Shown: in pieces, positions 1-64,000 of the stretch
Layout: each line of letters starts with the position of its first letter
Numbering within the stretch: position 1 is the first letter of the stretch
DNA from: a bacterium
GTDB taxonomy: Bacteria; Electryoneota; RPQS01; DYHQ01
Assembly (NCBI GenBank): GCA_030622545.1
Contig: JAUXGA010000009.1
Location: 42,203-106,202, forward strand
Reading direction: 5' to 3'
DNA: 64,000 nucleotides
Notes under the pieces: model-generated
The model's database searches: none
What the model was told of the DNA's origin: nothing
Seen by the model: only the letters and a program-made list of their open reading frames with translations
Made by a program: the position numbers and the translations under genes

Positions 1-186
1 TCAGATTACCTGGCCACCCGCTATGTGTCCCATGTGCCTCTCGCCATACTCGCTACGACCCTGGAAATCCTGGCGGTACTCTTCTTGGGTATTGGACTCA
101 TTTTGAATACGATTACGCGGTTTCACATCGAAAGCCACGAAGTTATAAAGAATCTGTTCAAGGCTGTTGACAAGCGCAATTCGTGA
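1..186 (+). CDS. C-terminal fragment of a membrane-anchored GT2 glycosyltransferase (5' end outside window)
   Basis: Frame 1 is open from base 1 to TGA at 184-186: ...YVSHVPLAILATTLEILAVLFLGIGLILNTI..., resembling the TM tail of GtrB-like GT2 enzymes; sits directly upstream of a methyltransferase. Confidence 0.55.
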   Translation, partial: SDYLATRYVSHVPLAILATTLEILAVLFLGIGLILNTITRFHIESHEVIKNLFKAVDKRNS

Positions 187-198
187 GACTATTCGGAC

Positions 199-897
199 AT
201 GTCCGATAAATACTATTCCGGAATTGATAATCTTGAAGTTCTCCTTGATGCGGTTCACTACAACCAATTCCTTATCAATGAGATCATAAAGGCAGGTCGT
301 GGCGTAACGACAGCATTGGATTTCGGAGCCGGGATTGGCACATTTTCTACCGCTGTCAGGAACCGCGGCCTAAATGTTATCTGCATCGAGGAAGACGAAG
401 GTCTCCTTGACAAATTGCGGGAGCAAGGATTCGAAGCCTGCAGAAGTCTGAATGCCATCACCGAGCGATCTCAAGAATACATCTTTTCTCTCAATGTCCT
501 CGAACATATCCAGGACGATGAGCAGTCTTTAAAGGCACTGTTCGACAAATTGAAGCCGGGCGGTCGCCTTTTTCTCTATGTACCTGCCTTCAACATCCTC
601 TTTTCGAGCATGGACAGGAAAGTGGGCCACTACCGGCGCTATAGAAAAAGCGTTCTGATTCAAGCCGCACTTCGTGCAGGCTTCACGGCCCAGCGAGTTA
701 CCTATGTGGACAGCTTGGGGTTTCTCGTGGCATTGGCTTATAAACTTATCGGCAACAAACAGGGAGATATCAATCCCGCCGCCCTTAAATTGTATGATCG
801 CATTCTTTTCCCCATTAGCCGGCTGTTGGATCGGATAGGAATCGCGCATTTTCTTGGGAAGAACCTACTGGTTGTGGTACAGCGCCCCGCCCCATAA
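199..897 (+). CDS. Class I SAM-dependent methyltransferase
   Basis: LDFGAGIG motif I, NVLEHI, LKPGGRL and GHYRRY motifs. Confidence 0.85.
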   Translation: MSDKYYSGIDNLEVLLDAVHYNQFLINEIIKAGRGVTTALDFGAGIGTFSTAVRNRGLNVICIEEDEGLLDKLREQGFEACRSLNAITERSQEYIFSLNVLEHIQDDEQSLKALFDKLKPGGRLFLYVPAFNILFSSMDRKVGHYRRYRKSVLIQAALRAGFTAQRVTYVDSLGFLVALAYKLIGNKQGDINPAALKLYDRILFPISRLLDRIGIAHFLGKNLLVVVQRPAP

Positions 898-1047
898 ATC
901 CGCGGCACTGTATGACAATATGAAGCGCGGATCTGCCCACCGTGTAGAAGAGAGAAGAAAACTCTCTCTATAGAATTCTCTCTGAATCTATGGGATTGAA
1001 AAATGAGAATCTTAGGAAGGTGTAACCCGGCCTAAACTCTGCTTGAT

Positions 1048-2517
1048 CTACTTCCCGCCTATCATCTTTTCAGCCTTCGTTCGGGCGAAAGCATAATTCA
1101 TATTCAGAAGAGAATGAAATTCAGCGGCTTTTTTGAAATATTTCTCAGCCTTCTGATCGTTTTTCTGCCCCTGAAAAGCCAGCGCTATGCGATACAGATT
1201 ATACGGATTTTGCTGATTGCCCTGTTGAAATTCTTCCAGAGCCTTTGCGTAATTTTTTTGCTCAAGAGCGAGCATACCAGTCAATTCATGCGATAGGCGA
1301 ATCTGGTTCAGATTTTCGGCTTCGGTTGTCTGCTCGAGGTGAGCTTCGCATTTGGTTTCTGCCGCTTTCAAATCGCCTTTCTTCATAGTAATGCGGGCGT
1401 CGTTATAGAGGAAAAAGCGCTTGGCATTCGCCTTGATTTCACTGGAAAGCTCAGAGTCCATGATGAGCCTCAACGAAGTTCTGTACCTCTCCAATGCATC
1501 GTCATAGCGGCCCTGTTCGTATAGAATATTCGCCATGATTCCAAGGTCGCCCGCCATCGCTGCCGTATCGTTGATGTTCTCCGCCAGCGCGTGCTGCTCT
1601 TTTATCGCTGCCAGAGCTTCTTTATACTTTCCTTCATCGATATAAGTCATGGCCGTGATGAAGAGAGCCGTGCGGCGCTGGCCATCGTCTTTGGCAATAT
1701 CGTAGAACTTCTTGAGTTGTTCCCGGGCTTCGTCGTATTTTCCCTCATAGGTCAGATTCGCCGCAATCCCTCCATGCGAAGGTACGAAATCCGGCTTGAC
1801 CATCAATGCCTTATTATAAGTCTTGATGGATTCCTCGAATCGACCCATCTTGAGCAGCAATTCGGCGTAGGAGTCATAGGGGTTGGGATCAACAGGATTC
1901 AGTTTGATATACTTCTGAAACGCCGCTTCAGCTTCGCCATAGTTTTCGAGAGTTCGATTGGCGTAGCCCAGCATATTGTAGGGCGGCGAGAAATCCGGGG
2001 CAAGTTCCGTTGCCTTCCGAAACTCCACAATCGCTTTGTTATACTTTTGTTGGCCGAAAAAGAAGACGCCCAAGGCATTGTAAGCCCGCTCACCTTTCGG
2101 ATATTTTTCAACCAACTGTCGAAAATACTCTTCCTGCTTGACCGGATCGCCGTTGATGCCCGCTTCATTGGCAAGAATCCACAGCCGCTCGCCTTCGGAA
2201 ACCTTATCTACCAACTCGCGGGCTTTGTTGAATTTTTCAAAGAAACCCTTGGCGCTGGGCTGAGCGAAAGCCAAGTCCCGGTAAGCCAAAGCAAAATCCG
2301 GGTCCAATGCGACAGCCTGCTCGAGTACTCTCCGGGATTCCTGAATCAGGAATTTATCTTGAAGGTCTCTCGCCCGAAGATAAAGCTCGCGAGCTTCCTT
2401 CGACGATGTCGTAATCGGAATTTTACCGTCATCGAGCTTTTTCTGAGTGCAGCCAAATCCCGCAAAAAGCAGGACGCTAACAATCAAAAATGCAGAATAT
2501 CGAAGAAGGGTTGACAT
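1048..2517 (-). CDS. Tetratricopeptide-repeat lipoprotein (paralog 1)
   Basis: Signal peptide with lipobox-like GFGC, many TPR repeats, AGGAGG RBS. Confidence 0.85.
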   Translation of the reverse strand: MSTLLRYSAFLIVSVLLFAGFGCTQKKLDDGKIPITTSSKEARELYLRARDLQDKFLIQESRRVLEQAVALDPDFALAYRDLAFAQPSAKGFFEKFNKARELVDKVSEGERLWILANEAGINGDPVKQEEYFRQLVEKYPKGERAYNALGVFFFGQQKYNKAIVEFRKATELAPDFSPPYNMLGYANRTLENYGEAEAAFQKYIKLNPVDPNPYDSYAELLLKMGRFEESIKTYNKALMVKPDFVPSHGGIAANLTYEGKYDEAREQLKKFYDIAKDDGQRRTALFITAMTYIDEGKYKEALAAIKEQHALAENINDTAAMAGDLGIMANILYEQGRYDDALERYRTSLRLIMDSELSSEIKANAKRFFLYNDARITMKKGDLKAAETKCEAHLEQTTEAENLNQIRLSHELTGMLALEQKNYAKALEEFQQGNQQNPYNLYRIALAFQGQKNDQKAEKYFKKAAEFHSLLNMNYAFARTKAEKMIGGK

Positions 2518-2621
2518 GATAATCCATCCTCCTGTTTTGTATGAGTAAATCGAAAAATATAATATGTTAGAAAGCTGCTTTGGAAAACAACGCGAGGTAT
2601 AAGCCTTTAAACCGCATAACT

Positions 2622-2655
2622 CGCCGAGCCGGGTCGCTCAGGCCCTGGCCGCAAT
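2622..2655 (+). repeat. CGCCG-family hairpin repeat
   Basis: CGCCGAGCCGGGTCGCTCAGGCCCTGGCCGCAAT; abuts the stop codon of the TPR paralog 2 gene. Confidence 0.8.
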
Positions 2656-4140
2656 CTACTTCCCGCCCAACATCTTTTCGGCCTTCTGTCTGGCAAAGGC
2701 GTAATTTATATTTAGGACCAAATGGTCCAAGAGTGGATAAAATCGGGCAGCTTTCGTATAGAACTCTTTTGCTTTCTGATGGTCTCCCTTGCTGTCGTAA
2801 GCTAATGCTATACGATAGAGATTGTATGGATGTTTTTGGTCACCTTGCTGGAACTCATCGAGAGCTCTGTCGTAGTCTCTTTCTTCAAGCGCAATCATTC
2901 CCGCCAGTTCATGAGATAGGCGAATCTGCGCTGAATTTTCAGCTACCATCACCTGTTCAAAGAAAGAATCGCACTTGGCCTTTGCCATATCAAAATCGCC
3001 TTTCTTCATAGCGATCCGACTCTCGTTATAGAGAAAGTTGCGCTGCGTATTTCTTTTAATTTCATCGGAAAGATCCGAATCCAAGAAAAGCTTTATGGAG
3101 GTCTTGTACTTCGAGAGCGCATCATCATACTGACCTTGTTCGAAAAGAATGCATGCAATATCCGCAATGTCGCGAGCCATCGCAACGGTGTCACTAATTC
3201 TTTCCGCCAAAGCATATCGCTCATTTAGCGCAGTCAGAGCCTCTTCGAACTTCCCTTCGTCTACATAAGACACCGCTTTGTTGAAATATGCGGCACGGCG
3301 TTGGCCATTGTCCTTGGCTATCTTCAAGAACTCTTGCAGTTGACTCCGGGCCTCTTTATGTTTTCCCTGATATACCCAATTTGCTGCAATGCCCATGTGA
3401 GAAGGGGTGAAATCATGTCTGATGGCCAGGGCTTTCCTATATGATTGAATAGATTCCTCAAACCGGCCCATCTTCAGCAGCAATTCAGCGTACGAGTCGT
3501 AAGGATTGGGGTCGTTGGGATTCAGCTCAATATACTTCTGGAAAGCCTTCTCGGCTTCAGGGTAGTTTTCAATGCCCCGGTTGGCGTAACCCAGTAAGTT
3601 ATAGGGAGGCGAGAAATCCGGTGCAATCTCAATTGCTTTCCTGAATTCTGCTATCGCCTCGTCATACTCCTGTTGGTCGAAGCAGTATTTCGCCAATACA
3701 TGGTGAGCCCGCTCATCTTTTGGGTATTTTTTAACAAGCTGCAAGAAGTACTCTTTCTGCTTTACCGGATCGTCGTTTTTGCCGGCTTTATCACCAAGAA
3801 TCCATAGCCGTTCACCCTCGGAAGCTTTATCAGTCAATGCACAGGCTTTATTGAAGTATTCAAAGAAATGCTTGGCGTTGGACTGAGCGAAGGCTAAATC
3901 CCGATAAGCCAGCGCAAAGTCCGGATCGAGAGCTACGGCTTGTTCGAGAACCCCGCGAGATTCATGATACAGAAACTTATCCTGAAGGTCTCTCGCCTGC
4001 AGAAAAAGTCCACGCGCTTCTTCGGATGATGTCGTGATCGGAATCTTGCCGTCATCGAGCTTTTTCTGAGTGCAGCCGAATCCCGCGAAAAGCAGGACGC
4101 TAACAATCAGCAATGCACAATAGCGAAGAAGGCTTGACAT
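2656..4140 (-). CDS. Tetratricopeptide-repeat lipoprotein (paralog 2)
   Basis: Start moved to MSSLLRY (ATG at 4140, AGGAGG RBS) by homology with paralog 1; same lipobox and TPR layout. Confidence 0.85.
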   Translation of the reverse strand: MSSLLRYCALLIVSVLLFAGFGCTQKKLDDGKIPITTSSEEARGLFLQARDLQDKFLYHESRGVLEQAVALDPDFALAYRDLAFAQSNAKHFFEYFNKACALTDKASEGERLWILGDKAGKNDDPVKQKEYFLQLVKKYPKDERAHHVLAKYCFDQQEYDEAIAEFRKAIEIAPDFSPPYNLLGYANRGIENYPEAEKAFQKYIELNPNDPNPYDSYAELLLKMGRFEESIQSYRKALAIRHDFTPSHMGIAANWVYQGKHKEARSQLQEFLKIAKDNGQRRAAYFNKAVSYVDEGKFEEALTALNERYALAERISDTVAMARDIADIACILFEQGQYDDALSKYKTSIKLFLDSDLSDEIKRNTQRNFLYNESRIAMKKGDFDMAKAKCDSFFEQVMVAENSAQIRLSHELAGMIALEERDYDRALDEFQQGDQKHPYNLYRIALAYDSKGDHQKAKEFYTKAARFYPLLDHLVLNINYAFARQKAEKMLGGK

Positions 4141-4227
4141 GATAATCCATCCTCCTGTTTGTGTGACCAATCCAAATGTATTTGGCTGTTTTCGTCCAAG
4201 CGAATCACTTTCATATTGCGGCGAGTC

Positions 4228-4253
4228 GTAGGGACAAGGCCTGCCTTGTCCGT
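4228..4253 (+). repeat. GTAG-type REP-like palindrome
   Basis: GTAG foot followed by GGACAAGGC-CT-GCCTTGTCC hairpin. Confidence 0.6.
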
Positions 4254-4267
4254 TGGTTGCTAATCGT

Positions 4268-5407
4268 CTATTCCAAAACAAAGATGCTTTTCTTCGCACA
4301 CATATCCTTGAGGATTTGAGGCCAGACAGTGACACTCACTTCGCCAAGATGGGCTTGTTTGAGCAGAAGCATGTACGTCCGTGATTGGCCGATTCCGCCG
4401 CCGATACTCAGAGGAATGTCGCCATTGATAATCGCCTGATGATAAGGCAGCTTGAGGAAATCCTGCTGACCGGTAATCTCAAGTTGCTGCTTGAGCGTTT
4501 CGGGATTGACCCGGACACCCATAGACGTCAGCTCGTGGCGGCGTTTCGTTACCGGATTCCAAACAAGAATATCTCCATTCAAACCGTGCATCGGTTTGCC
4601 GCTGGCAGAGGTCGTCTCCGTGACCCAATCATCATAATCCGCGGCTCTCATTTCATGCGGATAACCGTCAGCAAGCGTCCAGCCGATTCCATAAATGAAG
4701 ACAGCGGGATAGTCCTGAAGGATAGCCGTTTCGCGCTGCTTGCGCGGCAAATCGGGATATCGTTCAAGAATTTCTTCCGCATGGAGAAATTTAAGCTCAT
4801 CGGGAAGGCTCGGATACTTATCGGTCTTCAATTGAGGAAAAAGCTCCTGCGCATGCAGCTCAGCACCCTTAATAACTTTCCATAACTTTTTCACGACATC
4901 CGTTAGAAATTGCAGGTTCCGCTCTTTATCCGTAATGACCATCTCCCAATCCCACTGATCCACGTACGCGCTGTGGTCATGATCGAGGAAGTAATCCTTC
5001 CGCACGGCATGCATATCGGTATATAAACCTTCACCGGGTTTCATTCCAAATTGCTTCAAAGCGACGCGCTTCCACTTTGTCGCGGCCTGCACCACCTGAG
5101 CGTCAATCGGATTTTTGTCGTGGTCGTTTGAAATGTGGAATTGAATAGGAGTACGCGAGCCGTCACGATCAAGATCATCGTTGACGCCGCTTTTAACATC
5201 CACAATCAGAGGAACCTGAACGCGGATTAAATTAAGCTCTTTGCACAGTCCCGCTTCGATGTAATTCTTCACAGCGGTAATCGCTTGCTGCGTTTCCTTT
5301 GGAGTCAGCGAAGAGCGATAGTCTTTCGGTAGAATTTTTTCCAAATCCTCGTAATTGCCGATACCCGGTCCAGCTAAATCAGCTTTCTTGTCTGCAACAG
5401 TTGCCAT
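4268..5407 (-). CDS. asnA: Aspartate--ammonia ligase
   Basis: Motifs KWKR, HSAYVDQWDWE, RAADYDDW, GLNGDIL, SIGGGIGQSR; ATG start MATVADK preferred over the upstream TTG. Confidence 0.92.
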   Translation of the reverse strand: MATVADKKADLAGPGIGNYEDLEKILPKDYRSSLTPKETQQAITAVKNYIEAGLCKELNLIRVQVPLIVDVKSGVNDDLDRDGSRTPIQFHISNDHDKNPIDAQVVQAATKWKRVALKQFGMKPGEGLYTDMHAVRKDYFLDHDHSAYVDQWDWEMVITDKERNLQFLTDVVKKLWKVIKGAELHAQELFPQLKTDKYPSLPDELKFLHAEEILERYPDLPRKQRETAILQDYPAVFIYGIGWTLADGYPHEMRAADYDDWVTETTSASGKPMHGLNGDILVWNPVTKRRHELTSMGVRVNPETLKQQLEITGQQDFLKLPYHQAIINGDIPLSIGGGIGQSRTYMLLLKQAHLGEVSVTVWPQILKDMCAKKSIFVLE

Positions 5408-5453
5408 AGTGTTCTCCAAATTTCTTTGTATGGTTTGTGTGTTTAGTTAATAT

Positions 5454-5529
5454 CGCTGCGAGTGGGTGCCCTCACCCCTCGCGGACTACTTTTAACTCGC
5501 CGAGCCGGGTCGCCCGCCCCGGCCGCAAT
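5454..5529 (+). repeat. Two CGCCG-family hairpin repeats
   Basis: CGCTGCGAGTGGGTGCCCTCACCCCTCGCG and CGCCGAGCCGGGTCGCCCGCCCCGGCCGCAAT (5498-5529). Confidence 0.75.
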
Positions 5530-6017
5530 TACCTTATCACCTCAAACTCACCAATCTGTCGATTCTTTCGGACATTATCCCAGCGAAAATACCGACCGTT
5601 CATGGAAATGTAAACTCCATACGGCAGCGTCTGGACAAACGCCAAAGAACTTCCCAAATTGAACAGTCCATCAGAACTGCCGAACCGGAACGGTATCATC
5701 GCTCCGGTCAAAACGATGGTCTTATCTTTGATGGAACGAGCGAGAATCTTCGCGGTCTCGACCATCTTATCCGTGCCATGAGTAATCAGGATTCTATCCT
5801 CAGGCGTTTTCTTGCAGTTTGCCAGAATAATTTTTCTATCACTGGTTGTCATGTCGCAGCTATCGACCATCATCAACGTGCGGATGTCGATTTTAAGTCT
5901 GCAGCGACCCCGCGCAAGCATTTCATGCAGGTGCGTATCTTTGAAAAAGAGTTTTCCTTCGAGTTCGTTATACTCTTTATCGAATGTCCCGCCCGTAATA
6001 AAAATCTTAATCGTCAT
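5529..6017 (-). CDS. Short (single-domain) L-asparaginase
   Basis: TGGT and HGTD catalytic motifs, VLTGAM; 162 aa. Confidence 0.85.
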   Translation of the reverse strand: MTIKIFITGGTFDKEYNELEGKLFFKDTHLHEMLARGRCRLKIDIRTLMMVDSCDMTTSDRKIILANCKKTPEDRILITHGTDKMVETAKILARSIKDKTIVLTGAMIPFRFGSSDGLFNLGSSLAFVQTLPYGVYISMNGRYFRWDNVRKNRQIGEFEVIR

Positions 6018-6029
6018 AATTCGTCAATC

Positions 6030-6166
6030 TCCCCCCGCTTGCGGGGGGAATTAAAGGGGGGTCTCCTTAAACTTTCGCTCGCAACCTATTTTTTTTCGCC
6101 GAGCCGGGTTCAGCGCAGGTTTCCTTTTACCAAACGACAAACTTTCGCGCGTAACCCGGCCGGAAC
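6030..6166 (+). repeat. Repeat cluster: poly-C/poly-G palindrome plus long-loop CGCCG repeat
   Basis: TCCCCCCGCTTGCGGGGGGA...AAGGGGGG, and CGCCGAGCCGGGTT-~40 nt-AACCCGGCCGGAAC (6097-6166). Confidence 0.8.
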
Positions 6167-6176
6167 TCCATGCTCG

Positions 6177-7577
6177 CTAAATATGAATCGCCTCGCTCAT
6201 CGCATCTGCCGTCGCTTCCATCACCGCTTCGCTCAGCGTCGGGTGAGGGTGGAGGGTGCGCAGAATGTCATCGGCGGTGGCGTCCATGGCGCAAGCCAGC
6301 GTCAATTCCGCTACGAGTTCCGTCACACCTCCGCCAATCATATGAGCTCCAAGAAGTCGTTTGCTTTGCGCATCGAAAATCACTTTCACGAATCCCTCAA
6401 TATCTCCAGCGGCGCGAGCTTTTCCCGAGGCGACAAACGGAAACTTTCCAATCTTCACATCGAGATTTTTCTGGACACATTGCTTTTCCGTCAAACCGAC
6501 AGACGCGACTTGCGGATGGCAATACGTACATGCCGGTATCGCTTCGTAGTCCACAAGCGCGGGATTCTTTTTAGCAATTTCTTCCACGCAGACAATCGCT
6601 TCGCGCGATGCGACGTGAGCTAAGAGCGGCGGCCCGATAACATCTCCCACCGCCCAGATTCCGGGCACGTTCGTCCGGTATTTCTTATCCGCGCTGATGA
6701 AGCCTTTGTCAATCTTGACACCAGCTTCCTCAAGTCCCAGATTTTCTGTGTTGCCTCCAACACCGACAGCGACAAGCGCCAAATCACTCTGAATCGCCAC
6801 GTTTCCTTTCGGGCCTTCCGCCGTCACCGTGACTCCATTCGGCTCGCTTTGTAGAGACGTCACAGCGGTACTCGTGTGGATGTCAATACGCAGCTTCAAA
6901 AGTGATTTCTCCAGCGTTTCTGCGATGTCAACATCTTCAAGTGGGAGCACCTGTTCGAGCATTTCAATGAGCGTTACTTTCGTTCCCAGCGCAGCGTAGA
7001 AGTATGCGAATTCCACCCCGATGGCTCCCGCGCCGATGATAAGCAGACTCTTCGGCTGGGACGGAAGGTTCATCGCTTCCTTTGACGTCAAAATGCGTTC
7101 GCCGTCGAACGCCGCGCCCGGCAAAGCTTTAGGATAGCCGCCGGTTGCGATGATGATATGCTGTGTCGTCACAATAGACCGCGCACCGTCCGAATCCAGG
7201 ATTTCCACTTCATGCGGTGATGAAACGCGGCCTCTGCCCTGAAACGTCGCGATATCGTGCTTTTTCATCAACAAATCGACGCCCGCACTGCTGCGGTCGG
7301 CAATTTGACGGCTGCGCTTTATGATACGCGCGAAATCAAATCCCTTGACGTCAATATCAATACCGAGTCGTTTGAATTGTCGAGTTTCGCGGTATATTTC
7401 GGCAGATTTTAAAAGAGCTTTCGTGGGAATGCAGCCCCAGTTCAGGCAAACACCGCCCAATCTCTCGGGATCGACAATCGCCGCTTTCAGTTTCAATTGC
7501 GCCGCGCGAATCGCCGCCACATATCCGGCAGGTCCGCCGCCCAATATCACGACATCAAAATCGTACTTAGTGGGCAC
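6177..7577 (-). CDS. lpdA: Dihydrolipoyl dehydrogenase
   Basis: GGGPAG FAD motif, GGVCLNWGCIPTK redox disulfide, HPHPTLSE; GTG start overlapping the trxB end preferred. Confidence 0.93.
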   Translation of the reverse strand: MPTKYDFDVVILGGGPAGYVAAIRAAQLKLKAAIVDPERLGGVCLNWGCIPTKALLKSAEIYRETRQFKRLGIDIDVKGFDFARIIKRSRQIADRSSAGVDLLMKKHDIATFQGRGRVSSPHEVEILDSDGARSIVTTQHIIIATGGYPKALPGAAFDGERILTSKEAMNLPSQPKSLLIIGAGAIGVEFAYFYAALGTKVTLIEMLEQVLPLEDVDIAETLEKSLLKLRIDIHTSTAVTSLQSEPNGVTVTAEGPKGNVAIQSDLALVAVGVGGNTENLGLEEAGVKIDKGFISADKKYRTNVPGIWAVGDVIGPPLLAHVASREAIVCVEEIAKKNPALVDYEAIPACTYCHPQVASVGLTEKQCVQKNLDVKIGKFPFVASGKARAAGDIEGFVKVIFDAQSKRLLGAHMIGGGVTELVAELTLACAMDATADDILRTLHPHPTLSEAVMEATADAMSEAIHI

Positions 7578-8514
7578 CCTCGGCCTCCAGAAATCGCTCA
7601 GCATCAATCGCAGCCATGCACCCCGAACCAGCAGCCGTCACCGCCTGACGATAACGATGGTCCCGAACATCCCCTGCCACGAAAACACCTGGTATTTCGG
7701 TTTCGGAAGTACCGGCTTTGCCAATCAGGTAGCCGACTTCATCTGCGGAAAGAAGATCGCGAAAGACTTTCGTATTCGGTTCGTGTCCAATTGCTAAAAA
7801 CAGACCGTCGCATGCGAGATCTCTTTCGGTGCCCGATTTCACATCTTTTAGCCGCACACCAGTAACTTTCTGCCACTCTCCGTCATGCAAAACTTCCGTA
7901 ACGACGGAATTCCACGCGACCTCGATTTTCGGATTGTCCAACAGCTTTTTCTGCATGTATTTGGAAGCGCGCAAAGCGTCCCGGCGGTGTATCAGCGTCA
8001 CCTTGCGCGCAAATCGCGTTAGAAACGTGGCTTCTTCCATCGCCGTATCGCCGCCGCCGACCACAACCACATCCTTGTCGCGGAAGAAAAAACCATCGCA
8101 GGTAGCGCATGCAGACACTCCCTTACCCTGCAGCTTTTTTTCCGATTCCAGATTCAGCCATTTCGCGGAAGCGCCTGTTGCGATGATAAGCGTTTTCGTC
8201 CGAAGTTCCGTACCGTCGCTCACGGTCACTGTAAACGGTCTCGACGCTACATCAATCCCGGTGATTTCATCCGCTATAAACGTGGCGCCGAAACGTTCAG
8301 CCTGCTTGTGAAAAAGCTCCATCAATTCCGGTCCCGTAACTCCCTCAGGGAAACCCGGATAGTTTTCGACGTCCGTGGTAATCATAAGCTGCCCGCCGGG
8401 TGTCATTCCTTCAACAACCACCGGTGAAAGATTTGCACGAGCCGTGTAAATCGCGGCGGTGAGCCCTGCAGGTCCCGAGCCGATAATCAGAATATTGTGA
8501 ACAGTGTCCGTCAT
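7567..8514 (-). CDS. trxB: Thioredoxin-disulfide reductase
   Basis: IIGSGPAG, ENYPGF, CATCDG, GGGDTAMEEA, YRQAVTAAGSG. Confidence 0.96.
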   Translation of the reverse strand: MTDTVHNILIIGSGPAGLTAAIYTARANLSPVVVEGMTPGGQLMITTDVENYPGFPEGVTGPELMELFHKQAERFGATFIADEITGIDVASRPFTVTVSDGTELRTKTLIIATGASAKWLNLESEKKLQGKGVSACATCDGFFFRDKDVVVVGGGDTAMEEATFLTRFARKVTLIHRRDALRASKYMQKKLLDNPKIEVAWNSVVTEVLHDGEWQKVTGVRLKDVKSGTERDLACDGLFLAIGHEPNTKVFRDLLSADEVGYLIGKAGTSETEIPGVFVAGDVRDHRYRQAVTAAGSGCMAAIDAERFLEAEGAH

Positions 8515-8585
8515 TTTTCTCCTGTAATCGAATTTTCCAACCAAAACAGCATTTCTTTAAAAAGCGTAGTTTGCTAAAACAAGTA

Positions 8586-8614
8586 AATATACAAAATGAC
8601 CGGTAAAAAGGCAA
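8586..8614 (-). promoter_or_regulatory. Sigma70-type promoter of trxB-lpdA
   Basis: TTGCCT-17 nt-TATATT on the minus strand. Confidence 0.6.
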
Positions 8615-8625
8615 CCACATAAACA

Positions 8626-8662
8626 TAAAAAGAAAACCCACCCGGGGATCTTGGGTGGGTTT
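8626..8662 (-). terminator. Intrinsic terminator
   Basis: AAACCCACCC/GGGTGGGTTT stem followed by a T-rich run on the minus strand. Confidence 0.75.
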
Positions 8663-8731
8663 CTGCCCAAAGTAAAACCATAAAATGGAAGTTTCGAGGG
8701 CCTAAGTTTCGAGCGCTTGTTTCTTACGCTG
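8626..8731 (-). ncRNA. Candidate ~100-nt small RNA
   Basis: Lies between a promoter (8737-8765) and a terminator with no credible ORF; no family recognised. Confidence 0.4.
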
Positions 8732-8736
8732 TATTT

Positions 8737-8765
8737 AATCTACACAACCCAAGAACGAAAGTCAA
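8737..8765 (-). promoter_or_regulatory. Sigma70-type promoter
   Basis: TTGACT-17 nt-TAGATT on the minus strand. Confidence 0.6.
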
Positions 8766-8908
8766 GTATTACCTGTAATTTCCCAAAATTCCCAAGAGCA
8801 TCAATACGAAATGTAATTTTAAATATATTAATCAGTTAGAATGTAACACTATATAAACTATACTTGTATGAATAAATATAGCAAATGACAAGGAGAAATC
8901 TATAAAAT

Positions 8909-9787
8909 TCAATCAACTACACGGATTCCTTCTTTGCTTCGCGCCATTTTCAGGGTTTCCTCCAATTCGGACGCATGGAGTTGCCTCCTGAGTTCAGGGA
9001 TTTCATCCGCCCGAAAACATGGCCGATATTGCGCCATCACGTTCACATCCACAGCTCCCGGCAATTCCTCATCCAAAAAACCAAAGACCTGTTCGCTACC
9101 GCTCAGATTTTCAGGGAGTACCAAATGCCGCACTAAGAGTCCTCTCTTAGCGATGCCCTGTTCATCATACGCCAGCGGCCCCACCTGCCGGTACATTTCA
9201 CGCACCGCCGCCTGATTATGGTGTGGATAATCGTCAATGCCTGATAAACGTCTGGCGGTTTCCGCGTCGCCGTATTTCATATCGGGCATATAGATATCCA
9301 CAATACCGTCCAACAACGCGAGCACTTCCAGCGAATCGTACCCGCCTGTATTATACACGAGCGGAATCTGCAATCTTTCTTCCCATGCTATGAGCAAAGC
9401 CTCCGCAAGCATCGGAACGACATGAGTGGGGGAGACCCAGTTGATATTATGCGCGCCGGATTTTTGAAGATGCACCATCGCGTGAGCAAACTGCTCTGCT
9501 GACAGAGATTCGCCCATTCGCATCTGACTAATATCCGCATTCTGACAGAAAATACAATGTAGATTGCATCCGGCTAAGAAAACCGTTCCCGAACCCCGGA
9601 CGCCCGATATCGGAAACTCCTCGCCGTGATGAAGTCCGATGGATGAGATAATCAGTTCATTTCCAATACCGCACTGGCCGATTTCACCATGCCGCCGCTT
9701 CGCCATACAATTCCTCGGGCACAACCGGCATGGGTCTATCAGCTCACAGAGTCCCACCAAGTTTTTCTTTAAGAGTCGCTTCTTCAT
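8909..9787 (-). CDS. Radical SAM protein, PflX-like
   Basis: CRLCPRNC, HHGEE..ISG.RGSGTVF, CNLHCIFC, DIYMPDMKY, LLVRHLVLP. Confidence 0.9.
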   Translation of the reverse strand: MKKRLLKKNLVGLCELIDPCRLCPRNCMAKRRHGEIGQCGIGNELIISSIGLHHGEEFPISGVRGSGTVFLAGCNLHCIFCQNADISQMRMGESLSAEQFAHAMVHLQKSGAHNINWVSPTHVVPMLAEALLIAWEERLQIPLVYNTGGYDSLEVLALLDGIVDIYMPDMKYGDAETARRLSGIDDYPHHNQAAVREMYRQVGPLAYDEQGIAKRGLLVRHLVLPENLSGSEQVFGFLDEELPGAVDVNVMAQYRPCFRADEIPELRRQLHASELEETLKMARSKEGIRVVD

Positions 9788-9801
9788 CCAATACTCGTAC
9801 T

Positions 9802-10025
9802 CGCCGCGGTGAATCTCCAGATTCGCCCGGAATATATGTTCGCCGAGCCGGGTTAAGCAGCCTTACCGTTTCATAGTACTGAGAGGGTATTCCAGCGCAA
9901 CCCGGCCGGAATGAATCGCGGTGTGGCTGCCGGAAAAAAGTAAATATATCGCGGTGTTGTCCGCCAATTGGCGGATTGCAGCCGACCCATTTTCGCCGAG
10001 CAGGGTCCCCCGACCCTGCCGCAAT
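9802..10025 (+). repeat. Cluster of palindromic repeats
   Basis: CGCCG units at 9802-9833, 9841-9912 and 9994-10025, plus a GCGGTGTTG...TTGCAGCCGACCC unit at 9951-9988. Confidence 0.85.
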
Positions 10026-10077
10026 GTTCGCCCAGACGCGTAAAAAATAAGACAATCGTTCAAGAAATTGCACTAAA

Positions 10078-10114
10078 GAAAAAGCGGCCCCAGAAAATAC
10101 ATTCCAAGGGCCGC
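10078..10114 (-). terminator. Intrinsic terminator after C25 gene 1 (duplicated near 14530-14566)
   Basis: GCGGCCC/GGGCCGC stem followed by a T run on the minus strand. Confidence 0.6.
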
Positions 10115-10173
10115 CCGTAGTTCAAGCATCTTTCATTGCCGCTTAAGGCTCTCCAGAGCCGTAATGGCGAGAA

Positions 10174-13100
10174 TTAATTCTTCACCGACATCACCTGATA
10201 GAAATGCTTCTCATAACTCGCCGCTTCACCTACAATCGTATACGGCGGAGCCGGAACAACAATCGGCATTCCTCCGAATGTATCCGGAGTGTCCGAAATG
10301 TAGATATTGTATTCTGTCGCATCCGTCGGCGTCCAGTCCAAAATCACATCATCGCCAGAACGCCATGCCGTCAAATCCGTGACAGGATCCGGCTCGTCAT
10401 CCCAAAGCACCTGCGCGCTGTTCGACATCGACGATTCACCATCGGAATACTGCGCCGATACTTCATAGGTATAGGTCGTGTAAGGCAAGCCGGACATATC
10501 ATCCTCGTAGGTCAGCGCCTGCACCATCGAGTCAATCTTGCTACCGTTGCGATAGATGTTGTAGCTTTCAAGAGAGCCCAGCGAAGCACCGGATGATGGT
10601 GATTCCCAGCTCAGGTACGTCGTCGAACCGATAAGCTCTGCCTGCAGGTTCTGCGGCGGATTGTTCCCGACCAAAAGGATAACGCGCACATCATCAATGT
10701 ACCAGCCTTCCGCGCCACCGCCGTTGTCGCTGCCGAAATGGAACCGAATCTGGACATCACCCGAATACGCTCCCAAATCACACACCACTTCGCTCCACGA
10801 AATGTTATCGCTGAAGCATGGTGTCGCACACGCAAATGGTCCGGTGTATGGGCTGCTGCCTCCGGCTGTGCAGCGCGTGACTTTATTATAGCCGCCTGTG
10901 GGCGTGAGCTGCTCCCAAGGACCGCCGCCCTCGGAAATCTCAATGATACCCGCGTCGTATGCCGAATCCGAATAGTAGATGGAAACTTCCGCTTCTATCC
11001 AGTGCCAGAAGCGCAGTTCAGCGTGACCAGAGAGATTTATCGTCGGCGTGATCAGCACAGCGTCCATATGATTTGCGTAATCGCCTGTGCCCGTGTCACC
11101 GCACTTCCATGCGTGCGTTGGCGATTGATAATCTTCCGTGGAAATATGCCATTGATCTGTCCAGCCGGCTTGATCCTCCTGATGTAACCAACCGCCCACG
11201 CCATTTTCTATCGTGTCATAGAAACCGCCGATAGGCAACTCAAGCATGACGTGTTCCATACGTCCACCGTCCATCGTCACTTCGAGATAGAAAAACGCGC
11301 GATCCATTCCCGGAGCAGTCGGCAGTACTTCAACCGTGAACGTTGTCATAGCGCTGGAATGTCCGGCGTCGAGCAGCACAAGTGTGCCGGTGCTCTGTGT
11401 GATATTCAAATCGTCATGGTCTGTCGTCAATGTCCCGACAAGAGAGCTGGCGCTGGATGAACCGTCATTGTAGAGTGTCAATGTCAACGTCACAGTTTCG
11501 CCCGCATCCATCACGCCGTTATTGTTGCCGGTGGCATCGTCCACCAGTGAGGATGAAACCGTCAGCGCAGGCGCGTGAGCCGTAATCGTGAATGAATCAG
11601 TCCATTCTTCCCGCGCACCGTCTGATGCCGTTACGCTGACATTAATCACAAAACCGTCCGGAACATCAGCGGATACGTCAGCTTCGAAACCGTTCGGGAT
11701 AACTTTCTGCTGGCTCGCTGTAATCGTTCCGTAGTCTTCGGAATTATCAGTAATGTTCAGATACGCGTCTGTTGTAGCGATTGTCACCATGACGTTATTC
11801 GCATCTTCGTTCCCGATATTTTCTTCGGTTAAAGTAATATCCAAGGTCTCGCCGAAGTCCGCCAGGCCATCGCCGTTTCCACCGGCCGTGTCGTCAACAT
11901 CTACATCAGCCGTTACGATATACGGACCTGCGCTGGGGATAACCTCAATCGTTGTGATAACCGGTTGACGATTCTGCCGCGTGATCACGAGGTCGGTATT
12001 TCCGGGAGTCGTGAAAGGCTCAAAATTAAGAGTGAGTTCACCGGTCTCATCCACTAATCCCGCGGCATAGAGTACGCCGTCACGACTAAGGCCCACATAG
12101 GACCAAGGATCGGCCGTAACCTGAATTGAGCTCAGACTGATTAAAATCTGGCTCGGATAGTCCACGACATTTACGGATGGCACACCGAAATAGGTACTCA
12201 GTGCGGGGTCACCCATCAGGGCATAAATCTCCCAGTAATAATTGATCCGACTGCTGCCACCATCCACGACAGCCAAGTTGCCCGCCATAATGGCCGCATA
12301 CTGAGTAGTATACCACTCGGAGAAACTCTCGCCATGATCGTGGAATATGCCATCGTAAGCGCCGGGTCCTGTGCTCTCATAGGTCGGATTCGCGACAATA
12401 GAACCATTGCCAACTCCCCACCAATAGTCCTCGTCCCAATAGGTGCTATTTGTGCCGCCAATGTAACCTATTGCACCTTTGTCCTCGGCGCGCAGCCAAG
12501 CTTCACCGAAGCAATTTCCCACATCGAAACTGTTAGTCAGGCAGCAGTTGCCGACAACGGTGGGATACTCGCTCGCGTTCTGCAGGCCGTCGATGTTGGA
12601 AATCGTGAAGCTGGGATTCGACCAAGATGTGGTGCTACCGTGCGCCGTGTAATTTGCATAACCCACGCCTTCGCTAACATTCTGGATAATGTCGGCTGAG
12701 TGATTTTGCGACTCGGGACAGAGATAGGTGTGCGAATAGATCCCGTGGCTCGCATTGAAGTAGTAAGTCGTGCCGTAGTTGATCTGCCCATTTCCCCATG
12801 TAGAACAGTAAGTGGCGTCATAGCCGGCAATCATTACTACTTCACCTAAGAAACTGGGATCGGGCATTTCATAGCGTTCGTACTCCAAGGTTTTGTCAAT
12901 CTGAGGCTGGAGCTCTGAGGTGTTGCGGGCCGAGAAACGACCATAGTACATTTCGGGCATATAGTCACCGCCGTCAAGGGCCACATAATGCAGGTCAGTA
13001 ACATGTCCGCCCGTATTTCCGTTCCAAGCCGGGACCTCACTCACATCACCTACGAAAAGTACAAAACTCGGCTTGGGATTTTCGGTGTCGTATATGCCTT

Positions 13101-13995
13101 GGATGTAGCTCTTAATCGAGGCTGTGGTCGTTCCCACCTCAGGATCGCCCACATAGCCGACAAACATTTCGTAGCCCTTCTTTATCTTCCATTCGATAAA
13201 AGGCTGAAGCTGGGTTTCAAACATGGGATCAGCAACGATGATGTACTTCACAGGATAGCGGATAATGTCATCGAGTATGGGAACCGGCTCGTAGTTCAAT
13301 ACGAACTGCTGGTAAATGCCCTCAAAGTAAGGCGACCAAGTTCTTCTACGAAGGTCGCTTGTTGCCGCCGCATCTCCGCCGCTGAAATCAATCCTGACCT
13401 CCAGATTATTGTAGACGGCTACCGTATGACTAACAGGATTATACTTCACGGGTTCCACGACCAAAGTGAAAAGCCGCATTCCGCGCAAAATACCCATCTC
13501 TTCAACATGAACCACTGGGTTGTCGCCGTAACCATTAACCGTATAGGCAGCTGCATCATAGACAAATGGCACATCTTCCGGCAATTGACTCTTGGAAACC
13601 GATGGTTGAGCGGGCATCAGAGGTTGTGCAATGCCCTGCACAGCCAGCTCTATCTCCTCGACATTGTAACGAACGGCTTCTACCGAGATTTCAGCGTCGA
13701 GTGGTACGGAAATGATTTGGTAACTTACCGGAAGTTTAGGTTCACCGAGCCTCGTGCTGTAACTAAGATTCGGGATGCTGATGTGACTGAAAAGGCCGCG
13801 TTCAGTCTGCACGTCAAAACCCTCGATCCGCGAAAATCCGTACATCACGCTCAGGCCATTGTCGCTGCTACTGAGCACCTGCACGGCATCCTCCTGTGCC
13901 GCCAAGTCAATGGAACTTGCGCCGTAAGCAGGCAAGCTCGCAAAGCAAATCAGCGCTACTATGCTAACAAAAGTTCCCATGCGATTCCTCATCAT
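10174..13995 (-). CDS. Secreted gingipain-like C25 cysteine peptidase, multidomain
   Basis: Signal peptide, propeptide (GEPKLPV), catalytic YTAHG and GNCCLT, Ig-like and GWYIDD jelly-roll modules, FN3-like tail. Confidence 0.9.
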   Translation of the reverse strand: MMRNRMGTFVSIVALICFASLPAYGASSIDLAAQEDAVQVLSSSDNGLSVMYGFSRIEGFDVQTERGLFSHISIPNLSYSTRLGEPKLPVSYQIISVPLDAEISVEAVRYNVEEIELAVQGIAQPLMPAQPSVSKSQLPEDVPFVYDAAAYTVNGYGDNPVVHVEEMGILRGMRLFTLVVEPVKYNPVSHTVAVYNNLEVRIDFSGGDAAATSDLRRRTWSPYFEGIYQQFVLNYEPVPILDDIIRYPVKYIIVADPMFETQLQPFIEWKIKKGYEMFVGYVGDPEVGTTTASIKSYIQGIYDTENPKPSFVLFVGDVSEVPAWNGNTGGHVTDLHYVALDGGDYMPEMYYGRFSARNTSELQPQIDKTLEYERYEMPDPSFLGEVVMIAGYDATYCSTWGNGQINYGTTYYFNASHGIYSHTYLCPESQNHSADIIQNVSEGVGYANYTAHGSTTSWSNPSFTISNIDGLQNASEYPTVVGNCCLTNSFDVGNCFGEAWLRAEDKGAIGYIGGTNSTYWDEDYWWGVGNGSIVANPTYESTGPGAYDGIFHDHGESFSEWYTTQYAAIMAGNLAVVDGGSSRINYYWEIYALMGDPALSTYFGVPSVNVVDYPSQILISLSSIQVTADPWSYVGLSRDGVLYAAGLVDETGELTLNFEPFTTPGNTDLVITRQNRQPVITTIEVIPSAGPYIVTADVDVDDTAGGNGDGLADFGETLDITLTEENIGNEDANNVMVTIATTDAYLNITDNSEDYGTITASQQKVIPNGFEADVSADVPDGFVINVSVTASDGAREEWTDSFTITAHAPALTVSSSLVDDATGNNNGVMDAGETVTLTLTLYNDGSSSASSLVGTLTTDHDDLNITQSTGTLVLLDAGHSSAMTTFTVEVLPTAPGMDRAFFYLEVTMDGGRMEHVMLELPIGGFYDTIENGVGGWLHQEDQAGWTDQWHISTEDYQSPTHAWKCGDTGTGDYANHMDAVLITPTINLSGHAELRFWHWIEAEVSIYYSDSAYDAGIIEISEGGGPWEQLTPTGGYNKVTRCTAGGSSPYTGPFACATPCFSDNISWSEVVCDLGAYSGDVQIRFHFGSDNGGGAEGWYIDDVRVILLVGNNPPQNLQAELIGSTTYLSWESPSSGASLGSLESYNIYRNGSKIDSMVQALTYEDDMSGLPYTTYTYEVSAQYSDGESSMSNSAQVLWDDEPDPVTDLTAWRSGDDVILDWTPTDATEYNIYISDTPDTFGGMPIVVPAPPYTIVGEAASYEKHFYQVMSVKN

Positions 13996-14100
13996 GTATT
14001 CCTCCTACCAGAATATCGAGCTTTCCCTTTCGCAGCTCAGTTTAGAACAATAATTATCAAATACTTACAATTACATGTAACCCATTTTTTCGCAACCTGA

Positions 14101-14129
14101 AAAATAAGCAAAAAACACTTCATATGCAA
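14101..14129 (-). promoter_or_regulatory. Putative promoter of C25 gene 1 (copy at 16971-16999)
   Basis: TTGCAT-17 nt-TATTTT, conserved in both copies. Confidence 0.45.
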
Positions 14130-14205
14130 GCAAAATTCCCTCCAAACCTTGATTTTCAGCGAGTATATCAAAGCATGAGAAATTTCATAAAGTAATAAAA
14201 AACAT

Positions 14206-14234
14206 TTGACCCTTACCTGCGATTTCCCTATATT
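14206..14234 (+). promoter_or_regulatory. Divergent sigma70-type promoter (copy at 17076-17104)
   Basis: TTGACC-17 nt-TATATT; same -10 as the tRNA, XRE and trxB promoters. Confidence 0.55.
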
Positions 14235-14446
14235 CTGGTAATTACAGGATTTCCTCTGCGTTTTTTACATCGGATAACACCAAGTTCCGCATTTTCCTAC
14301 GACAACCGACCCACCCGTTGAGAGGCAATAAATCTCCCCCTGCGTGTGGACTGCGCCCATAGGACTGGACAGATTGGGGGGGAATACGCAATTTCGCTGT
14401 GACCTGCCCGAATGAAACAGTCAAACTACTCATGAAACAATCCATT

Positions 14447-14585
14447 CGCCGAGCATGGTCCCCCGACCCTGCCGCAATATTCGCCTAGACGCGTAAAAAA
14501 TAAGACAATCGTTCAAGAAATTGCACTAAAGAAAGAGCGGCCCCAGAAAATACATTTCAGGGCCGCCCATAGTTCAAGTACTTTT
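14447..14585. repeat. CGCCG repeat plus duplicated downstream region of the C25 genes
   Basis: Highly similar to 9994-10133. Confidence 0.9.
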
Positions 14586-14592
14586 GCCGATG

Positions 14593-16869
14593 CTAATTCT
14601 TCACCGAAATCACCTGATAGAAATTCTTGTCATAATTCGCCGCGTCGCCGGTGACAGTGTAAGGAGGTGACGTCACAACAATCGGGTATACCCCACTGAA
14701 GTCCTCCGGATCATCCGAGATGTAGATGTGGTATTCGTCCGCATCCGTCGGCGTCCAATCTAAAATCACATCATCTCCCGAACGAATTGCCGTCAAATCT
14801 GTAACTGGATCCATAATCGGCACCGAGCTTTGATATGGGTCGCAGTCATGGCCCGTGACGGTAATGTGCAGTGTGCCCGAAGTTGTAGCGCCCGCTCCCA
14901 AATCCATCGTCGCGGTGCCATCAGTAAAAAGATATTGCGTCGAGTATATCTCGCCGTTCTCGTCATGTACACACACAAGCGCCCAGTCACTGATGCTGCT
15001 GACGGTTACATCAAAACTTGTCGCTCCAACAAAAAGCGTCGCATCGTGTGTAACGCCAATCGCGACAGGAACCGCTGTCCACAAATCAATCGACGGATCC
15101 CCCATGATATTGTACATCTCGAAATAACACCGCGTCGTGCTATTATCACCAAAATGAGCGAAAAAACGCAGCTTTCCGTAGTTCATCATCCCCGCAGTCC
15201 AGGTCTGATTTTCATCGCCGGGATTGACATTGGCGCAGAAACCCTCCATCACTCGCTTCTCGAGGATGTCGTCTTCGGTCCAATAGGAACTGACCGAAGA
15301 TGCCATGATACCAATGCCCGCATGGTTGGCGCGAATCCAGGTTTCCGAAAAGCACTCTGGGTAGGAAGTCGAAGCAAAAGCACCAGTCAGACAGGAGTAG
15401 CTCTGGACAAAGGGATAGACGGTATTATAAAGGTTGTTCACATCGCTTTGCGAAAACCGCGGCCCATCACTCCATTCGTCATACCAACCGTGGCCTGAAA
15501 AGATGGAAAGGGAGCGTCCAGCGTTGTGGGCATCCCGCACCTCCTGCGTTATCGCACTGTAGGTGTGGCAATAGAGCTTGTCGCTTGTGTAACCATCCGG
15601 CGTTAGAAAGTTATCAATCACAAAGTTGTGCGTCCCTTCGGAAACCGTATAGTTATCTGCGGAAGCCAGAAACACAGCCCACTTTTCCCAGGTGTCATTG
15701 CCTGTCCAACCGACCTGCTCGTATTCCATCGTCTTGGTGATGATATTCGTCAGGTCTGTCAGATTCACGACCGACCATCGCCCGAGGTCAGCATCCGCCT
15801 TATAATCAGTTCCTTCGAGCATCGTGTAGTTCAAATCTGTTTTGGGATCCCCCGTTCCGCTACCTCTCCAGGTGGGGATGGAGCCGATATCGCCAATCAA
15901 GAGAATAAAAGTCGGTGCAACTGGCCAATTGTCATAAGCATTCTGGATATAAGCCTTTATCTCAGTCGCCGATGCACCCGTCGTATTCGTTGTCTTGAAT
16001 TCCGTTCGGAAACCCTTGTCGAATTTCCAGTCCACATAGTCCAGCAAATCCGTATTCGTCTCCCATTGGGGATCCGTGATGATCAGCAGCAGCGGAGGTT
16101 CCGGCATACCGTTCAAATCTCGAGTTTGCTGATCCATTGACGTTTTGATGAGTAACCGATCCGTCAATGTCTCAAAGGGGAAGCTGTTATAACGCGCTTG
16201 TTTGGCGCGTGTCAGTTCCATATCCGAGCCGGTAAGCGTTATACGCACTTCCAAAGAAACAAGCGCTTTCACTTCCTGCGTAGCCGGGTTTACATCCACC
16301 GGATACACAATCACTTCGACATAACGGTGTCCGCGAATAATCCCGATTTCGCCCATTTCAACTAACACGTCATGCTGATAAGCGTCTGTGGCGTAAACCG
16401 CCTCATCGAAATAGAAAGGCGCATTTTCCAAAGCGCCCGGAAGCTTCTCGATCGGAGCCTGAACCGGATAAATCGGCGAACCGATTCCCAAATCCTCGAA
16501 CGAATACGTCGCCACATTCATATTCAGAACCATCAATGATGGCGTAGCGCCATAAGGAATACTGACCATTTTCCGAATCGCCGGCAATTCCGGATGTCCA
16601 ACGTCCCCGCAGATACCGCCGTCCACAACAGAGAGGTACGTGAAGCCGCCCCCCGGAGTCGAAACAGCGCTCTGGAACATGCCGGGTGATTGATAATACA
16701 AATCGATTCCCGTCGGTGACGCCGTCCGTACATCCACACTCGGCGGCGCTTGACGGGAAATACCGTCCCACGCAACCCAGCCGTCATTCGTCGCAGCGTA
16801 AGCGACTACACCCACGAAACACAATAATGTGAAAAATGTAACAATGAACCTCGCATAATTCTTCATCAT
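14593..16869 (-). CDS. Secreted gingipain-like C25 cysteine peptidase (short form)
   Basis: Signal peptide, propeptide (GHPELPA), catalytic FSGHG and SYSCLT, YNIMGDP, same C-terminal domain as gene 1. Confidence 0.9.
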   Translation of the reverse strand: MMKNYARFIVTFFTLLCFVGVVAYAATNDGWVAWDGISRQAPPSVDVRTASPTGIDLYYQSPGMFQSAVSTPGGGFTYLSVVDGGICGDVGHPELPAIRKMVSIPYGATPSLMVLNMNVATYSFEDLGIGSPIYPVQAPIEKLPGALENAPFYFDEAVYATDAYQHDVLVEMGEIGIIRGHRYVEVIVYPVDVNPATQEVKALVSLEVRITLTGSDMELTRAKQARYNSFPFETLTDRLLIKTSMDQQTRDLNGMPEPPLLLIITDPQWETNTDLLDYVDWKFDKGFRTEFKTTNTTGASATEIKAYIQNAYDNWPVAPTFILLIGDIGSIPTWRGSGTGDPKTDLNYTMLEGTDYKADADLGRWSVVNLTDLTNIITKTMEYEQVGWTGNDTWEKWAVFLASADNYTVSEGTHNFVIDNFLTPDGYTSDKLYCHTYSAITQEVRDAHNAGRSLSIFSGHGWYDEWSDGPRFSQSDVNNLYNTVYPFVQSYSCLTGAFASTSYPECFSETWIRANHAGIGIMASSVSSYWTEDDILEKRVMEGFCANVNPGDENQTWTAGMMNYGKLRFFAHFGDNSTTRCYFEMYNIMGDPSIDLWTAVPVAIGVTHDATLFVGATSFDVTVSSISDWALVCVHDENGEIYSTQYLFTDGTATMDLGAGATTSGTLHITVTGHDCDPYQSSVPIMDPVTDLTAIRSGDDVILDWTPTDADEYHIYISDDPEDFSGVYPIVVTSPPYTVTGDAANYDKNFYQVISVKN

Positions 16870-17335
16870 GCATTCCTCCTACCAGATCTTGAGCTTTCCT
16901 TTTCGTAGCTCAGTTTAGAATAATTATCAAATACTTACAATTACAAGCAACCCATTTTTTCGCAACCTGAAAAATACGCAAAAAACATGTCATATGCAAG
17001 CAAAATTCCCTCCAAGCCCTGATTTTCAGCGAGTATATCAAAGCGCGAGAAATTTCATAAAGCAATAAAAAACATTTGACCCTTACCAGAGATTTCCCTA
17101 TATTCTGGTAATTACAGGATTTCCCCTGCGTTTTTGCGCCGGTTAACACCAAGTTCCGCATTTTCCTACGACAACCAACCCACCCGCCGAGAGGCAACAA
17201 ATTTCCCCCCGCGTGTGGGGGGAGACAAGGGGGGTAAAATACGCAATTTCGCCGAGCTGGGTTTTCGCCGCGGCATGCGTCCCGCGTACCCGGAATGTTG
17301 AATATTATCGTAGGGGCCGATCTGTGACCTGCTCG
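16864..17335. repeat. Duplicated upstream region of the C25 genes, copy 2, ending in a repeat cluster
   Basis: Similar to 13990-14410; carries a poly-C/G palindrome (~17204), CGCCG units (17250, 17266-17297) and a GTAG unit. Confidence 0.9.
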
Positions 17336-17413
17336 CAACGAAATGTAGATATAGACAGGTCCGCGATGTCTGGGACCGAAACAGTATCCCACTCAAAAAA
17401 GAGGAAACTGCAA

Positions 17414-18385
17414 ATGCAATCTAAGTCTGGACGCTGGATATTCTTCACAGTCGTCGCTGTCGTAGTCTCCTATGTCATTCTTGTTATCGTCTTATGGAAA
17501 GTCGGACTGATTGATTTCACGGGTACGGACAACAGCGCGAAAGTCTATTCAGCATTGATAGCACTGGTGGGTGGGTTCTTCAGCGTCATAGTTTCGATTA
17601 TCGGTTTGATCTTAAAATACTCTCTGGATCAAAGAAATACTGATATTAAAGAACAGGCCGAACGAAGGCTTGAGCTGGAGAGCCAGCGCAACAATGCCCT
17701 TAAGACTGAAGCGGAGAACCGATTGAAACTCGAGGCGGCAATTCGAGCCGTTGGGCTGTTAAGCACCAACACTGGAACTCTGGCACCAATGATACAGCGT
17801 GCAGGTGCCCTCTTCGCTTTGACAAGCCTGAATCGTTACAAACTTGCTACGGCACTCACAGCGGAATTGCTTGCGAAAGACGAACTTGATGCATACAGTG
17901 CTTCATCAATTCTTGACCACGCGATAGAATCAGGAGACCAGCGTACACAGGAAGAAGCTATTGGTGTTTTCAACTACTACGTTGAGAGATTTCTTTCACC
18001 AAATGGCGCAGTTGTTTTGCCGGACAGCCTCCATAACTGGCGAGCAGATCTGACTGATTATTCCCGGCAATGGGCAGCGATGGCCTTGGGTCGCCTGCTT
18101 ATCGCGCGTCCTTTATCCGAGTGGGATGAAAATCATGCAAATGCCATTCTGTCTGCGCTCTCGCTGGCATGGTTAAGGGAAACAAAAGAAGAACTAAAGC
18201 AAGATGTTGGTGCCATCCTGAAGAGTGCATTAAAAGCATACCCTGGTTTAGATACCATATTTCACCCACAACAACAGATAAGAATTAGAGATATTCGATT
18301 TCAGGTAGCTTCTGTCACACCATTTTTTGATGCAGTAATTGCACTTCAAAAGCGAATTGAAAAGTGGGTTGCAGAAGGTTCGTGA
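17414..18385 (+). CDS. Hypothetical membrane protein (2 N-terminal TM helices, coiled coil, helical domain)
   Basis: Long ORF; ATG at 17414 follows GAGG; two hydrophobic segments. Confidence 0.7.
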   Translation: MQSKSGRWIFFTVVAVVVSYVILVIVLWKVGLIDFTGTDNSAKVYSALIALVGGFFSVIVSIIGLILKYSLDQRNTDIKEQAERRLELESQRNNALKTEAENRLKLEAAIRAVGLLSTNTGTLAPMIQRAGALFALTSLNRYKLATALTAELLAKDELDAYSASSILDHAIESGDQRTQEEAIGVFNYYVERFLSPNGAVVLPDSLHNWRADLTDYSRQWAAMALGRLLIARPLSEWDENHANAILSALSLAWLRETKEELKQDVGAILKSALKAYPGLDTIFHPQQQIRIRDIRFQVASVTPFFDAVIALQKRIEKWVAEGS

Positions 18386-18399
18386 GCTGGTTCACAGTA

Positions 18400-18585
18400 A
18401 ATCACGTCACACTGACCATCTACAACCTCCTCGGCCAGCAAGTCACGCGCCTCATAGACAAGCAGCACCAGCCGGGCTCCTATACAATATCATGGAACGC
18501 CACCGACCTCCCCTCCGGCCTCTACTTCTGCCGCATGCAATCCGGAAGCTTTATTCAAGTCAGAAAGTTAATGTTGTTGAAATAA
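18400..18585 (+). pseudogene. Orphan T9SS type A C-terminal sorting domain remnant
   Basis: VTLTIYNLLGQQV...WNATDLPSGLYFCRM...RKLMLLK* with no attached cargo or credible start. Confidence 0.8.
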
Positions 18586-18603
18586 AATCAGTCAAGGTCA
18601 CTT

Positions 18604-20325
18604 ATGGAAATTCCTGAACTACAAGAATTACTTGCCGTCTCCCGCGGAGAACGTCCGGCGGAGTTGCTGCTGAAAAACGCTCGCGTCGTCAACGTTGCCG
18701 CCTGCGAAATCATCGAAACATCCGTCGCCGTCTTCAAAGGGCGCATCGCAGGTCTGGGTGATTACAAAGCCGAGAAGGTTATTGACCTGAAAGGAGCGCT
18801 CTTGGCGCCGTCCTTCCTCGACGGACACATTCATCTTGAAAGCAGCCTGCTGGCCCCCGACCAGTTCGCGCGCGCCGTCGTGCCGCATGGTACCGGAGGC
18901 GTCGTCTGGGATCCGCACGAATTCGCCAATGTTCTCGGAACCACCGGCCTCGATTATGTTCTTCGAGCGACAGAGGGATTGCCCCTCGCTGTCTGGGTGA
19001 TGTTGCCGTCGTGTGTCCCTGCGACGCACATGGAAACCTCGGGCGCGGATTTGGACGCGGAAACACTCGCGCCCTTTCTCGAACACCCGCACGTCATCGG
19101 CATCGCCGAAGTCATGAATTTCCCCGGCGTCATCTATGGCGACGAATCTGTTCTGGCGAAAATTCACCTCGGCGCAGCGCGACCCATAGACGGCCACGCG
19201 CCCGGGCTTTCCGGCACCGCGCTGCAAGCGTATTTGGCCTCCGGTATCGGTACGGATCACGAGTGCACCACACTTGAGGAAGCCCGCGAAAAACTGCGCG
19301 GAGGGATGTCGATTTTGATTCGCGAAGGTTCCACTGCGAAGAATCTTGAAGCTCTCTTGCCGCTTATCAAACCCGAAACCGCCCGGCGATTTGCCTTCGT
19401 CTCGGATGATCGCCATGCGGACGACCTGCTCGACGAAGGTCATCTCGATGCGACCTTGCGCAAAGCTGTCGCGCTGGGGCTTGATCCTATTCTTGCGCTG
19501 CAGCTTGCGAGTTTCAACACCGCTGAAATCTTCGGACGCAAGGACGTAGGTCTCATCGCGCCGGGGCGGCTGGCGAATTTCGTCCAGCTTAAAGACATGA
19601 AAACATTCAACGTCGCGCGCGTCTGGCACGAGGGTCAGCTTGTCGCTGAAGAAGGTCAATTGTTGCTTGAGTTGCCGACGCCTGATATCAGCGACGTTAC
19701 CGGCACAATGCATCTGCAAGACTTGACCCTTGAAGATTTCGCCGTACAAGCGCCCGACAGTCCTGTCCGCATTATCGAACTGATTCCTGAGCAGATCGTC
19801 ACCAAAGCTTCATCCGCGCGGCTTCCATCCATCAATGGAATGCTTCAAGCGGACAAGTCGCGCGATATCGCCAAGCTCGTCGTTGTCGAACGGCATCGCA
19901 ATACCGGCAACATCGGCAAAGGTTTTGTGCGCGGGTTCGGTTTGCAGAGCGGCGCGCTGGCGTCGTCAGTCGCTCACGATTCGCACAACATCGTCTGCGT
20001 GGGCACCGATGATAAAGACATATTACTTGCGGTGCAAACGCTGAAACAATTGGGAGGAGGTTTATGTGTGGTCAATAACGGAAAAGTATTAGCTCAGCTC
20101 GCGCTGCCTATCGCAGGTCTCGTCAGCGACCGCGCCGCACCGGAAGTCGCAGCAGACCTCGGCAAAATCGCACAAGCGGCGACATCTCTTGGAGTGAAAA
20201 TCAACGCGCCCTTCATGGCGCTTTCGTTTCTGGCCTTGCCGGTTATTCCTCACCTGAAGCTGACCGACAAAGGGCTTGTGGATGTCGACAAATTCTCAAT
20301 CGTACCCTTAGCCGTGGAATCGTAA
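18604..20325 (+). CDS. ade: Adenine deaminase
   Basis: DGHIHLES, DPHE, EVMNFPG, DGHAP, TDHEC, IREGS, AHDSHN, LSFLALPVIP. Confidence 0.95.
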   Translation: MEIPELQELLAVSRGERPAELLLKNARVVNVAACEIIETSVAVFKGRIAGLGDYKAEKVIDLKGALLAPSFLDGHIHLESSLLAPDQFARAVVPHGTGGVVWDPHEFANVLGTTGLDYVLRATEGLPLAVWVMLPSCVPATHMETSGADLDAETLAPFLEHPHVIGIAEVMNFPGVIYGDESVLAKIHLGAARPIDGHAPGLSGTALQAYLASGIGTDHECTTLEEAREKLRGGMSILIREGSTAKNLEALLPLIKPETARRFAFVSDDRHADDLLDEGHLDATLRKAVALGLDPILALQLASFNTAEIFGRKDVGLIAPGRLANFVQLKDMKTFNVARVWHEGQLVAEEGQLLLELPTPDISDVTGTMHLQDLTLEDFAVQAPDSPVRIIELIPEQIVTKASSARLPSINGMLQADKSRDIAKLVVVERHRNTGNIGKGFVRGFGLQSGALASSVAHDSHNIVCVGTDDKDILLAVQTLKQLGGGLCVVNNGKVLAQLALPIAGLVSDRAAPEVAADLGKIAQAATSLGVKINAPFMALSFLALPVIPHLKLTDKGLVDVDKFSIVPLAVES

Positions 20326-20363
20326 CGACCGCCGAGGCAGATTGGCGAATCTACCCGGAATGT
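20174..20363 (+). repeat. Direct repeat copy 1 (ade 3' end plus CGCCG hairpin)
   Basis: Aligns with 22213-22401. Confidence 0.9.
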
Positions 20364-20386
20364 CAAACCATTAAGCGGAGATCGTA

Positions 20387-22075
20387 ATGAACTTTTGGAT
20401 AGCGCTTCTGGATATATTGATCCTGCTAACGGCGGCCATGGTTTTGGGTGGGCTTTGCGAGCGAATGAAGCAGAGTGCGATACTCGGTTACTTGCTCGCT
20501 GGCACGTTGCTTGGACCCAATGCGCTCGACCTGATGCCGAATCATGCTGCCGTTGCGACCATCGCTGAATTGGGTATTGCGCTGCTGTTGTTTACTATCG
20601 GGCTGGAATTCTCCTGGCGCCGGCTGAAAAACATCGGAGCCATCGGTTTCGGAGGTGGGACCCTGCAGGTAGTGGTGACTGGCGCTTTGACGGCTTGGAT
20701 CTGCATTGAACTTGGTCTGGAGATTTTCGCGGCGCTTGCTGTCGGCGCCATGATTGCATTAAGTAGCACCGCTGCGGTATTGCGCTTGCTGATAAGGCGG
20801 GCGGAATTCGATAGCGGCTACGGCCGCAATGCATTGGGTATCCTGCTTCTGCAGGACATCGCTGTAGTTCCGCTCGTACTCATGATAACGATTCTGGGCA
20901 GTGGAGGTTCGGCCCTTCAGATCGGCTTGGAAATGGGACGGGCTGTTGGAGTGGCCGCAATCTTAGTTGGAGTGCTTTACCTGCTGCTGAACTATGTCGT
21001 GCCTTTATTTCTCAAGGTAGAAGAAGCGGCGCGCAATCGTGAGTTGCCGACTCTGCTGGCGATTGTCATGGCCGTTGGGGCAGGGTGGGTATCACATAGC
21101 TTAGGCCTCTCTCCAGTATTGGGAGCGTTTGTTGCCGGAATGCTGCTCGCCGAGTCCCCGTTTGCCACCCAAATCCGCGCGGATATTACTCCTTTGCGGA
21201 CGCTGTTCGTGACACTGTTTTTCAGTTCGATCGGTATGTTGAGCAATCCCGCCTGGATACTAAAACACTGGGAATTGGTCGCGATAGTGGTGGCTGCTAT
21301 CATCTTGGGCAAAGCGATCATTGCATCCGGCGTGGTACGCCTGTTCCGTTCCTCGTCGGGTCACGCCGTTGCGACAGGCATTTGCCTCGCTCAGGTTGGC
21401 GAGTTTTCGTTTGTTCTCGCTGAAGTGGCGAGGGGAAAGCAGTTAATCACCGGGGATATATTCGAACTGATCGTCGCAGCAACCATCATAACTCTCTTCC
21501 TCACACCGTATTTAATCGCTGTTGCGCCACGCATCGCTGTAGTCGTGGGCAGATTTTCGGGTCACGTACTTCAGGAATTGCGTCCCTTGGGCGAAACATC
21601 ACTCGAACCTGACTCAGGATTAAGTGACCATATCGTGATTGTTGGATTCGGACCTGCAGGAAAGAAAGCCGCTGAGGCGTTCATCAAACAACAAGAACAG
21701 ATTGTCATTGTTGAATTAAGTTCCAAGTTGGCGGCTGAGGCGCAGGCGTATGGTCTTCTAACCTACATCGGGGATGCAACCACTGTGGAAGTACTGGATC
21801 ATCTACACCTCGGAGCAGCCAAGGCTGTTGTTCTAACAGTACCTGATCCGACAACGGCGCGGCATATCACCGAGCAGATCCGCTCACTATCGCCTGAGAC
21901 GCTGATTATCGCACGCGCCCGTTATCACAGGTATCGATCAGATTTGATTCATGCTGGAGTAAACGCGATTATTGACGAGGAAAAGGAAGTCGGTTTACAG
22001 ATTGCCTTAAAAGTGCAGACAATGCTGCAGACCGTTGACTCTGAACAACAGCCTGCGAATGACAACGCAGGGTAA
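20387..22075 (+). CDS. CPA2/Kef-type cation:proton antiporter with TrkA-N domain
   Basis: Multi-TM; LLLFTIGLE, LSSTA, LLQD, QVGEFSFV; C-terminal IVIVGFGPAG Rossmann domain. Confidence 0.92.
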   Translation: MNFWIALLDILILLTAAMVLGGLCERMKQSAILGYLLAGTLLGPNALDLMPNHAAVATIAELGIALLLFTIGLEFSWRRLKNIGAIGFGGGTLQVVVTGALTAWICIELGLEIFAALAVGAMIALSSTAAVLRLLIRRAEFDSGYGRNALGILLLQDIAVVPLVLMITILGSGGSALQIGLEMGRAVGVAAILVGVLYLLLNYVVPLFLKVEEAARNRELPTLLAIVMAVGAGWVSHSLGLSPVLGAFVAGMLLAESPFATQIRADITPLRTLFVTLFFSSIGMLSNPAWILKHWELVAIVVAAIILGKAIIASGVVRLFRSSSGHAVATGICLAQVGEFSFVLAEVARGKQLITGDIFELIVAATIITLFLTPYLIAVAPRIAVVVGRFSGHVLQELRPLGETSLEPDSGLSDHIVIVGFGPAGKKAAEAFIKQQEQIVIVELSSKLAAEAQAYGLLTYIGDATTVEVLDHLHLGAAKAVVLTVPDPTTARHITEQIRSLSPETLIIARARYHRYRSDLIHAGVNAIIDEEKEVGLQIALKVQTMLQTVDSEQQPANDNAG

Positions 22076-22212
22076 CGCAGGATGATATTACCGTTGTGGA
22101 TTCCCAAATACGCAATGAGTACTAACATAGCCAAATAAAACACCCGCTATGAACGCTTACCAACATCTCCGTACACCTCTCGAGCGCTTCTGGCGCGCAC
22201 TCCTCGGCGAGA

Positions 22213-22401
22213 AAGCCGCCACCTCTCTCGGAGTAAAAATCAACGCTCCCTTCATGGCGCTTTCGTTTCTGGCCTTGCCGGTTATCCATCACCTGAAACT
22301 GACCGATAAAGGCCTCGTGGATGTCGACAAATTCGCAATCGTTCCCTTGGGGGTGGATTCGTAACAACCGCCGAGGCAGATCCCTGATCTGCCCGGAATG
22401 T
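22213..22401 (+). pseudogene. Diverged duplicate of the last ~50 codons of ade plus its downstream hairpin repeat
   Basis: AATSLGVKINAPFMALSFLALPVIHHLKLTDKGLVDVDKF matches the ade C-terminus. Confidence 0.88.
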
Positions 22402-22438
22402 TAATCCCGAAGTGACTACTAATAAAAGGAGGTACTCC

Positions 22439-23674
22439 ATGTCCCATAGAACCATCGCTATTCTATTGGCAAATCTAATTCTTGTTTCCACGGCGTTTCC
22501 CGCGGCATGTGTGGTTTGTCACAAGAAAATTACTCCCTCTATCGTCACAGACTGGCAATTGAGCAAGCACAGTCAAAATGACGTGGATTGTTCCGTTTGT
22601 CACGGCAGCGAGCACAACTCGGCGAAGAACATTGCGAATGTCAAAATCCCGACGCCGGAAACCTGCGCTCAATGCCACGAAACTCAGGTGGAACAATTCA
22701 AATCCGGCAAACATGCTTTTGCATGGGCGGCGATGAAAGCCATGCCAACCGCTCACTGGCAGCCCATGACCATGATGGAAGGCATGAAAGGTTGCGGCGG
22801 CTGCCACAAACTCGGACTGAAGAGTGAAGACGAGATTAAAGAGCTGAAAAAAGACGGCGCCGGATTTGGTGTCGCTTCCTGCGATGCCTGTCATACGCGG
22901 CATCTCTTTTCCGCGGAAGAAGCTCGCCAGCCGCAAGCGTGCCGAACCTGCCACATGGGGATTGATCATCCGCAATGGGAAATGTATTCATCGTCCAAAC
23001 ACGGCGTCCGCAATGAACTGAAACAATTCGGAATCCTCCCCGAGACCGCGGCAGCGCCAACTTGCCAGACCTGCCACATGGATGAAGGAAACCATGCAGT
23101 GCGAACCGCGTGGGGATTTCTTGCCGTCCGGCTTCCCATGCCGGAGGACGAACAATGGGCCAGCGACCGCGCGACCATTCTTCAGGGACTCGGCGTGCTC
23201 GACCCGCAGGGTAATCCCACAGCTCGGCTGGATGTCGTGAAAGCGGCGGATCTCGCAAGGCTCACTCAGGAAGACTGGCAACAGGAACGCGACAAGATGA
23301 TAAAGACATGCAAGCAATGTCACTCCGGTGATTTTGCGAAAGGAGAGCTCGAAAAGGGTGACGAGATGATTCAGCAGGCTGATCATCTCATGGCCGAAGC
23401 CATCCGCACAATCGCGGCTCTCTATCAGGACGGCGTTCTTGAACAACCGGAAAGCTATGCCTATCCATTTCCCGATTTGCTCACGTTCCACGACGCGCCG
23501 ACTCCGATTGAGCAGACGCTCTTCCTGATGTTCTTGAAGCATCGCATGCGAACCTTTCAGGGAACCTTCCACGCCAATCCGGACTACGCCCTCTGGTACG
23601 GCTGGAGCGAAATGGTGCGAGACCTTTCCGAGATAAACACCCGAGCCGAAGAACTCCGCGCCAACGCCAAATAA
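22439..23674 (+). CDS. Octaheme cytochrome c, hydroxylamine oxidoreductase-like
   Basis: Signal peptide; 8 CxxCH motifs; CDACHTRHLFS, CHMGIDHPQWE.Y.SSKHG, FHANPDY. Confidence 0.88.
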   Translation: MSHRTIAILLANLILVSTAFPAACVVCHKKITPSIVTDWQLSKHSQNDVDCSVCHGSEHNSAKNIANVKIPTPETCAQCHETQVEQFKSGKHAFAWAAMKAMPTAHWQPMTMMEGMKGCGGCHKLGLKSEDEIKELKKDGAGFGVASCDACHTRHLFSAEEARQPQACRTCHMGIDHPQWEMYSSSKHGVRNELKQFGILPETAAAPTCQTCHMDEGNHAVRTAWGFLAVRLPMPEDEQWASDRATILQGLGVLDPQGNPTARLDVVKAADLARLTQEDWQQERDKMIKTCKQCHSGDFAKGELEKGDEMIQQADHLMAEAIRTIAALYQDGVLEQPESYAYPFPDLLTFHDAPTPIEQTLFLMFLKHRMRTFQGTFHANPDYALWYGWSEMVRDLSEINTRAEELRANAK

Positions 23675-23691
23675 CGGAAAAATAATTTAAC

Positions 23692-23794
23692 CGCCGCGAG
23701 GGGTGTCCTCACCCCTCGCGCGACATTCCGCCGAGCCGGGTCGCTCAGGCCTCGGCCGCAATACTCGCCGTTGTGGGTATCGTTTATCCGCAAT
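23692..23794 (+). repeat. Three CGCCG-family repeats
   Basis: Units start at 23692, 23729 and 23766. Confidence 0.8.
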
Positions 23795-24185
23795 AGTATC
23801 AAAGCAACAGCCGCCACGGATTCACCGGGCGGCTGTTGTATTGTGAAGGATTGCGTTCGCTCTAAGTTAGCTCTTCTTCATCAGAGCAAAAGCGAATGTA
23901 TCATGGTCTTCGTATGCGCGAATCGGGCTGTGACCGTCTCGTGTGCGCGGATACGTATGCAGCTCAACAGCAAAGGCACATTACTCATACGGTCCATACA
24001 CACCGACTTTCCGCAGCAAATGTTCTGCCGTGTAGGACTCTGTCGTCGGAATGGTTCCCACGTGAAACCGGGCACGCTAACGCCATGCCGAGGCGAATAT
24101 TTTTTTTAGGGTTGATGATAGAGATTGAGAAGAAGCTGCGGGCATGTGAGACTCTTCATCGGAAATTAAGAACAAAACCATTACC

Positions 24186-24713
24186 TCATTTTTTAAGGGT
24201 ATATTCGCCTTCCCAGTCCACAGTGTAAGTCGTCTTTGAGATGAACTGTCCCTTATAGGTGCCATTCCCCTGGATGTTCTCGAATTGACCGGTCCCGCTT
24301 ATCCAAGAGATAGTTCCTTCAAATGCCATGATAGGGCCGTCTTTGCCGGAAACCGTGGTAATTCTGCCTTGCCATTTCATGAAAGCTTTGTCACTTTCTT
24401 GGGAGAATTCACCATAGCCTTGGTGCGGTCCGTTCCCTTTTATAAGATCAGCGAATGATACATTGGCATGCTCAGTATCATCCATGAACTTGTTCGCGCC
24501 CGTACTGACATTCGTCCCTTCATACGTAGTTAGATAAAAAACATGACCTTCCATGTCTCCAATCGCGACGGTGTCTCGCTGAATCAGAGTCATTGTCATT
24601 TTCCCTGAGACTTTGGTTTGTGCCTGTGCTACCGACGGCAAGACACCGATAGCAAAGACCACGACGACACAAATGAATAGTGTCATCGAGCGTTTGAATG
24701 TAAGTAAGTACAT
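24186..24713 (-). CDS. Secreted beta-rich hypothetical protein
   Basis: GGAGG RBS before ATG 24713, signal peptide ending AQA, ISGTGQFENIQGNGTY motif. Confidence 0.75.
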   Translation of the reverse strand: MYLLTFKRSMTLFICVVVVFAIGVLPSVAQAQTKVSGKMTMTLIQRDTVAIGDMEGHVFYLTTYEGTNVSTGANKFMDDTEHANVSFADLIKGNGPHQGYGEFSQESDKAFMKWQGRITTVSGKDGPIMAFEGTISWISGTGQFENIQGNGTYKGQFISKTTYTVDWEGEYTLKK

Positions 24714-24852
24714 AGGTATTGCCTCCTTTGGCCAGAAAGTTGAAAAGGACTTAGCCCGCAACCTCTTCTCAATCCCTGTTATTAATTTAAAATTGTCGCG
24801 ATTTTCTATCGTTAGAACAGATTTTTGTTTCTTCTGTTTCATGTCCGGAAGG

Positions 24853-27501
24853 TTAGCGCAATTCCCGCCCGGCTACAGCCTTAATCGTTATCGTTAAGCG
24901 CCGGTTGTAGTTTTTTATCTCGTAGGTTTGCGGTCTGCCGCCGGGAATGAAAAGAGTCAGATAGCTTGGTTTTGATTCAACCAGACCGCCGAAATATTGC
25001 ACAAAACTATGTTGACTTGTTGTACCTTTTCCGCCTTGGATTTGCCGAAGCTGAAGAAGTTTTCCCTGCGCAAGTTCGAGAATTATCCCCACGGCCGAGC
25101 GGTTGCCTTTCACATCTATCAGTTTGATTTCCAGCCAGCCGTGTGGATTCGTTTCGTTGCGAAAAAGCCGGACGCCCGAACCTGATCCGACAATCAAGTC
25201 AAGATCTCCGTCCGAATCATAATCCGAGAACGCACATCCCCAACCATTGAATGCGCGCACACCGGCTAAATAGGTGACGTCGGTGAAATGCCCGCCATTG
25301 TTTAGATAAAGAAACGAGCGCAGATTCTTATAGATGGACGTAACAAACAAATCAAGGTCGCCGTCACCATCCACATCTCCCCACGCCGGATCCGAATGCG
25401 TCTCCTCAAACTTAATGCCGCGAAACACTCGCTCATCCTTCCACAGCGAATCGGTCTTGCCGGGGTTGACATAGAGCATCATCTTGTTTGAGAATTCGAT
25501 ATAGCGCGGATGCGCAAGATTCGCGCAGATGATATCGAAATCGCCGTCATTATCAAAATCACCCCATTCCGACCCTATCGTATGACCGAACCAGTTCTCC
25601 ATCTCTTCACCGTTCAAATGAAGTTCCGGAGCGATGTTGACAAACCCACCTCGTGAATTATTTTGAAATAAAAAATTCTCCTGCAGGCGATAATTCGAGA
25701 CGTGGCAGTCAGCATCGCCGTCTCCATCGAAATCACACCACGCCACTCCTCGACCACAGCGAGGTTCGTCAAACGGCGGCATCATTCCGCGCTCGGATGT
25801 CTCGCGTCGAAACGTGCCGTCGCCTTGATTCATAGTGAGAATATCCGGTGTGCCGCTGCTTCGTGAACTGGGGTTTTCATAATTCGCAACATACAAATCG
25901 AGGAAGCCGTCATTATCCGCATCCGCCCACGCCGCGCCTTCCGAAGACGACGAATCGCACATCATCCCCGCTTTTTCTGTAGCATCTTCAAACATACCGT
26001 CCGGCAGTGCGCGCCATAATTTGTCTCCGCACTCGCCGTCGCCCGTCGCGTAGAAATCCAGATGACCGTCATTGTCATAATCCCCCCAAACACCACCGGA
26101 TGCTCCTGCCGCAATACCCGCGACTTCTGTGATGTCAATAAAAACGCCGTCATCATTTCGAAGCAAAACCGAACCGGAAAGAAGAAGGTCATCGTCGCCA
26201 TCGTTATCGAAATCGCCCCAAGCGACGCGAGATTGGTGATAGCCTTCCAAACCAACTTCCTCTGTCACATCTTGAAAAATCGGCCCAGTGTAATTCGTTG
26301 CTTCACGCGCCCATTCGAGTGGAGCAGCGACGCCGATTGCCCGCAGCGTCGAGTCCGCTTTCGGTGTCCAGAGATTGCGCCGGTCGCCCGCGATAAGAGC
26401 TTCCGCAAGAGCAAGCTTCGCGCGCGCTGTATCAGAGACAAGATAACTCCACGCACCAAGGACATGCAGACCGCAAAGCGTCAAATCGTCTTCCATATCC
26501 AAAGGCGACGTGTCGATACTGCTCCGATATAGTCGCAGAGCGTTTTCGGTTTTTCCGTTTTTCAAAAGACTCCAGACAAGGCTCTCGTGAATTGAAAGCC
26601 ACAATCGTTTCGTTTCATAGGTGCGCTGCATCGGATGCTTAGCGTCAGGAAAACGATATGACTTGGACAGTTCACGCGCTTTCTCACTCCAGCTTGGCGC
26701 TTTCACCGGCAGCGTATCCAGACGAACACACCACGCCGCAGTTGCAGAGTAGGGAAGAGGACTTGCGGTTTCTTCGGTTATCCATCGCTCAGCATAGAGA
26801 AAAAGGGAATCATCTCTTCCGGCGTCTTCGCATGCCGATAGCAGAAACCGGTACGCTTCATTTCGCCAGAACGAATGCGGATATTCTTGTGTGAACTTGT
26901 CGCAGAAATGAATTTTCTTTTCGGCATCTCGCCAGATAGGGTAAAGGCTGTCGTAGAACATTTCACCGAGAAAATCATAGCCGGTCTGATTATCCGGAAA
27001 CATGCGGACAAGCGAATCGAGATAGACAACGAATCGCACTGTATCAAGAGCCATCCTTGACGAAATCGCTAACATCTCAAGACGATTCTCTTTGAGTAAA
27101 AACCTTGCTGTTTGCTCAGCTTCTTGAGTAATTGACTTGCAGACTTGCATCGTATCGACGAGTCCTTTTTCAGCCAGACCTGACAAACATTCCCACCGTG
27201 CTTTCCAGAATTCGACATTGGCCGCGTCCTGACGCAAGACATTCTGCCACGCCGCCGCAGCGTGTTCGTATTCGCGCCAAGCTTGATACGTCCGCGCAAC
27301 TTCGACAAGCGTTGCAACATCCTGATAGTCATTTTCAAGGATGGGCTTGAGAAGGTAGATGGCTTCCTCGAAGCGATATTCCCGCCGCAATGTCTCTATT
27401 TTATCCTGCATCGCATCATCGAGAGCAAAGACGCACGACACCCAAAAGGCGACGATAAAGAATAAAAGTACGTATCTATAGCGAAGAATTCTAGGAAACA
27501 T
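24853..27501 (-). CDS. CRTAC1/ASPIC-UnbV family FG-GAP repeat protein with TPR-like N-terminus
   Basis: Repeated WGD(F/Y)DNDGxxD motifs, FxDVTxxxG linkers, signal peptide. Confidence 0.88.
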   Translation of the reverse strand: MFPRILRYRYVLLFFIVAFWVSCVFALDDAMQDKIETLRREYRFEEAIYLLKPILENDYQDVATLVEVARTYQAWREYEHAAAAWQNVLRQDAANVEFWKARWECLSGLAEKGLVDTMQVCKSITQEAEQTARFLLKENRLEMLAISSRMALDTVRFVVYLDSLVRMFPDNQTGYDFLGEMFYDSLYPIWRDAEKKIHFCDKFTQEYPHSFWRNEAYRFLLSACEDAGRDDSLFLYAERWITEETASPLPYSATAAWCVRLDTLPVKAPSWSEKARELSKSYRFPDAKHPMQRTYETKRLWLSIHESLVWSLLKNGKTENALRLYRSSIDTSPLDMEDDLTLCGLHVLGAWSYLVSDTARAKLALAEALIAGDRRNLWTPKADSTLRAIGVAAPLEWAREATNYTGPIFQDVTEEVGLEGYHQSRVAWGDFDNDGDDDLLLSGSVLLRNDDGVFIDITEVAGIAAGASGGVWGDYDNDGHLDFYATGDGECGDKLWRALPDGMFEDATEKAGMMCDSSSSEGAAWADADNDGFLDLYVANYENPSSRSSGTPDILTMNQGDGTFRRETSERGMMPPFDEPRCGRGVAWCDFDGDGDADCHVSNYRLQENFLFQNNSRGGFVNIAPELHLNGEEMENWFGHTIGSEWGDFDNDGDFDIICANLAHPRYIEFSNKMMLYVNPGKTDSLWKDERVFRGIKFEETHSDPAWGDVDGDGDLDLFVTSIYKNLRSFLYLNNGGHFTDVTYLAGVRAFNGWGCAFSDYDSDGDLDLIVGSGSGVRLFRNETNPHGWLEIKLIDVKGNRSAVGIILELAQGKLLQLRQIQGGKGTTSQHSFVQYFGGLVESKPSYLTLFIPGGRPQTYEIKNYNRRLTITIKAVAGRELR

Positions 27502-27639
27502 TATCTATCAAATTTCCCTCTGTAATTTTTTCTGACGGAAGAGAAGTGACGTGTAGCCCGGACATACGTCACGTTTCACGAGAAAAGTTTCAGCCATAGC
27601 TCTATCCTTTTGGAAGTATTGTCATTGAAAAATAACAAT

Positions 27640-27746
27640 CGCCGCGAATGTGTACCTCGCTCTTCGCGGTAAAAATTCGCCGTCTTAGTGGTATCGCATA
27701 CTCGCAACATTCACGCCGAGGCAGATCCCCTGACCTGCCCGGAATG
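27640..27746 (+). repeat. Three CGCCG-family repeats
   Basis: Units at 27640, 27678 (degenerate) and 27714-27746. Confidence 0.8.
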
Positions 27747-27841
27747 TCAAACATAGATACACTGACTCATTCCCCCTTCGATGCTGGCAGCAATTCTAGA
27801 ATTGTGTTTCAAGGCTTGACAGACTAACAGTAAGAAGCTTA

Positions 27842-29536
27842 TCAAAAAATAAAATACTTCAGCGCATTAATAAAACTGGTTACCGCTTCCCAATAGTGCA
27901 TTAATTCTCTTAGAACAACTCCCCGATTGTACCAGGCTTTGGCAAAGTCGCGCTTGTAGATAAGGGCACTATCGTAACTGGCAACGGCTTCTTCCCAACA
28001 TTTCAAATTATCCAGGGTAATTCCCTGATCATATAGGGCATTTCCCCGACTGTACCAGGTATTGGGATCCTCACGTTTGTAAGTGAGAGCACTATCATAG
28101 CTGGCAACGGCTTTTTCATAACGTCTCAAATTAAATAAAGCAATTCCCCGGTTGTGCCAGACATCGGCGTCATCGCCTTTGTACACGATGGCACTATCAT
28201 AACTGGCGATAGCTTCTCTATATAGTTTCAAATTATCTAAGGCAACTCCCCGGTTGTACCAGGCATCAGGGTCATCGCCTTTGAAGAAGATAGCACTATC
28301 GTTGCTTGCAACGGCTTCTTTATAACGTTTCAATCTAGATAAGGCTACTCCTCGGTTGGTCCACGTTTCTGGAATATCGCGTTTGTAAACGATGGCGCTA
28401 TCGAAGCTAGCCAAAGCTTTCCTATAATACTTCAACTCTATTAAGGCATTTCCTCGATTGGTCCAGGCTCCGGGATAATCACGTTTGTACACGAGGGCAC
28501 TATCAAAACTGGTAATAGCATCTTCATGATGCTGCATGTCAGATAAAGCGATGCCTCGGCCGTCCCACACTTCGGGAATATCGCGTTTGTATACAAGGGC
28601 GCTATCGAAACAGACCATGGCTTCCTTGGTACGCCCGAGTTTTCTCAAAGCATTCCCGCGGTTATGCCAGGTTTCAGGACAATCGTGTACGTATGTGAGG
28701 GCACTATCATAGCTGTCGACTGCTTCTTCATAGAGTTCCAAATTAGCTAAAGCAATTCCCCGATTGACCCAGACCTCGGAGAAATCGTGTTTGTAAAGAA
28801 GGGCGCTATCGTAGCTGATAACGGCTTCCACGTAGTACTTTAATTCGTTGAGAACATATCCCCGACCGAACCAGGCGTCGGGGGAATTGCGTCTGTATGT
28901 AAGGGCACTATCGTAACTGACGAGGGCTTCCTTATAATGTTTCAGATGAAGCAGGACAGTTCCACGGTTGTACCAGATGTCGGGGAATGTGTGTTTGTAT
29001 AGGAGGACACTGTCCCAATCGGCCAACGCTTGTACCGTGTCTCCAGAATGGTAGTGCGTACTACCCAAGTAAAAATAAACCTCGGCTGTAAGATTGCTGT
29101 CTCCTTCAACATCTTTCAAGGCTAGCGTTAGAAGACTTTCAGCTTCAGTATAATTCTGCAGGCCGAGTGCAATCAGGCCTTTTTCGTAGTTCGTTTCCGC
29201 TGAGAGTTCCAAGTATCCAGCGCATTCCCGCAATTCCGCCAAGTAGCGAGCCGTGTCTTCTTTCAGAGTGGCGATTTCCTTAAGGGCTTCTGTATAGCTT
29301 TCCCAATTGCATTCTTTGATTGCGTCAACAACAACATTTCTTGTTTCTTCCCGTGTAAGCGGTTTAGGTGAAGGAGGATTTAGCAAAGCACCAGCGAGAG
29401 CAAAAACGGCTGTAATAACACCCAAGATGGCAACAAGGCGCACATTCACTTTCTTGCCTCGGATTAGAGGGATTACAGCAAGGAGAATTGCAATTAGAGC
29501 GGCTATTATAGCGAAACCGTAGCTAATCCATTCCAT
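27842..29536 (-). CDS. Membrane-anchored TPR protein with highly similar 34-aa repeats
   Basis: Two N-terminal TM helices, then about a dozen W(Y/T/H)NRG..L..L..Y.EA..S(Y/F)DSAL.YK.D units. Confidence 0.85.
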   Translation of the reverse strand: MEWISYGFAIIAALIAILLAVIPLIRGKKVNVRLVAILGVITAVFALAGALLNPPSPKPLTREETRNVVVDAIKECNWESYTEALKEIATLKEDTARYLAELRECAGYLELSAETNYEKGLIALGLQNYTEAESLLTLALKDVEGDSNLTAEVYFYLGSTHYHSGDTVQALADWDSVLLYKHTFPDIWYNRGTVLLHLKHYKEALVSYDSALTYRRNSPDAWFGRGYVLNELKYYVEAVISYDSALLYKHDFSEVWVNRGIALANLELYEEAVDSYDSALTYVHDCPETWHNRGNALRKLGRTKEAMVCFDSALVYKRDIPEVWDGRGIALSDMQHHEDAITSFDSALVYKRDYPGAWTNRGNALIELKYYRKALASFDSAIVYKRDIPETWTNRGVALSRLKRYKEAVASNDSAIFFKGDDPDAWYNRGVALDNLKLYREAIASYDSAIVYKGDDADVWHNRGIALFNLRRYEKAVASYDSALTYKREDPNTWYSRGNALYDQGITLDNLKCWEEAVASYDSALIYKRDFAKAWYNRGVVLRELMHYWEAVTSFINALKYFIF

Positions 29537-29788
29537 GTTCTACTTCCCATGATTCAGACGACTTGTTTACCAAAAAAACAGCGATTCTACTCACCTAACC
29601 GAGAGGCATTGAAAGCCATTTGCGATAGTTCACTCCCCCAAGTTACGAGAAAATCACAGAAAAGCAAGGGAAATTGATACAAACGCAAACAATAGCTGAC
29701 CCAAAGACGGCTGAAAAAGTTGTAGCATGGGGGAAATAAATTTCTTATATTAAATAGGTTTATGCTGTTTGCGAAAATGAGGACGAAA

Positions 29789-32353
29789 ATGACTTCTAAG
29801 TACCAGAATTTTATGGGGATGCTTTTGTTAGCAGTATTCGTGCTCTTCGCGTTCAATGCAGAGGCTGTGCAGGTACGCCCGAATATGCTCGATTCGCGCC
29901 TCGCCGAAGTGGAATTGACCTCGAAGGCTGATTTAACGGTAATCACAGAAGCCGGCGGAATTATCGACAATGTCCGAGGCAATGTTGCGCGCGTCTATTT
30001 GTTGGAAGAAGACTTCATCCAGCTTCAAACGCGCGGCTATACTGTGCGCTGGATTCGCGATGAAGCGAAGGAATATGGACGGTGGTTGTGGGAAGTAACC
30101 AAGGACACGGATAATCCACGCGCCGAGTATCACACGAACGATGAAATCGAAACGGACTTCATCAGTTGGCAATCTACATATCCAACTCTTTTTAGCTATG
30201 AATCCATCGGAATATCCTATGAGGGGCGAGACCTCTGGGCGGCCAAGTTATCCGATAACGTGACGACGGATGAAGCTGAAATCGAAGTGAAGTATATCAG
30301 CACGATGCACGGCGACGAACCCGTCGGTACGGAAATGTGCATGTATTTTATCGAAGATTTGCTGACACAATACGGCATTGACCCGGAACTGACCGAACTG
30401 ATGACTGATTTCGAAATCTGGATTATCCCGATGATGAATCCCGACGGCAATGCGGCTTCACAGCGGGTCAATGCTCAGGGTGTTGACCTGAACCGCGATT
30501 TTCCCGACCGAGTGGACGATTCCGTCAACACAACCGCCGGACGCGCCACGGAAACTGCACTCGTGATGGACTGGTCAAACGAGCATAATTTTGTGCTGTC
30601 AATCAATTTCCATACGGGAGCGCTCGTCGCCAATTATCCCTTTGATAATAACTACACACATACGTCGTATGTTTACACAGCAACCCCGGAAGATGATTTA
30701 TTTATTCGCTTGTCTCTTGCTTATTCGCAATACAACTCTCCTATGTATAACGGCTCATTTCCTCAGGGAATCACGAACGGTACCGACTGGTATTGTATTT
30801 CCGGAGGAATGCAGGACTGGAATTATGTATGGATGGGAGATAAAGAAATCACCGTTGAGCTCAGCGACGTGAAATGGCCTCCTTCGAGTCAATTGGATGG
30901 TTTCTGGGATGACAATCAAGTCAGTATGCGCAAGTATCTGCTCGAAGCGAAATACGGCGTGCGCGGCATCGTGACAGATTCTATAACCGATGATCCTCTG
31001 CGCGCGGACATCATGCTCGAATCCATTCCATATCTGACCTACAGCACCGCACTTCATGGGGATTACTTCCGCATCCTTGAGGACGGAACCTATTCACTGA
31101 CGTTTTCCGCGCCGGGGTATCAGTCGAAGACGTTTCCTTCGGTGGTTGTTTCCGGCGGTGTGCCGACCGTTTTGGATGTAGAGCTTGCCCGCGTACCGAG
31201 TCCGATTATTTCGACTGCTCCAACCGCCATCAGTGAGAGCATCGGCATTTGTGATTCGCTGGACGTTTCGTTTACAATAATTAATTCCGGAGATTATGCC
31301 CTTGACTGGTCTGCGGAAGAAGGCTTCATCCATGAAGGCGGTTATGGCAGTGCTCAGGGAGCCGGTTGGCGTTTTATTGACAGCGACCAGACAGGCGGGC
31401 CGGTGTACGATTGGGTGGACATCAGCGGGCTCGGACAGGAATTGGACTTCAACGACGATGATGAGAATCTCGGGCCGTATTTGATTGGTTTCGACTTTCC
31501 CTTCTATGGCCAGATATTCAATTCCGTTCGCGTGGCGGCTAACGGCTGGATTTCCTTCACATCTTCAGCCGAAGGGGAAACCTCATGGCGCAATCAATAC
31601 TTGCCAGATAATTCGATAGCTCCCGAAAATATCATCGCAGCGTGGTGGGACGATTTAAGCCCCCAGCTCACCGGGGCGGAAGTGCGCATTTATACGAACA
31701 ATTCAGATAGTCTGATTATTACGTTCAACAGCGTCGAGAGTTTCGCGAATGACGGCCTTTACACGTTCCAGTTCATTCTGCTCTCGTCAGGGGATATTGT
31801 TTTTCAGTACAACGACATGGGCACGAATCGCTTGAATTCATCAACGATTGGTCTGCAAAACAGCGACCGCACGAAAGGCTCGACAGTGATTTATAACGAG
31901 CTCTATATCCATGACAACATGGCCATCTCATGGTGGCCGAATTCGATGGTCGCGCTTGTGCCAGTGTCAGGAACCGTGCCGCCGCAAGGTTCGCAGCCGG
32001 TAATGGCTCGCCTGAAATCCTGTTGCCTGCCTCTGGGCGCGAGCTCCGGAATTCTTGAAATTTCATCGAATGATCCGGCGACGCCCTTGCTTGAAGTGCA
32101 GGTGGATTTGAACGTATCGGCACAACCGCCGCAAGCTGTTACGGATCTCGTCATACTTCCCGAACCGCCGAATGTACATCTTTTCTGGACGGCGGCGGCT
32201 TATGCCAATTCGTATGACGTCTATCGCAGCCAGAACTATCCAGTCGAGCTCATCCCGATGAATTTTGTCGAGAGTGTTTCGGATACGCATTACGTTGACA
32301 ATGGTGTCAGCGCAGATTCCGCCGGATTCTATGTTGTCACATCCGTGCAGTAA
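29789..32353 (+). CDS. Secreted M14 zinc carboxypeptidase, multidomain
   Basis: HGDE, MNPDG, DLNRDF, NFHTG, ITVELS; carboxypeptidase regulatory-like domain; start could be 29762-29813. Confidence 0.9.
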   Translation: MTSKYQNFMGMLLLAVFVLFAFNAEAVQVRPNMLDSRLAEVELTSKADLTVITEAGGIIDNVRGNVARVYLLEEDFIQLQTRGYTVRWIRDEAKEYGRWLWEVTKDTDNPRAEYHTNDEIETDFISWQSTYPTLFSYESIGISYEGRDLWAAKLSDNVTTDEAEIEVKYISTMHGDEPVGTEMCMYFIEDLLTQYGIDPELTELMTDFEIWIIPMMNPDGNAASQRVNAQGVDLNRDFPDRVDDSVNTTAGRATETALVMDWSNEHNFVLSINFHTGALVANYPFDNNYTHTSYVYTATPEDDLFIRLSLAYSQYNSPMYNGSFPQGITNGTDWYCISGGMQDWNYVWMGDKEITVELSDVKWPPSSQLDGFWDDNQVSMRKYLLEAKYGVRGIVTDSITDDPLRADIMLESIPYLTYSTALHGDYFRILEDGTYSLTFSAPGYQSKTFPSVVVSGGVPTVLDVELARVPSPIISTAPTAISESIGICDSLDVSFTIINSGDYALDWSAEEGFIHEGGYGSAQGAGWRFIDSDQTGGPVYDWVDISGLGQELDFNDDDENLGPYLIGFDFPFYGQIFNSVRVAANGWISFTSSAEGETSWRNQYLPDNSIAPENIIAAWWDDLSPQLTGAEVRIYTNNSDSLIITFNSVESFANDGLYTFQFILLSSGDIVFQYNDMGTNRLNSSTIGLQNSDRTKGSTVIYNELYIHDNMAISWWPNSMVALVPVSGTVPPQGSQPVMARLKSCCLPLGASSGILEISSNDPATPLLEVQVDLNVSAQPPQAVTDLVILPEPPNVHLFWTAAAYANSYDVYRSQNYPVELIPMNFVESVSDTHYVDNGVSADSAGFYVVTSVQ

Positions 32354-32404
32354 TTTGTACGAACCAAAAAAGAAATCATGGATAGGAAACATTGAGGTCA
32401 AACT

Positions 32405-34672
32405 ATGAGAATCGTCCCAAAGCTATTTGTGTTTCTGTTTGTCGCCTTAATGGTGACGACCGCCTTCGGTCAGGACGTCTATCGCAATCACATGTTGATA
32501 GAAGTTTATCCTGAGTCCGAAGCAAGACTGCAAGCTCTCTATCAATTTCATCAATTGGATATCATTCCGGGTCCATCGCGTGACATCCCGCATATCGCCG
32601 CTTATCTGGAAGACCTCGAACTGCTGCAGGAGGAAGGGTACGCTTATGAAATTATCCACGAGAATCTGGAAAAATTCTACGCGAATCGTCTCGGCGGCAG
32701 ATTGGATGACATGGGCGGTTATCATACGTACAGTGAAATTGTCACCTTCTTGGACCAGATTCACGCGGATCATCCCACTATTACGACAGCCAAATTCAGT
32801 GTCGGCCAATCTCTCGAAGGACGCGAGATCTGGGGTATCAAGCTCTCGGACAATCCCGATTTAGACGAGAACGAACCGGAAGTTTTCTTTAACTCGCTAA
32901 TTCATGCCAGAGAACCGATGGGTATGGAAGTATTGCTCTATTTCATGGATTATCTAACAGACAATTATGGTGACAGTGCGGACGCAATCGACATCATAGA
33001 TAACCGCGAGATATGGTTCATCCCCTGTATGAATCCTGATGGTTATGTCTACAACGAAACGACGAATCCGGGTGGTGGCGGCATGTGGCGTAAAAATCGC
33101 CGGAATAACGGCGACGGCGAATGGGGTGTTGACCTCAACCGAAATTGGGGTGCTTACTGGGGTTATGATGATAACGGTTCATCGCCGTACACATGGAGTG
33201 AAACCTATCGCGGCACAGCGGCTTTCTCAGAGCCGGAAACGGATAATGTCAGCCAGTTTATCCTATCGCGAAATTTCGTCAGTGGCTGTGATAACCACAC
33301 CCATGGGGAATGGCTCCTTGTTCCCTATGGTTCAAGCTATTTCGGAGGTGACGGATATACGGACGACCATGACACTTTCATGATGGTTGTTGACTCGATG
33401 GCTCAACTCATTTACGAGGTCAACGGCAATTGGTACACAGCAGGACCTCCATGGGAGACCCTTCATTATAATGTGAACGGCGGTTCGTTCGATTGGGAAT
33501 ATGATTCTGTAGGAATGTTCTCGATCTCGCCGGAGCTCGGAACTTCTTTCTGGCCGTCCTCAGGAGATATTTTGCCTTCATGCCAAGAGTGGCTTCCGGC
33601 GAATATTTTCTTTGCTCGTATCGCAGGTTCCCTTGTACCACCTCCCTACAGGATTGCTTATAATGGCCAGTGCCAGAGCGAGTGGTCCGGTGACGGTGAC
33701 GGTACGACCGAACCGGACGAAGGACTGGAACTGACGGTGACGATAGAAAATACCGGAACAGATTTGCTTATTAATCTGCACGGCACCCTCGCCACGACTG
33801 ATCCCTACGCTGTCGTGATACAAAGTGAGTCCGATTGGCCGACCTTAGCCAACGACGAAACTGGCGAGAACACAACCGATTTTCAAGTGTCGGTCTCAGC
33901 AGGTTGCCCGGCAACCTATTTCATTCCGCTTACGCTTCATATGACTGCGGACGGCGGACTCGATACAACGCTGAACCTTACGGCGACAGTCGGCGTCACG
34001 ATGCTGGCTGACGATGTTGAAAGCGGCGCTGGAGAATGGACAACAGGCGGCACCGGCGACCTCTGGCATATCTCGACGCGCCGGGCAGACTCTCCTACCC
34101 ATAGTTGGTACTGCGGCAATGAAGTCAGCGGTGAGCACAACAACAATATGAACTGCTGGCTTCTTTCGGATACCCTGATTTTACCGGCGGACGCATCTCT
34201 TTCATGGGACCACTGGTATGACTTGGAATCAGGCTATGACTACGGTTATGTCGAGATGGACACGGGCACAGGATGGACGGCCGTGGGCTCTTCGGTAAAT
34301 GGTGTATCCGGTGGCTGGATTCATGAAGAGGAAGACCTCGGTATCACATGCAACGGAACGATGGCGCAGATTCGGTTCCGTATGTACAGCGATGTGTACG
34401 TGACCGAAGAGGGTTGGTATATTGACGACATCTCCGTGACGGGACCTCCCGGAAAGATTACGGACCTGGTAATCTCCGCAGACGGTAATGACATCCATCT
34501 CTACTGGCAGGCGTCTTCCAACGCAGGCGGCTACAGCATCCGTCGTTCGCTCGAACCGTTCGGCACGTTTACTGAAATCGGAACCGTCATCGCGGATTCA
34601 CTGCATTTCGAGCATACGAACGGCGCAGGGTCAGACGTCCGCGCTTTCTATTGCGTCGTCGCCACCGATTAA
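32405..34672 (+). CDS. Secreted M14 zinc carboxypeptidase (carboxypeptidase T-like), multidomain
   Basis: HARE, MNPDGY, WRKNRR, DLNRNW, YRGTAAFSEPET; GWYIDD module. Confidence 0.92.
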   Translation: MRIVPKLFVFLFVALMVTTAFGQDVYRNHMLIEVYPESEARLQALYQFHQLDIIPGPSRDIPHIAAYLEDLELLQEEGYAYEIIHENLEKFYANRLGGRLDDMGGYHTYSEIVTFLDQIHADHPTITTAKFSVGQSLEGREIWGIKLSDNPDLDENEPEVFFNSLIHAREPMGMEVLLYFMDYLTDNYGDSADAIDIIDNREIWFIPCMNPDGYVYNETTNPGGGGMWRKNRRNNGDGEWGVDLNRNWGAYWGYDDNGSSPYTWSETYRGTAAFSEPETDNVSQFILSRNFVSGCDNHTHGEWLLVPYGSSYFGGDGYTDDHDTFMMVVDSMAQLIYEVNGNWYTAGPPWETLHYNVNGGSFDWEYDSVGMFSISPELGTSFWPSSGDILPSCQEWLPANIFFARIAGSLVPPPYRIAYNGQCQSEWSGDGDGTTEPDEGLELTVTIENTGTDLLINLHGTLATTDPYAVVIQSESDWPTLANDETGENTTDFQVSVSAGCPATYFIPLTLHMTADGGLDTTLNLTATVGVTMLADDVESGAGEWTTGGTGDLWHISTRRADSPTHSWYCGNEVSGEHNNNMNCWLLSDTLILPADASLSWDHWYDLESGYDYGYVEMDTGTGWTAVGSSVNGVSGGWIHEEEDLGITCNGTMAQIRFRMYSDVYVTEEGWYIDDISVTGPPGKITDLVISADGNDIHLYWQASSNAGGYSIRRSLEPFGTFTEIGTVIADSLHFEHTNGAGSDVRAFYCVVATD

Positions 34673-34715
34673 TACTGAGCGCATCCGCTTGCATTTGTCC
34701 AAATTCTTTCTTATT

Positions 34716-34752
34716 AAAGAGGCCACAGGCTCATCAATCCTGTGGCCTCTTT
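34716..34752 (+). terminator. Intrinsic terminator
   Basis: AAAGAGGCCACAGG/CCTGTGGCCTCTTT stem. Confidence 0.75.
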
Positions 34753-34758
34753 GCTTCC

Positions 34759-34956
34759 CGCCGAGGCAGATCCCCTGATCTGCCCGGAATGTTACAAATG
34801 ACCGCCGAGCGGGGTCCCCGACCCCGCCGCAAGTCGTCGCGGTGTTGTCCACCAGTACTGGTGGATTGCAGCCGATCCATGAGCTCGCCGAGCCGGGTTA
34901 GCGCTGTTTTCTTTTGGCTAAGCAATAAGGCTATCGCGCGTAACCCGGCCGGAATG
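34759..34956 (+). repeat. Cluster of palindromic repeats
   Basis: CGCCG units at 34759-34791, 34803-34833 and 34886-34956; GCGGTGTTG unit at 34839-34878. Confidence 0.85.
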
Positions 34957-34978
34957 AAAAAAACACTGGAGAACCATT

Positions 34979-36676
34979 TTGCTGCGGAAAATTTCTATTC
35001 TTATTTTTGCACTATCCATCGCGGCGTCGAGCAGTTATGCCGCATCCCCCCGTCCGGTTTGCGCCCGGCATGCGATGGTCGTTAGCGCTGAATCTTTGGC
35101 GACAAATGTTGGCCTGTCTGTCTTGAAGAGCGGAGGGAACGCGGTGGACGCCGCCGTCGCGACAGCGCTCGCGCTCGGGGTCACCGAAGGATACAGTTCC
35201 GGATTGGGAGGAGGCTGCTTCATCCTGATTCGAATGGCGACGGGAGAAACCGTGGCGATTGACGGGCGCGAAACCGCACCGATGAAAGCGACACGCGACA
35301 TGTATATCCCGCGTGATTCTCTGGCGCCGACTGATTTATCCCAGACGGGAGTCTTAGCCGCGGGTGTTCCCGGAGAACTCGCCGCTCTTGATTTAGCGCT
35401 GAAGAGATTCGGTCGCTTACCGCTCACAGAAGTCATCAAAGGCGCGGTTGCTCTCGCCGATACCGGCTTTCCGATTTCGCGGTTTTACTGGGAACGGCTC
35501 GAATTTAACAAAGAAAAACTGAGCCGATTCCCCGGTACGCGCAGTGTTTTCTTCACCAGTGACACCACCGTCCTTCAGTGGGGTGAGCGGCTGATTCAAA
35601 AAGACCTCGCCGCAACGATGCGCGCTATAGAAAAGGCCGGAGTGGATACCTTTTACAGCGGCCCGATTCCACAGATGATCGTGGACTATGTTGCCTCTGA
35701 AGGGGGCATCCTCACCTTGCAGGATTTCGAGAATTATCGGCCACACGCCCGTGAACCGATTCATGGGAATTATCACGGCTACGAAATCCTGTCCATGCCT
35801 CCGCCAAGTTCCGGCGGCATTCACTTGGTCGAGATTCTGAATATCATCGAAGAAATCGGAATCGGCTACCTCGGAGCGGGGAGCGCCGGAGCGACTCATG
35901 CGATAGCTGAAGCGATGTCGCGAGCTTTCGCTGACCGCGCCGTCTATTTAGGTGATCCGGATTTCAGCACAATTCCTATCGAAGGGTTGACGTCGAAAGC
36001 GTATGCGTCCGAGCTTCGCGCAGGAATTCACCGTTGGGAGCATGTGAATCCATTCGGCGCAGGCGTGCCTCCCGGTTGGATGCCGGATACCACCGACGGT
36101 CACACAACGCACCTTTGCGTTTTGGATGAAGACGGCAATGCGGTGTCTTTGACCGCGACCATCAACACCGGCTTCGGCAGCGGTGTCGTCGTGCCCGGTG
36201 TGGGAATTATCTTGAACAACGAAATGGACGACTTCGTCACGAATCCCGGCATGCCCAACTATTTTGGCCTTGTCGGTGCGGAAGCGAACGAAATCAAACC
36301 CGGCAAACGACCGCTTTCCTCGATGGCGCCGACGATTGTGCTGCAAAATAGCAAACCCTACCTCGTCGTTGGAAGCCCCGGCGGGCCGCGAATCATCACG
36401 ACGGTTCTGCAGGTCATCGTGAATGTCGTTGACCATAACATGCACCTACAGGAAGCCGTTGACTTTCCCCGGATGCATCATCAATGGCTGCCGGATAGAC
36501 TCTTTTTGGAACGCGGCTTTCCGATTGATGCGATTGCCGACCTTCAACGGCGCGGCCACAAAATCGCTTACGGCGGCTTATGGAGCGGCGCAACTGCAAT
36601 CCTTTCCGACACCACCACCGGCATGGTCTTCGGCTCCACCGACAGCCGCATGGAAGGCGCAGCCCTCGGTTATTAG
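34979..36676 (+). CDS. ggt: Gamma-glutamyltransferase
   Basis: GGNAVDAAVA, IDGRETAP, PPPSSGG, catalytic HTTH, NNEMDDF, KRPLSSM, GSPGG. Confidence 0.95.
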   Translation: MLRKISILIFALSIAASSSYAASPRPVCARHAMVVSAESLATNVGLSVLKSGGNAVDAAVATALALGVTEGYSSGLGGGCFILIRMATGETVAIDGRETAPMKATRDMYIPRDSLAPTDLSQTGVLAAGVPGELAALDLALKRFGRLPLTEVIKGAVALADTGFPISRFYWERLEFNKEKLSRFPGTRSVFFTSDTTVLQWGERLIQKDLAATMRAIEKAGVDTFYSGPIPQMIVDYVASEGGILTLQDFENYRPHAREPIHGNYHGYEILSMPPPSSGGIHLVEILNIIEEIGIGYLGAGSAGATHAIAEAMSRAFADRAVYLGDPDFSTIPIEGLTSKAYASELRAGIHRWEHVNPFGAGVPPGWMPDTTDGHTTHLCVLDEDGNAVSLTATINTGFGSGVVVPGVGIILNNEMDDFVTNPGMPNYFGLVGAEANEIKPGKRPLSSMAPTIVLQNSKPYLVVGSPGGPRIITTVLQVIVNVVDHNMHLQEAVDFPRMHHQWLPDRLFLERGFPIDAIADLQRRGHKIAYGGLWSGATAILSDTTTGMVFGSTDSRMEGAALGY

Positions 36677-36721
36677 CTGGAGGCAAGGGGCTGAAGCCCC
36701 TTGTCCAATCCTAACGCACTG

Positions 36722-36750
36722 TTGACAATGTCAGACGGATTCCATATATT
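36722..36750 (+). promoter_or_regulatory. Sigma70 promoter with overlapping palindrome
   Basis: TTGACA-17 nt-TATATT; TGACA-A-TGTCA at 36723-36733. Confidence 0.7.
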
Positions 36751-36777
36751 GTATGCAATTAGCTGAGGAGTTCGTTT

Positions 36778-37197
36778 ATGGCCAAAATTGGTCAGAGAAT
36801 TCGTGAGGCTCGCAGGAAAGCCGGCCTATCACAGGAAGCGCTCGCCGATAAAATCAGCGTCAATCGCTCCTATTTGTCCCTTGTCGAGAACGGAAAATCG
36901 TCACCGACCTTCGAGTTTGTTGAAAAAATCGCTCAAGGAATCGACCTCCGTGTCGAAGATATCATTTTGGGCGAGCAGGGACGCTATCTGGTGTACGATG
37001 CGGAGGATGAAGCGCCCATGTATGATGGCCTCTCCGAGTTGCTGCAGGATCATCATCAAATGATTCTGATGAATATCACCGACGAGGAAATCGATGTCCT
37101 GCGGACGATTCGCCTCAACAGCCGCATTCGGCCATCGAAAGAGTTCTTCGTGCAGGCTCTCCTTGATTTCCGCAAATCAAAACAATCCCCACGGTGA
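36778..37197 (+). CDS. XRE-family HTH transcriptional regulator
   Basis: IGQRIREARRKAGLSQEALA...SYLSLVENGKSSPT. Confidence 0.92.
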   Translation: MAKIGQRIREARRKAGLSQEALADKISVNRSYLSLVENGKSSPTFEFVEKIAQGIDLRVEDIILGEQGRYLVYDAEDEAPMYDGLSELLQDHHQMILMNITDEEIDVLRTIRLNSRIRPSKEFFVQALLDFRKSKQSPR

Positions 37198-37790
37198 AAT
37201 TTCTCCTTGACATGGCCCGGCGTCATGATATCGAGCTGCACTTCAAACGTCTGACCGACAGTGTCCGGGGATACTCGCTTCCGGAAAGAACTATCGTTAT
37301 CGATTTGGATCTTTCCGAAGAGCGGATGAACTGGACGTTTTGCCATGAGCTCGCGCATCTGCTTCAAGGCCACGGCAAACCGGACGGACCGGTTACGGCG
37401 CAGCATGAAAGAGAAGCTCATGACCAAGCTCAGGATTTATTGCTTCCTCCCGAAACGTTTCACCCCGACGCGCACCAGCTTTTTCTAACGGAACTTAAAG
37501 AACGCTATCCACAGGCAAGCTGGGAAGTCATCGCCCTGACACGGGTGCGTCACCGGCCCGGAGTGCTGACGATTTTCGATAATAATAAACGTACCGTTCG
37601 CACAGCTCCGCAACCCCTGCTTTACCCGTCTAAGCTTCATCCTCTGGAGCAAGCCGTAAGGCAAACCTTGAATGCGAACAATCCGACGGCACATCAAAAC
37701 GGAGATGATTTACAGGTGGAAGGCGTGTTTATCGATGAAGGGCGCGGCGTCGAGCGCATCATCCTTATTGCTGATTCAGACCATGAATAA
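37194..37790 (+). CDS. ImmA/IrrE-family metallopeptidase
   Basis: RMNWTFCHELAH (HExxH), downstream EREA...LLLP; GTGA overlap with the XRE gene. Confidence 0.85.
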   Translation: MKFLLDMARRHDIELHFKRLTDSVRGYSLPERTIVIDLDLSEERMNWTFCHELAHLLQGHGKPDGPVTAQHEREAHDQAQDLLLPPETFHPDAHQLFLTELKERYPQASWEVIALTRVRHRPGVLTIFDNNKRTVRTAPQPLLYPSKLHPLEQAVRQTLNANNPTAHQNGDDLQVEGVFIDEGRGVERIILIADSDHE

Positions 37791-37852
37791 ACCGCTGTAT
37801 CTGGTAGTGCCGCACGGCAGTGCGCTTGGGCATTCTGTCTAATGTAACAGCA

Positions 37853-38263
37853 ATGAAAAGCTTCCTAACAGCAATTCTGCTATCAACCATCTTACTATCA
37901 GCACAACCGTGCTCCGCCGGAGAAATTCACTCGCTGTATCATCAAACGAAAGAGGACAACGCGTGCGGCATCATGAAGCTCGAAAGCGGCCCCGATTTTC
38001 GCGTGTGTTGGCAATCGATGAAAGATTCGCGGGAAGCGCAGCCTGTTTATTTGGTTTTCCTGCGCCGGAGCGAAGACAGTGCTTGGTCATATTTCGACTA
38101 CACGGATGATACCTGCTTCGTTCACTATGGAGCCGCGCTCTTTTATCCGGATATTGTATATGACGTGCATGCGTACTTCGGTTCGGTGCGGAAGCTGCCG
38201 GGGTACCCAGTCGATCCACAGGAGCCGCGTATGCCCGGCGATGCTTTTCGCTCTTTCTGGTAG
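37853..38263 (+). CDS. Secreted hypothetical protein
   Basis: Signal-peptide-like MKSFLTAILLSTILLSAQPCSA. Confidence 0.55.
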   Translation: MKSFLTAILLSTILLSAQPCSAGEIHSLYHQTKEDNACGIMKLESGPDFRVCWQSMKDSREAQPVYLVFLRRSEDSAWSYFDYTDDTCFVHYGAALFYPDIVYDVHAYFGSVRKLPGYPVDPQEPRMPGDAFRSFW

Positions 38264-38359
38264 ATAGCCTGTTCCGATTTCCGATAAATTAAATTTGAAA
38301 GACCTATTAGAGAAAGCAAATTCATTAGTCGTTGAAACAAATCAACGGGAGGAAATTCA

Positions 38360-38698
38360 ATGAAATTGACATCCGAAAAGCGGGGAGACGTTTTCGTTAT
38401 CAATCTCAAAGGCAAAATCATGGGCGGGCCGGAATCAACTCAATTCCATGACCACCTCAAAGAAGCCATTGCTCGCGGCGAGCGCAAGGTCGTGCTCGAT
38501 TTGGGAGGCGTCGAATGGATGAACAGCTCGGGATTGGGAGTGCTCATCAGCGCGTTTACGACGCTGCGCAATGCCGGAGGAGAGATGAAGCTGGGACGCA
38601 TCACCGAGAAGATTCAAAGCCTGCTGATTATCACCAAACTCTCTACCGTCTTTGATACGCACGATACGGCCGAAGACGCCGTCAATAGTTTCCAATGA
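38360..38698 (+). CDS. STAS-domain anti-sigma factor antagonist (RsbV-like)
   Basis: LDLGGVEWMNSSGLGVL phospho-Ser motif. Confidence 0.92.
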   Translation: MKLTSEKRGDVFVINLKGKIMGGPESTQFHDHLKEAIARGERKVVLDLGGVEWMNSSGLGVLISAFTTLRNAGGEMKLGRITEKIQSLLIITKLSTVFDTHDTAEDAVNSFQ

Positions 38699-40128
38699 CC
38701 ACAAGCTCCGCTCCGGATTTCAGAGAGATTGCACGGCATCTGACCGAGCTCGGACATCTGGCAGAGCAGACCGCCCAACATCTGCGAAAAGGTCAGGGGG
38801 ATCCGCAGCAGCTCCAGTTGTTCCTTGATGTATCGCGGGAAGCTCTCAAAGGCGCTGCGCTCCTGGATCTCCTGCGCGAAGCGGACCGCGAACGGCAGGA
38901 GAACGAGACATTCCTTCGTATCGGTATGCAGCTTTCCAGCACACTGGATATCGATGAATTGCTGCAGACGATTATCGAATCTCTGCGCGATGTCGTGGAC
39001 TACGATGCGGCGGGCATCTTTCTGGTGAACAGGGAAACGAATCAGATCGAAGCTGATTTTCTGATTGGATACGAAAAAGCGGATCGCCGAAAACTGCGCG
39101 AAAAATTCGAAGAAGGAGTGCCTATCGGCGCCGGACTCGTCGGATGGGTGGTGCAGAATGGCGAAGCCGTCGTTGTTCCGGATGTTCATGGAGATTCGCG
39201 CTATATTCCCGCTCGAGAAGCGACGCGCAGTGAAATCGCCGTCCCGATTATTTCAGGCGATGAAATGGTCGGATCCCTGAATCTCGAATCCGATGAGGTC
39301 GACGGTTTTACGAATGAAGATCTCGAACCGCTGCGCACCTTCGCAAGTCTGGTTGCCGTAACGCTTGACCGCGCACATTTCCACCGCGAAATGATTATTA
39401 AAAAGCGTATGGAAGAAGAGCTTTCCGTGGCGCGGCGCATCCAGCTTTCGTTTCTCCCAACGTCCATGCCGAGATTTACACCCTACGATTTGGCAGGCTT
39501 GAATTTTCCGACGCTGGAAGTGGGAGGAGATTACTACGATTTCATTCGCATCACCGACGGGGATATCGGTGTGGCGATTGGAGACGTGGCGGGGAAAGGC
39601 ATCGGCGCGGCTCTTCTCATGGCCAGCTTCCGAGCCAGTCTGCGGCTCGAATCCCAGTCGAACTACGCCATTTCCACAATACTGCAGAAAGTCAATCGCT
39701 TCCTCTATGAAACCAATCCTCCGGAACAATTCGTCACCGCTTTCTATGGAGTCATTGACCGGCGAAACAATATCCTGACCTATTCGAACGCCGGTCATAA
39801 CCCGCCGTTCATTGTACGAAACAACGAAGCGATTCCGCTCGATACCGGCGGATTAATCTTAGGTTCGTTTCCCTATCCGGAGTATGAAGAAGCCCGGGTG
39901 AATTTACAATCGGGAGATATTCTCGCGTTCTACACAGACGGTGTCACCGAAGCTCGCAACGCCGATGGAGAAGAATTCGGGACGGAACGTCTGGTGGAGC
40001 GGGTTCGAGCCTACCGGGAGCTGGGTGCGATGGATATGGTACGGCGGATTTGCCGCGATGTACACCATTTTCAATCTGATAAATTTTCTCAAGATGACTT
40101 GACACTTTCAATTGTGAAATGCCAATGA
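38695..40128 (+). CDS. GAF plus PP2C/SpoIIE phosphatase (RsbU-like)
   Basis: GAF (TRSEIAVPI), VGGDYYD, GDVAGKG, NAGHNPP, YTDGVTE, QDDLT. Confidence 0.93.
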   Translation: MTTSSAPDFREIARHLTELGHLAEQTAQHLRKGQGDPQQLQLFLDVSREALKGAALLDLLREADRERQENETFLRIGMQLSSTLDIDELLQTIIESLRDVVDYDAAGIFLVNRETNQIEADFLIGYEKADRRKLREKFEEGVPIGAGLVGWVVQNGEAVVVPDVHGDSRYIPAREATRSEIAVPIISGDEMVGSLNLESDEVDGFTNEDLEPLRTFASLVAVTLDRAHFHREMIIKKRMEEELSVARRIQLSFLPTSMPRFTPYDLAGLNFPTLEVGGDYYDFIRITDGDIGVAIGDVAGKGIGAALLMASFRASLRLESQSNYAISTILQKVNRFLYETNPPEQFVTAFYGVIDRRNNILTYSNAGHNPPFIVRNNEAIPLDTGGLILGSFPYPEYEEARVNLQSGDILAFYTDGVTEARNADGEEFGTERLVERVRAYRELGAMDMVRRICRDVHHFQSDKFSQDDLTLSIVKCQ

Positions 40129-40547
40129 ACACGCCAACGTCCTCGGAAAAACTAACCGTTCGTTCTTCCACCGATGAGCTGCTGGTCGTGGATGAATGGA
40201 CCGAGCGCATTGCCCGCGAAATGGGCTATTCGGACAGCGATGTCGGTGATTTTGCTATCTGCGTCACCGAAGCGGTCAACAATGCTATCCTGCACGCTCA
40301 TCACAGCGATGAGAGCAAAACCATTTACATCCACTTTGATCGAATGCCGGATGGCTTGCAGGTTCGAGTGTGCGATGAAGGGAAGGGCTTCGACTATAAA
40401 GTACTTCCGGATCCGACCCTGCCGGAGAATATTATGAAAGAAGGCGGCCGCGGAATACACGTCATTCGCCACCTCATGGATAAACTGGAGATTCGCCTTT
40501 GCAAGACAGGGACGGAAATTGTCATGTGGAAACGGAAGGGGGCCTAA
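40125..40547 (+). CDS. Anti-sigma factor / Ser kinase (RsbW-like HATPase)
   Basis: EAVNNAILH, DEGKGF, GGRGI. Confidence 0.9.
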   Translation: MNTPTSSEKLTVRSSTDELLVVDEWTERIAREMGYSDSDVGDFAICVTEAVNNAILHAHHSDESKTIYIHFDRMPDGLQVRVCDEGKGFDYKVLPDPTLPENIMKEGGRGIHVIRHLMDKLEIRLCKTGTEIVMWKRKGA

Positions 40548-41023
40548 TGAGAATCGCCGTTTATCCCGGAACATTCGATCCCATCACACATGGACATATT
40601 GACGTGATTCGCCGCGCGCGGATGGTATTTGATAAAGTGATTGTGACTCTGGCCACGAATCCCGAAAAAACTCCCATGTTCACACTGAAAGAACGAAAAG
40701 AACTTATCGAACTTGCGGTTCAGGAGATTCCCAGTGTTGAAGTTGCGGACTTTGATGGCCTGACTGTGCGTTTTGCTGAAGCTACTGGAGCCATTGCGAT
40801 TATTCGAGGTTTGCGCGCTGTCTCGGATTTCGAATATGAATTCCAGATGGCGTTGACGAATCGAAAACTCTCCGCGAATATCATTACTGTTTTCCTGATG
40901 CCCCATGAAAAGTTTACGTATCTGAACAGCAATATCGTGCGCGAAGTCGCCAAACTCGGCGGCGATATCAGCCCTTTCGTCCCCGCTTGCGTGGAAGAAG
41001 CCCTAAAGAAAAAACTTAGATAA
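40547..41023 (+). CDS. coaD: Pantetheine-phosphate adenylyltransferase
   Basis: YPGTFDPITHGH, RGLRAVSDFEYEFQMA. Confidence 0.97.
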   Translation: MRIAVYPGTFDPITHGHIDVIRRARMVFDKVIVTLATNPEKTPMFTLKERKELIELAVQEIPSVEVADFDGLTVRFAEATGAIAIIRGLRAVSDFEYEFQMALTNRKLSANIITVFLMPHEKFTYLNSNIVREVAKLGGDISPFVPACVEEALKKKLR

Positions 41024-41048
41024 TCATCGGTAACGATTCAAGCATAGT

Positions 41049-41152
41049 CGCCGTGGTGGGTGTCACCCACCCGGAAATGAACCGTCGAGCCGGGTCGCCT
41101 GACCCGGCCGCAATACCGCTGAGGCTGATTAGATACGGCAGAGGCCGGAATG
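41049..41152 (+). repeat. Three CGCCG-family repeats
   Basis: Units at 41049-41079, 41083-41114 and 41117-41152 (degenerate). Confidence 0.8.
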
Positions 41153-41190
41153 GATACAACATCTCTTTTTGAAGGGAAGGAATCGAATCA

Positions 41191-41871
41191 ATGACGGTGC
41201 GTTTGGGAATCGATTTGGAACCACTTGCGGAGTTGGCGCGTCTCTGGAAAGATATGCCGCTTGATCTTCTGGATTTCGCTTACGCGGCAGGCACGGCAGG
41301 AGCGCAAATGCTTCTGGCACCCGAAGAAACACTGGAACGCTCGGACTTGATGCTCTTGGCAAGGCCGGGATTGCCGCTGTTTGTGCTTAAAGTGCGCGAA
41401 ACGGAATTTGAGCGAGTGATGCAGTTGCCGCTACCGGCGGATCGTTATTTTATTGTCGGGGATTACGGGAGCGCGCTTAAAGACGTCGATGATTTCAATA
41501 AATTTCGCCGCGAGGTATCGGACACATCAACCTTGGGCGCTCTGGTTGAGGCTGAACCCGGCTCCGTAAAAAAAGCCGCTCAAGCTGCGATGGCGTGGGT
41601 CGTTTTCTCGACAACACCGTACGTGCAAGTGGCGACACCACGGGAAGCCGAAGATGAACTGGCTCGGCTTTCCACAGCAGTGTTCACTGCGCAGAAATTT
41701 GGACTGCGCGTCGCCGTCATGGGGCCGATGTATCCGCATTTACTAAGACCGCTCCTCGAAATCGAAGGCATCGAAGAAATTTATCCCGGTGCGGAAATCT
41801 GGCTTCGAGCCCTCCGCGTCGGCTGGGAACGCGCTCTCGAAGAATACACCAAAATCCTTGAACGAGCATAA
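41191..41871 (+). CDS. Divergent PdxJ-like protein lacking catalytic motifs
   Basis: N-terminus RLGIDLE and C-terminal third (ELARLS.A...A...GLRV...IEEI..G..I..RAL..G...A) resemble PNP synthase. Confidence 0.65.
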   Translation: MTVRLGIDLEPLAELARLWKDMPLDLLDFAYAAGTAGAQMLLAPEETLERSDLMLLARPGLPLFVLKVRETEFERVMQLPLPADRYFIVGDYGSALKDVDDFNKFRREVSDTSTLGALVEAEPGSVKKAAQAAMAWVVFSTTPYVQVATPREAEDELARLSTAVFTAQKFGLRVAVMGPMYPHLLRPLLEIEGIEEIYPGAEIWLRALRVGWERALEEYTKILERA

Positions 41872-41877
41872 CTGAAC

Positions 41878-41930
41878 CGCCGAGCCGCACCGCCTAAAAT
41901 CGCCGCGAATGGGTGCCCTCACCCTTCGCG
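41878..41930 (+). repeat. Truncated and complete CGCCG-family repeats
   Basis: CGCCGAGCCG, and CGCCGCGAATGGGTGCCCTCACCCTTCGCG. Confidence 0.7.
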
Positions 41931-41946
41931 AAATTTAGGAGAACAG

Positions 41947-42489
41947 ATGAAAGACGATCTGCTTAAAAAAATCCCCGAAATCAATCAAATCACCGACAAA
42001 GACATCCGCGAGAAAACCATCGCCGCATTTCTGGACGCACTGCAGAGTGGTGGATGGAACGTTTCCGACCTCGACCGGATTCCCTTTTCATTGCTGATTC
42101 CCGATAATCCCGTCAGCTTCCTGACGCATACACGCGCCGTCACGGCTGTCGCGCTGAAAGCCGCCGAAGTTTTAAACGAAACCTATAAAGAGCATTTTCA
42201 AATAGACTTTGACATTCTGCTTTCCGGAGCGATTCTGCATGACGTCGGTAAACTGCTGGAATACAAAGAAACGACCAAAGGTTTTCAGAAGAGCGACTAC
42301 GGACGCGTCATGCGGCACCCGTTTTCCGGAGCGGGACTGGCACTGAAACACGGTTTGCCGGGGGAAGTGCAGCACATCATTGCCACGCACGCACATGAAG
42401 GCGACGGCGGCTATCGCACTCCCGCATCCGCAGTCGTCCACCACGCCGACTTCATGAATTTCGATCCCCTGCGTGCTTTGATTAAATAA
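41947..42489 (+). CDS. HD-domain phosphohydrolase
   Basis: HT...AILHDVGK, RHPFSG, HIIATH, HHAD. Confidence 0.9.
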   Translation: MKDDLLKKIPEINQITDKDIREKTIAAFLDALQSGGWNVSDLDRIPFSLLIPDNPVSFLTHTRAVTAVALKAAEVLNETYKEHFQIDFDILLSGAILHDVGKLLEYKETTKGFQKSDYGRVMRHPFSGAGLALKHGLPGEVQHIIATHAHEGDGGYRTPASAVVHHADFMNFDPLRALIK

Positions 42490-42502
42490 GGGAATAGAGC
42501 TC

Positions 42503-42564
42503 GCGGTGTTGGCTGTTTGCAGCCGACCCAAAATCCGTAGGGGCGCTCCCACGTGTGCGCCCGT
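42503..42564 (+). repeat. GCGGTGTTG unit plus GTAG REP-like palindrome
   Basis: GTAGGGGCGCTCCCACGTGTGCGCCCG is identical to the copy at 52663. Confidence 0.75.
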
Positions 42565-42598
42565 TCGCGCAATAGAACGAACTTCACAGGACATCCCC

Positions 42599-43969
42599 AT
42601 GAAATTCCCAGCGGAACCTTTTAAAATAAAAGTCGTCGAACGCATCAAAACGACGACCCGAAAAACCCGTGAAAAACTTCTGAAAGAAGCGGGATTCAAT
42701 ATTTTCGATATTCCCGCCGAGGCGATTTACGTGGATCTCCTGACCGACAGCGGCACCGCGGCGATGTCGGATAATCAATGGGCGGGTCTCATGATTGGCG
42801 ATGAATCCTATGCCGGGTCGAAAAATTATTATCGGCTTGAAAAAACCGTCCGCGAAGTCACCGGCTACGAATTCGTCATTCCGACACATCAGGGTCGCGT
42901 CGCCGAGAATCTGCTCTTTTCGACCGTTTGTAAGTCCGGCATGATTGTTCCGAATAACACGCACTTCGACACGACGCGCGCCAATGTCAAAGCGAACGGT
43001 GCGAAAGCGATGGATTTGCCCATCGCACAGGCGCTGGATCCTGCGCTCGACTATCCTTTCAAAGGCAACATGGATGTGAAAGCGCTGGACAAATTACTCG
43101 AACGCGACCGTTCCAAGGTTCCGATGGTGACCTGCACGGTGACGAACAACAGCGCCGGAGGGCAGCCGGTTTCCATGCAGAATATCCGCGAGATTTCGGA
43201 CGTGTGCAAGCGCTGGAAGGTGCCCTTCTTTCTGGACTGCGCGCGCTTCGCCGAGAATTGTTATTTCATCCGCGAACGTGAATCCGGTTATGATAAAAAA
43301 TCCGTCAAAGAAATCGCACTCGAAATGTTTTCCTATGCCGACGGTTGCTGGATGTCAGCCAAGAAGGATGCGCTGGTCAACATCGGCGGTTTCCTCGCGA
43401 TGAATGATGGAGAGCTGGCGAGTCTTCTGAAACAAAAGCTGATTCTAATCGAAGGATTTCCGACGTACGGCGGCTTGGCCGGTCGTGATCTCGAAGCAGT
43501 CGCGCGCGGACTAATCGAAGGACTCGACGAAGACTATTTGCACTATCGAACCGCACAGGTGAAATATTTGGGCGAAAGTCTGGATCGCGGCGGCGTCCCT
43601 GTCGTGAAACCCATCGGAGGCCATGCCGTCTTCATTGACGCCCTAACGTTTGCGCCGCATATTCCGCAATCGCAATTTCCGGGGCAGGCGCTCATTGTCA
43701 ACATGTACCGCGAAGCCGGCATTCGCGGTGTCGAAATCGGTTCATTGATGTTCGCAGAAAAAGATCCTGACACCGGCGAGGCGCATTATCCTGATTTGGA
43801 ACTCGTAAGATTAGCGATTCCCCGGCGCGTCTATACGACGATGCACATGCATTATGTCGCCGAATCGATACTGAAAATTTTTCACGAACGCGAAAAGATG
43901 CGCGGTTTTGAATTGATCTATGAGGCGCCCGTGCTTCGCCATTTCACCTGCCGCTTGAAGGAGTTGTAA
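42599..43969 (+). CDS. tnaA: Tryptophanase
   Basis: DLLTDSGT, THQGR, SAKKD (PLP Lys); FDTT, VEIGS and LRHFT match tryptophanase rather than tyrosine phenol-lyase (FTTT, MERG, LRFFT). Confidence 0.88.
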   Translation: MKFPAEPFKIKVVERIKTTTRKTREKLLKEAGFNIFDIPAEAIYVDLLTDSGTAAMSDNQWAGLMIGDESYAGSKNYYRLEKTVREVTGYEFVIPTHQGRVAENLLFSTVCKSGMIVPNNTHFDTTRANVKANGAKAMDLPIAQALDPALDYPFKGNMDVKALDKLLERDRSKVPMVTCTVTNNSAGGQPVSMQNIREISDVCKRWKVPFFLDCARFAENCYFIRERESGYDKKSVKEIALEMFSYADGCWMSAKKDALVNIGGFLAMNDGELASLLKQKLILIEGFPTYGGLAGRDLEAVARGLIEGLDEDYLHYRTAQVKYLGESLDRGGVPVVKPIGGHAVFIDALTFAPHIPQSQFPGQALIVNMYREAGIRGVEIGSLMFAEKDPDTGEAHYPDLELVRLAIPRRVYTTMHMHYVAESILKIFHEREKMRGFELIYEAPVLRHFTCRLKEL

Positions 43970-44155
43970 CATGTTGCAACCGAAAATTGCTAATATGCTA
44001 TTTTTTCGCCCTAATAACGGTTCCTTGTGAATGCTATAAATATATTGATAAGTGTGCATTATTCAGATCAATAATAAGGGATTAACATCTTAATTAGCGA
44101 CGGCGAAAATATACATTTTCCAGAAAAATATCACATATAGAGGAACAAAGTCCTT

Positions 44156-44947
44156 ATGGCTGATGAAAATAGATGGAAAATAAATGATACCAAAGATGGT
44201 ATGATGGTCATCGATCTTCTTTCGTGGCAGTATTTTAATGACTTCATCTGCCAAAAAATGCTTGACTACCGATATTACATCTGGCGTGGACAACGAGATG
44301 TCTCATGGCCGCTACTATCTACACTGGATAGAGAGCTAATCAAACGTAAGAAATCAAATGATAAAACGATCAGAGAGACCCATCTTGAACGGTTCAAGTT
44401 CGCTTGCAGAGGTCGCCGGGGAAATAATCCCGTGCCATTAGAAACTGACAACGATTGGTGGGCTCTTGGCCAACATCATGGCCTCGCGACCCCGTTACTC
44501 GATTGGACAAAGTCCCCATTTGTTGCCGCATATTTCGCGTTTGAAGAAGAAAGTAAGAGAGCTACGGAGAGACGGGCAGTATTTGGTATTATCAAACCGG
44601 AGATCAAGTCTAAGTCGGAAGAGATTTCAAAAGACTGGAAGTATTCTGAACGAGCTCCGATTGTTGAGTTTATTGAACCGCTCTCTGATGAGAATCCGAG
44701 ATTAGTGAATCAGGGAGGACTCTTCACTCGGGCTCCTGACGGAATGGATTTAGAATCATGGGTTAAAGAGTCATTTCAAGGAGAGAAGAAGAACATTTAT
44801 TTAATGAAGGTAACAATCCCTGGAGAAGATAGAGGACTATGCCTTAGATCCCTTAATCGTATGAACATCAACCATCTCTCCCTTTTTCCTGACCTCTTTG
44901 GATCTTCTAAATTCGTTAATTTGGACCTCAAGATTGATATATACTAA
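44156..44947 (+). CDS. FRG-domain protein
   Basis: WRGQ, QHHGLATPLLDWT.SP.VAAYFA, NPRL.NQ.GLF, SLFPDL. Confidence 0.9.
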   Translation: MADENRWKINDTKDGMMVIDLLSWQYFNDFICQKMLDYRYYIWRGQRDVSWPLLSTLDRELIKRKKSNDKTIRETHLERFKFACRGRRGNNPVPLETDNDWWALGQHHGLATPLLDWTKSPFVAAYFAFEEESKRATERRAVFGIIKPEIKSKSEEISKDWKYSERAPIVEFIEPLSDENPRLVNQGGLFTRAPDGMDLESWVKESFQGEKKNIYLMKVTIPGEDRGLCLRSLNRMNINHLSLFPDLFGSSKFVNLDLKIDIY

Positions 44948-45112
44948 ATCGCAGAAGAGTTTTTGCAATTGCGCATTGTGGTTCATCAACTCAGCTTATG
45001 CAACGCAATGCGAGTCTTTATAAGTCATCGTGTTAGCATAATTTCAGATGATATTGGCTTGTTTCCCCGTATTACTTCTGTTCCATTCACTTGCCGCCTA
45101 AAGGAGCTGTAG

Positions 45113-45412
45113 ATGCTGCAGCCGAAACTTGACGATATTCCACTTGCCGAGCGCGAAAACATCCTGCGCGCCTTTTTCAAAGAAGGGAAGGATGGCGCAC
45201 TGCACAGCTATCCATCGCAGAATAAAAAGAAGCTCGTCGTTCTGGCGAATTTAGCGACTCAGTTTGAATCAGATAAAACCTACACCGAATTGGAAATAAA
45301 TCTCAAGCTGAAGTCACGCTTCGAAGATTTCGCGACACTGCGCCGCGACCTTGTCGAATTCAGTTTCTTCGAGAGAAGCCCGGATTGCAAGGAGTATCGA
45401 CGTCATCAATAG
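45113..45412 (+). CDS. DUF2087-like small protein
   Basis: YPSQNKKKLVVL, YTELEIN, DFATLRRDLVE. Confidence 0.8.
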   Translation: MLQPKLDDIPLAERENILRAFFKEGKDGALHSYPSQNKKKLVVLANLATQFESDKTYTELEINLKLKSRFEDFATLRRDLVEFSFFERSPDCKEYRRHQ

Positions 45413-45514
45413 TCGCCTTGATTTGCATAACTCATAAGTGCAATGTTTTTTCACCGAGTAGAACAGTACGCGTGCAGCGGTTGAAAAATCTAATGAGTAT
45501 TGGGGAGATTGCAT

Positions 45515-46075
45515 ATGCAAATAGATTGGAACCTTGTAAAAGAAATCATCATCGTGGTGGTTTCGCTTGTGATTGGTGGATTTGTTAAGCAGTGGTTTGA
45601 ACGTAAGCCGCGTGTCGTCTATTTTGTCAGTCACGCTTCAAGTTTCCGTCTAAAGGACATTGAACGAGACGAGGATTTGTGGAGCAATACGCATAGTATT
45701 ATTCTGCGGAATACGGGCAGGAGAACCGCAAAAAATGTGAGAATCAGCCATCGTGATCAGTCGATTCAATTCAATATATTTCCTTCAATACGTTATGAAG
45801 TCAGTAATCTTCCAGACGGAGGTGCCGAGATCGTAATCGGCCAACTTGTGCCGAAGGAAGTAATTGAAATTTCATATCTCTATTTTCCCCCGCTTACTTA
45901 TCTGAATGTCATGGGAGAAATTAAGCATGATGAAGGATTCGCCCAGCTTCAACCGGTGTTATTTCAGCGTCAATTCCCCAAAGCGCTCAATATAATAGTA
46001 GGTATCCTAACATTACTGGGAGCAATCACATTAATTTATTTTGTAATTACGGGTTTCTTAGGATTATTTGCATAG
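45515..46075 (+). CDS. Hypothetical membrane protein (N- and C-terminal TM)
   Basis: ORF with two hydrophobic ends and a beta-rich core. Confidence 0.7.
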   Translation: MQIDWNLVKEIIIVVVSLVIGGFVKQWFERKPRVVYFVSHASSFRLKDIERDEDLWSNTHSIILRNTGRRTAKNVRISHRDQSIQFNIFPSIRYEVSNLPDGGAEIVIGQLVPKEVIEISYLYFPPLTYLNVMGEIKHDEGFAQLQPVLFQRQFPKALNIIVGILTLLGAITLIYFVITGFLGLFA

Positions 46076-46180
46076 AAATATAATACCATTGCGTGGAAAA
46101 TTATGTATATATTCTCATGACGAAAAGTCCTTTTTAATTACTAGTATAAGAGTAATAAAATCCGCATATGAGGATTTGCT

Positions 46181-46393
46181 ATGGAAAAAAAGAACATCGA
46201 AATCTTCGAGATTGCTTGCTTCGTAATTGGAGCTTTTTTGGTGCTGTTTAGTCTTGTGAGTTTCGATTCACACACCCGTGGTGGTGTGAGCTACTATTTC
46301 CCAGATTTGGCGAAATTTGGTATAGCGGTGGGTGGCTCCCTTGTTTGCCTCGGTTTTTTTGTCAGGCACAGGAGAAAAGGCAGGTCTGAATAA
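46181..46393 (+). CDS. Small two-TM hypothetical protein
   Basis: GAGG RBS, two hydrophobic helices, basic tail. Confidence 0.6.
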   Translation: MEKKNIEIFEIACFVIGAFLVLFSLVSFDSHTRGGVSYYFPDLAKFGIAVGGSLVCLGFFVRHRRKGRSE

Positions 46394-46432
46394 CGTTAAG
46401 CACGATTTATTCTTCGCCTTTAACAGCACACA

Positions 46433-47329
46433 ATGACTAATGCAAAGAGAACGATGTTAAAACGTGTTCTCGTCACCGGTTGTTCTACGGGAATCGGCGC
46501 GGCTACTGTTCGACTATTGCTGCAGCGAGGGATGTACATCGTCGCAACTGCGCGTTCGGTTGAAACACTCGAGCCTTTGAAAGAAGCCGCCGCGCAATCG
46601 AGCGGAACACTCTTCACAACATCCCTTGATGTCACCGTGGATTCATCCCGCCGTGCTGCGTTTGCCTTTGCCGAAGAAAAGCTTGGTGGCGTGGATGTTC
46701 TCATCAACAACGCCGGTTACGGTCAGATGGGGCCCATCGAAGAGGTGCCGTTGGAACTCATCCGGCAGCAATTCGAAACGAATGTCTTCGGACTTATAGC
46801 GATGTGTCAGCTTGTACTGCCGTCGATGCGCGCGCAGCGTCATGGCCGAATTATAAATATCTCGTCCATTTTGGAAGTCGTTTCGTTGCCGATGGGTGGC
46901 ATTTATTCCGCCAGCAAATATGCGCTCGCGGGAATATCCGATGCGATGAGAATCGAAGTCGAACCCTTCGGCATTGAAGTGGTTCTGATTCTGCCCGGAC
47001 CTATTAAATCGGAATTCCCTCGCACCGCCGCGCTTTCGACACAGTCTCTCTGGAATAATTTGGAATCATCGGCCTATAAACCTTGGGCGGTGCCGATACT
47101 CTCGCGCTGGAAAGCAAACCAACCTCGCTCGGGTGAAGTATCGGTGGAAGTTTGCGCGGAAGTTGTCGCGCGCGCTGTTGAAGACCGCCGCCCTCGTATT
47201 CGTTACGTCATTACGAACAGAGCACGCATGCTCTATACAATGCGAAAGCTGCTGCCTGACCGCATCTTGGACAGTGCCCTTCGCAAAGTCTTCAACATGC
47301 GCAAGGATAAAGGCGGGCAGGCTTCATGA
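46433..47329 (+). CDS. SDR family oxidoreductase
   Basis: TGCSTGIG, NNAG, YSASK. Confidence 0.93.
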   Translation: MTNAKRTMLKRVLVTGCSTGIGAATVRLLLQRGMYIVATARSVETLEPLKEAAAQSSGTLFTTSLDVTVDSSRRAAFAFAEEKLGGVDVLINNAGYGQMGPIEEVPLELIRQQFETNVFGLIAMCQLVLPSMRAQRHGRIINISSILEVVSLPMGGIYSASKYALAGISDAMRIEVEPFGIEVVLILPGPIKSEFPRTAALSTQSLWNNLESSAYKPWAVPILSRWKANQPRSGEVSVEVCAEVVARAVEDRRPRIRYVITNRARMLYTMRKLLPDRILDSALRKVFNMRKDKGGQAS

Positions 47330-47985
47330 TGTCCGTACGCGCCGTGCTCTTTGATTTGGACGGAGTCCTCATTGATTCCATGCCGCATCATATTCGCGCT
47401 TGGCAACAGGTGCTCGGTGAGATTGGAATTCAAGTTGACTCGCTTTACATTCGTCTCCACGAAGGCGAAAAAGCGGAAGCGACCACCGGGCGACTGCTGC
47501 GGGAACATGGCATAGAGATGAGCGAGAACGATTTGGCGCTTCTCATCGAACGTAAGCGCACTCTCTATCGTAAAACCGCTCCGCAAGGTTTGATTCCCGG
47601 CGCGCGGCATACGGTAGAGAAACTGAAAGCGGCGGGGATTCGCTGCGCCATCGTCACCGGCTCCGTACGCGCCAATATGACGAGCGTTCTCTCTAACGAT
47701 GAGATTGCTCTCTTTTATCCCGTTATCACGGCGGATATGTACACCCACGGCAAACCGCATCCCGAGCCCTATCTGAAAGCGCTGGAAGAGATAAAACTTC
47801 AGGCATCCGAGTGTCTGGTCGTCGAGAACGCTCCGCGCGGTATTCAATCGGCCAAAGCCGCCGGAATCAAAGTCGCAGCGTTAACAGTCACGCTGCCGCG
47901 AAAATATTTAAGTGAAGCGGACATTATTTTAGATCATCATGAAGAACTCCTGAATATTGCAGGTTTGAAATCACAATCGAAATAG
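47326..47985 (+). CDS. HAD-family phosphatase (beta-PGM-like)
   Basis: [26 protein letters not shown]. Confidence 0.9.
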
Positions 47986-47998
47986 AAGGAGAAAAGCG

Positions 47999-49009
47999 AT
48001 GCCGGGACTTGTGAACATTGAAAGACATATTGTCGAACAAGAACGCGCGAATCCGGGCGCGACAGGAGAGCTCAGCGATCTTCTCTATCAGCTCGCCCTC
48101 GCTGCCAAAATTATCAACCGGAGTGTGCGGCGCGCCGGAATTCTGAATATCTTGGGCACGACCGGCGAGATTAACGTGCAGGACGAAGAAGTCATGAAGC
48201 TCGACGATTTAGCCTATGAAACGATGTACAACGCCTTCGACCATTCCGGGTCGCTGTGCGTCATGGCTTCAGAAGAGAGCGAGGGCATTATTCCGATTCC
48301 ACGCGAGTTTGAAGTGGGGAAGTACACACTCGCATTCGATCCGCTCGACGGCTCGTCGAATATCGATGCCAACGTGAATGTGGGAACGATTTTCTCGGCG
48401 CATCGGCGTGTCACTCGCGGCGGGCGCGGTCGGGAAAGCGACCTGCTGCAAGTTGGACGGAAGCAGGTGGCGGCGGGCTACATCATGTACGGTTCTTCGA
48501 CGATGCTCGTCTATACGACCGGCCACGGCGTCCACGGCTTCACGCTTGATGCGACCGTCGGAGAGTTTTTGCTTTCGCATGAAAATATTCGCATTCCTCC
48601 GAAAGGAAAAATCTACAGCGTCAATACAGGTAACCGTCGCTACTGGTCGGAAGGTGTGAAGAAGTACGTTGACCACCTTGAAGAAGAAGATAAAGCAACC
48701 AATCGTCCCTATTCGATGCGCTATATCGGCTCCCTCGTCGCTGATTTTCATCGCACGATGCTCTATGGCGGCATTTTCATGTACCCGAAAGATCTGAAAA
48801 ACGCGAAGAAGCCGAGCGGTAAGCTGCGGCTGCTCTATGAAGCCGCGCCGCTGGCGATGGTGATTGAGCAGGCGGGAGGTCGGGCTTCGGACGGCGAGAT
48901 GGACATTAATGATATTCAGCCCACCGACTTGCACCAGCGCGTCCCACTTTACATCGGCTCCAAAGAAGACGTCGATCAAGCCGAGGAATACATCAAGAAA
49001 CACGGCTAA
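47999..49009 (+). CDS. fbp: Class 1 fructose-1,6-bisphosphatase
   Basis: [33 protein letters not shown]. Confidence 0.96.
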
Positions 49010-49035
49010 ACCTACCTGAATATCCCATAAAAAAC

Positions 49036-49073
49036 AAACCGCCGGAGATTTTCGAATTTCCGGCGGTTTCTTG
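49036..49073 (+). terminator. Intrinsic terminator
   Basis: AAACCGCCGGA/TCCGGCGGTTT stem. Confidence 0.75.
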
Positions 49074-49108
49074 TATCAAAGAGAGCGGCGGGCTGCAAAG
49101 TAAATCGT

Positions 49109-49137
49109 TTGATTTCGCAAGAAAAAAGTCGTATATT
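49109..49137 (+). promoter_or_regulatory. Promoter of tRNA-Leu-tig
   Basis: TTGATT-17 nt-TATATT, 9 nt before the tRNA. Confidence 0.65.
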
Positions 49138-49146
49138 CAACGATAA

Positions 49147-49231
49147 GCGAGAATGGCGGAACTGGCAGACGCGCCAGACTTAGGATCTGGTGCCCCAGAA
49201 GGGCGTGGGGGTTCGACTCCCCCTTCTCGCA
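49147..49231 (+). tRNA. tRNA-Leu(TAG)
   Basis: Acceptor GCGAGAA/TTCTCGC-A, anticodon arm CCAGA-CTTAGGA-TCTGG, long variable arm, GGTTCGACTCC; CCA not encoded. Confidence 0.96.
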
Positions 49232-49270
49232 CGTCAGCTTTGATACGAATTCTCTTTTTAGGAGTTCGCC

Positions 49271-50584
49271 TTGCAAATCGAAAAGACCGATGTGAGTGCT
49301 GTCGAAATACAGTTGACAGTCACCATTCCGCCGGAAGATATGGCCGGGCGCGTGGAAGAGGCTCAGCGTCGAATAGCCCGTAAGGTGCAGTTGCCCGGGT
49401 TTCGCAAAGGGCACGCCCCAAAAAAAGTCATCTGGCAGCGTTACGGCGATTCCATCACCGCCGATGCCGTGGAAAACGCCCTGCAGGACTACTACCGAGC
49501 GGCGCTCCAGAAAATGGACATCAACCCGCTCGCGCCCGGAAAAATGGAAGAAGTCTCTTTCAAACCCGGCGAGCCTCTTGTTTTCAAAGTCAAATTGGAA
49601 AAAGCGCCAGAAATCACCGTGCCGGATTTTTCCGATGTTTCGGTTGAACTCGAGCAGCCGCAGGTCTCGGAAGAAGATGTTCTGGAAGCCATTGATCATA
49701 TTCGCGAGCAGCAGGCGATTCTCACGCCAACCGATGAACCTGTCAATGAAGATTCCGTGCTCATGGTGGACATTCAGGAGCTGGATCCGAGCGGCCTTCC
49801 CATCGTCGGCAGAGCACAGCGGGATGCTCACATAGACATGCAGCATAATCCGCTTGGTAAGGATTTTGCTGAGAAAGTGATGAGAGCGCGGGAAGGGGAG
49901 CAGGTTCGTTTCATAATCGACACCGCCAGCGGTTCTCCGGAGGAAAAGAAACCCTCGGTTCATCTGGAAGTGACGCTCAAATCCGTCCGCCGGAAAGAGC
50001 TGCCGCCATTTGATGATGATTTTGCCGCCTCACTCAATCCGAAAATCACCTCGACCGACGCGCTCAAAGAAGATCTGCATAAGCAACTGACCGCTCGCGC
50101 CGCGAGTAGCGCCCGACGGAAAATGCACAATCACCTGATTGACGCGCTGCTGCGCGAAGAGGATTTCCCCGTACCGCCTCAGATGCTGGATGATTATCTG
50201 AATCGCCTTATTACAGATTCGAGGGGTGACAATGGAGAACAGGATGCGGAGAAAGATAAAGCGTTCAAAGAGGAGCTGCATGCGGTCGGAGTTCGAAATG
50301 TTCGCTGGTTTCTGCTGAGGCAGGTGCTTATTCGGGTTCATGAACTGAAAGCGAGCGAAGAAGACCTTGAACGTGAGTTTGAAATCCTCTCGAAAATGTC
50401 AGGAAAATCTTTGGATGAGATAAAGGCAACTTACGCCGATAAAGATAAACGGAGCGATTTATTGGAAGCGGTGACTGACCGGAATATTTTCGCGTTTCTC
50501 GAGAAGCAAATCACAGTGGTGCCCGTTCCGGTGGATTTGGCGACGTTCGAGGGACGCGCTCCCGGCCGCATCATCGCACCATAA
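49271..50584 (+). CDS. tig: Trigger factor
   Basis: LPGFRKGHAP signature; tRNA-Leu-tig-clpP-clpX synteny. Confidence 0.93.
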   Translation: MQIEKTDVSAVEIQLTVTIPPEDMAGRVEEAQRRIARKVQLPGFRKGHAPKKVIWQRYGDSITADAVENALQDYYRAALQKMDINPLAPGKMEEVSFKPGEPLVFKVKLEKAPEITVPDFSDVSVELEQPQVSEEDVLEAIDHIREQQAILTPTDEPVNEDSVLMVDIQELDPSGLPIVGRAQRDAHIDMQHNPLGKDFAEKVMRAREGEQVRFIIDTASGSPEEKKPSVHLEVTLKSVRRKELPPFDDDFAASLNPKITSTDALKEDLHKQLTARAASSARRKMHNHLIDALLREEDFPVPPQMLDDYLNRLITDSRGDNGEQDAEKDKAFKEELHAVGVRNVRWFLLRQVLIRVHELKASEEDLEREFEILSKMSGKSLDEIKATYADKDKRSDLLEAVTDRNIFAFLEKQITVVPVPVDLATFEGRAPGRIIAP

Positions 50585-50588
50585 AATC

Positions 50589-50686
50589 TCCCCCCGCGTG
50601 CGGGGGAACCATTCCTCGCCGAGCCGGGTTCAGCGCTCGTTTCGGTCAATCAACCAGTGAGTTTTCGCGCGTAACCCGGCCGGAAC
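50589..50686 (+). repeat. Poly-C/G palindrome plus long-loop CGCCG repeat
   Basis: Same arrangement as 6030-6166; CGCCG unit at 50617-50686. Confidence 0.85.
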
Positions 50687-50740
50687 TTCGACAGGGGATT
50701 TTCAAAATATCGAATCATGCAAGATAAGAAAGGAATAGAT

Positions 50741-51346
50741 ATGTCACTCGTTCCCATGGTCATTGAACAGACAGGGCGTGGGGAGCGTGCCTTTGATATT
50801 TTCTCAAGGCTGCTCAAAGAAAGAATCATTTTCATCGGGACTGCGATTGACGATACGGTCGCCAGTCTCGTGATTGCGCAACTGATCTTTCTATCCGCCG
50901 AAGACCCCGACAAGGACATCAGTATCTACATCAACAGTCCGGGAGGTCTCGTCACATCAGGGCTCGCCATCTACGATACCATGCAATACATCAAACCCGA
51001 TATCGTGACGATTTGCATGGGGCAGGCGGCGTCTATGGCGGCGGTGCTTTTGGCGGCGGGAAAATCGAACAAGCGCAGCGCGCTACCGAACGCCCGCATA
51101 ATGCTTCATCAACCGCTCGGCGGAGTTCAGGGACAGGCGGTGGATATCGAGATTCACGCCAAGGAAATCCTGAAGATTCGCTTGCGGCTCAATGAAATCA
51201 TTGCAAGTCACACGGGTCGCGATGTCGAGCAGGTCGAAAAGGATACAGACCGCAACTACTTCATGTCCGCGGAAGAAGCGAAAGATTACGGTATCATCGA
51301 CGAAATCGTCGTACCTAAAATCAGCACGAACGATAAAAAGAAATAA
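50741..51346 (+). CDS. clpP: ATP-dependent Clp protease proteolytic subunit
   Basis: [40 protein letters not shown]. Confidence 0.97.
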
Positions 51347-51374
51347 CCGGATACGTTTATCCGGAAAGGTTTTT

Positions 51375-52613
51375 ATGACAGCCGAGGATACTCCCGTTTG
51401 CTCATTCTGCGGTCGCGCGGAAAAGCAGGTGCAGACCCTGCTGAAATTCCAGAATGGAGTTGCGATTTGCGATGCCTGCGCCGAGCAGGCTTTTCAGATT
51501 ACGCAATTGAACCGCGCCGGCAGACGGCGCTTGACCATTGATTCGTTTCCCATTCCTGAGGAAATTAAAAGTCAGCTTGATGACTATGTCATCGGGCAGG
51601 AGCAGGCGAAACGGCGTGTGGCGGTAGCGGTTTATAATCACTACAAACGCATCAACGCGCGCTCAAAACCTTCGACGGTCGAACTCGAAAAATCGAATAT
51701 CCTGCTTGTCGGCCCCACGGGCACCGGCAAAACATTGATGGCGCAGACGCTCGCGCGCTTCCTTCAGGTGCCGTTCGCTATCGCCGATGCGACGACCATC
51801 ACCGAAGCGGGCTACGTGGGCGAAGACGTGGAAAATGTTCTTGTGCGTCTTCTGCAGGCCGCCGATTACAGTGTTGAGCGAGCGGAGATAGGTATCGTCT
51901 ATATAGATGAGCTCGATAAAATCGCCCGTAAAGAAACGAATGTCTCGATAACGCGCGACGTGTCAGGCGAGGGTGTTCAGCAAGCTCTCTTGAAAATCCT
52001 CGAAGGAACCGTGGCTTCCCTGCCGCCTCAAGGCGGGCGCAAACATCCGGAACAGAAACTGATTTCCCTCAATACGAAGAACGTTCTTTTCATTTGCGGT
52101 GGAGCTTTTGAAGGCTTGGAAAGGATTATCCGGTCACGCGTCGCGAAGCGGCCGATGGGTTTTGGAGCCGGAGAAACGGAAACAAGCGAATTTTCTCCCT
52201 ATGAATTGCTCTCGCAGGCCAGTTATGAAGACCTGCTGAAATTTGGTCTGATTCCGGAACTCATCGGACGGTTGCCGGTCATCTCGGCTTTCTCTGATTT
52301 GGATGAAGATGCACTCGTAAAGATTCTGGTGGAACCGAAGAATTCACTGGTCAAACAATACGAATACCTCTTCGAGATGGAGAACGTCACACTGACCTTT
52401 GCCGATGGAACTCTCGAAGCCATAGCGAAACTCGCTATAGAACGCAAGACCGGCGCTCGAGCGCTTCGCTCCATTCTTGAAGAAACCATGGTGAACATCC
52501 TCTACGAGATTCCCGGTCGGAAGGATGTCGCCGAAGTGATTATCACTCCAGAAGCCGTGCGGGAAAAAACCTCACCGCGCATCATCTCCGCCGAACAAAA
52601 AATCAGCGCCTAA
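51375..52613 (+). CDS. clpX: ATP-dependent Clp protease ATP-binding subunit
   Basis: CSFC...CDAC zinc finger, [29 protein letters not shown]. Confidence 0.97.
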
Positions 52614-52620
52614 GGCAAAT

Positions 52621-52736
52621 CGCCGAGGCAGATCCCCTGATTTGCCCGGAATGTAAAAATTTGTAGGGGCGCTCCCACGTGTGCGCCCGCATTTGAATAC
52701 ACCGATTAACGGGCAGACACTTGGGTCAGCCCCTAC
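52621..52736 (+). repeat. CGCCG repeat plus inverted GTAG REP pair (REPIN-like)
   Basis: CGCCG unit at 52621-52653; GTAGGGGC...GCCCCTAC at 52663-52736. Confidence 0.85.
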
Positions 52737-52783
52737 AACAGATAAATACACCACGCCATCGTTGCCTTTCTTCAGCCAAAAAA

Positions 52784-54601
52784 ATGCCTTCCCGTCTTCT
52801 TTTCGCGGTTCTTATTTTTATCCTGCTTTTTTTCGCAGTGACCTCTCCGACGAACGCGGGTATCTGGAAGCCCATCGGTGAGGACAGAGACAGCCTTGCG
52901 CTGCACACACTGCGCGGCGTAGAATTGACGCGTCAAAGTGAACACCTTCACATCCTGATAAAGGCAGAAACACGTACTGACCTTGAACTGACATCGTCGT
53001 GGAAAAGCGAATGGATTCAGCCGGGCGGTAAAACCGAGAGACGCCGCCAAGACGGACGCTGGCATTTCTCGGCGCTTCACCCTTTGACGAAACCGGTGAA
53101 GCTGTGGCTTTCCACTCGAGGTGAACTCTTTGATGAACGCGCGGCGACACCCTCGGCTTTGATTTCCCCGGCAACCATACGCGTGTTGCGAGGCGGCGGC
53201 GGAGCCGTTTACGAACCGATACCTCATCTTGAACTTATCGCCGGTGGCGGTGTGATTGAGGATCGCCGTTTTGGTCATGTGATATCCGGCCCTCTATGGG
53301 AAACAGCCGGCAGACTGGCCGGATGGGATGTCAGCGGCTATGTTCAAGATATCGCGTTCAAAACCGAGTGGGAAAATCCCGGCAGTTATCGCAATCGCGA
53401 TCTGCAAGCGCGCTATGATGTTCGCAGAGAATTCTCGCCGGGAACAACAGGCCGCGCCGAGCTGGAAGCTTTGGAGATTCGCCGGAGTTACTTCACGAAT
53501 GAAAGAGATCTCTTAGCCACTCGTAAAGAACGACGTGCGCGTTTCAATAACGGATTTACCTACGCCATCCGAGATGACCTTAGAGCGGAGTTCAATGGAG
53601 AGCTCTTCAATACGAAAACCGAAATCGAACAGGGCGCAAATAAAAGTTCGCTCGAAGAAGCACGCGCTGTTTTTAAAACAGGACTCGTACGTCGGACACG
53701 CCGTTTCGCGGCAAGATTCGGTGTCGGCGTCAGTAGTGTATCGCAGACGATTGACGGAGACATCCTACAAGGACGGAAGACCAACCTATCACTGACAGCG
53801 GGATTCCAGCCGACATCGCGCGATTCTTTTTACGGCGGTTTCGAAGTCAGTAAATACCAGCTCGACACCCGTTCGGAACAAAACAATGATGACCGGGATG
53901 AAGTGCGCTTCGAGTTTCTAACGGGCGCGAAAGGAACTTTCAATCCCTATCTCCACTGGAGAACATGGGCGCGGGTGACGCTGGATCATCTGGTCTATAT
54001 TTTCCGGGAACGCTCGGCGAATAACCGCTGGACCCGTCTTTTTCTCATAGCATCAAGACTGCATCACCAGCCTTCACACGCATTCGAACAGACCTTTATG
54101 TTTGAAATCAGCGCGAATTATCAGGCGTTTGATTTTGAGCAGGATCCGCGGCAGGTGCGCAGCACTGTTTTTCGAAAACTCCGCGCCGGAGACAGCTTAG
54201 CGGTTGCGTTGACGCGAACGGTTTCCGTCGTAGCGCAATTGACATGGAAGCGCGAGGAACTGGGGCGGCTCTTCTGGCGTGAATTTCAGGAAGAACGTTC
54301 TGATGAAGTCACCTCCGTTTACAGTCGTCTGGAATTCCCGTGGCAAATCGGCAGGCGAACCACATTAGTCGTGGGAGGGCTTTGGAATCATCGCCGCGGA
54401 ATTCGCTTTTCCGGCGGTGACTTTAATCAAACAGAAGTATTTCAAGATTTGCAAACCTACGGACCGCTCTGGAAATTTCAGCACGGCTTGCGTTCGCCGC
54501 TGACAATCAACGCGGGAGGACAAGTGGTTCGACAACTCGAACTCGGTCGCGACGACCGATGGCTGGTCATGGGGGATATAGGAGTATCTATCAAGTGGTA
54601 G
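52784..54601 (+). CDS. Putative outer-membrane beta-barrel protein
   Basis: Signal peptide, amphipathic strand pattern, terminal Trp (IGVSIKW). Confidence 0.65.
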   Translation: MPSRLLFAVLIFILLFFAVTSPTNAGIWKPIGEDRDSLALHTLRGVELTRQSEHLHILIKAETRTDLELTSSWKSEWIQPGGKTERRRQDGRWHFSALHPLTKPVKLWLSTRGELFDERAATPSALISPATIRVLRGGGGAVYEPIPHLELIAGGGVIEDRRFGHVISGPLWETAGRLAGWDVSGYVQDIAFKTEWENPGSYRNRDLQARYDVRREFSPGTTGRAELEALEIRRSYFTNERDLLATRKERRARFNNGFTYAIRDDLRAEFNGELFNTKTEIEQGANKSSLEEARAVFKTGLVRRTRRFAARFGVGVSSVSQTIDGDILQGRKTNLSLTAGFQPTSRDSFYGGFEVSKYQLDTRSEQNNDDRDEVRFEFLTGAKGTFNPYLHWRTWARVTLDHLVYIFRERSANNRWTRLFLIASRLHHQPSHAFEQTFMFEISANYQAFDFEQDPRQVRSTVFRKLRAGDSLAVALTRTVSVVAQLTWKREELGRLFWREFQEERSDEVTSVYSRLEFPWQIGRRTTLVVGGLWNHRRGIRFSGGDFNQTEVFQDLQTYGPLWKFQHGLRSPLTINAGGQVVRQLELGRDDRWLVMGDIGVSIKW

Positions 54602-55344
54602 CTGTACGTGAATGGGGAGAAACATTTTATGCGCCGCCCGAAGCACTCCGAGGTGAGCAGGTGCTTCTCGGTGGAGATGAAGCGCATCATCTGGTGCGAG
54701 TGCTTCGCAAGCGAGTGGGTGAGCATGTAGGCGTCATGGACGGCAAAGGAAACTACTACATCTGCCGAATCGAGAATACCGAAGGCCCGGTGACATTACA
54801 TGTCGAACGTCACCTTCCGTGGCGGGGAGAGACGCGCAGTCCGGTTGTCTTGCTCCAGGCGATTCTGAAAGAGCCCGCAATGGATGATGTCGTGGATCGC
54901 GCCACGCAGATGGGAGTGTCTTCTATCGTGTGGATTCCCACCGCGCACGCGGTGGGAAATTTGACCGAAGCAAAGCTGGCGCGCCATCAGCGCATCGCTC
55001 GAGCAGCGGCGAAACAATGCGGCCGCTCTGTTATTCCGACTGTCGAAAAAGCGGACAGTTTTCAGCAGGTTCTCGAACAGTTTCGCAATAGGCGCGTGAT
55101 GTATGTCGCGCATCCGCTGGATTCTCCGAGTACGTTTGTTTCCAACGAAACCGGCTCGAAAGAAGAATTAGTGGATGGAGGTGTGCTTCTGGTCGGACCG
55201 GAAGGAGGACTTTCGCAGGAAGAAACTACCCTCGCGCAGCGCAGCCGATTTGCATGGCTCTCTCTGGGGAATCGCCGCCTTCGTTCCCCGACAGCCGCTA
55301 CCGTCGGTCTCGCCATTCTTCTTCGCCAGCTCGGCGAATTCTAA
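54595..55344 (+). CDS. rsmE: 16S rRNA m3U1498 methyltransferase
   Basis: HHLVRVLR, AAAKQCGR, VGPEGG, SLGNRRLR..TA. Confidence 0.92.
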   Translation: MVAVREWGETFYAPPEALRGEQVLLGGDEAHHLVRVLRKRVGEHVGVMDGKGNYYICRIENTEGPVTLHVERHLPWRGETRSPVVLLQAILKEPAMDDVVDRATQMGVSSIVWIPTAHAVGNLTEAKLARHQRIARAAAKQCGRSVIPTVEKADSFQQVLEQFRNRRVMYVAHPLDSPSTFVSNETGSKEELVDGGVLLVGPEGGLSQEETTLAQRSRFAWLSLGNRRLRSPTAATVGLAILLRQLGEF

Positions 55345-55367
55345 TTCGTATAAAGATCGAAAAAAAG

Positions 55368-55395
55368 AAACCGGATTTCTCTCCGGTTTTTTATT
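55368..55395 (+). terminator. Intrinsic terminator
   Basis: AAACCGGA/TCCGGTTT stem plus T run. Confidence 0.7.
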
Positions 55396-55586
55396 TCCCC
55401 CCGCATGCGGGGGTAACCTTTCCTCGCCGAGCCGGGTTCCCCAAATCGCCGCGAGTGGGTGCCCCCACCCCTCGCGTAAAGTGATGCGGTGTTGGCTGCT
55501 TGCAGCCGACCCTTTTCCCTACGGGCTGGCTCTGCCTGTCCTGTCTTTCACGGCATCACACCGACGGGACAGAGCCCGCCGGTAGG
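55396..55586 (+). repeat. Cluster of palindromic repeats
   Basis: Poly-C/G unit, CGCCG units (55425 partial, 55447-55476), GCGGTGTTG unit (55486-55512), CCTAC...GTAGG hairpin. Confidence 0.8.
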
Positions 55587-55633
55587 ATGATGTTGTTCAC
55601 TCGCAATGGCAGAATTGCCCGGAACTAAAAAAC

Positions 55634-56809
55634 ATGAACCAAACGCAAGCCTTCATCACGTTCATCCTCGCCATTCTGACTATTTCCGGTCTTCTGCATT
55701 GGTTCCTCTATGCACGGTTGGTTATAGCACTGAACATCACGTCAACCACTGTGTTATGGTCGCTTCGATTTCTGGCTGGGTTTCTGGCAATTTCCTTTAT
55801 TCTTGCCCGTATGTTGGACACGTTCGCGCCGCGCCCTCTGGTTCTGGCGTTCGACGGATTCGCGTCCGTCTGGATGGGGATGATGTTTCAGCTCCTATGG
55901 ATAACGTTTGATTTGTGGATTCTCAAACTGTTGCTTAGGTTGACAGGTCTCTGGGGAAGATTGCCGCACGCAGCCGTGGGGAAAGTCTCTGTTCTTGTCG
56001 TTTTCGCAGTTGCGGTGGCGTTGTGTACATGGGCAATGGTAATCGCGCAGCGTCCTGCGCGTGTTGTCAATGCTCATGTGCCTGTCAAAGGCATTACTTC
56101 GGAACTGCGGCAAATGAAAATCGCAATGGTCGCTGATTTTCACGCGGGTTTGCTGGTGAGCAAGAACAAGGTTGAGTATTGGGTGCAGGAAATTAACCAG
56201 CTCGAACCGGATGTGATTTTAATTCCGGGCGATGTTATTGAACGTCCGCCGCATCGCATGATGGAATTTGCCGATGCTTTCCGCAAACTGAAAGCCCCAC
56301 TCGGCGTGTATGTTTCCACCGGCAATCATGAATATTTTGTCGGATTGAACAGCGCGCTAAAATTTTTCGAAGCAGCGAACATGCGCGTGCTGATGAACGA
56401 CGTAGAAACACTTCCCGGCGGACTTCTGCTTGCCGCTGTCGAAGATCAGACAGCTTCCATGTGGAAACGACCGATTCCGCCGATGAATGAATTGTTAGGG
56501 GATAGCGCCAAAGACCATCCAACGATTTTGATGAATCACACACCTTCAACCCGCGGCGCTCGAAAAGCAACTGCAGTGGGTGTGGATTTAATGGTTTCCG
56601 GCCATACGCATGGCGGGCAGATGTGGCCGTTTTCGTATCTTTCCCGTCTGGCCTATCCGTTTCATCACGGTTTGTATCCCGTCAATGACGGCTACCAGCT
56701 CACAACCTGCGGCATCGGCACATGGGGCCCGCCGATGCGGCTTGGCACCTCACCCGAAATCCTCCTGATTCACCTCGTCGGCAAAGACGAACCCGCCACC
56801 AATAAATAA
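55634..56809 (+). CDS. Membrane-bound metallophosphoesterase (YkuE-like)
   Basis: N-terminal TM helices; DFH, GD, GNHE, SGHTHGGQ, GTWGPPMR. Confidence 0.9.
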   Translation: MNQTQAFITFILAILTISGLLHWFLYARLVIALNITSTTVLWSLRFLAGFLAISFILARMLDTFAPRPLVLAFDGFASVWMGMMFQLLWITFDLWILKLLLRLTGLWGRLPHAAVGKVSVLVVFAVAVALCTWAMVIAQRPARVVNAHVPVKGITSELRQMKIAMVADFHAGLLVSKNKVEYWVQEINQLEPDVILIPGDVIERPPHRMMEFADAFRKLKAPLGVYVSTGNHEYFVGLNSALKFFEAANMRVLMNDVETLPGGLLLAAVEDQTASMWKRPIPPMNELLGDSAKDHPTILMNHTPSTRGARKATAVGVDLMVSGHTHGGQMWPFSYLSRLAYPFHHGLYPVNDGYQLTTCGIGTWGPPMRLGTSPEILLIHLVGKDEPATNK

Positions 56810-56818
56810 CCTCATCAC

Positions 56819-56922
56819 GCGCAACCCGGCCGGAATTCCAAACCTCCGCCGCGGCGAATCCCCAGATTCGCCCGGAATGGTGCTCCATGCGAAGCCGAGC
56901 ATGCAAGACGCATGTCGCGGCG
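56819..56922 (+). repeat. CGCCG-family repeats (right half, complete, degenerate)
   Basis: AACCCGGCCGGAAT; CGCCGCGGCGAATCCCCAGATTCGCCCGGAATG (56847-56879). Confidence 0.8.
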
Positions 56923-56948
56923 AGCATAGACCCACACGGCGATGCAAG

Positions 56949-57806
56949 CTACTTCCAAGGAATATCGCAAGCGATGCAGAGGGCGCGGGAGATGAGGGCG
57001 GTGAGGACAGGTTCTTTGTAGTCGGTGGACCAGCGGCGACCGGCGGTGTGGATAACTTCGGCACTGCCCGCGCGACCGGCTTGTTTGAATCGTTCTTGAG
57101 AAGGAGGGAGGTTCTTCACGATGTCTTCGGCTTCGGAAAGTCGTCCATAGCGAGGTAGCGCGCTGCCGACGGAAATGCGAACATCATCGAGCACGTCGTT
57201 GCCGGTTACAAGCACAGCGACCGACACGCGCGAAATGGCCAACGCCTGACGACGACCGAGCTTCAAAAAAGATGTTCGTGCGGTTGGGGGTGGGGAGGGA
57301 AAATAAATATCTGTGATAAGTTCATCATGCTGCAGAATCGTTTTATAGGGCGCGAGGAAAAAATCCGACAGCGCGACCCTGCGCTTTCGTTTGACGCTCT
57401 GGTACGCGAGTTCCGCGTTCAATGCAATCAGCGGTGGAACCGTATCGGCGCAGCTTGCCGCGTTGGCGATGTTCCCGCCGATGGTTCCCTGCTCGCGGAT
57501 TTGCGGTGAACCGACGAGCGATGCCCCTTCCGGTAAAAAGGATGCAACGTGTCGGAGTTGTTTATGCTTCGCAAGTTCAGCGTGTGTGACGAGCGGGCCG
57601 ATGTGCCAGAAACCGTCCTTAATTTCGATTTCTTTTAGCTCGCGTAAATCACTCAGTGCAACCCACGTCTCATCCGCTGCGAAAGGAGCTCTTCTCCGCT
57701 CGATAAGAAGATCAGTTCCTCCGGCAAGCGGACGTGTGTTTTCATTCATCAGGAGTGCAAGCGCCGCCGCGAGTGTTTCCGGTCGTTCGATGCGGAGCGG
57801 GTTCAT
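56949..57806 (-). CDS. Xanthine dehydrogenase family FAD-binding subunit
   Basis: LAGGTDL, GSPQIR..GTIGGNIANA. Confidence 0.92.
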   Translation of the reverse strand: MNPLRIERPETLAAALALLMNENTRPLAGGTDLLIERRRAPFAADETWVALSDLRELKEIEIKDGFWHIGPLVTHAELAKHKQLRHVASFLPEGASLVGSPQIREQGTIGGNIANAASCADTVPPLIALNAELAYQSVKRKRRVALSDFFLAPYKTILQHDELITDIYFPSPPPTARTSFLKLGRRQALAISRVSVAVLVTGNDVLDDVRISVGSALPRYGRLSEAEDIVKNLPPSQERFKQAGRAGSAEVIHTAGRRWSTDYKEPVLTALISRALCIACDIPWK

Positions 57807-60115
57807 GGCTGCTCCTTTGTCAGACTCGTGCGCTGATTCTTGCGCCGGAGTTGTTTACCAAGCAGCACTCGTTCCAGCGAAGCGGGGAGCTCTCGAATGC
57901 GGCGACCGGTTGCGTTAAAAATCGCGTTCACAATTGCGGGCGCACAAATTTCCGTGGCCGGTTCTCCGAGCGATTTCGCGCCGATAAGACTGAGGGAATC
58001 GGGATGTTCCAGAAACGAAAGGTGAATTTGCGGCGCGTCCAAAGCGGTCGCCAGTGTGTACTCATCGAAATTCCGAAGCTGCGGGATGCCCTGCTCTTGA
58101 TGGTATTCCTCGAACAAACCATAACCCTGCCCCATCACCACACCGCCGTAAACCTGCCCGCAAGCCTGCGGATAGCTGACGATTTTGCCGACTTCGTGGC
58201 ACGCCCAAACATCAAGAACGCGCACCTGTCCGGTTTCGGTATCCACTTCGACTTCCGCCGCGTTCGCTCCATAAACAAACGCGAAATACGCAGTGCCTTG
58301 ACCGTGCTCTTCATGCCATGTAGTTTTCGGCGCTTTGAACCATCCGACAGCCATCAGCGGCACAGCGTGCGCGAAAGCTTTATCGGCGAGTTCGCCGAAG
58401 TCTATCACACGTTTATTGCCTCGCCAGAGAGCGCTGTCTTTCAAATGAAAGTCATCGACGTTCCCACCATAGAGTTGCGCCGCGAGATGGAACAGGCGAT
58501 TCTTTAATGTGATGCAGGCGTCGTACGCCGCATTTCCCCCCATGATAGTGCCGCGCGATGCAACCGTCGGGCCGGAATCGGGTACGCGGTCCGTATCGGT
58601 ATTGAGGAATTTGATGTGCGAGAGTGAAATGGCAAATTCTTCGGCGACGATAACGCTCAAAGCTGTCTGCGAGCCTTGCCCCATATCAGTGATACCTGAC
58701 GCAACAATCACCGAGCCATCGGTTTGAATCGCGACGAGCGTTCCGGCGGCGTCAGTGCCTTCTGCACCGAGTGAAACACCGCGGTAACTGCACGCCAGAC
58801 CAATCCCGCGCTTGACGGGGCTTTTTTTATTTGCGCGATACTGTGCCCACTTCTTTTCAAAATCACTTTCGCGTGCCACATTCTCAAGCGCTTCGATAAG
58901 CGTGACTTTGCCGGGGAGTTTTTGTCCGGTGGGAGTTGTGTCGCCGTCGCGGTACGCGTTTCGTCGGCGAATTTCGAGCGGACTTAGTTGCGTTTCTTCG
59001 GCCAATTCATCCATGAGCGATTCGATAGCGAAGTTCACTTGAGGCGAACCGAAACCGCGCATCGCGCCGGTGTAGTTGTTGTTGGTGAATGCGGCACGAA
59101 CTCGCGCGCGCACCCACGGCACGCGGTAAGGTCCGGCGGCTTGTACTGCTGAACGCCAGGTGACGAACTGGCTCGTCGATGCATACGCACCGCCATCGGC
59201 GATAAAATCCGCTTGAATGGATTTCAGATATCCGTCTTTGTCGGCGCCGAGTCGGTAGCTGAGTTTGTAGGGATGGCGTTTGTAGGATTCGATGAAAGAT
59301 TCCTCACGAGAGTTCACCATCTTGACCGGGCGGTTCGTCGCGAGTGCAAGCAGAGCGGCGCGACAGGACAGAAGCGTCATGACTTCATCTTTGCCGCCGA
59401 ATGAGCCTCCTAAAGTCGCCTGAATAATCTGCACCTTTGCAAGTGGAAAGTCTAACACCGCTGCAACCGAGCGTCGTGTCGAAAAAAGATTTTGCACGGA
59501 GCCCTTGATGACAACGCCTCCGTGTTCCGCAGGCCACGCAACAACCGCTTCCGGTTCGAGGTAAGAATGTTCGATATGTTGAGTGCGGTAGGTGTGCAAA
59601 AGATTGATGGCGGTATCAGGTGTTTCACCCTCGCCATGATGAACGGTGTGTTCAAAAAGCAGATTCGAATTCTCATGCACAAGCGGCGCGTCGGATACGA
59701 GAGCTTCTTCCGGTGAAAAAACCGCCGGAAGTTCTTCGAGCTCGACGTTGATTTGTTCGGCAGCGAATTGAGCTTGTTCTGGTGTTTCCGCCGCGACGAG
59801 CGCCAACCCATCACCGTAAAATCGCACTTTGTCGTCGGCAAGCACGCGCTGATGCGGTACGATAATCCCGAAGCCATGCGCTCCGGGTATATCATTCGCT
59901 GTCAGAACTGCGTGTACGCCTTTACACTTGCGTGCTTCATCTGTGCGAATGTGGAGCACCTTTGCATGCGGAACATGAGCACGCTTGACCGCGCCATAGA
60001 GGAGATGGCCGGGCATCTGGTCGGCTGCGAAAACAGCTTTACCGGTGACTTTACCGACGCCGTCAACGCGGCGGTTTTTAGGATGGGATTTCAATTTATT
60101 CTGCTTGATCCTCAT
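57803..60115 (-). CDS. Xanthine dehydrogenase family molybdopterin-binding subunit
   Basis: KVTG, GGSFGGK, MRGFGSPQ, MGQG, TVASR, AKSLGEP; start may be TTG at 60094. Confidence 0.93.
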   Translation of the reverse strand: MRIKQNKLKSHPKNRRVDGVGKVTGKAVFAADQMPGHLLYGAVKRAHVPHAKVLHIRTDEARKCKGVHAVLTANDIPGAHGFGIIVPHQRVLADDKVRFYGDGLALVAAETPEQAQFAAEQINVELEELPAVFSPEEALVSDAPLVHENSNLLFEHTVHHGEGETPDTAINLLHTYRTQHIEHSYLEPEAVVAWPAEHGGVVIKGSVQNLFSTRRSVAAVLDFPLAKVQIIQATLGGSFGGKDEVMTLLSCRAALLALATNRPVKMVNSREESFIESYKRHPYKLSYRLGADKDGYLKSIQADFIADGGAYASTSQFVTWRSAVQAAGPYRVPWVRARVRAAFTNNNYTGAMRGFGSPQVNFAIESLMDELAEETQLSPLEIRRRNAYRDGDTTPTGQKLPGKVTLIEALENVARESDFEKKWAQYRANKKSPVKRGIGLACSYRGVSLGAEGTDAAGTLVAIQTDGSVIVASGITDMGQGSQTALSVIVAEEFAISLSHIKFLNTDTDRVPDSGPTVASRGTIMGGNAAYDACITLKNRLFHLAAQLYGGNVDDFHLKDSALWRGNKRVIDFGELADKAFAHAVPLMAVGWFKAPKTTWHEEHGQGTAYFAFVYGANAAEVEVDTETGQVRVLDVWACHEVGKIVSYPQACGQVYGGVVMGQGYGLFEEYHQEQGIPQLRNFDEYTLATALDAPQIHLSFLEHPDSLSLIGAKSLGEPATEICAPAIVNAIFNATGRRIRELPASLERVLLGKQLRRKNQRTSLTKEQP

Positions 60116-60926
60116 CGATTCTTAAAGAGGATATAATACGTTCTGAATTCTTAAGAATCTCTTCAGCGCCCTCTTTAATAACAGAAACTGTCAAATGTGA
60201 AATTTGATTTCTCAATTTTCGAATAGATTCAATTTGCTCTCTATCTTCTTGTGATATTATTTTATATTCCTGAGCCACCGATAGCATATTCGAAATCTGT
60301 GGCTTAAATTGAATAGATTTTGAATATAGTGCTTTTCGAATTGATAAATCTATGGCCCTGAAACATTCAATAACGACAATATTATAATCCTTATTTTTAA
60401 ACAAACGTTTCGCACTAGGCAATAGTGGACTCTCTTCTTTTGAAAGCTTCTCTATTAAAGATTTTCTTTCTTTCCTGCTCACCTTGCGCCATAAGATGAG
60501 ACTGGCGAGAGCCGTCAGAACTCCCGCGATTGCAGTTGCAATGGAAGTAAGATATGATAAAGAAGCAGGAGAACTGATTATTAATGCAATAAGAGATGCA
60601 ATTATGGTAGCTAAATAGAGAGCAACATATAGTGGAATAATGAGAATAGCCATTACATAAATAAAATTCGTAATATCCTTTATTCGAAAAAATGGCCTCT
60701 CGGATATCAACTCGATACCATAAAGGTAGACTGTTATACCCAACAAACTCGCAAGTATGTAATAGACAAGTTGAATTTCTATTTTAAAACCGAACAACTC
60801 GTAACCGAAGTCACCGACGTCTTCGAGTATTGGACTAAGTGCAAATAAAGCCGCAAGTAACGCGATTGTATATGTAATTCTAAGTTTAGTGAATTCGGTT
60901 ATTTGTGTACCTGTGTTGTATGCCAT
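60096..60926 (-). CDS. AT-rich membrane protein with C-terminal HEPN-like domain
   Basis: Several TM helices, then a helical domain with RKLRNQISH (RNxxxH). Confidence 0.65.
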   Translation of the reverse strand: MAYNTGTQITEFTKLRITYTIALLAALFALSPILEDVGDFGYELFGFKIEIQLVYYILASLLGITVYLYGIELISERPFFRIKDITNFIYVMAILIIPLYVALYLATIIASLIALIISSPASLSYLTSIATAIAGVLTALASLILWRKVSRKERKSLIEKLSKEESPLLPSAKRLFKNKDYNIVVIECFRAIDLSIRKALYSKSIQFKPQISNMLSVAQEYKIISQEDREQIESIRKLRNQISHLTVSVIKEGAEEILKNSERIISSLRIDEDQAE

Positions 60927-60967
60927 TTGTAGCAATCTTTGTAGAATTGTGAAACGTTTGACACAGA

Positions 60968-61807
60968 TTATAGTAAGCTTTTTATTGCTCTTTCCAAGAG
61001 AACACCAGTGACATGCTGGCGGTACTCAGCTGTGGAACGAATGTCGGTAATCGGTGAGACTTCGCGCCGCACGGTTTCTTTCGCTTCCTCGATAAGTTCG
61101 GGCGTAAGCTTTTTGCCTTGCAGCAGCGTTTCTGTTTGAGGAGCGCGAATCACGGTTGGTGCAACAGCGCCGATAGCAATCCGAATCCATTCCACAGCGC
61201 CGTGATGCACTAAGGCTTGCACCGCCAACATGACTTTGGAGATGGCTTGAGCTTTTCGTGGCCCGAGTTTCAAGAACACCCCGCGCTCGCGAGCGTCCGG
61301 CACGGCGAAGTGGATAGCAACGAGTAGTTCCTGCGGTTCGCGAACGCTTGCGCCGGGGGCGAGAAAGAATTCGCGAATAGGAATTTCCCTTTTCCCTTTC
61401 GCGGACTGCAATTCAAGAGTGGTGCCCAATGCGATGAGCGGGGGGATTAAATCACCCGCCGGTGATGCGTTGATGATGTTGCCGCCGATAGTGCCGCGAT
61501 TGCGAATCTGCACGCTTCCAATTTCGCTTGCCGCTGAAGAAAGAACGGGCGCATATTCGTTCAACACTGGGCTCTGCTCGATGTCTGCGTGAGTGGTAAA
61601 ACTACCGATGCGAATGCGGCCGTTTTCTTTGTGAATGCCGGAGAGTTCCTTCAAATTCTCAAGGAGCATCAGCGACGAAAAACGCTCCGGCTCATCCTTG
61701 AGCATCACAAGCAAATCCGTTCCGCCCGCCAGCGGCTGTGGAGGATTTTTCTTCGCGAGAAGCTCGAGCGCTTCTTCAAGGTATTTCGGAGTAAAAATCT
61801 GTGTCAT
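60968..61807 (-). CDS. Xanthine dehydrogenase family FAD-binding subunit
   Basis: LAGGTDL, GSVQIRNRGTIGGN, PITDIRSTAEYR. Confidence 0.93.
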   Translation of the reverse strand: MTQIFTPKYLEEALELLAKKNPPQPLAGGTDLLVMLKDEPERFSSLMLLENLKELSGIHKENGRIRIGSFTTHADIEQSPVLNEYAPVLSSAASEIGSVQIRNRGTIGGNIINASPAGDLIPPLIALGTTLELQSAKGKREIPIREFFLAPGASVREPQELLVAIHFAVPDARERGVFLKLGPRKAQAISKVMLAVQALVHHGAVEWIRIAIGAVAPTVIRAPQTETLLQGKKLTPELIEEAKETVRREVSPITDIRSTAEYRQHVTGVLLERAIKSLL

Positions 61808-62589
61808 AAGTTCTGAGAGCGTTTCACTTCAATCAATTGCGCGACAATCGCTATGGCGATTTCTTCCGGCGTTTCCGCGCTAATTGAAAGCCCGATAGGC
61901 ATGCGGACTTTTTCAATCTGCTGGGATGTATGACCTGCAGCCGCGAGATCTTTTCGGAACAGAGCTGCTTTCTTTCGACTGGCGATAGCGCCGATATAGC
62001 CTGGATTTTTCGGCAGCAGGATTTTCAACAGCTCAAAATCAAGCTCGTGGCGATGCGTCATCAGAATCACGAAATCTTCCGGACGCAATGTCAGTTCTCG
62101 TGCTTGAGTCAAACAATTTCCTCTATGCAGTGCAGCAGCTTCCGGATGACGTTCAGGTGTCAGCAGTTTCGGTCTGTTGTCAAAAATTTCCACTCGAAAG
62201 CCCGCTTGCGAGGCGATAGCTGCGGTTGCTTTTCCGACATGTCCTGCGCCGAAGAGATACAAAACATTGCGAGGACGCATCGGCATGAAGAAGATTTCGA
62301 TTTTACCGCCGCAAATGCTGCCGGTCGGAATGCCTTCCGCGTCTTCATCGAGAGTGAATTTATTCAGGCGCGGCTGTCCATCTTGCAGCGCTTTAAGCGC
62401 CTCTTTGCGAGCTTCTGCTTCGGCGCCTCCTCCACCGACAGTGCCGATGGACGAGCCGTCAGAACGAACCAACATCATCGCGCCGGCTTTGCGCGGTGTC
62501 GAACCTTTTGTTGCGGTGACGACGGCTAGACAGGATCCTTTACCGGATTCTGCTAGTCGTCCGGCTTCTATGAAAATTTCTGAATTCAT
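61804..62589 (-). CDS. XdhC-family molybdenum cofactor insertion accessory protein
   Basis: GSTPRKAGA, GTVGGG, ICGG, FGAGHV, PIGLSISAETPEEIA. Confidence 0.92.
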   Translation of the reverse strand: MNSEIFIEAGRLAESGKGSCLAVVTATKGSTPRKAGAMMLVRSDGSSIGTVGGGGAEAEARKEALKALQDGQPRLNKFTLDEDAEGIPTGSICGGKIEIFFMPMRPRNVLYLFGAGHVGKATAAIASQAGFRVEIFDNRPKLLTPERHPEAAALHRGNCLTQARELTLRPEDFVILMTHRHELDFELLKILLPKNPGYIGAIASRKKAALFRKDLAAAGHTSQQIEKVRMPIGLSISAETPEEIAIAIVAQLIEVKRSQNL

Positions 62590-63056
62590 GATTTTTCACG
62601 CATACGCTTTCCAGCGATGCGAATTCCTTTGACGATTTTGCTGTAGCCTGTGCATCGGCACAGATTCCCGGCGACGGCGCGGCGGATTTCATCTTCATTC
62701 GGCTCGGGATTTTTTTCGAGCAGCGCGGCGCTTGACATCACAAAGCCCGGAGTGCAGAATCCGCATTGTACCGCTCCCGTTTCGATGAACGCTTGTTGGA
62801 CAGGATGTAGTTCGTTTCCTGATTGCACGCCTTCAATGGTTGTGATGTGGCGTCCTTGCACCTGAGCGCAAAGCAACAGACACGAACAAACCGCTTCTCC
62901 GTCCATCAGCACAGTGCATGAGCCGCATTCACCTTTACCGCAACCCTCTTTGGTTCCGATGAGTCCCAAATCTTCGCGCAAGAAATCAATCAAGCGCTTA
63001 TCCGGAGCGACGTCACGCGAGATGGGTTTGCCGTTTAATGTAAAGCTAATCTTCAT
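62586..63056 (-). CDS. Xanthine dehydrogenase family 2Fe-2S subunit
   Basis: GCGKGECGSC, QCGFCTPG, NLCRCTGY. Confidence 0.95.
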   Translation of the reverse strand: MKISFTLNGKPISRDVAPDKRLIDFLREDLGLIGTKEGCGKGECGSCTVLMDGEAVCSCLLLCAQVQGRHITTIEGVQSGNELHPVQQAFIETGAVQCGFCTPGFVMSSAALLEKNPEPNEDEIRRAVAGNLCRCTGYSKIVKGIRIAGKRMREKS

Positions 63057-64000
63057 TCTTGTTTTTCTGATTAAGTGCTGCAAAAACTCGTTCAGGTGTC
63101 AGAGGAAGTTCATTGATGCGCACGCCGACCGCATCCGAGATAGCGTTTGCAATTGCCGGAGCAATACCCATCAAAGGCTGCTCGCCGAAACCTTTCGCAC
63201 CGAAAGGGCCGCCTTCGAACGGAACTTCCACAATAACCGGTTTGATTTCCGGAGTGTCAACAGCGGTCGGAATAATATAGGTGGAGAATTGCGGATTTCG
63301 AATGACGCCGTCTTCACTGAGAATATCTTCCATCAGCGCGTAACCCATCCCCTGAACACTCCCGCCCTCAATCTGACCCTCGACACCGCTTACATTCACC
63401 GCGCGTCCAACATCATGCGCTGCGAAAATACGTTTTACTTCGACGACTCCCGTTTCCGTGTCCACCTCGATATCGACGACATTCGTTGACCACGCATAGG
63501 TGACATACGCATCACCCTGCCCAGTGGATTTGTCGAACGTCGTACCTTCTACGCGGTACCAGCCTTCGGCGGCGAGGTTTTCCCGGCGCTGAAAACATTC
63601 GTCAATCACGTCTTGAAGGGGAATTGTTTTGGAAGGACTCTCGATTTGTCCTTGTGTCAATTTCAATTTATCGGTAGTTGTGTTCAACAGTGGCGCGGCC
63701 ACGGCGAAAAGCGTTTCTCGAATCGGTTTGCATGCGCTTAACAATGCGTTGCCGGACATAGTGGTGGCACGAGACGCGACAGTCGGGCCTGAGTCGGGAA
63801 CGCGGCTGGTGTCCGTGGCGGTCATTTGCACGCGCTCGAACGGAATGCCTAATGCTTCGGCGACGATTTGACCAAGCGCGGTTCGCATGCCTTGTCCCAT
63901 TTCGGTCGTGCCCACGGAAAACACCGCGCTGCCGTCACGAAGAATCTGCACCGTCGCACCCGTTCGCGCTAAATGTTCTCCCCCCGCGCCAAGCCCGACG
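63046..64000 (-). CDS. Xanthine dehydrogenase family molybdopterin-binding subunit (5' end outside window)
   Basis: EMGQG, SGPTVASR, GQIEGG, GPFGAKGFGE. Confidence 0.92.
   Translation of the reverse strand, partial: VGLGAGGEHLARTGATVQILRDGSAVFSVGTTEMGQGMRTALGQIVAEALGIPFERVQMTATDTSRVPDSGPTVASRATTMSGNALLSACKPIRETLFAVAAPLLNTTTDKLKLTQGQIESPSKTIPLQDVIDECFQRRENLAAEGWYRVEGTTFDKSTGQGDAYVTYAWSTNVVDIEVDTETGVVEVKRIFAAHDVGRAVNVSGVEGQIEGGSVQGMGYALMEDILSEDGVIRNPQFSTYIIPTAVDTPEIKPVIVEVPFEGGPFGAKGFGEQPLMGIAPAIANAISDAVGVRINELPLTPERVFAALNQKNKNED

Follow-up and report, generated by a model that had tools for sequence, protein, structure and literature searches.

A family of short bulged hairpins occupies intergenic gaps of the window, the 64,000-nt stretch of DNA analysed here. 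With good confidence, we regard these units as REP elements, selfish or domesticated repeats that are recognised as folded single strands and copied or maintained by a dedicated RAYT (REP-associated tyrosine transposase, TnpA-REP; G000:C16:15067-15549). G000 is the genome carrying the window, G010 and G011 are relatives of it, and all genomes are draft MAGs. This analysis establishes the repeat family, its fold and the covariation of its stems, and also that the enzyme is a RAYT and that copies bracket its gene. REP/RAYT systems are well known in Proteobacteria, and elements of this kind are already known; what is unusual is the conserved foot and the one-way orientation over long stretches.

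Bulged hairpins between the genes of the window

Each repeat unit has a foot of 3 bp (CCG/CGG), a single bulged base and a covarying 8-bp stem, and the members of the family are described by the frame CGCCG-N-(8-bp arm)-loop-(8-bp arm)-CG(G/C)AA(T/C). In the window, 15 intergenic sites carry 20 complete copies, every one on the plus strand: 16 are short (29-34 nt) and four have a long loop (70-72 nt). About three partial copies (17249; 41120-41151; 56815-36) come in addition, so that the "about 30" repeats of the first-pass annotation were an overcount. Its four long-loop copies, at 6097, 9841, 34886 and 50617, were correctly located, and their loops measure 42-44 nt. All 20 copies lie between ORFs, several of them 0-10 nt from a stop codon, and they sit among housekeeping genes.

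A structure scan of the window gave 20 matches on the plus strand and none on the minus strand. Eighteen of these are family members and two (26970, 47837) are chance matches within ORFs; the scan overlooked the copies at 41049 and 41083. The covariance model that the first-pass annotation had called for was built from the 16 short copies and separates members from the rest: run over the window with filters off, it scores those same 16 at 29-52 bits, all on the plus strand, and the best non-member match on either strand at 16 bits. DNA folding predicts the bulged hairpin in 9/9 sequences tested, and for five short-copy sequences 0/200 shuffles fold equally well (z-scores -3.5 to -6.0). The half-site words TCGCCGAG and CCCGGAAT occur 18 and 12 times, against 4.1 and 3.1 expected. 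As had been claimed, the 8-bp stem varies while its pairing is kept and the frame stays constant.

Along the plus strand, the first short copy (2622..2655; stem GCCGGGTC/GCCCTGGC with one mismatch, tail CGCAAT, 37.5 bits) touches the stop codon of the minus-strand ORF 2656..4335. It is followed by a short copy at 5498..5529 (GCCGGGTC/GCCCCGGC, tail CGCAAT, 47.2 bits) and by the long-loop copy at 6097..6166, with an outer stem GCCGGGTT/AACCCGGC, an inner GCGC stem and a 42-nt variable centre. The short copy at 9802..9833 (GGTGAATC/GATTCGCC with a G-U pair, 44.9 bits) opens a direct cluster of three, together with a long-loop copy at 9841..9912 (44-nt centre) and a short one at 9994..10025 (GCAGGGTC/GACCCTGC, tail CGCAAT, 52.0 bits), whose stem type is also found flanking the RAYT gene. 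Short copies then lie at 14447..14478 (GCATGGTC/GACCCTGC, one mismatch, 47.7 bits), at 17266..17296 (GGCATGCG/CGCGTACC, 37.6 bits), just ahead of which stands a truncated 5' half of the long type (17249-17263), at 20330..20361 (GGCAGATT/AATCTACC, 42.7 bits) and at 22369..22399 (GGCAGATC/GATCTGCC, 47.6 bits). Ahead of the copy at 23729..23762 (GCCGGGTC/GCCTCGGC, 6-nt loop, 37.7 bits) there is another CGCCG-framed hairpin, of family Z (23691-23726).

After a short copy at 27714..27745 (GGCAGATC/GACCTGCC, 47.3 bits), a further direct cluster of three opens with 34759..34790 (GGCAGATC/GATCTGCC, 52.3 bits) and comprises 34803..34833 (GCGGGGTC/GACCCCGC, tail CGCAAG, 41.0 bits) and the long-loop copy at 34886..34955. 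The frame was found at all six stems that the first-pass annotation cited, with departures in two of them: the copy at 41049..41077 has a 7-bp stem (GGTGGGT/ACCCACC), a 3-nt loop and a bulged T (29.1 bits), and that at 41083..41114 (GCCGGGTC/GACCCGGC, 48.3 bits) begins with CGTCG. The last long-loop copy lies at 50617..50686. The short copy at 52621..52652 (GGCAGATC/GATTTGCC with a G-U pair, 50.2 bits) starts 8 nt past the stop of ORF 51192..52613, and that at 56847..56878 (GGCGAATC/GATTCGCC, 46.9 bits) is preceded by a 3' half of the long type (~56815-56836).

The probable partner RAYT gene and the family in related genomes

A single-strand enzyme encoded outside the window had been predicted, and a search for a RAYT or TnpA gene flanked by the repeats found one on another contig, C16. 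The gene encodes a 160-aa HUH/Y1 protein that passes the NCBIfam model NF047646 with 84 bits, where the cut-off is 80, and the Pfam model PF01797 (Y1_Tnp) with 33.6 bits, where it is 23. Residues H61, H63, Y122, N126 and P127 are invariant in 27 homologues, and W101 is at least 90% conserved. The HuH motif is DHLH and the Y motif Y-x3-NP; as far as the printed consensus goes, the motifs DHLH, W-Q/R and YMHHNP/YIHANP fall between subclasses 2.2 and 2.5. A PDB sequence search gave only a weak ISDra2 match (E 0.065), so a fold search was needed to arrive at 4ER8. The structure model, built on the 27-sequence alignment (pLDDT 93.2; 38 when predicted from the single sequence), has 4er8_A, the structure of a RAYT in complex with a REP hairpin, as its predicted closest PDB match (E 1.1e-8, TM 0.75/0.73); ranks 2-29 are of the IS200/IS605-type fold, with the IS608 and ISDra2 transposases below 4er8_A.

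The RAYT is bracketed by the family, with two plus-strand copies upstream and two minus-strand copies downstream, all reading towards the gene, which bears out the earlier proposal of a REP-like class. An inverted bracket is present at 13/24 RAYT loci (in G000 and 23 relatives), where the frame is always constant and the stem different in each genome. The gene stands alone among housekeeping genes, flanked by an HU-like gene and xseA, and tnpB and IS ends are absent. At E <= 1e-10, G000 contains no other homologue of it; contig C1 carries a further Y1 gene, which is divergent. A wider contig search returned only distant RAYTs from other phyla, sharing no more than 33% identity across most of the protein.

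G000 (2.66 Mb) carries 167 confident copies; before the ORF filter 180 matches were accepted, against ~11 expected from a reversed-genome control. Frames found without a stem requirement are bimodal, with at least 7/8 positions paired in 74/311 of them and in 1/100 frames of the reversed genome. That the genome has at least seven stem types and one RAYT speaks against our reading. The copies are single at 133 of 148 sites; of the 15 multi-copy clusters, 11 are purely direct and four mixed or inverted. Among 31 genomes, 28 have model matches and 29 RAYT homologues. Covariation was assessed in 44 copies, drawn from 16 of 24 RAYT loci, in an alignment that had been fitted to the model: 97.1% of cells are paired, whereas shuffling gives 77% and sliding the partners 27-47%, and both sides change in 8/11 pairs. 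Across genomes, the 5' YCG, the 3-bp foot CCG/CGG, one bulged base and the 3' AAT are constant, and the 8-bp stem varies together with the RAYT copy that it flanks.

Copies were also compared with same-genus genomes at six sites, none of which gave a clean pair of filled and empty sites; the ends of the element and its target site are thus defined by conservation. Both flanks could be matched at two of the six (20330, 22369), and the comparison at 22369 is a deletion plus a duplication. Site 20330 is filled at the orthologous position in two more species, that is in all three compared, so copies are long-lived.

Comparison with known systems and proposed mechanism

In the part of Quentin 2018 (PMC6006769) consulted, REPs are extragenic hairpins of 21-65 nt in many copies, and the length, copy number and intergenic position of our units agree with this. 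The same part allows two forms, either a basal stem in which 7-20 nt are paired and the loop measures 2-5 nt, or a pair of stems with a 1-3 nt bulge between them; here, two stems are joined by a 1-nt bulge, the basal one of only 3 bp and the upper one of 8 bp. The REPtron arrangement, inverted copies flanking a cognate tnpA-REP, is seen at G000:C16 and at the other bracketed loci. The published foot is another matter: GTAG or GTGG lies 0-2 nt 5' of it according to that part (PMC6006769) and the E. coli enzyme cannot cleave without it (PMC6006769, PMC3333891, as far as consulted). GT[AG]G is absent on both strands from the alignment and flank profiles of 147 (G000) and 172 (G010) copies; the foot is preceded by YCG on the top strand and by ATT on the bottom strand. 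Nor are inverted doublets (BIME/REPIN) the norm here, as the counts of single sites and direct clusters indicate. Comparison with published REP classes thus gives agreement in REPtron layout and length, and disagreement in foot and doublets. No exact match to a described class came up: a search of Rfam gave nothing apart from a tRNA, and the foot differs from the published GT[AG]G (PMC6006769), although the supplementary REP family lists of PMC6006769, PMC3116915 and PMC3333891 could hold a matching class.

The closest likeness is to the E. coli REP/BIME elements with TnpA-REP (YafM, 4ER8; TnpAY1 subclass 2.2 REPtron). Both are short, high-copy, bulged or mispaired extragenic hairpins, and both have, going by the consulted parts of Ton-Hoang 2012 (PMC3333891) and of PMC6006769, a stand-alone HUH/Y1 gene of ~160 aa with inverted copies around it. 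Covarying stems with a constant short single-stranded foot are common to them, as is the fold suggested by the RAYT model. Unlike the E. coli REPs, this family has YCG, CCG...CGG and AAT as its constant part instead of a 5' GT[AG]G; it is mostly single, whereas most E. coli REPs are inverted BIME pairs (PMC3333891, same part), and its host belongs to an uncultured non-proteobacterial order. With the REPINs of Pseudomonas fluorescens SBW25 it shares, by the consulted part of Bertels & Rainey 2011 (PMC3116915), the link to a RAYT and several sequence groups per genome; the replicating unit of a REPIN is an inverted doublet, that of this family a single hairpin or a direct cluster. The same part reports that tandem REP arrays of SBW25 differ in direction between the two sides of the origin, being forward on one and reverse on the other, an orientation linked to the replichore. 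This is the nearest we found in the consulted literature, which in those parts makes no statement on genome-wide replication polarity of single REPs.

The TnpA proteins of IS200/IS605 elements (IS608, ISDra2) are HUH/Y1 enzymes of the same fold, which recognise subterminal ssDNA hairpins with an extrahelical base and insert with a bias to the lagging-strand template (PMC6006769, part consulted). Unlike those elements, the family has no element body, left or right ends or tnpB, and what is repeated is the hairpin itself. Class 3 TnpAY1 repeats, as the consulted part of Quentin 2018 (PMC6006769) presents them, are atypical hairpins with a CnGA foot in Acidobacteria and Planctomycetes. They resemble ours in the non-GTAG foot, in occurring in non-proteobacterial phyla and, for some, in reaching hundreds of copies; Class 3 enzymes carry NHVH and Y-x4-Q, and this RAYT carries DHLH and Y-x3-NP.

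We infer that the RAYT binds and cuts these hairpins. In the mechanism that we propose, the HUH/Y1 protein would recognise them as folded ssDNA and then copy or maintain them. The constant YCG, CCG/CGG, bulge and AAT would be the likely recognition surface, and the 8-bp stem could change freely provided that pairing holds. One-way orientation would come about because, at the replication fork, the enzyme acts on just one template strand that lies exposed, as has been shown for IS608 and ISDra2; local duplications in which orientation is preserved, and vertical inheritance over long times, may add to the polar pattern. Only tentatively do we propose the fuller picture, a REP class with a RAYT reading a non-GTAG foot (ATT/CG around a CCG-bulge-stem hairpin), single hairpins spreading into one fork template strand, orientation as a fossil of fork direction and of later inversions, and other asymmetric intergenic repeat families of the genome behaving alike.

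The consulted part of PMC3333891 poses as open by which route the enzyme moves REPs or maintains them in the cell, and whether the process is coupled to replication. Because the family is mostly single, asymmetric and abundant, the orientation of each copy is readable, unlike in E. coli and Pseudomonas with their inverted pairs. Should a closed genome show orientation to follow fork direction, the family would allow lagging-strand-template action by a RAYT to be tested directly at the genomic level, and its copies would mark replication direction and inversions in metagenome-assembled genomes. Should polarity prove to be a matter of local history alone, this would simply be a further REP family, found in a further lineage. 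The constant foot with its free stem makes a clean substrate series on RAYT recognition without GTAG.

Orientation of the copies and rival readings

The strand polarity noted by the first-pass annotation holds for the window and its contig, where 24/24 copies are on the plus strand, but not for the genome, which has 109 plus and 58 minus copies. Orientation is nevertheless regionally coherent, agreeing in 87/126 adjacent site pairs, and on contig C18 24/26 copies are plus over 450 kb. This coherence rests mostly on contigs C2 and C18; without them, adjacent sites agree in 49/84 pairs (p 0.16). Four other asymmetric repeat families of G000, whose strand labels were set after seeing the data, share the orientation of the nearest REP in 60/89 copies, and their copies on C2 are plus in 9/9 cases.

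A replication-strand bias had also been suspected, with a plot of orientation against GC skew proposed as a check. With arrays collapsed, 49 sites of G010 have their top strand on the C3-rich strand and 13 do not, a link that is local: it holds within ~15 kb, fades by 15-40 kb and is reversed at 40-80 kb. The sign is the same in G011 (8 v 4 sites) and in G000 (66 v 52), where the link to GC3 skew is not significant (copy level p 0.21-0.37), where neither the gene-strand nor the replication part of that skew is significantly linked to orientation, and where gene-strand bias is not either (p 0.15-0.44). Contig C2 of G010 carries 17 minus and three plus copies over 0.5 Mb without steady skew. When 5-mer strand asymmetry was decomposed by SVD over 40-kb segments, axis 1 was gene strand and axis 2 approximately a replication-type skew; orientation fits axis 2 at 107/167 copies, and with p 0.056 (contig-flip null) we do not take this agreement as established. 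Genes for tRNAs were too few per contig to serve as replichore markers. Across dnaA on G010:C6 the copies switch from minus to plus along with gene bias, and the sign of GC skew is opposite to convention; in the dnaA region of G000:C13 skew fits and gene bias does not. Replichore calls based on skew and on dnaA and gene bias therefore conflict on both contigs, and we name no strand as leading. Altogether, the data argue weakly for replication-strand polarity as a rule of the family.

The elements could be REPs whose polarity reflects not replication but local history, through direct duplications, growth of tandem clusters and vertical inheritance, with two contigs polar partly by chance and partly since the most polar window was picked. 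We consider this a possible account, though not a likely one. The copy at 22369..22399 came with ~150 nt of flank duplicated from site 20330 in direct orientation, copies persist as at site 20330, clusters are mostly direct and many G010 copies lie within tandem arrays; the loss of significance outside C2 and C18 and the lack of a significant link to skew or gene-strand bias in G000 point the same way. However, the 15 sites of the window are unrelated intergenic gaps across 55 kb and C18 is polar over 450 kb, so flank duplication cannot explain the orientation. The co-orientation of the four other families (with labels chosen post hoc), the skew link in G010 with arrays collapsed and the common sign of the trend in G011 and G000 also speak against local history.

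That the hairpins are instead selected host RNA signals, such as terminators or mRNA 3' stabilisers, beside an incidental transposase, appears unlikely, even though all window copies lie between ORFs, several close to a stop, and E. coli REPs are reported as mRNA stabilisers and transcription terminators (PMC6006769, part consulted). The asymmetric frame is kept whatever the gene direction: 57 are co-directional with the flanking genes, 44 anti-directional, 19 in convergent and 15 in divergent gaps. Orientation is thus independent of transcription, as first claimed. The inverted bracket recurring around RAYT genes and the lack of a matching Rfam family also argue against RNA signals. As for intrinsic terminators, the hairpin is followed by AAT and mixed sequence and not directly by a T run (at each of the 10 positions that come next, T makes up 24-54%). 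The likeness to integron attC sites drawn by the first-pass annotation did not survive. Folded hairpins with an extrahelical base and strand asymmetry would suit sites of an integron-type tyrosine recombinase, yet this reading is extremely improbable. The attC core-site motif is RYYYAAC / GTTRRRY (R''/L'' and L'/R' sites), and no such core sites occur in the alignment; the copies lie among housekeeping genes rather than in cassette arrays, and the gene that they bracket is a RAYT and not a tyrosine recombinase.

The repeats as a REP family with its own transposase

Read directly, the window carries the hairpin repeats with covarying stems that the first-pass annotation had described at the sites it cited. 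Its description is otherwise accurate, but the count of about 30 was too high: there are 20 complete copies, 16 short and 4 with a long loop, at 15 intergenic sites, and about 3 partial ones. Scanning the window for this structure (CCG, a free base, an 8-nt arm, a loop of 3-60 nt, a complementary arm with at most 1 mismatch, then CG[GC]AA) gave 20 matches on the + strand, on which the repeat reads CGCCG...CGGAAT, versus 0 on the - strand. Candidates at 26970 and 47837 were removed because they lie within long ORFs and scored as noise with a covariance model. Two real copies overlooked by the scan, at 41049 (7-bp stem) and 41083 (5' frame CGTCG), were added from the sequence. The covariance model R1, trained on the 16 short copies and run over both strands of the window with filters off, separates these copies from the rest: they score 29-52 bits, all on +, as expected of the copies that trained it, while the next best match on either strand reaches 16 bits, with nothing else, and nothing on -, near their range. 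The folded ssDNA unit has a CCG/CGG foot of 3 bp, a single bulged base, a stem of 8 bp and a loop of 3-4 nt; long copies have in addition an inner GCGC stem and ~30 nt of variable sequence at their centre.

The source genome (G000) is a 2.66-Mb draft assembly in 20 contigs, with 50.8% GC. A scored scan accepted 180 copies in it, where the reversed genome, scanned in the same way, gives an expectation of ~11, and discarding 13 matches deep within ORFs >600 nt left 167. By stem type they comprise the long form (81 copies), GGCAGATC (28), GGCATGCG (17), GCAGGGTC (10), GGCGAATC (9), GGTGGGTG (8), GCCGGGTC (6) and others (8). Searching for the frame without a stem gave a bimodal result, at least 7 of 8 positions being paired in 74/311 matches in G000 versus 1/100 in the reversed genome. 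Among 44 copies from the transposase loci of G000 and its relatives, 97.1% of cells are paired versus 77% in shuffles and 27-47% with slid partners, and both sides change at 8 of 11 pairs, in an alignment that was fitted to the model and is thus biased in favour of structure.

A Pfam Y1_Tnp search of G000 returned two genes. One of them is the repeat-flanked RAYT/TnpA gene that the first-pass annotation had proposed looking for. It lies outside the window (G000:C16:15067-15549), encodes 160 aa, and is immediately flanked by two + copies on its upstream side and two - copies on its downstream side; the repeats thus point towards it from both sides. The protein scores 84 bits against NCBIfam NF047646 'REP-associated tyrosine transposase' (cut-off 80). 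H61, H63, Y122, N126 and P127 are invariant in an alignment of 27 homologues, from which a structural model of pLDDT 93.2 was obtained. In the PDB this model comes closest to 4ER8 (TM 0.75), the structure of the E. coli RAYT in complex with a REP hairpin, with the ISDra2 and IS608 transposases ranking lower. The gene lies between an HU-like gene and xseA, with no tnpB.

Across G000 and 30 relatives, R1 found the repeat in at least 28 of 31 genomes (150 candidates scored per genome), and 29 of the 31 have a RAYT homologue. At 13 of 24 fetched RAYT loci the gene is closely bracketed by a + copy upstream and a - copy downstream; 3 have a one-sided match and 8 no match at E <= 0.01. The bracketing copies keep the frame CGCCG...CGGAAT constant and vary in stem by genome (GGCAGATC, GCAGGGTC, GGCGCCCG, GCGGGGTG, GGCAGGTC, GGCGGGTC and others). 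A RAYT locus with inverted repeats is the REPtron layout, each RAYT being paired, as usual, with its own REP type. We conclude with high confidence that the repeats are a REP family with its own RAYT. What the enzyme recognises is probably the invariant foot together with the bulge and the shape of the hairpin.

The family differs from canonical REPs in several respects. The published search rule asks for GTAG or GTGG 0-2 nt 5' of the hairpin, and cleavage by the E. coli enzyme is described as depending on this tetranucleotide (PMC6006769, PMC3333891). In the present family it is absent from both strands: the flank profiles of 147 G000 copies and 172 copies from a relative, G010, show conservation only in YY-CGCCG at one end and CGGAAT at the other. 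Inverted pairs predominate among the REPs of E. coli and Pseudomonas, whereas in G000 single copies occupy 133 of 148 sites and the two orientations occur together in only 4 of 15 clusters. The RAYT motifs (DHLH, W then Q/R, YMHHNP or YIHANP) are intermediate between the printed consensuses of TnpAY1 subclasses 2.2 and 2.5. The comparison with Rfam and published REP classes that had been suggested gave no Rfam family matching the repeat and a departure from the published GT[AG]G rule.

Regional polarity in the source genome

Gene directions flanking each G000 copy were taken from simple longest-ORF calls and normalised to the repeat's own direction. Both neighbours are co-directional at 57 copies, both anti-directional at 44, convergent at 19 and divergent at 15; a further 44 copies fall within called ORFs, mainly short spurious ones over repeat clusters. 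Orientation is therefore independent of transcription in G000, in agreement with the first-pass annotation. Its claim of strand polarity applies to the window and to the contig that holds it, C2, where 24/24 copies are +, and does not extend to the genome, with 109 + and 58 - copies (contig strands being arbitrary). C2 is the most polar contig; 24/26 copies are + on C18 and 12/14 on C20, and C4, C9, C13 and C16 are mixed. Adjacent sites share orientation in 87 of 126 pairs (p 2e-5), in 70 of 109 without C2 (p 0.004) and in 49 of 84 without C2 and C18 (p 0.16), and thus REP polarity in G000 is real but regional. Four other asymmetric intergenic repeat families follow this pattern too: all 9 of their C2 copies are + and 60 of 89 copies agree with the nearest REP 0.3-30 kb away, with strand labels set after viewing the data and each family weak alone (p 0.04-0.39).

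Orientation, replication and local history

Plotting orientation against GC skew had been proposed in the first-pass annotation, and in G000 no significant association was found with GC3 skew (Fisher p 0.21-0.37 at copy level; 66 vs 52 sites) or with gene-strand bias (p 0.15-0.44); the correlation with total GC skew, taken in rings at 0-80 kb from each copy, was r -0.10 to +0.10. A 5-mer asymmetry analysis yielded a gene-strand axis and a second, smoother one, which orientation matches at 107 of 167 copies (p 0.056, contig-flip null). On C13 orientation switches from + to - near 50 kb, ~20 kb from dnaA.

Among the relatives, an association with skew was found in G010, where it is local, and was not significant in G011. 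G010 has 172 copies versus 2 in the control (1.58 Mb fetched), with the top strand of the repeat on the C3-rich strand: + strand GC3 skew is negative at 65 of 70 + copies and positive at 51 of 79 - copies. The link holds with arrays collapsed into sites (49 vs 13, p 5e-6) and with repeats masked, and it fades with distance (r -0.54 at 1-5 kb, -0.18 at 15-40 kb, +0.18 at 40-80 kb). The skew is itself mosaic, since GC3 skew reverses sign 1-5 times on each G010 contig. Along G010:C6 the copies turn from - (18/20, 0-60 kb) to + (15/15, 100-160 kb) across dnaA at 45 kb, and gene bias and the second asymmetry axis turn there too. On G010:C16 both the copies (from + to -) and the skew turn at ~160 kb, the position of a RAYT gene. 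G010:C2 has 17 - and 3 + copies across 0.5 Mb and no steady skew. G011 shows a trend of the same sign (8 vs 4 at ±20 kb, 11 vs 5 at ±10 kb). On G016:C1 (1.93 Mb), R1 matches are 12 + and 5 - at 76-750 kb and 4/4 - at 1.55-1.78 Mb; gene bias reverses near 1.15 Mb and GC3 skew is negative throughout. In samples of this contig taken each 100 kb, + strand GC3 skew was negative in 17 of 20. The sign of the association is identical in three genomes, top strand on the C-rich strand, and significant in only one.

GC skew is no simple replichore marker in this order. As a rule, the leading strand is G-rich. The reading from dnaA and gene bias contradicts this rule in G010:C6 and G000:C13, so that the two together give no consistent assignment of the leading strand.

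IS608 and ISDra2 are documented to act strand-specifically on ssDNA at the fork, and the same has been proposed for REPs (PMC3333891, PMC6006769). By analogy, long one-way runs would arise from such action of the RAYT at the replication fork, with which they fit and for which, in G000, they are a weak indication. The tandem REP arrays of SBW25 are reported to have opposite orientations on the two replichores, forward and reverse (PMC3116915). They are the nearest case in the passages searched, which gave no statement of single REPs polarised genome-wide by replication. Local history, on the other hand, may explain much of the one-way pattern in G000. The 20330 site is filled in G000 and in both same-genus genomes, with a decayed stem in G001 and a partial duplication in G002, and the 22369 copy has an upstream flank of ~150 nt matching the 3' end of the gene that precedes the 20330 site. 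Copies can thus be old, and direct local duplication occurs. When window positions 22100-22368 are compared with positions 3180-4510 of locus L143 (on G001:C97), G001 has an intact ~1.3-kb gene, in our reading of its sequence a putative sigma-54-type activator, of which G000 keeps only the first ~90 nt, followed by the 150-nt copy of the upstream gene's end and the REP at 22369. This is a deletion whose junction carries a REP.

Other repeats and genes

A second REP family, with a canonical GTAG foot and the core GTAGTGCCGCACGGCAGTGCGC, has 46 copies in G000, often in REPIN-like inverted pairs ~135 nt apart (for example G000:C3:44665/44801 and C12:18315/18451), and one window copy at ~37807 (C2:80009) on the - strand. 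The second Y1 gene is divergent (locus L002, G000:C1:64001-67312, ORF 1450..2106, - strand, 218 aa), and its protein scores 57 bits against NF047646, below the cut-off. It lies amid members of a third hairpin family, whose foot is GTAG (GTAGGGGCG...CGCCC), one of them inside the ORF itself; a window copy of this family lies near 42550.

An intergenic module, GCGGTGTT-GGCTGC-TT-GCAGCC-GACCC, with GTCCACCAGTACTGGTGGAT in its longer variant, has ~37 copies in G000 and often adjoins REPs of either family, giving BIME-like mosaics. Its four C2 copies, all +, are in the window at 9937-9992, 34835-34880, 42490-42530 (C2:84721) and 55470-55510 (C2:97704). Two small hairpin families, CGCCGCGAGGGGTG...CACCCCTCGCG (26 copies, sharing the CGCCG start of the main REP) and CCCCCCGCGTGYGGGGGG (12 copies), have window sites at 23691-23726 and 17203-17222. 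The sole Rfam match in the window is a tRNA at 49147-49231 (+), assigned to Leu by ARAGORN on the contig. A gingipain-type protease of 1273 aa at 10174-13995 (-), with Peptidase_C25, a propeptide and a C-terminal Ig-like domain, adjoins a radical-SAM gene.
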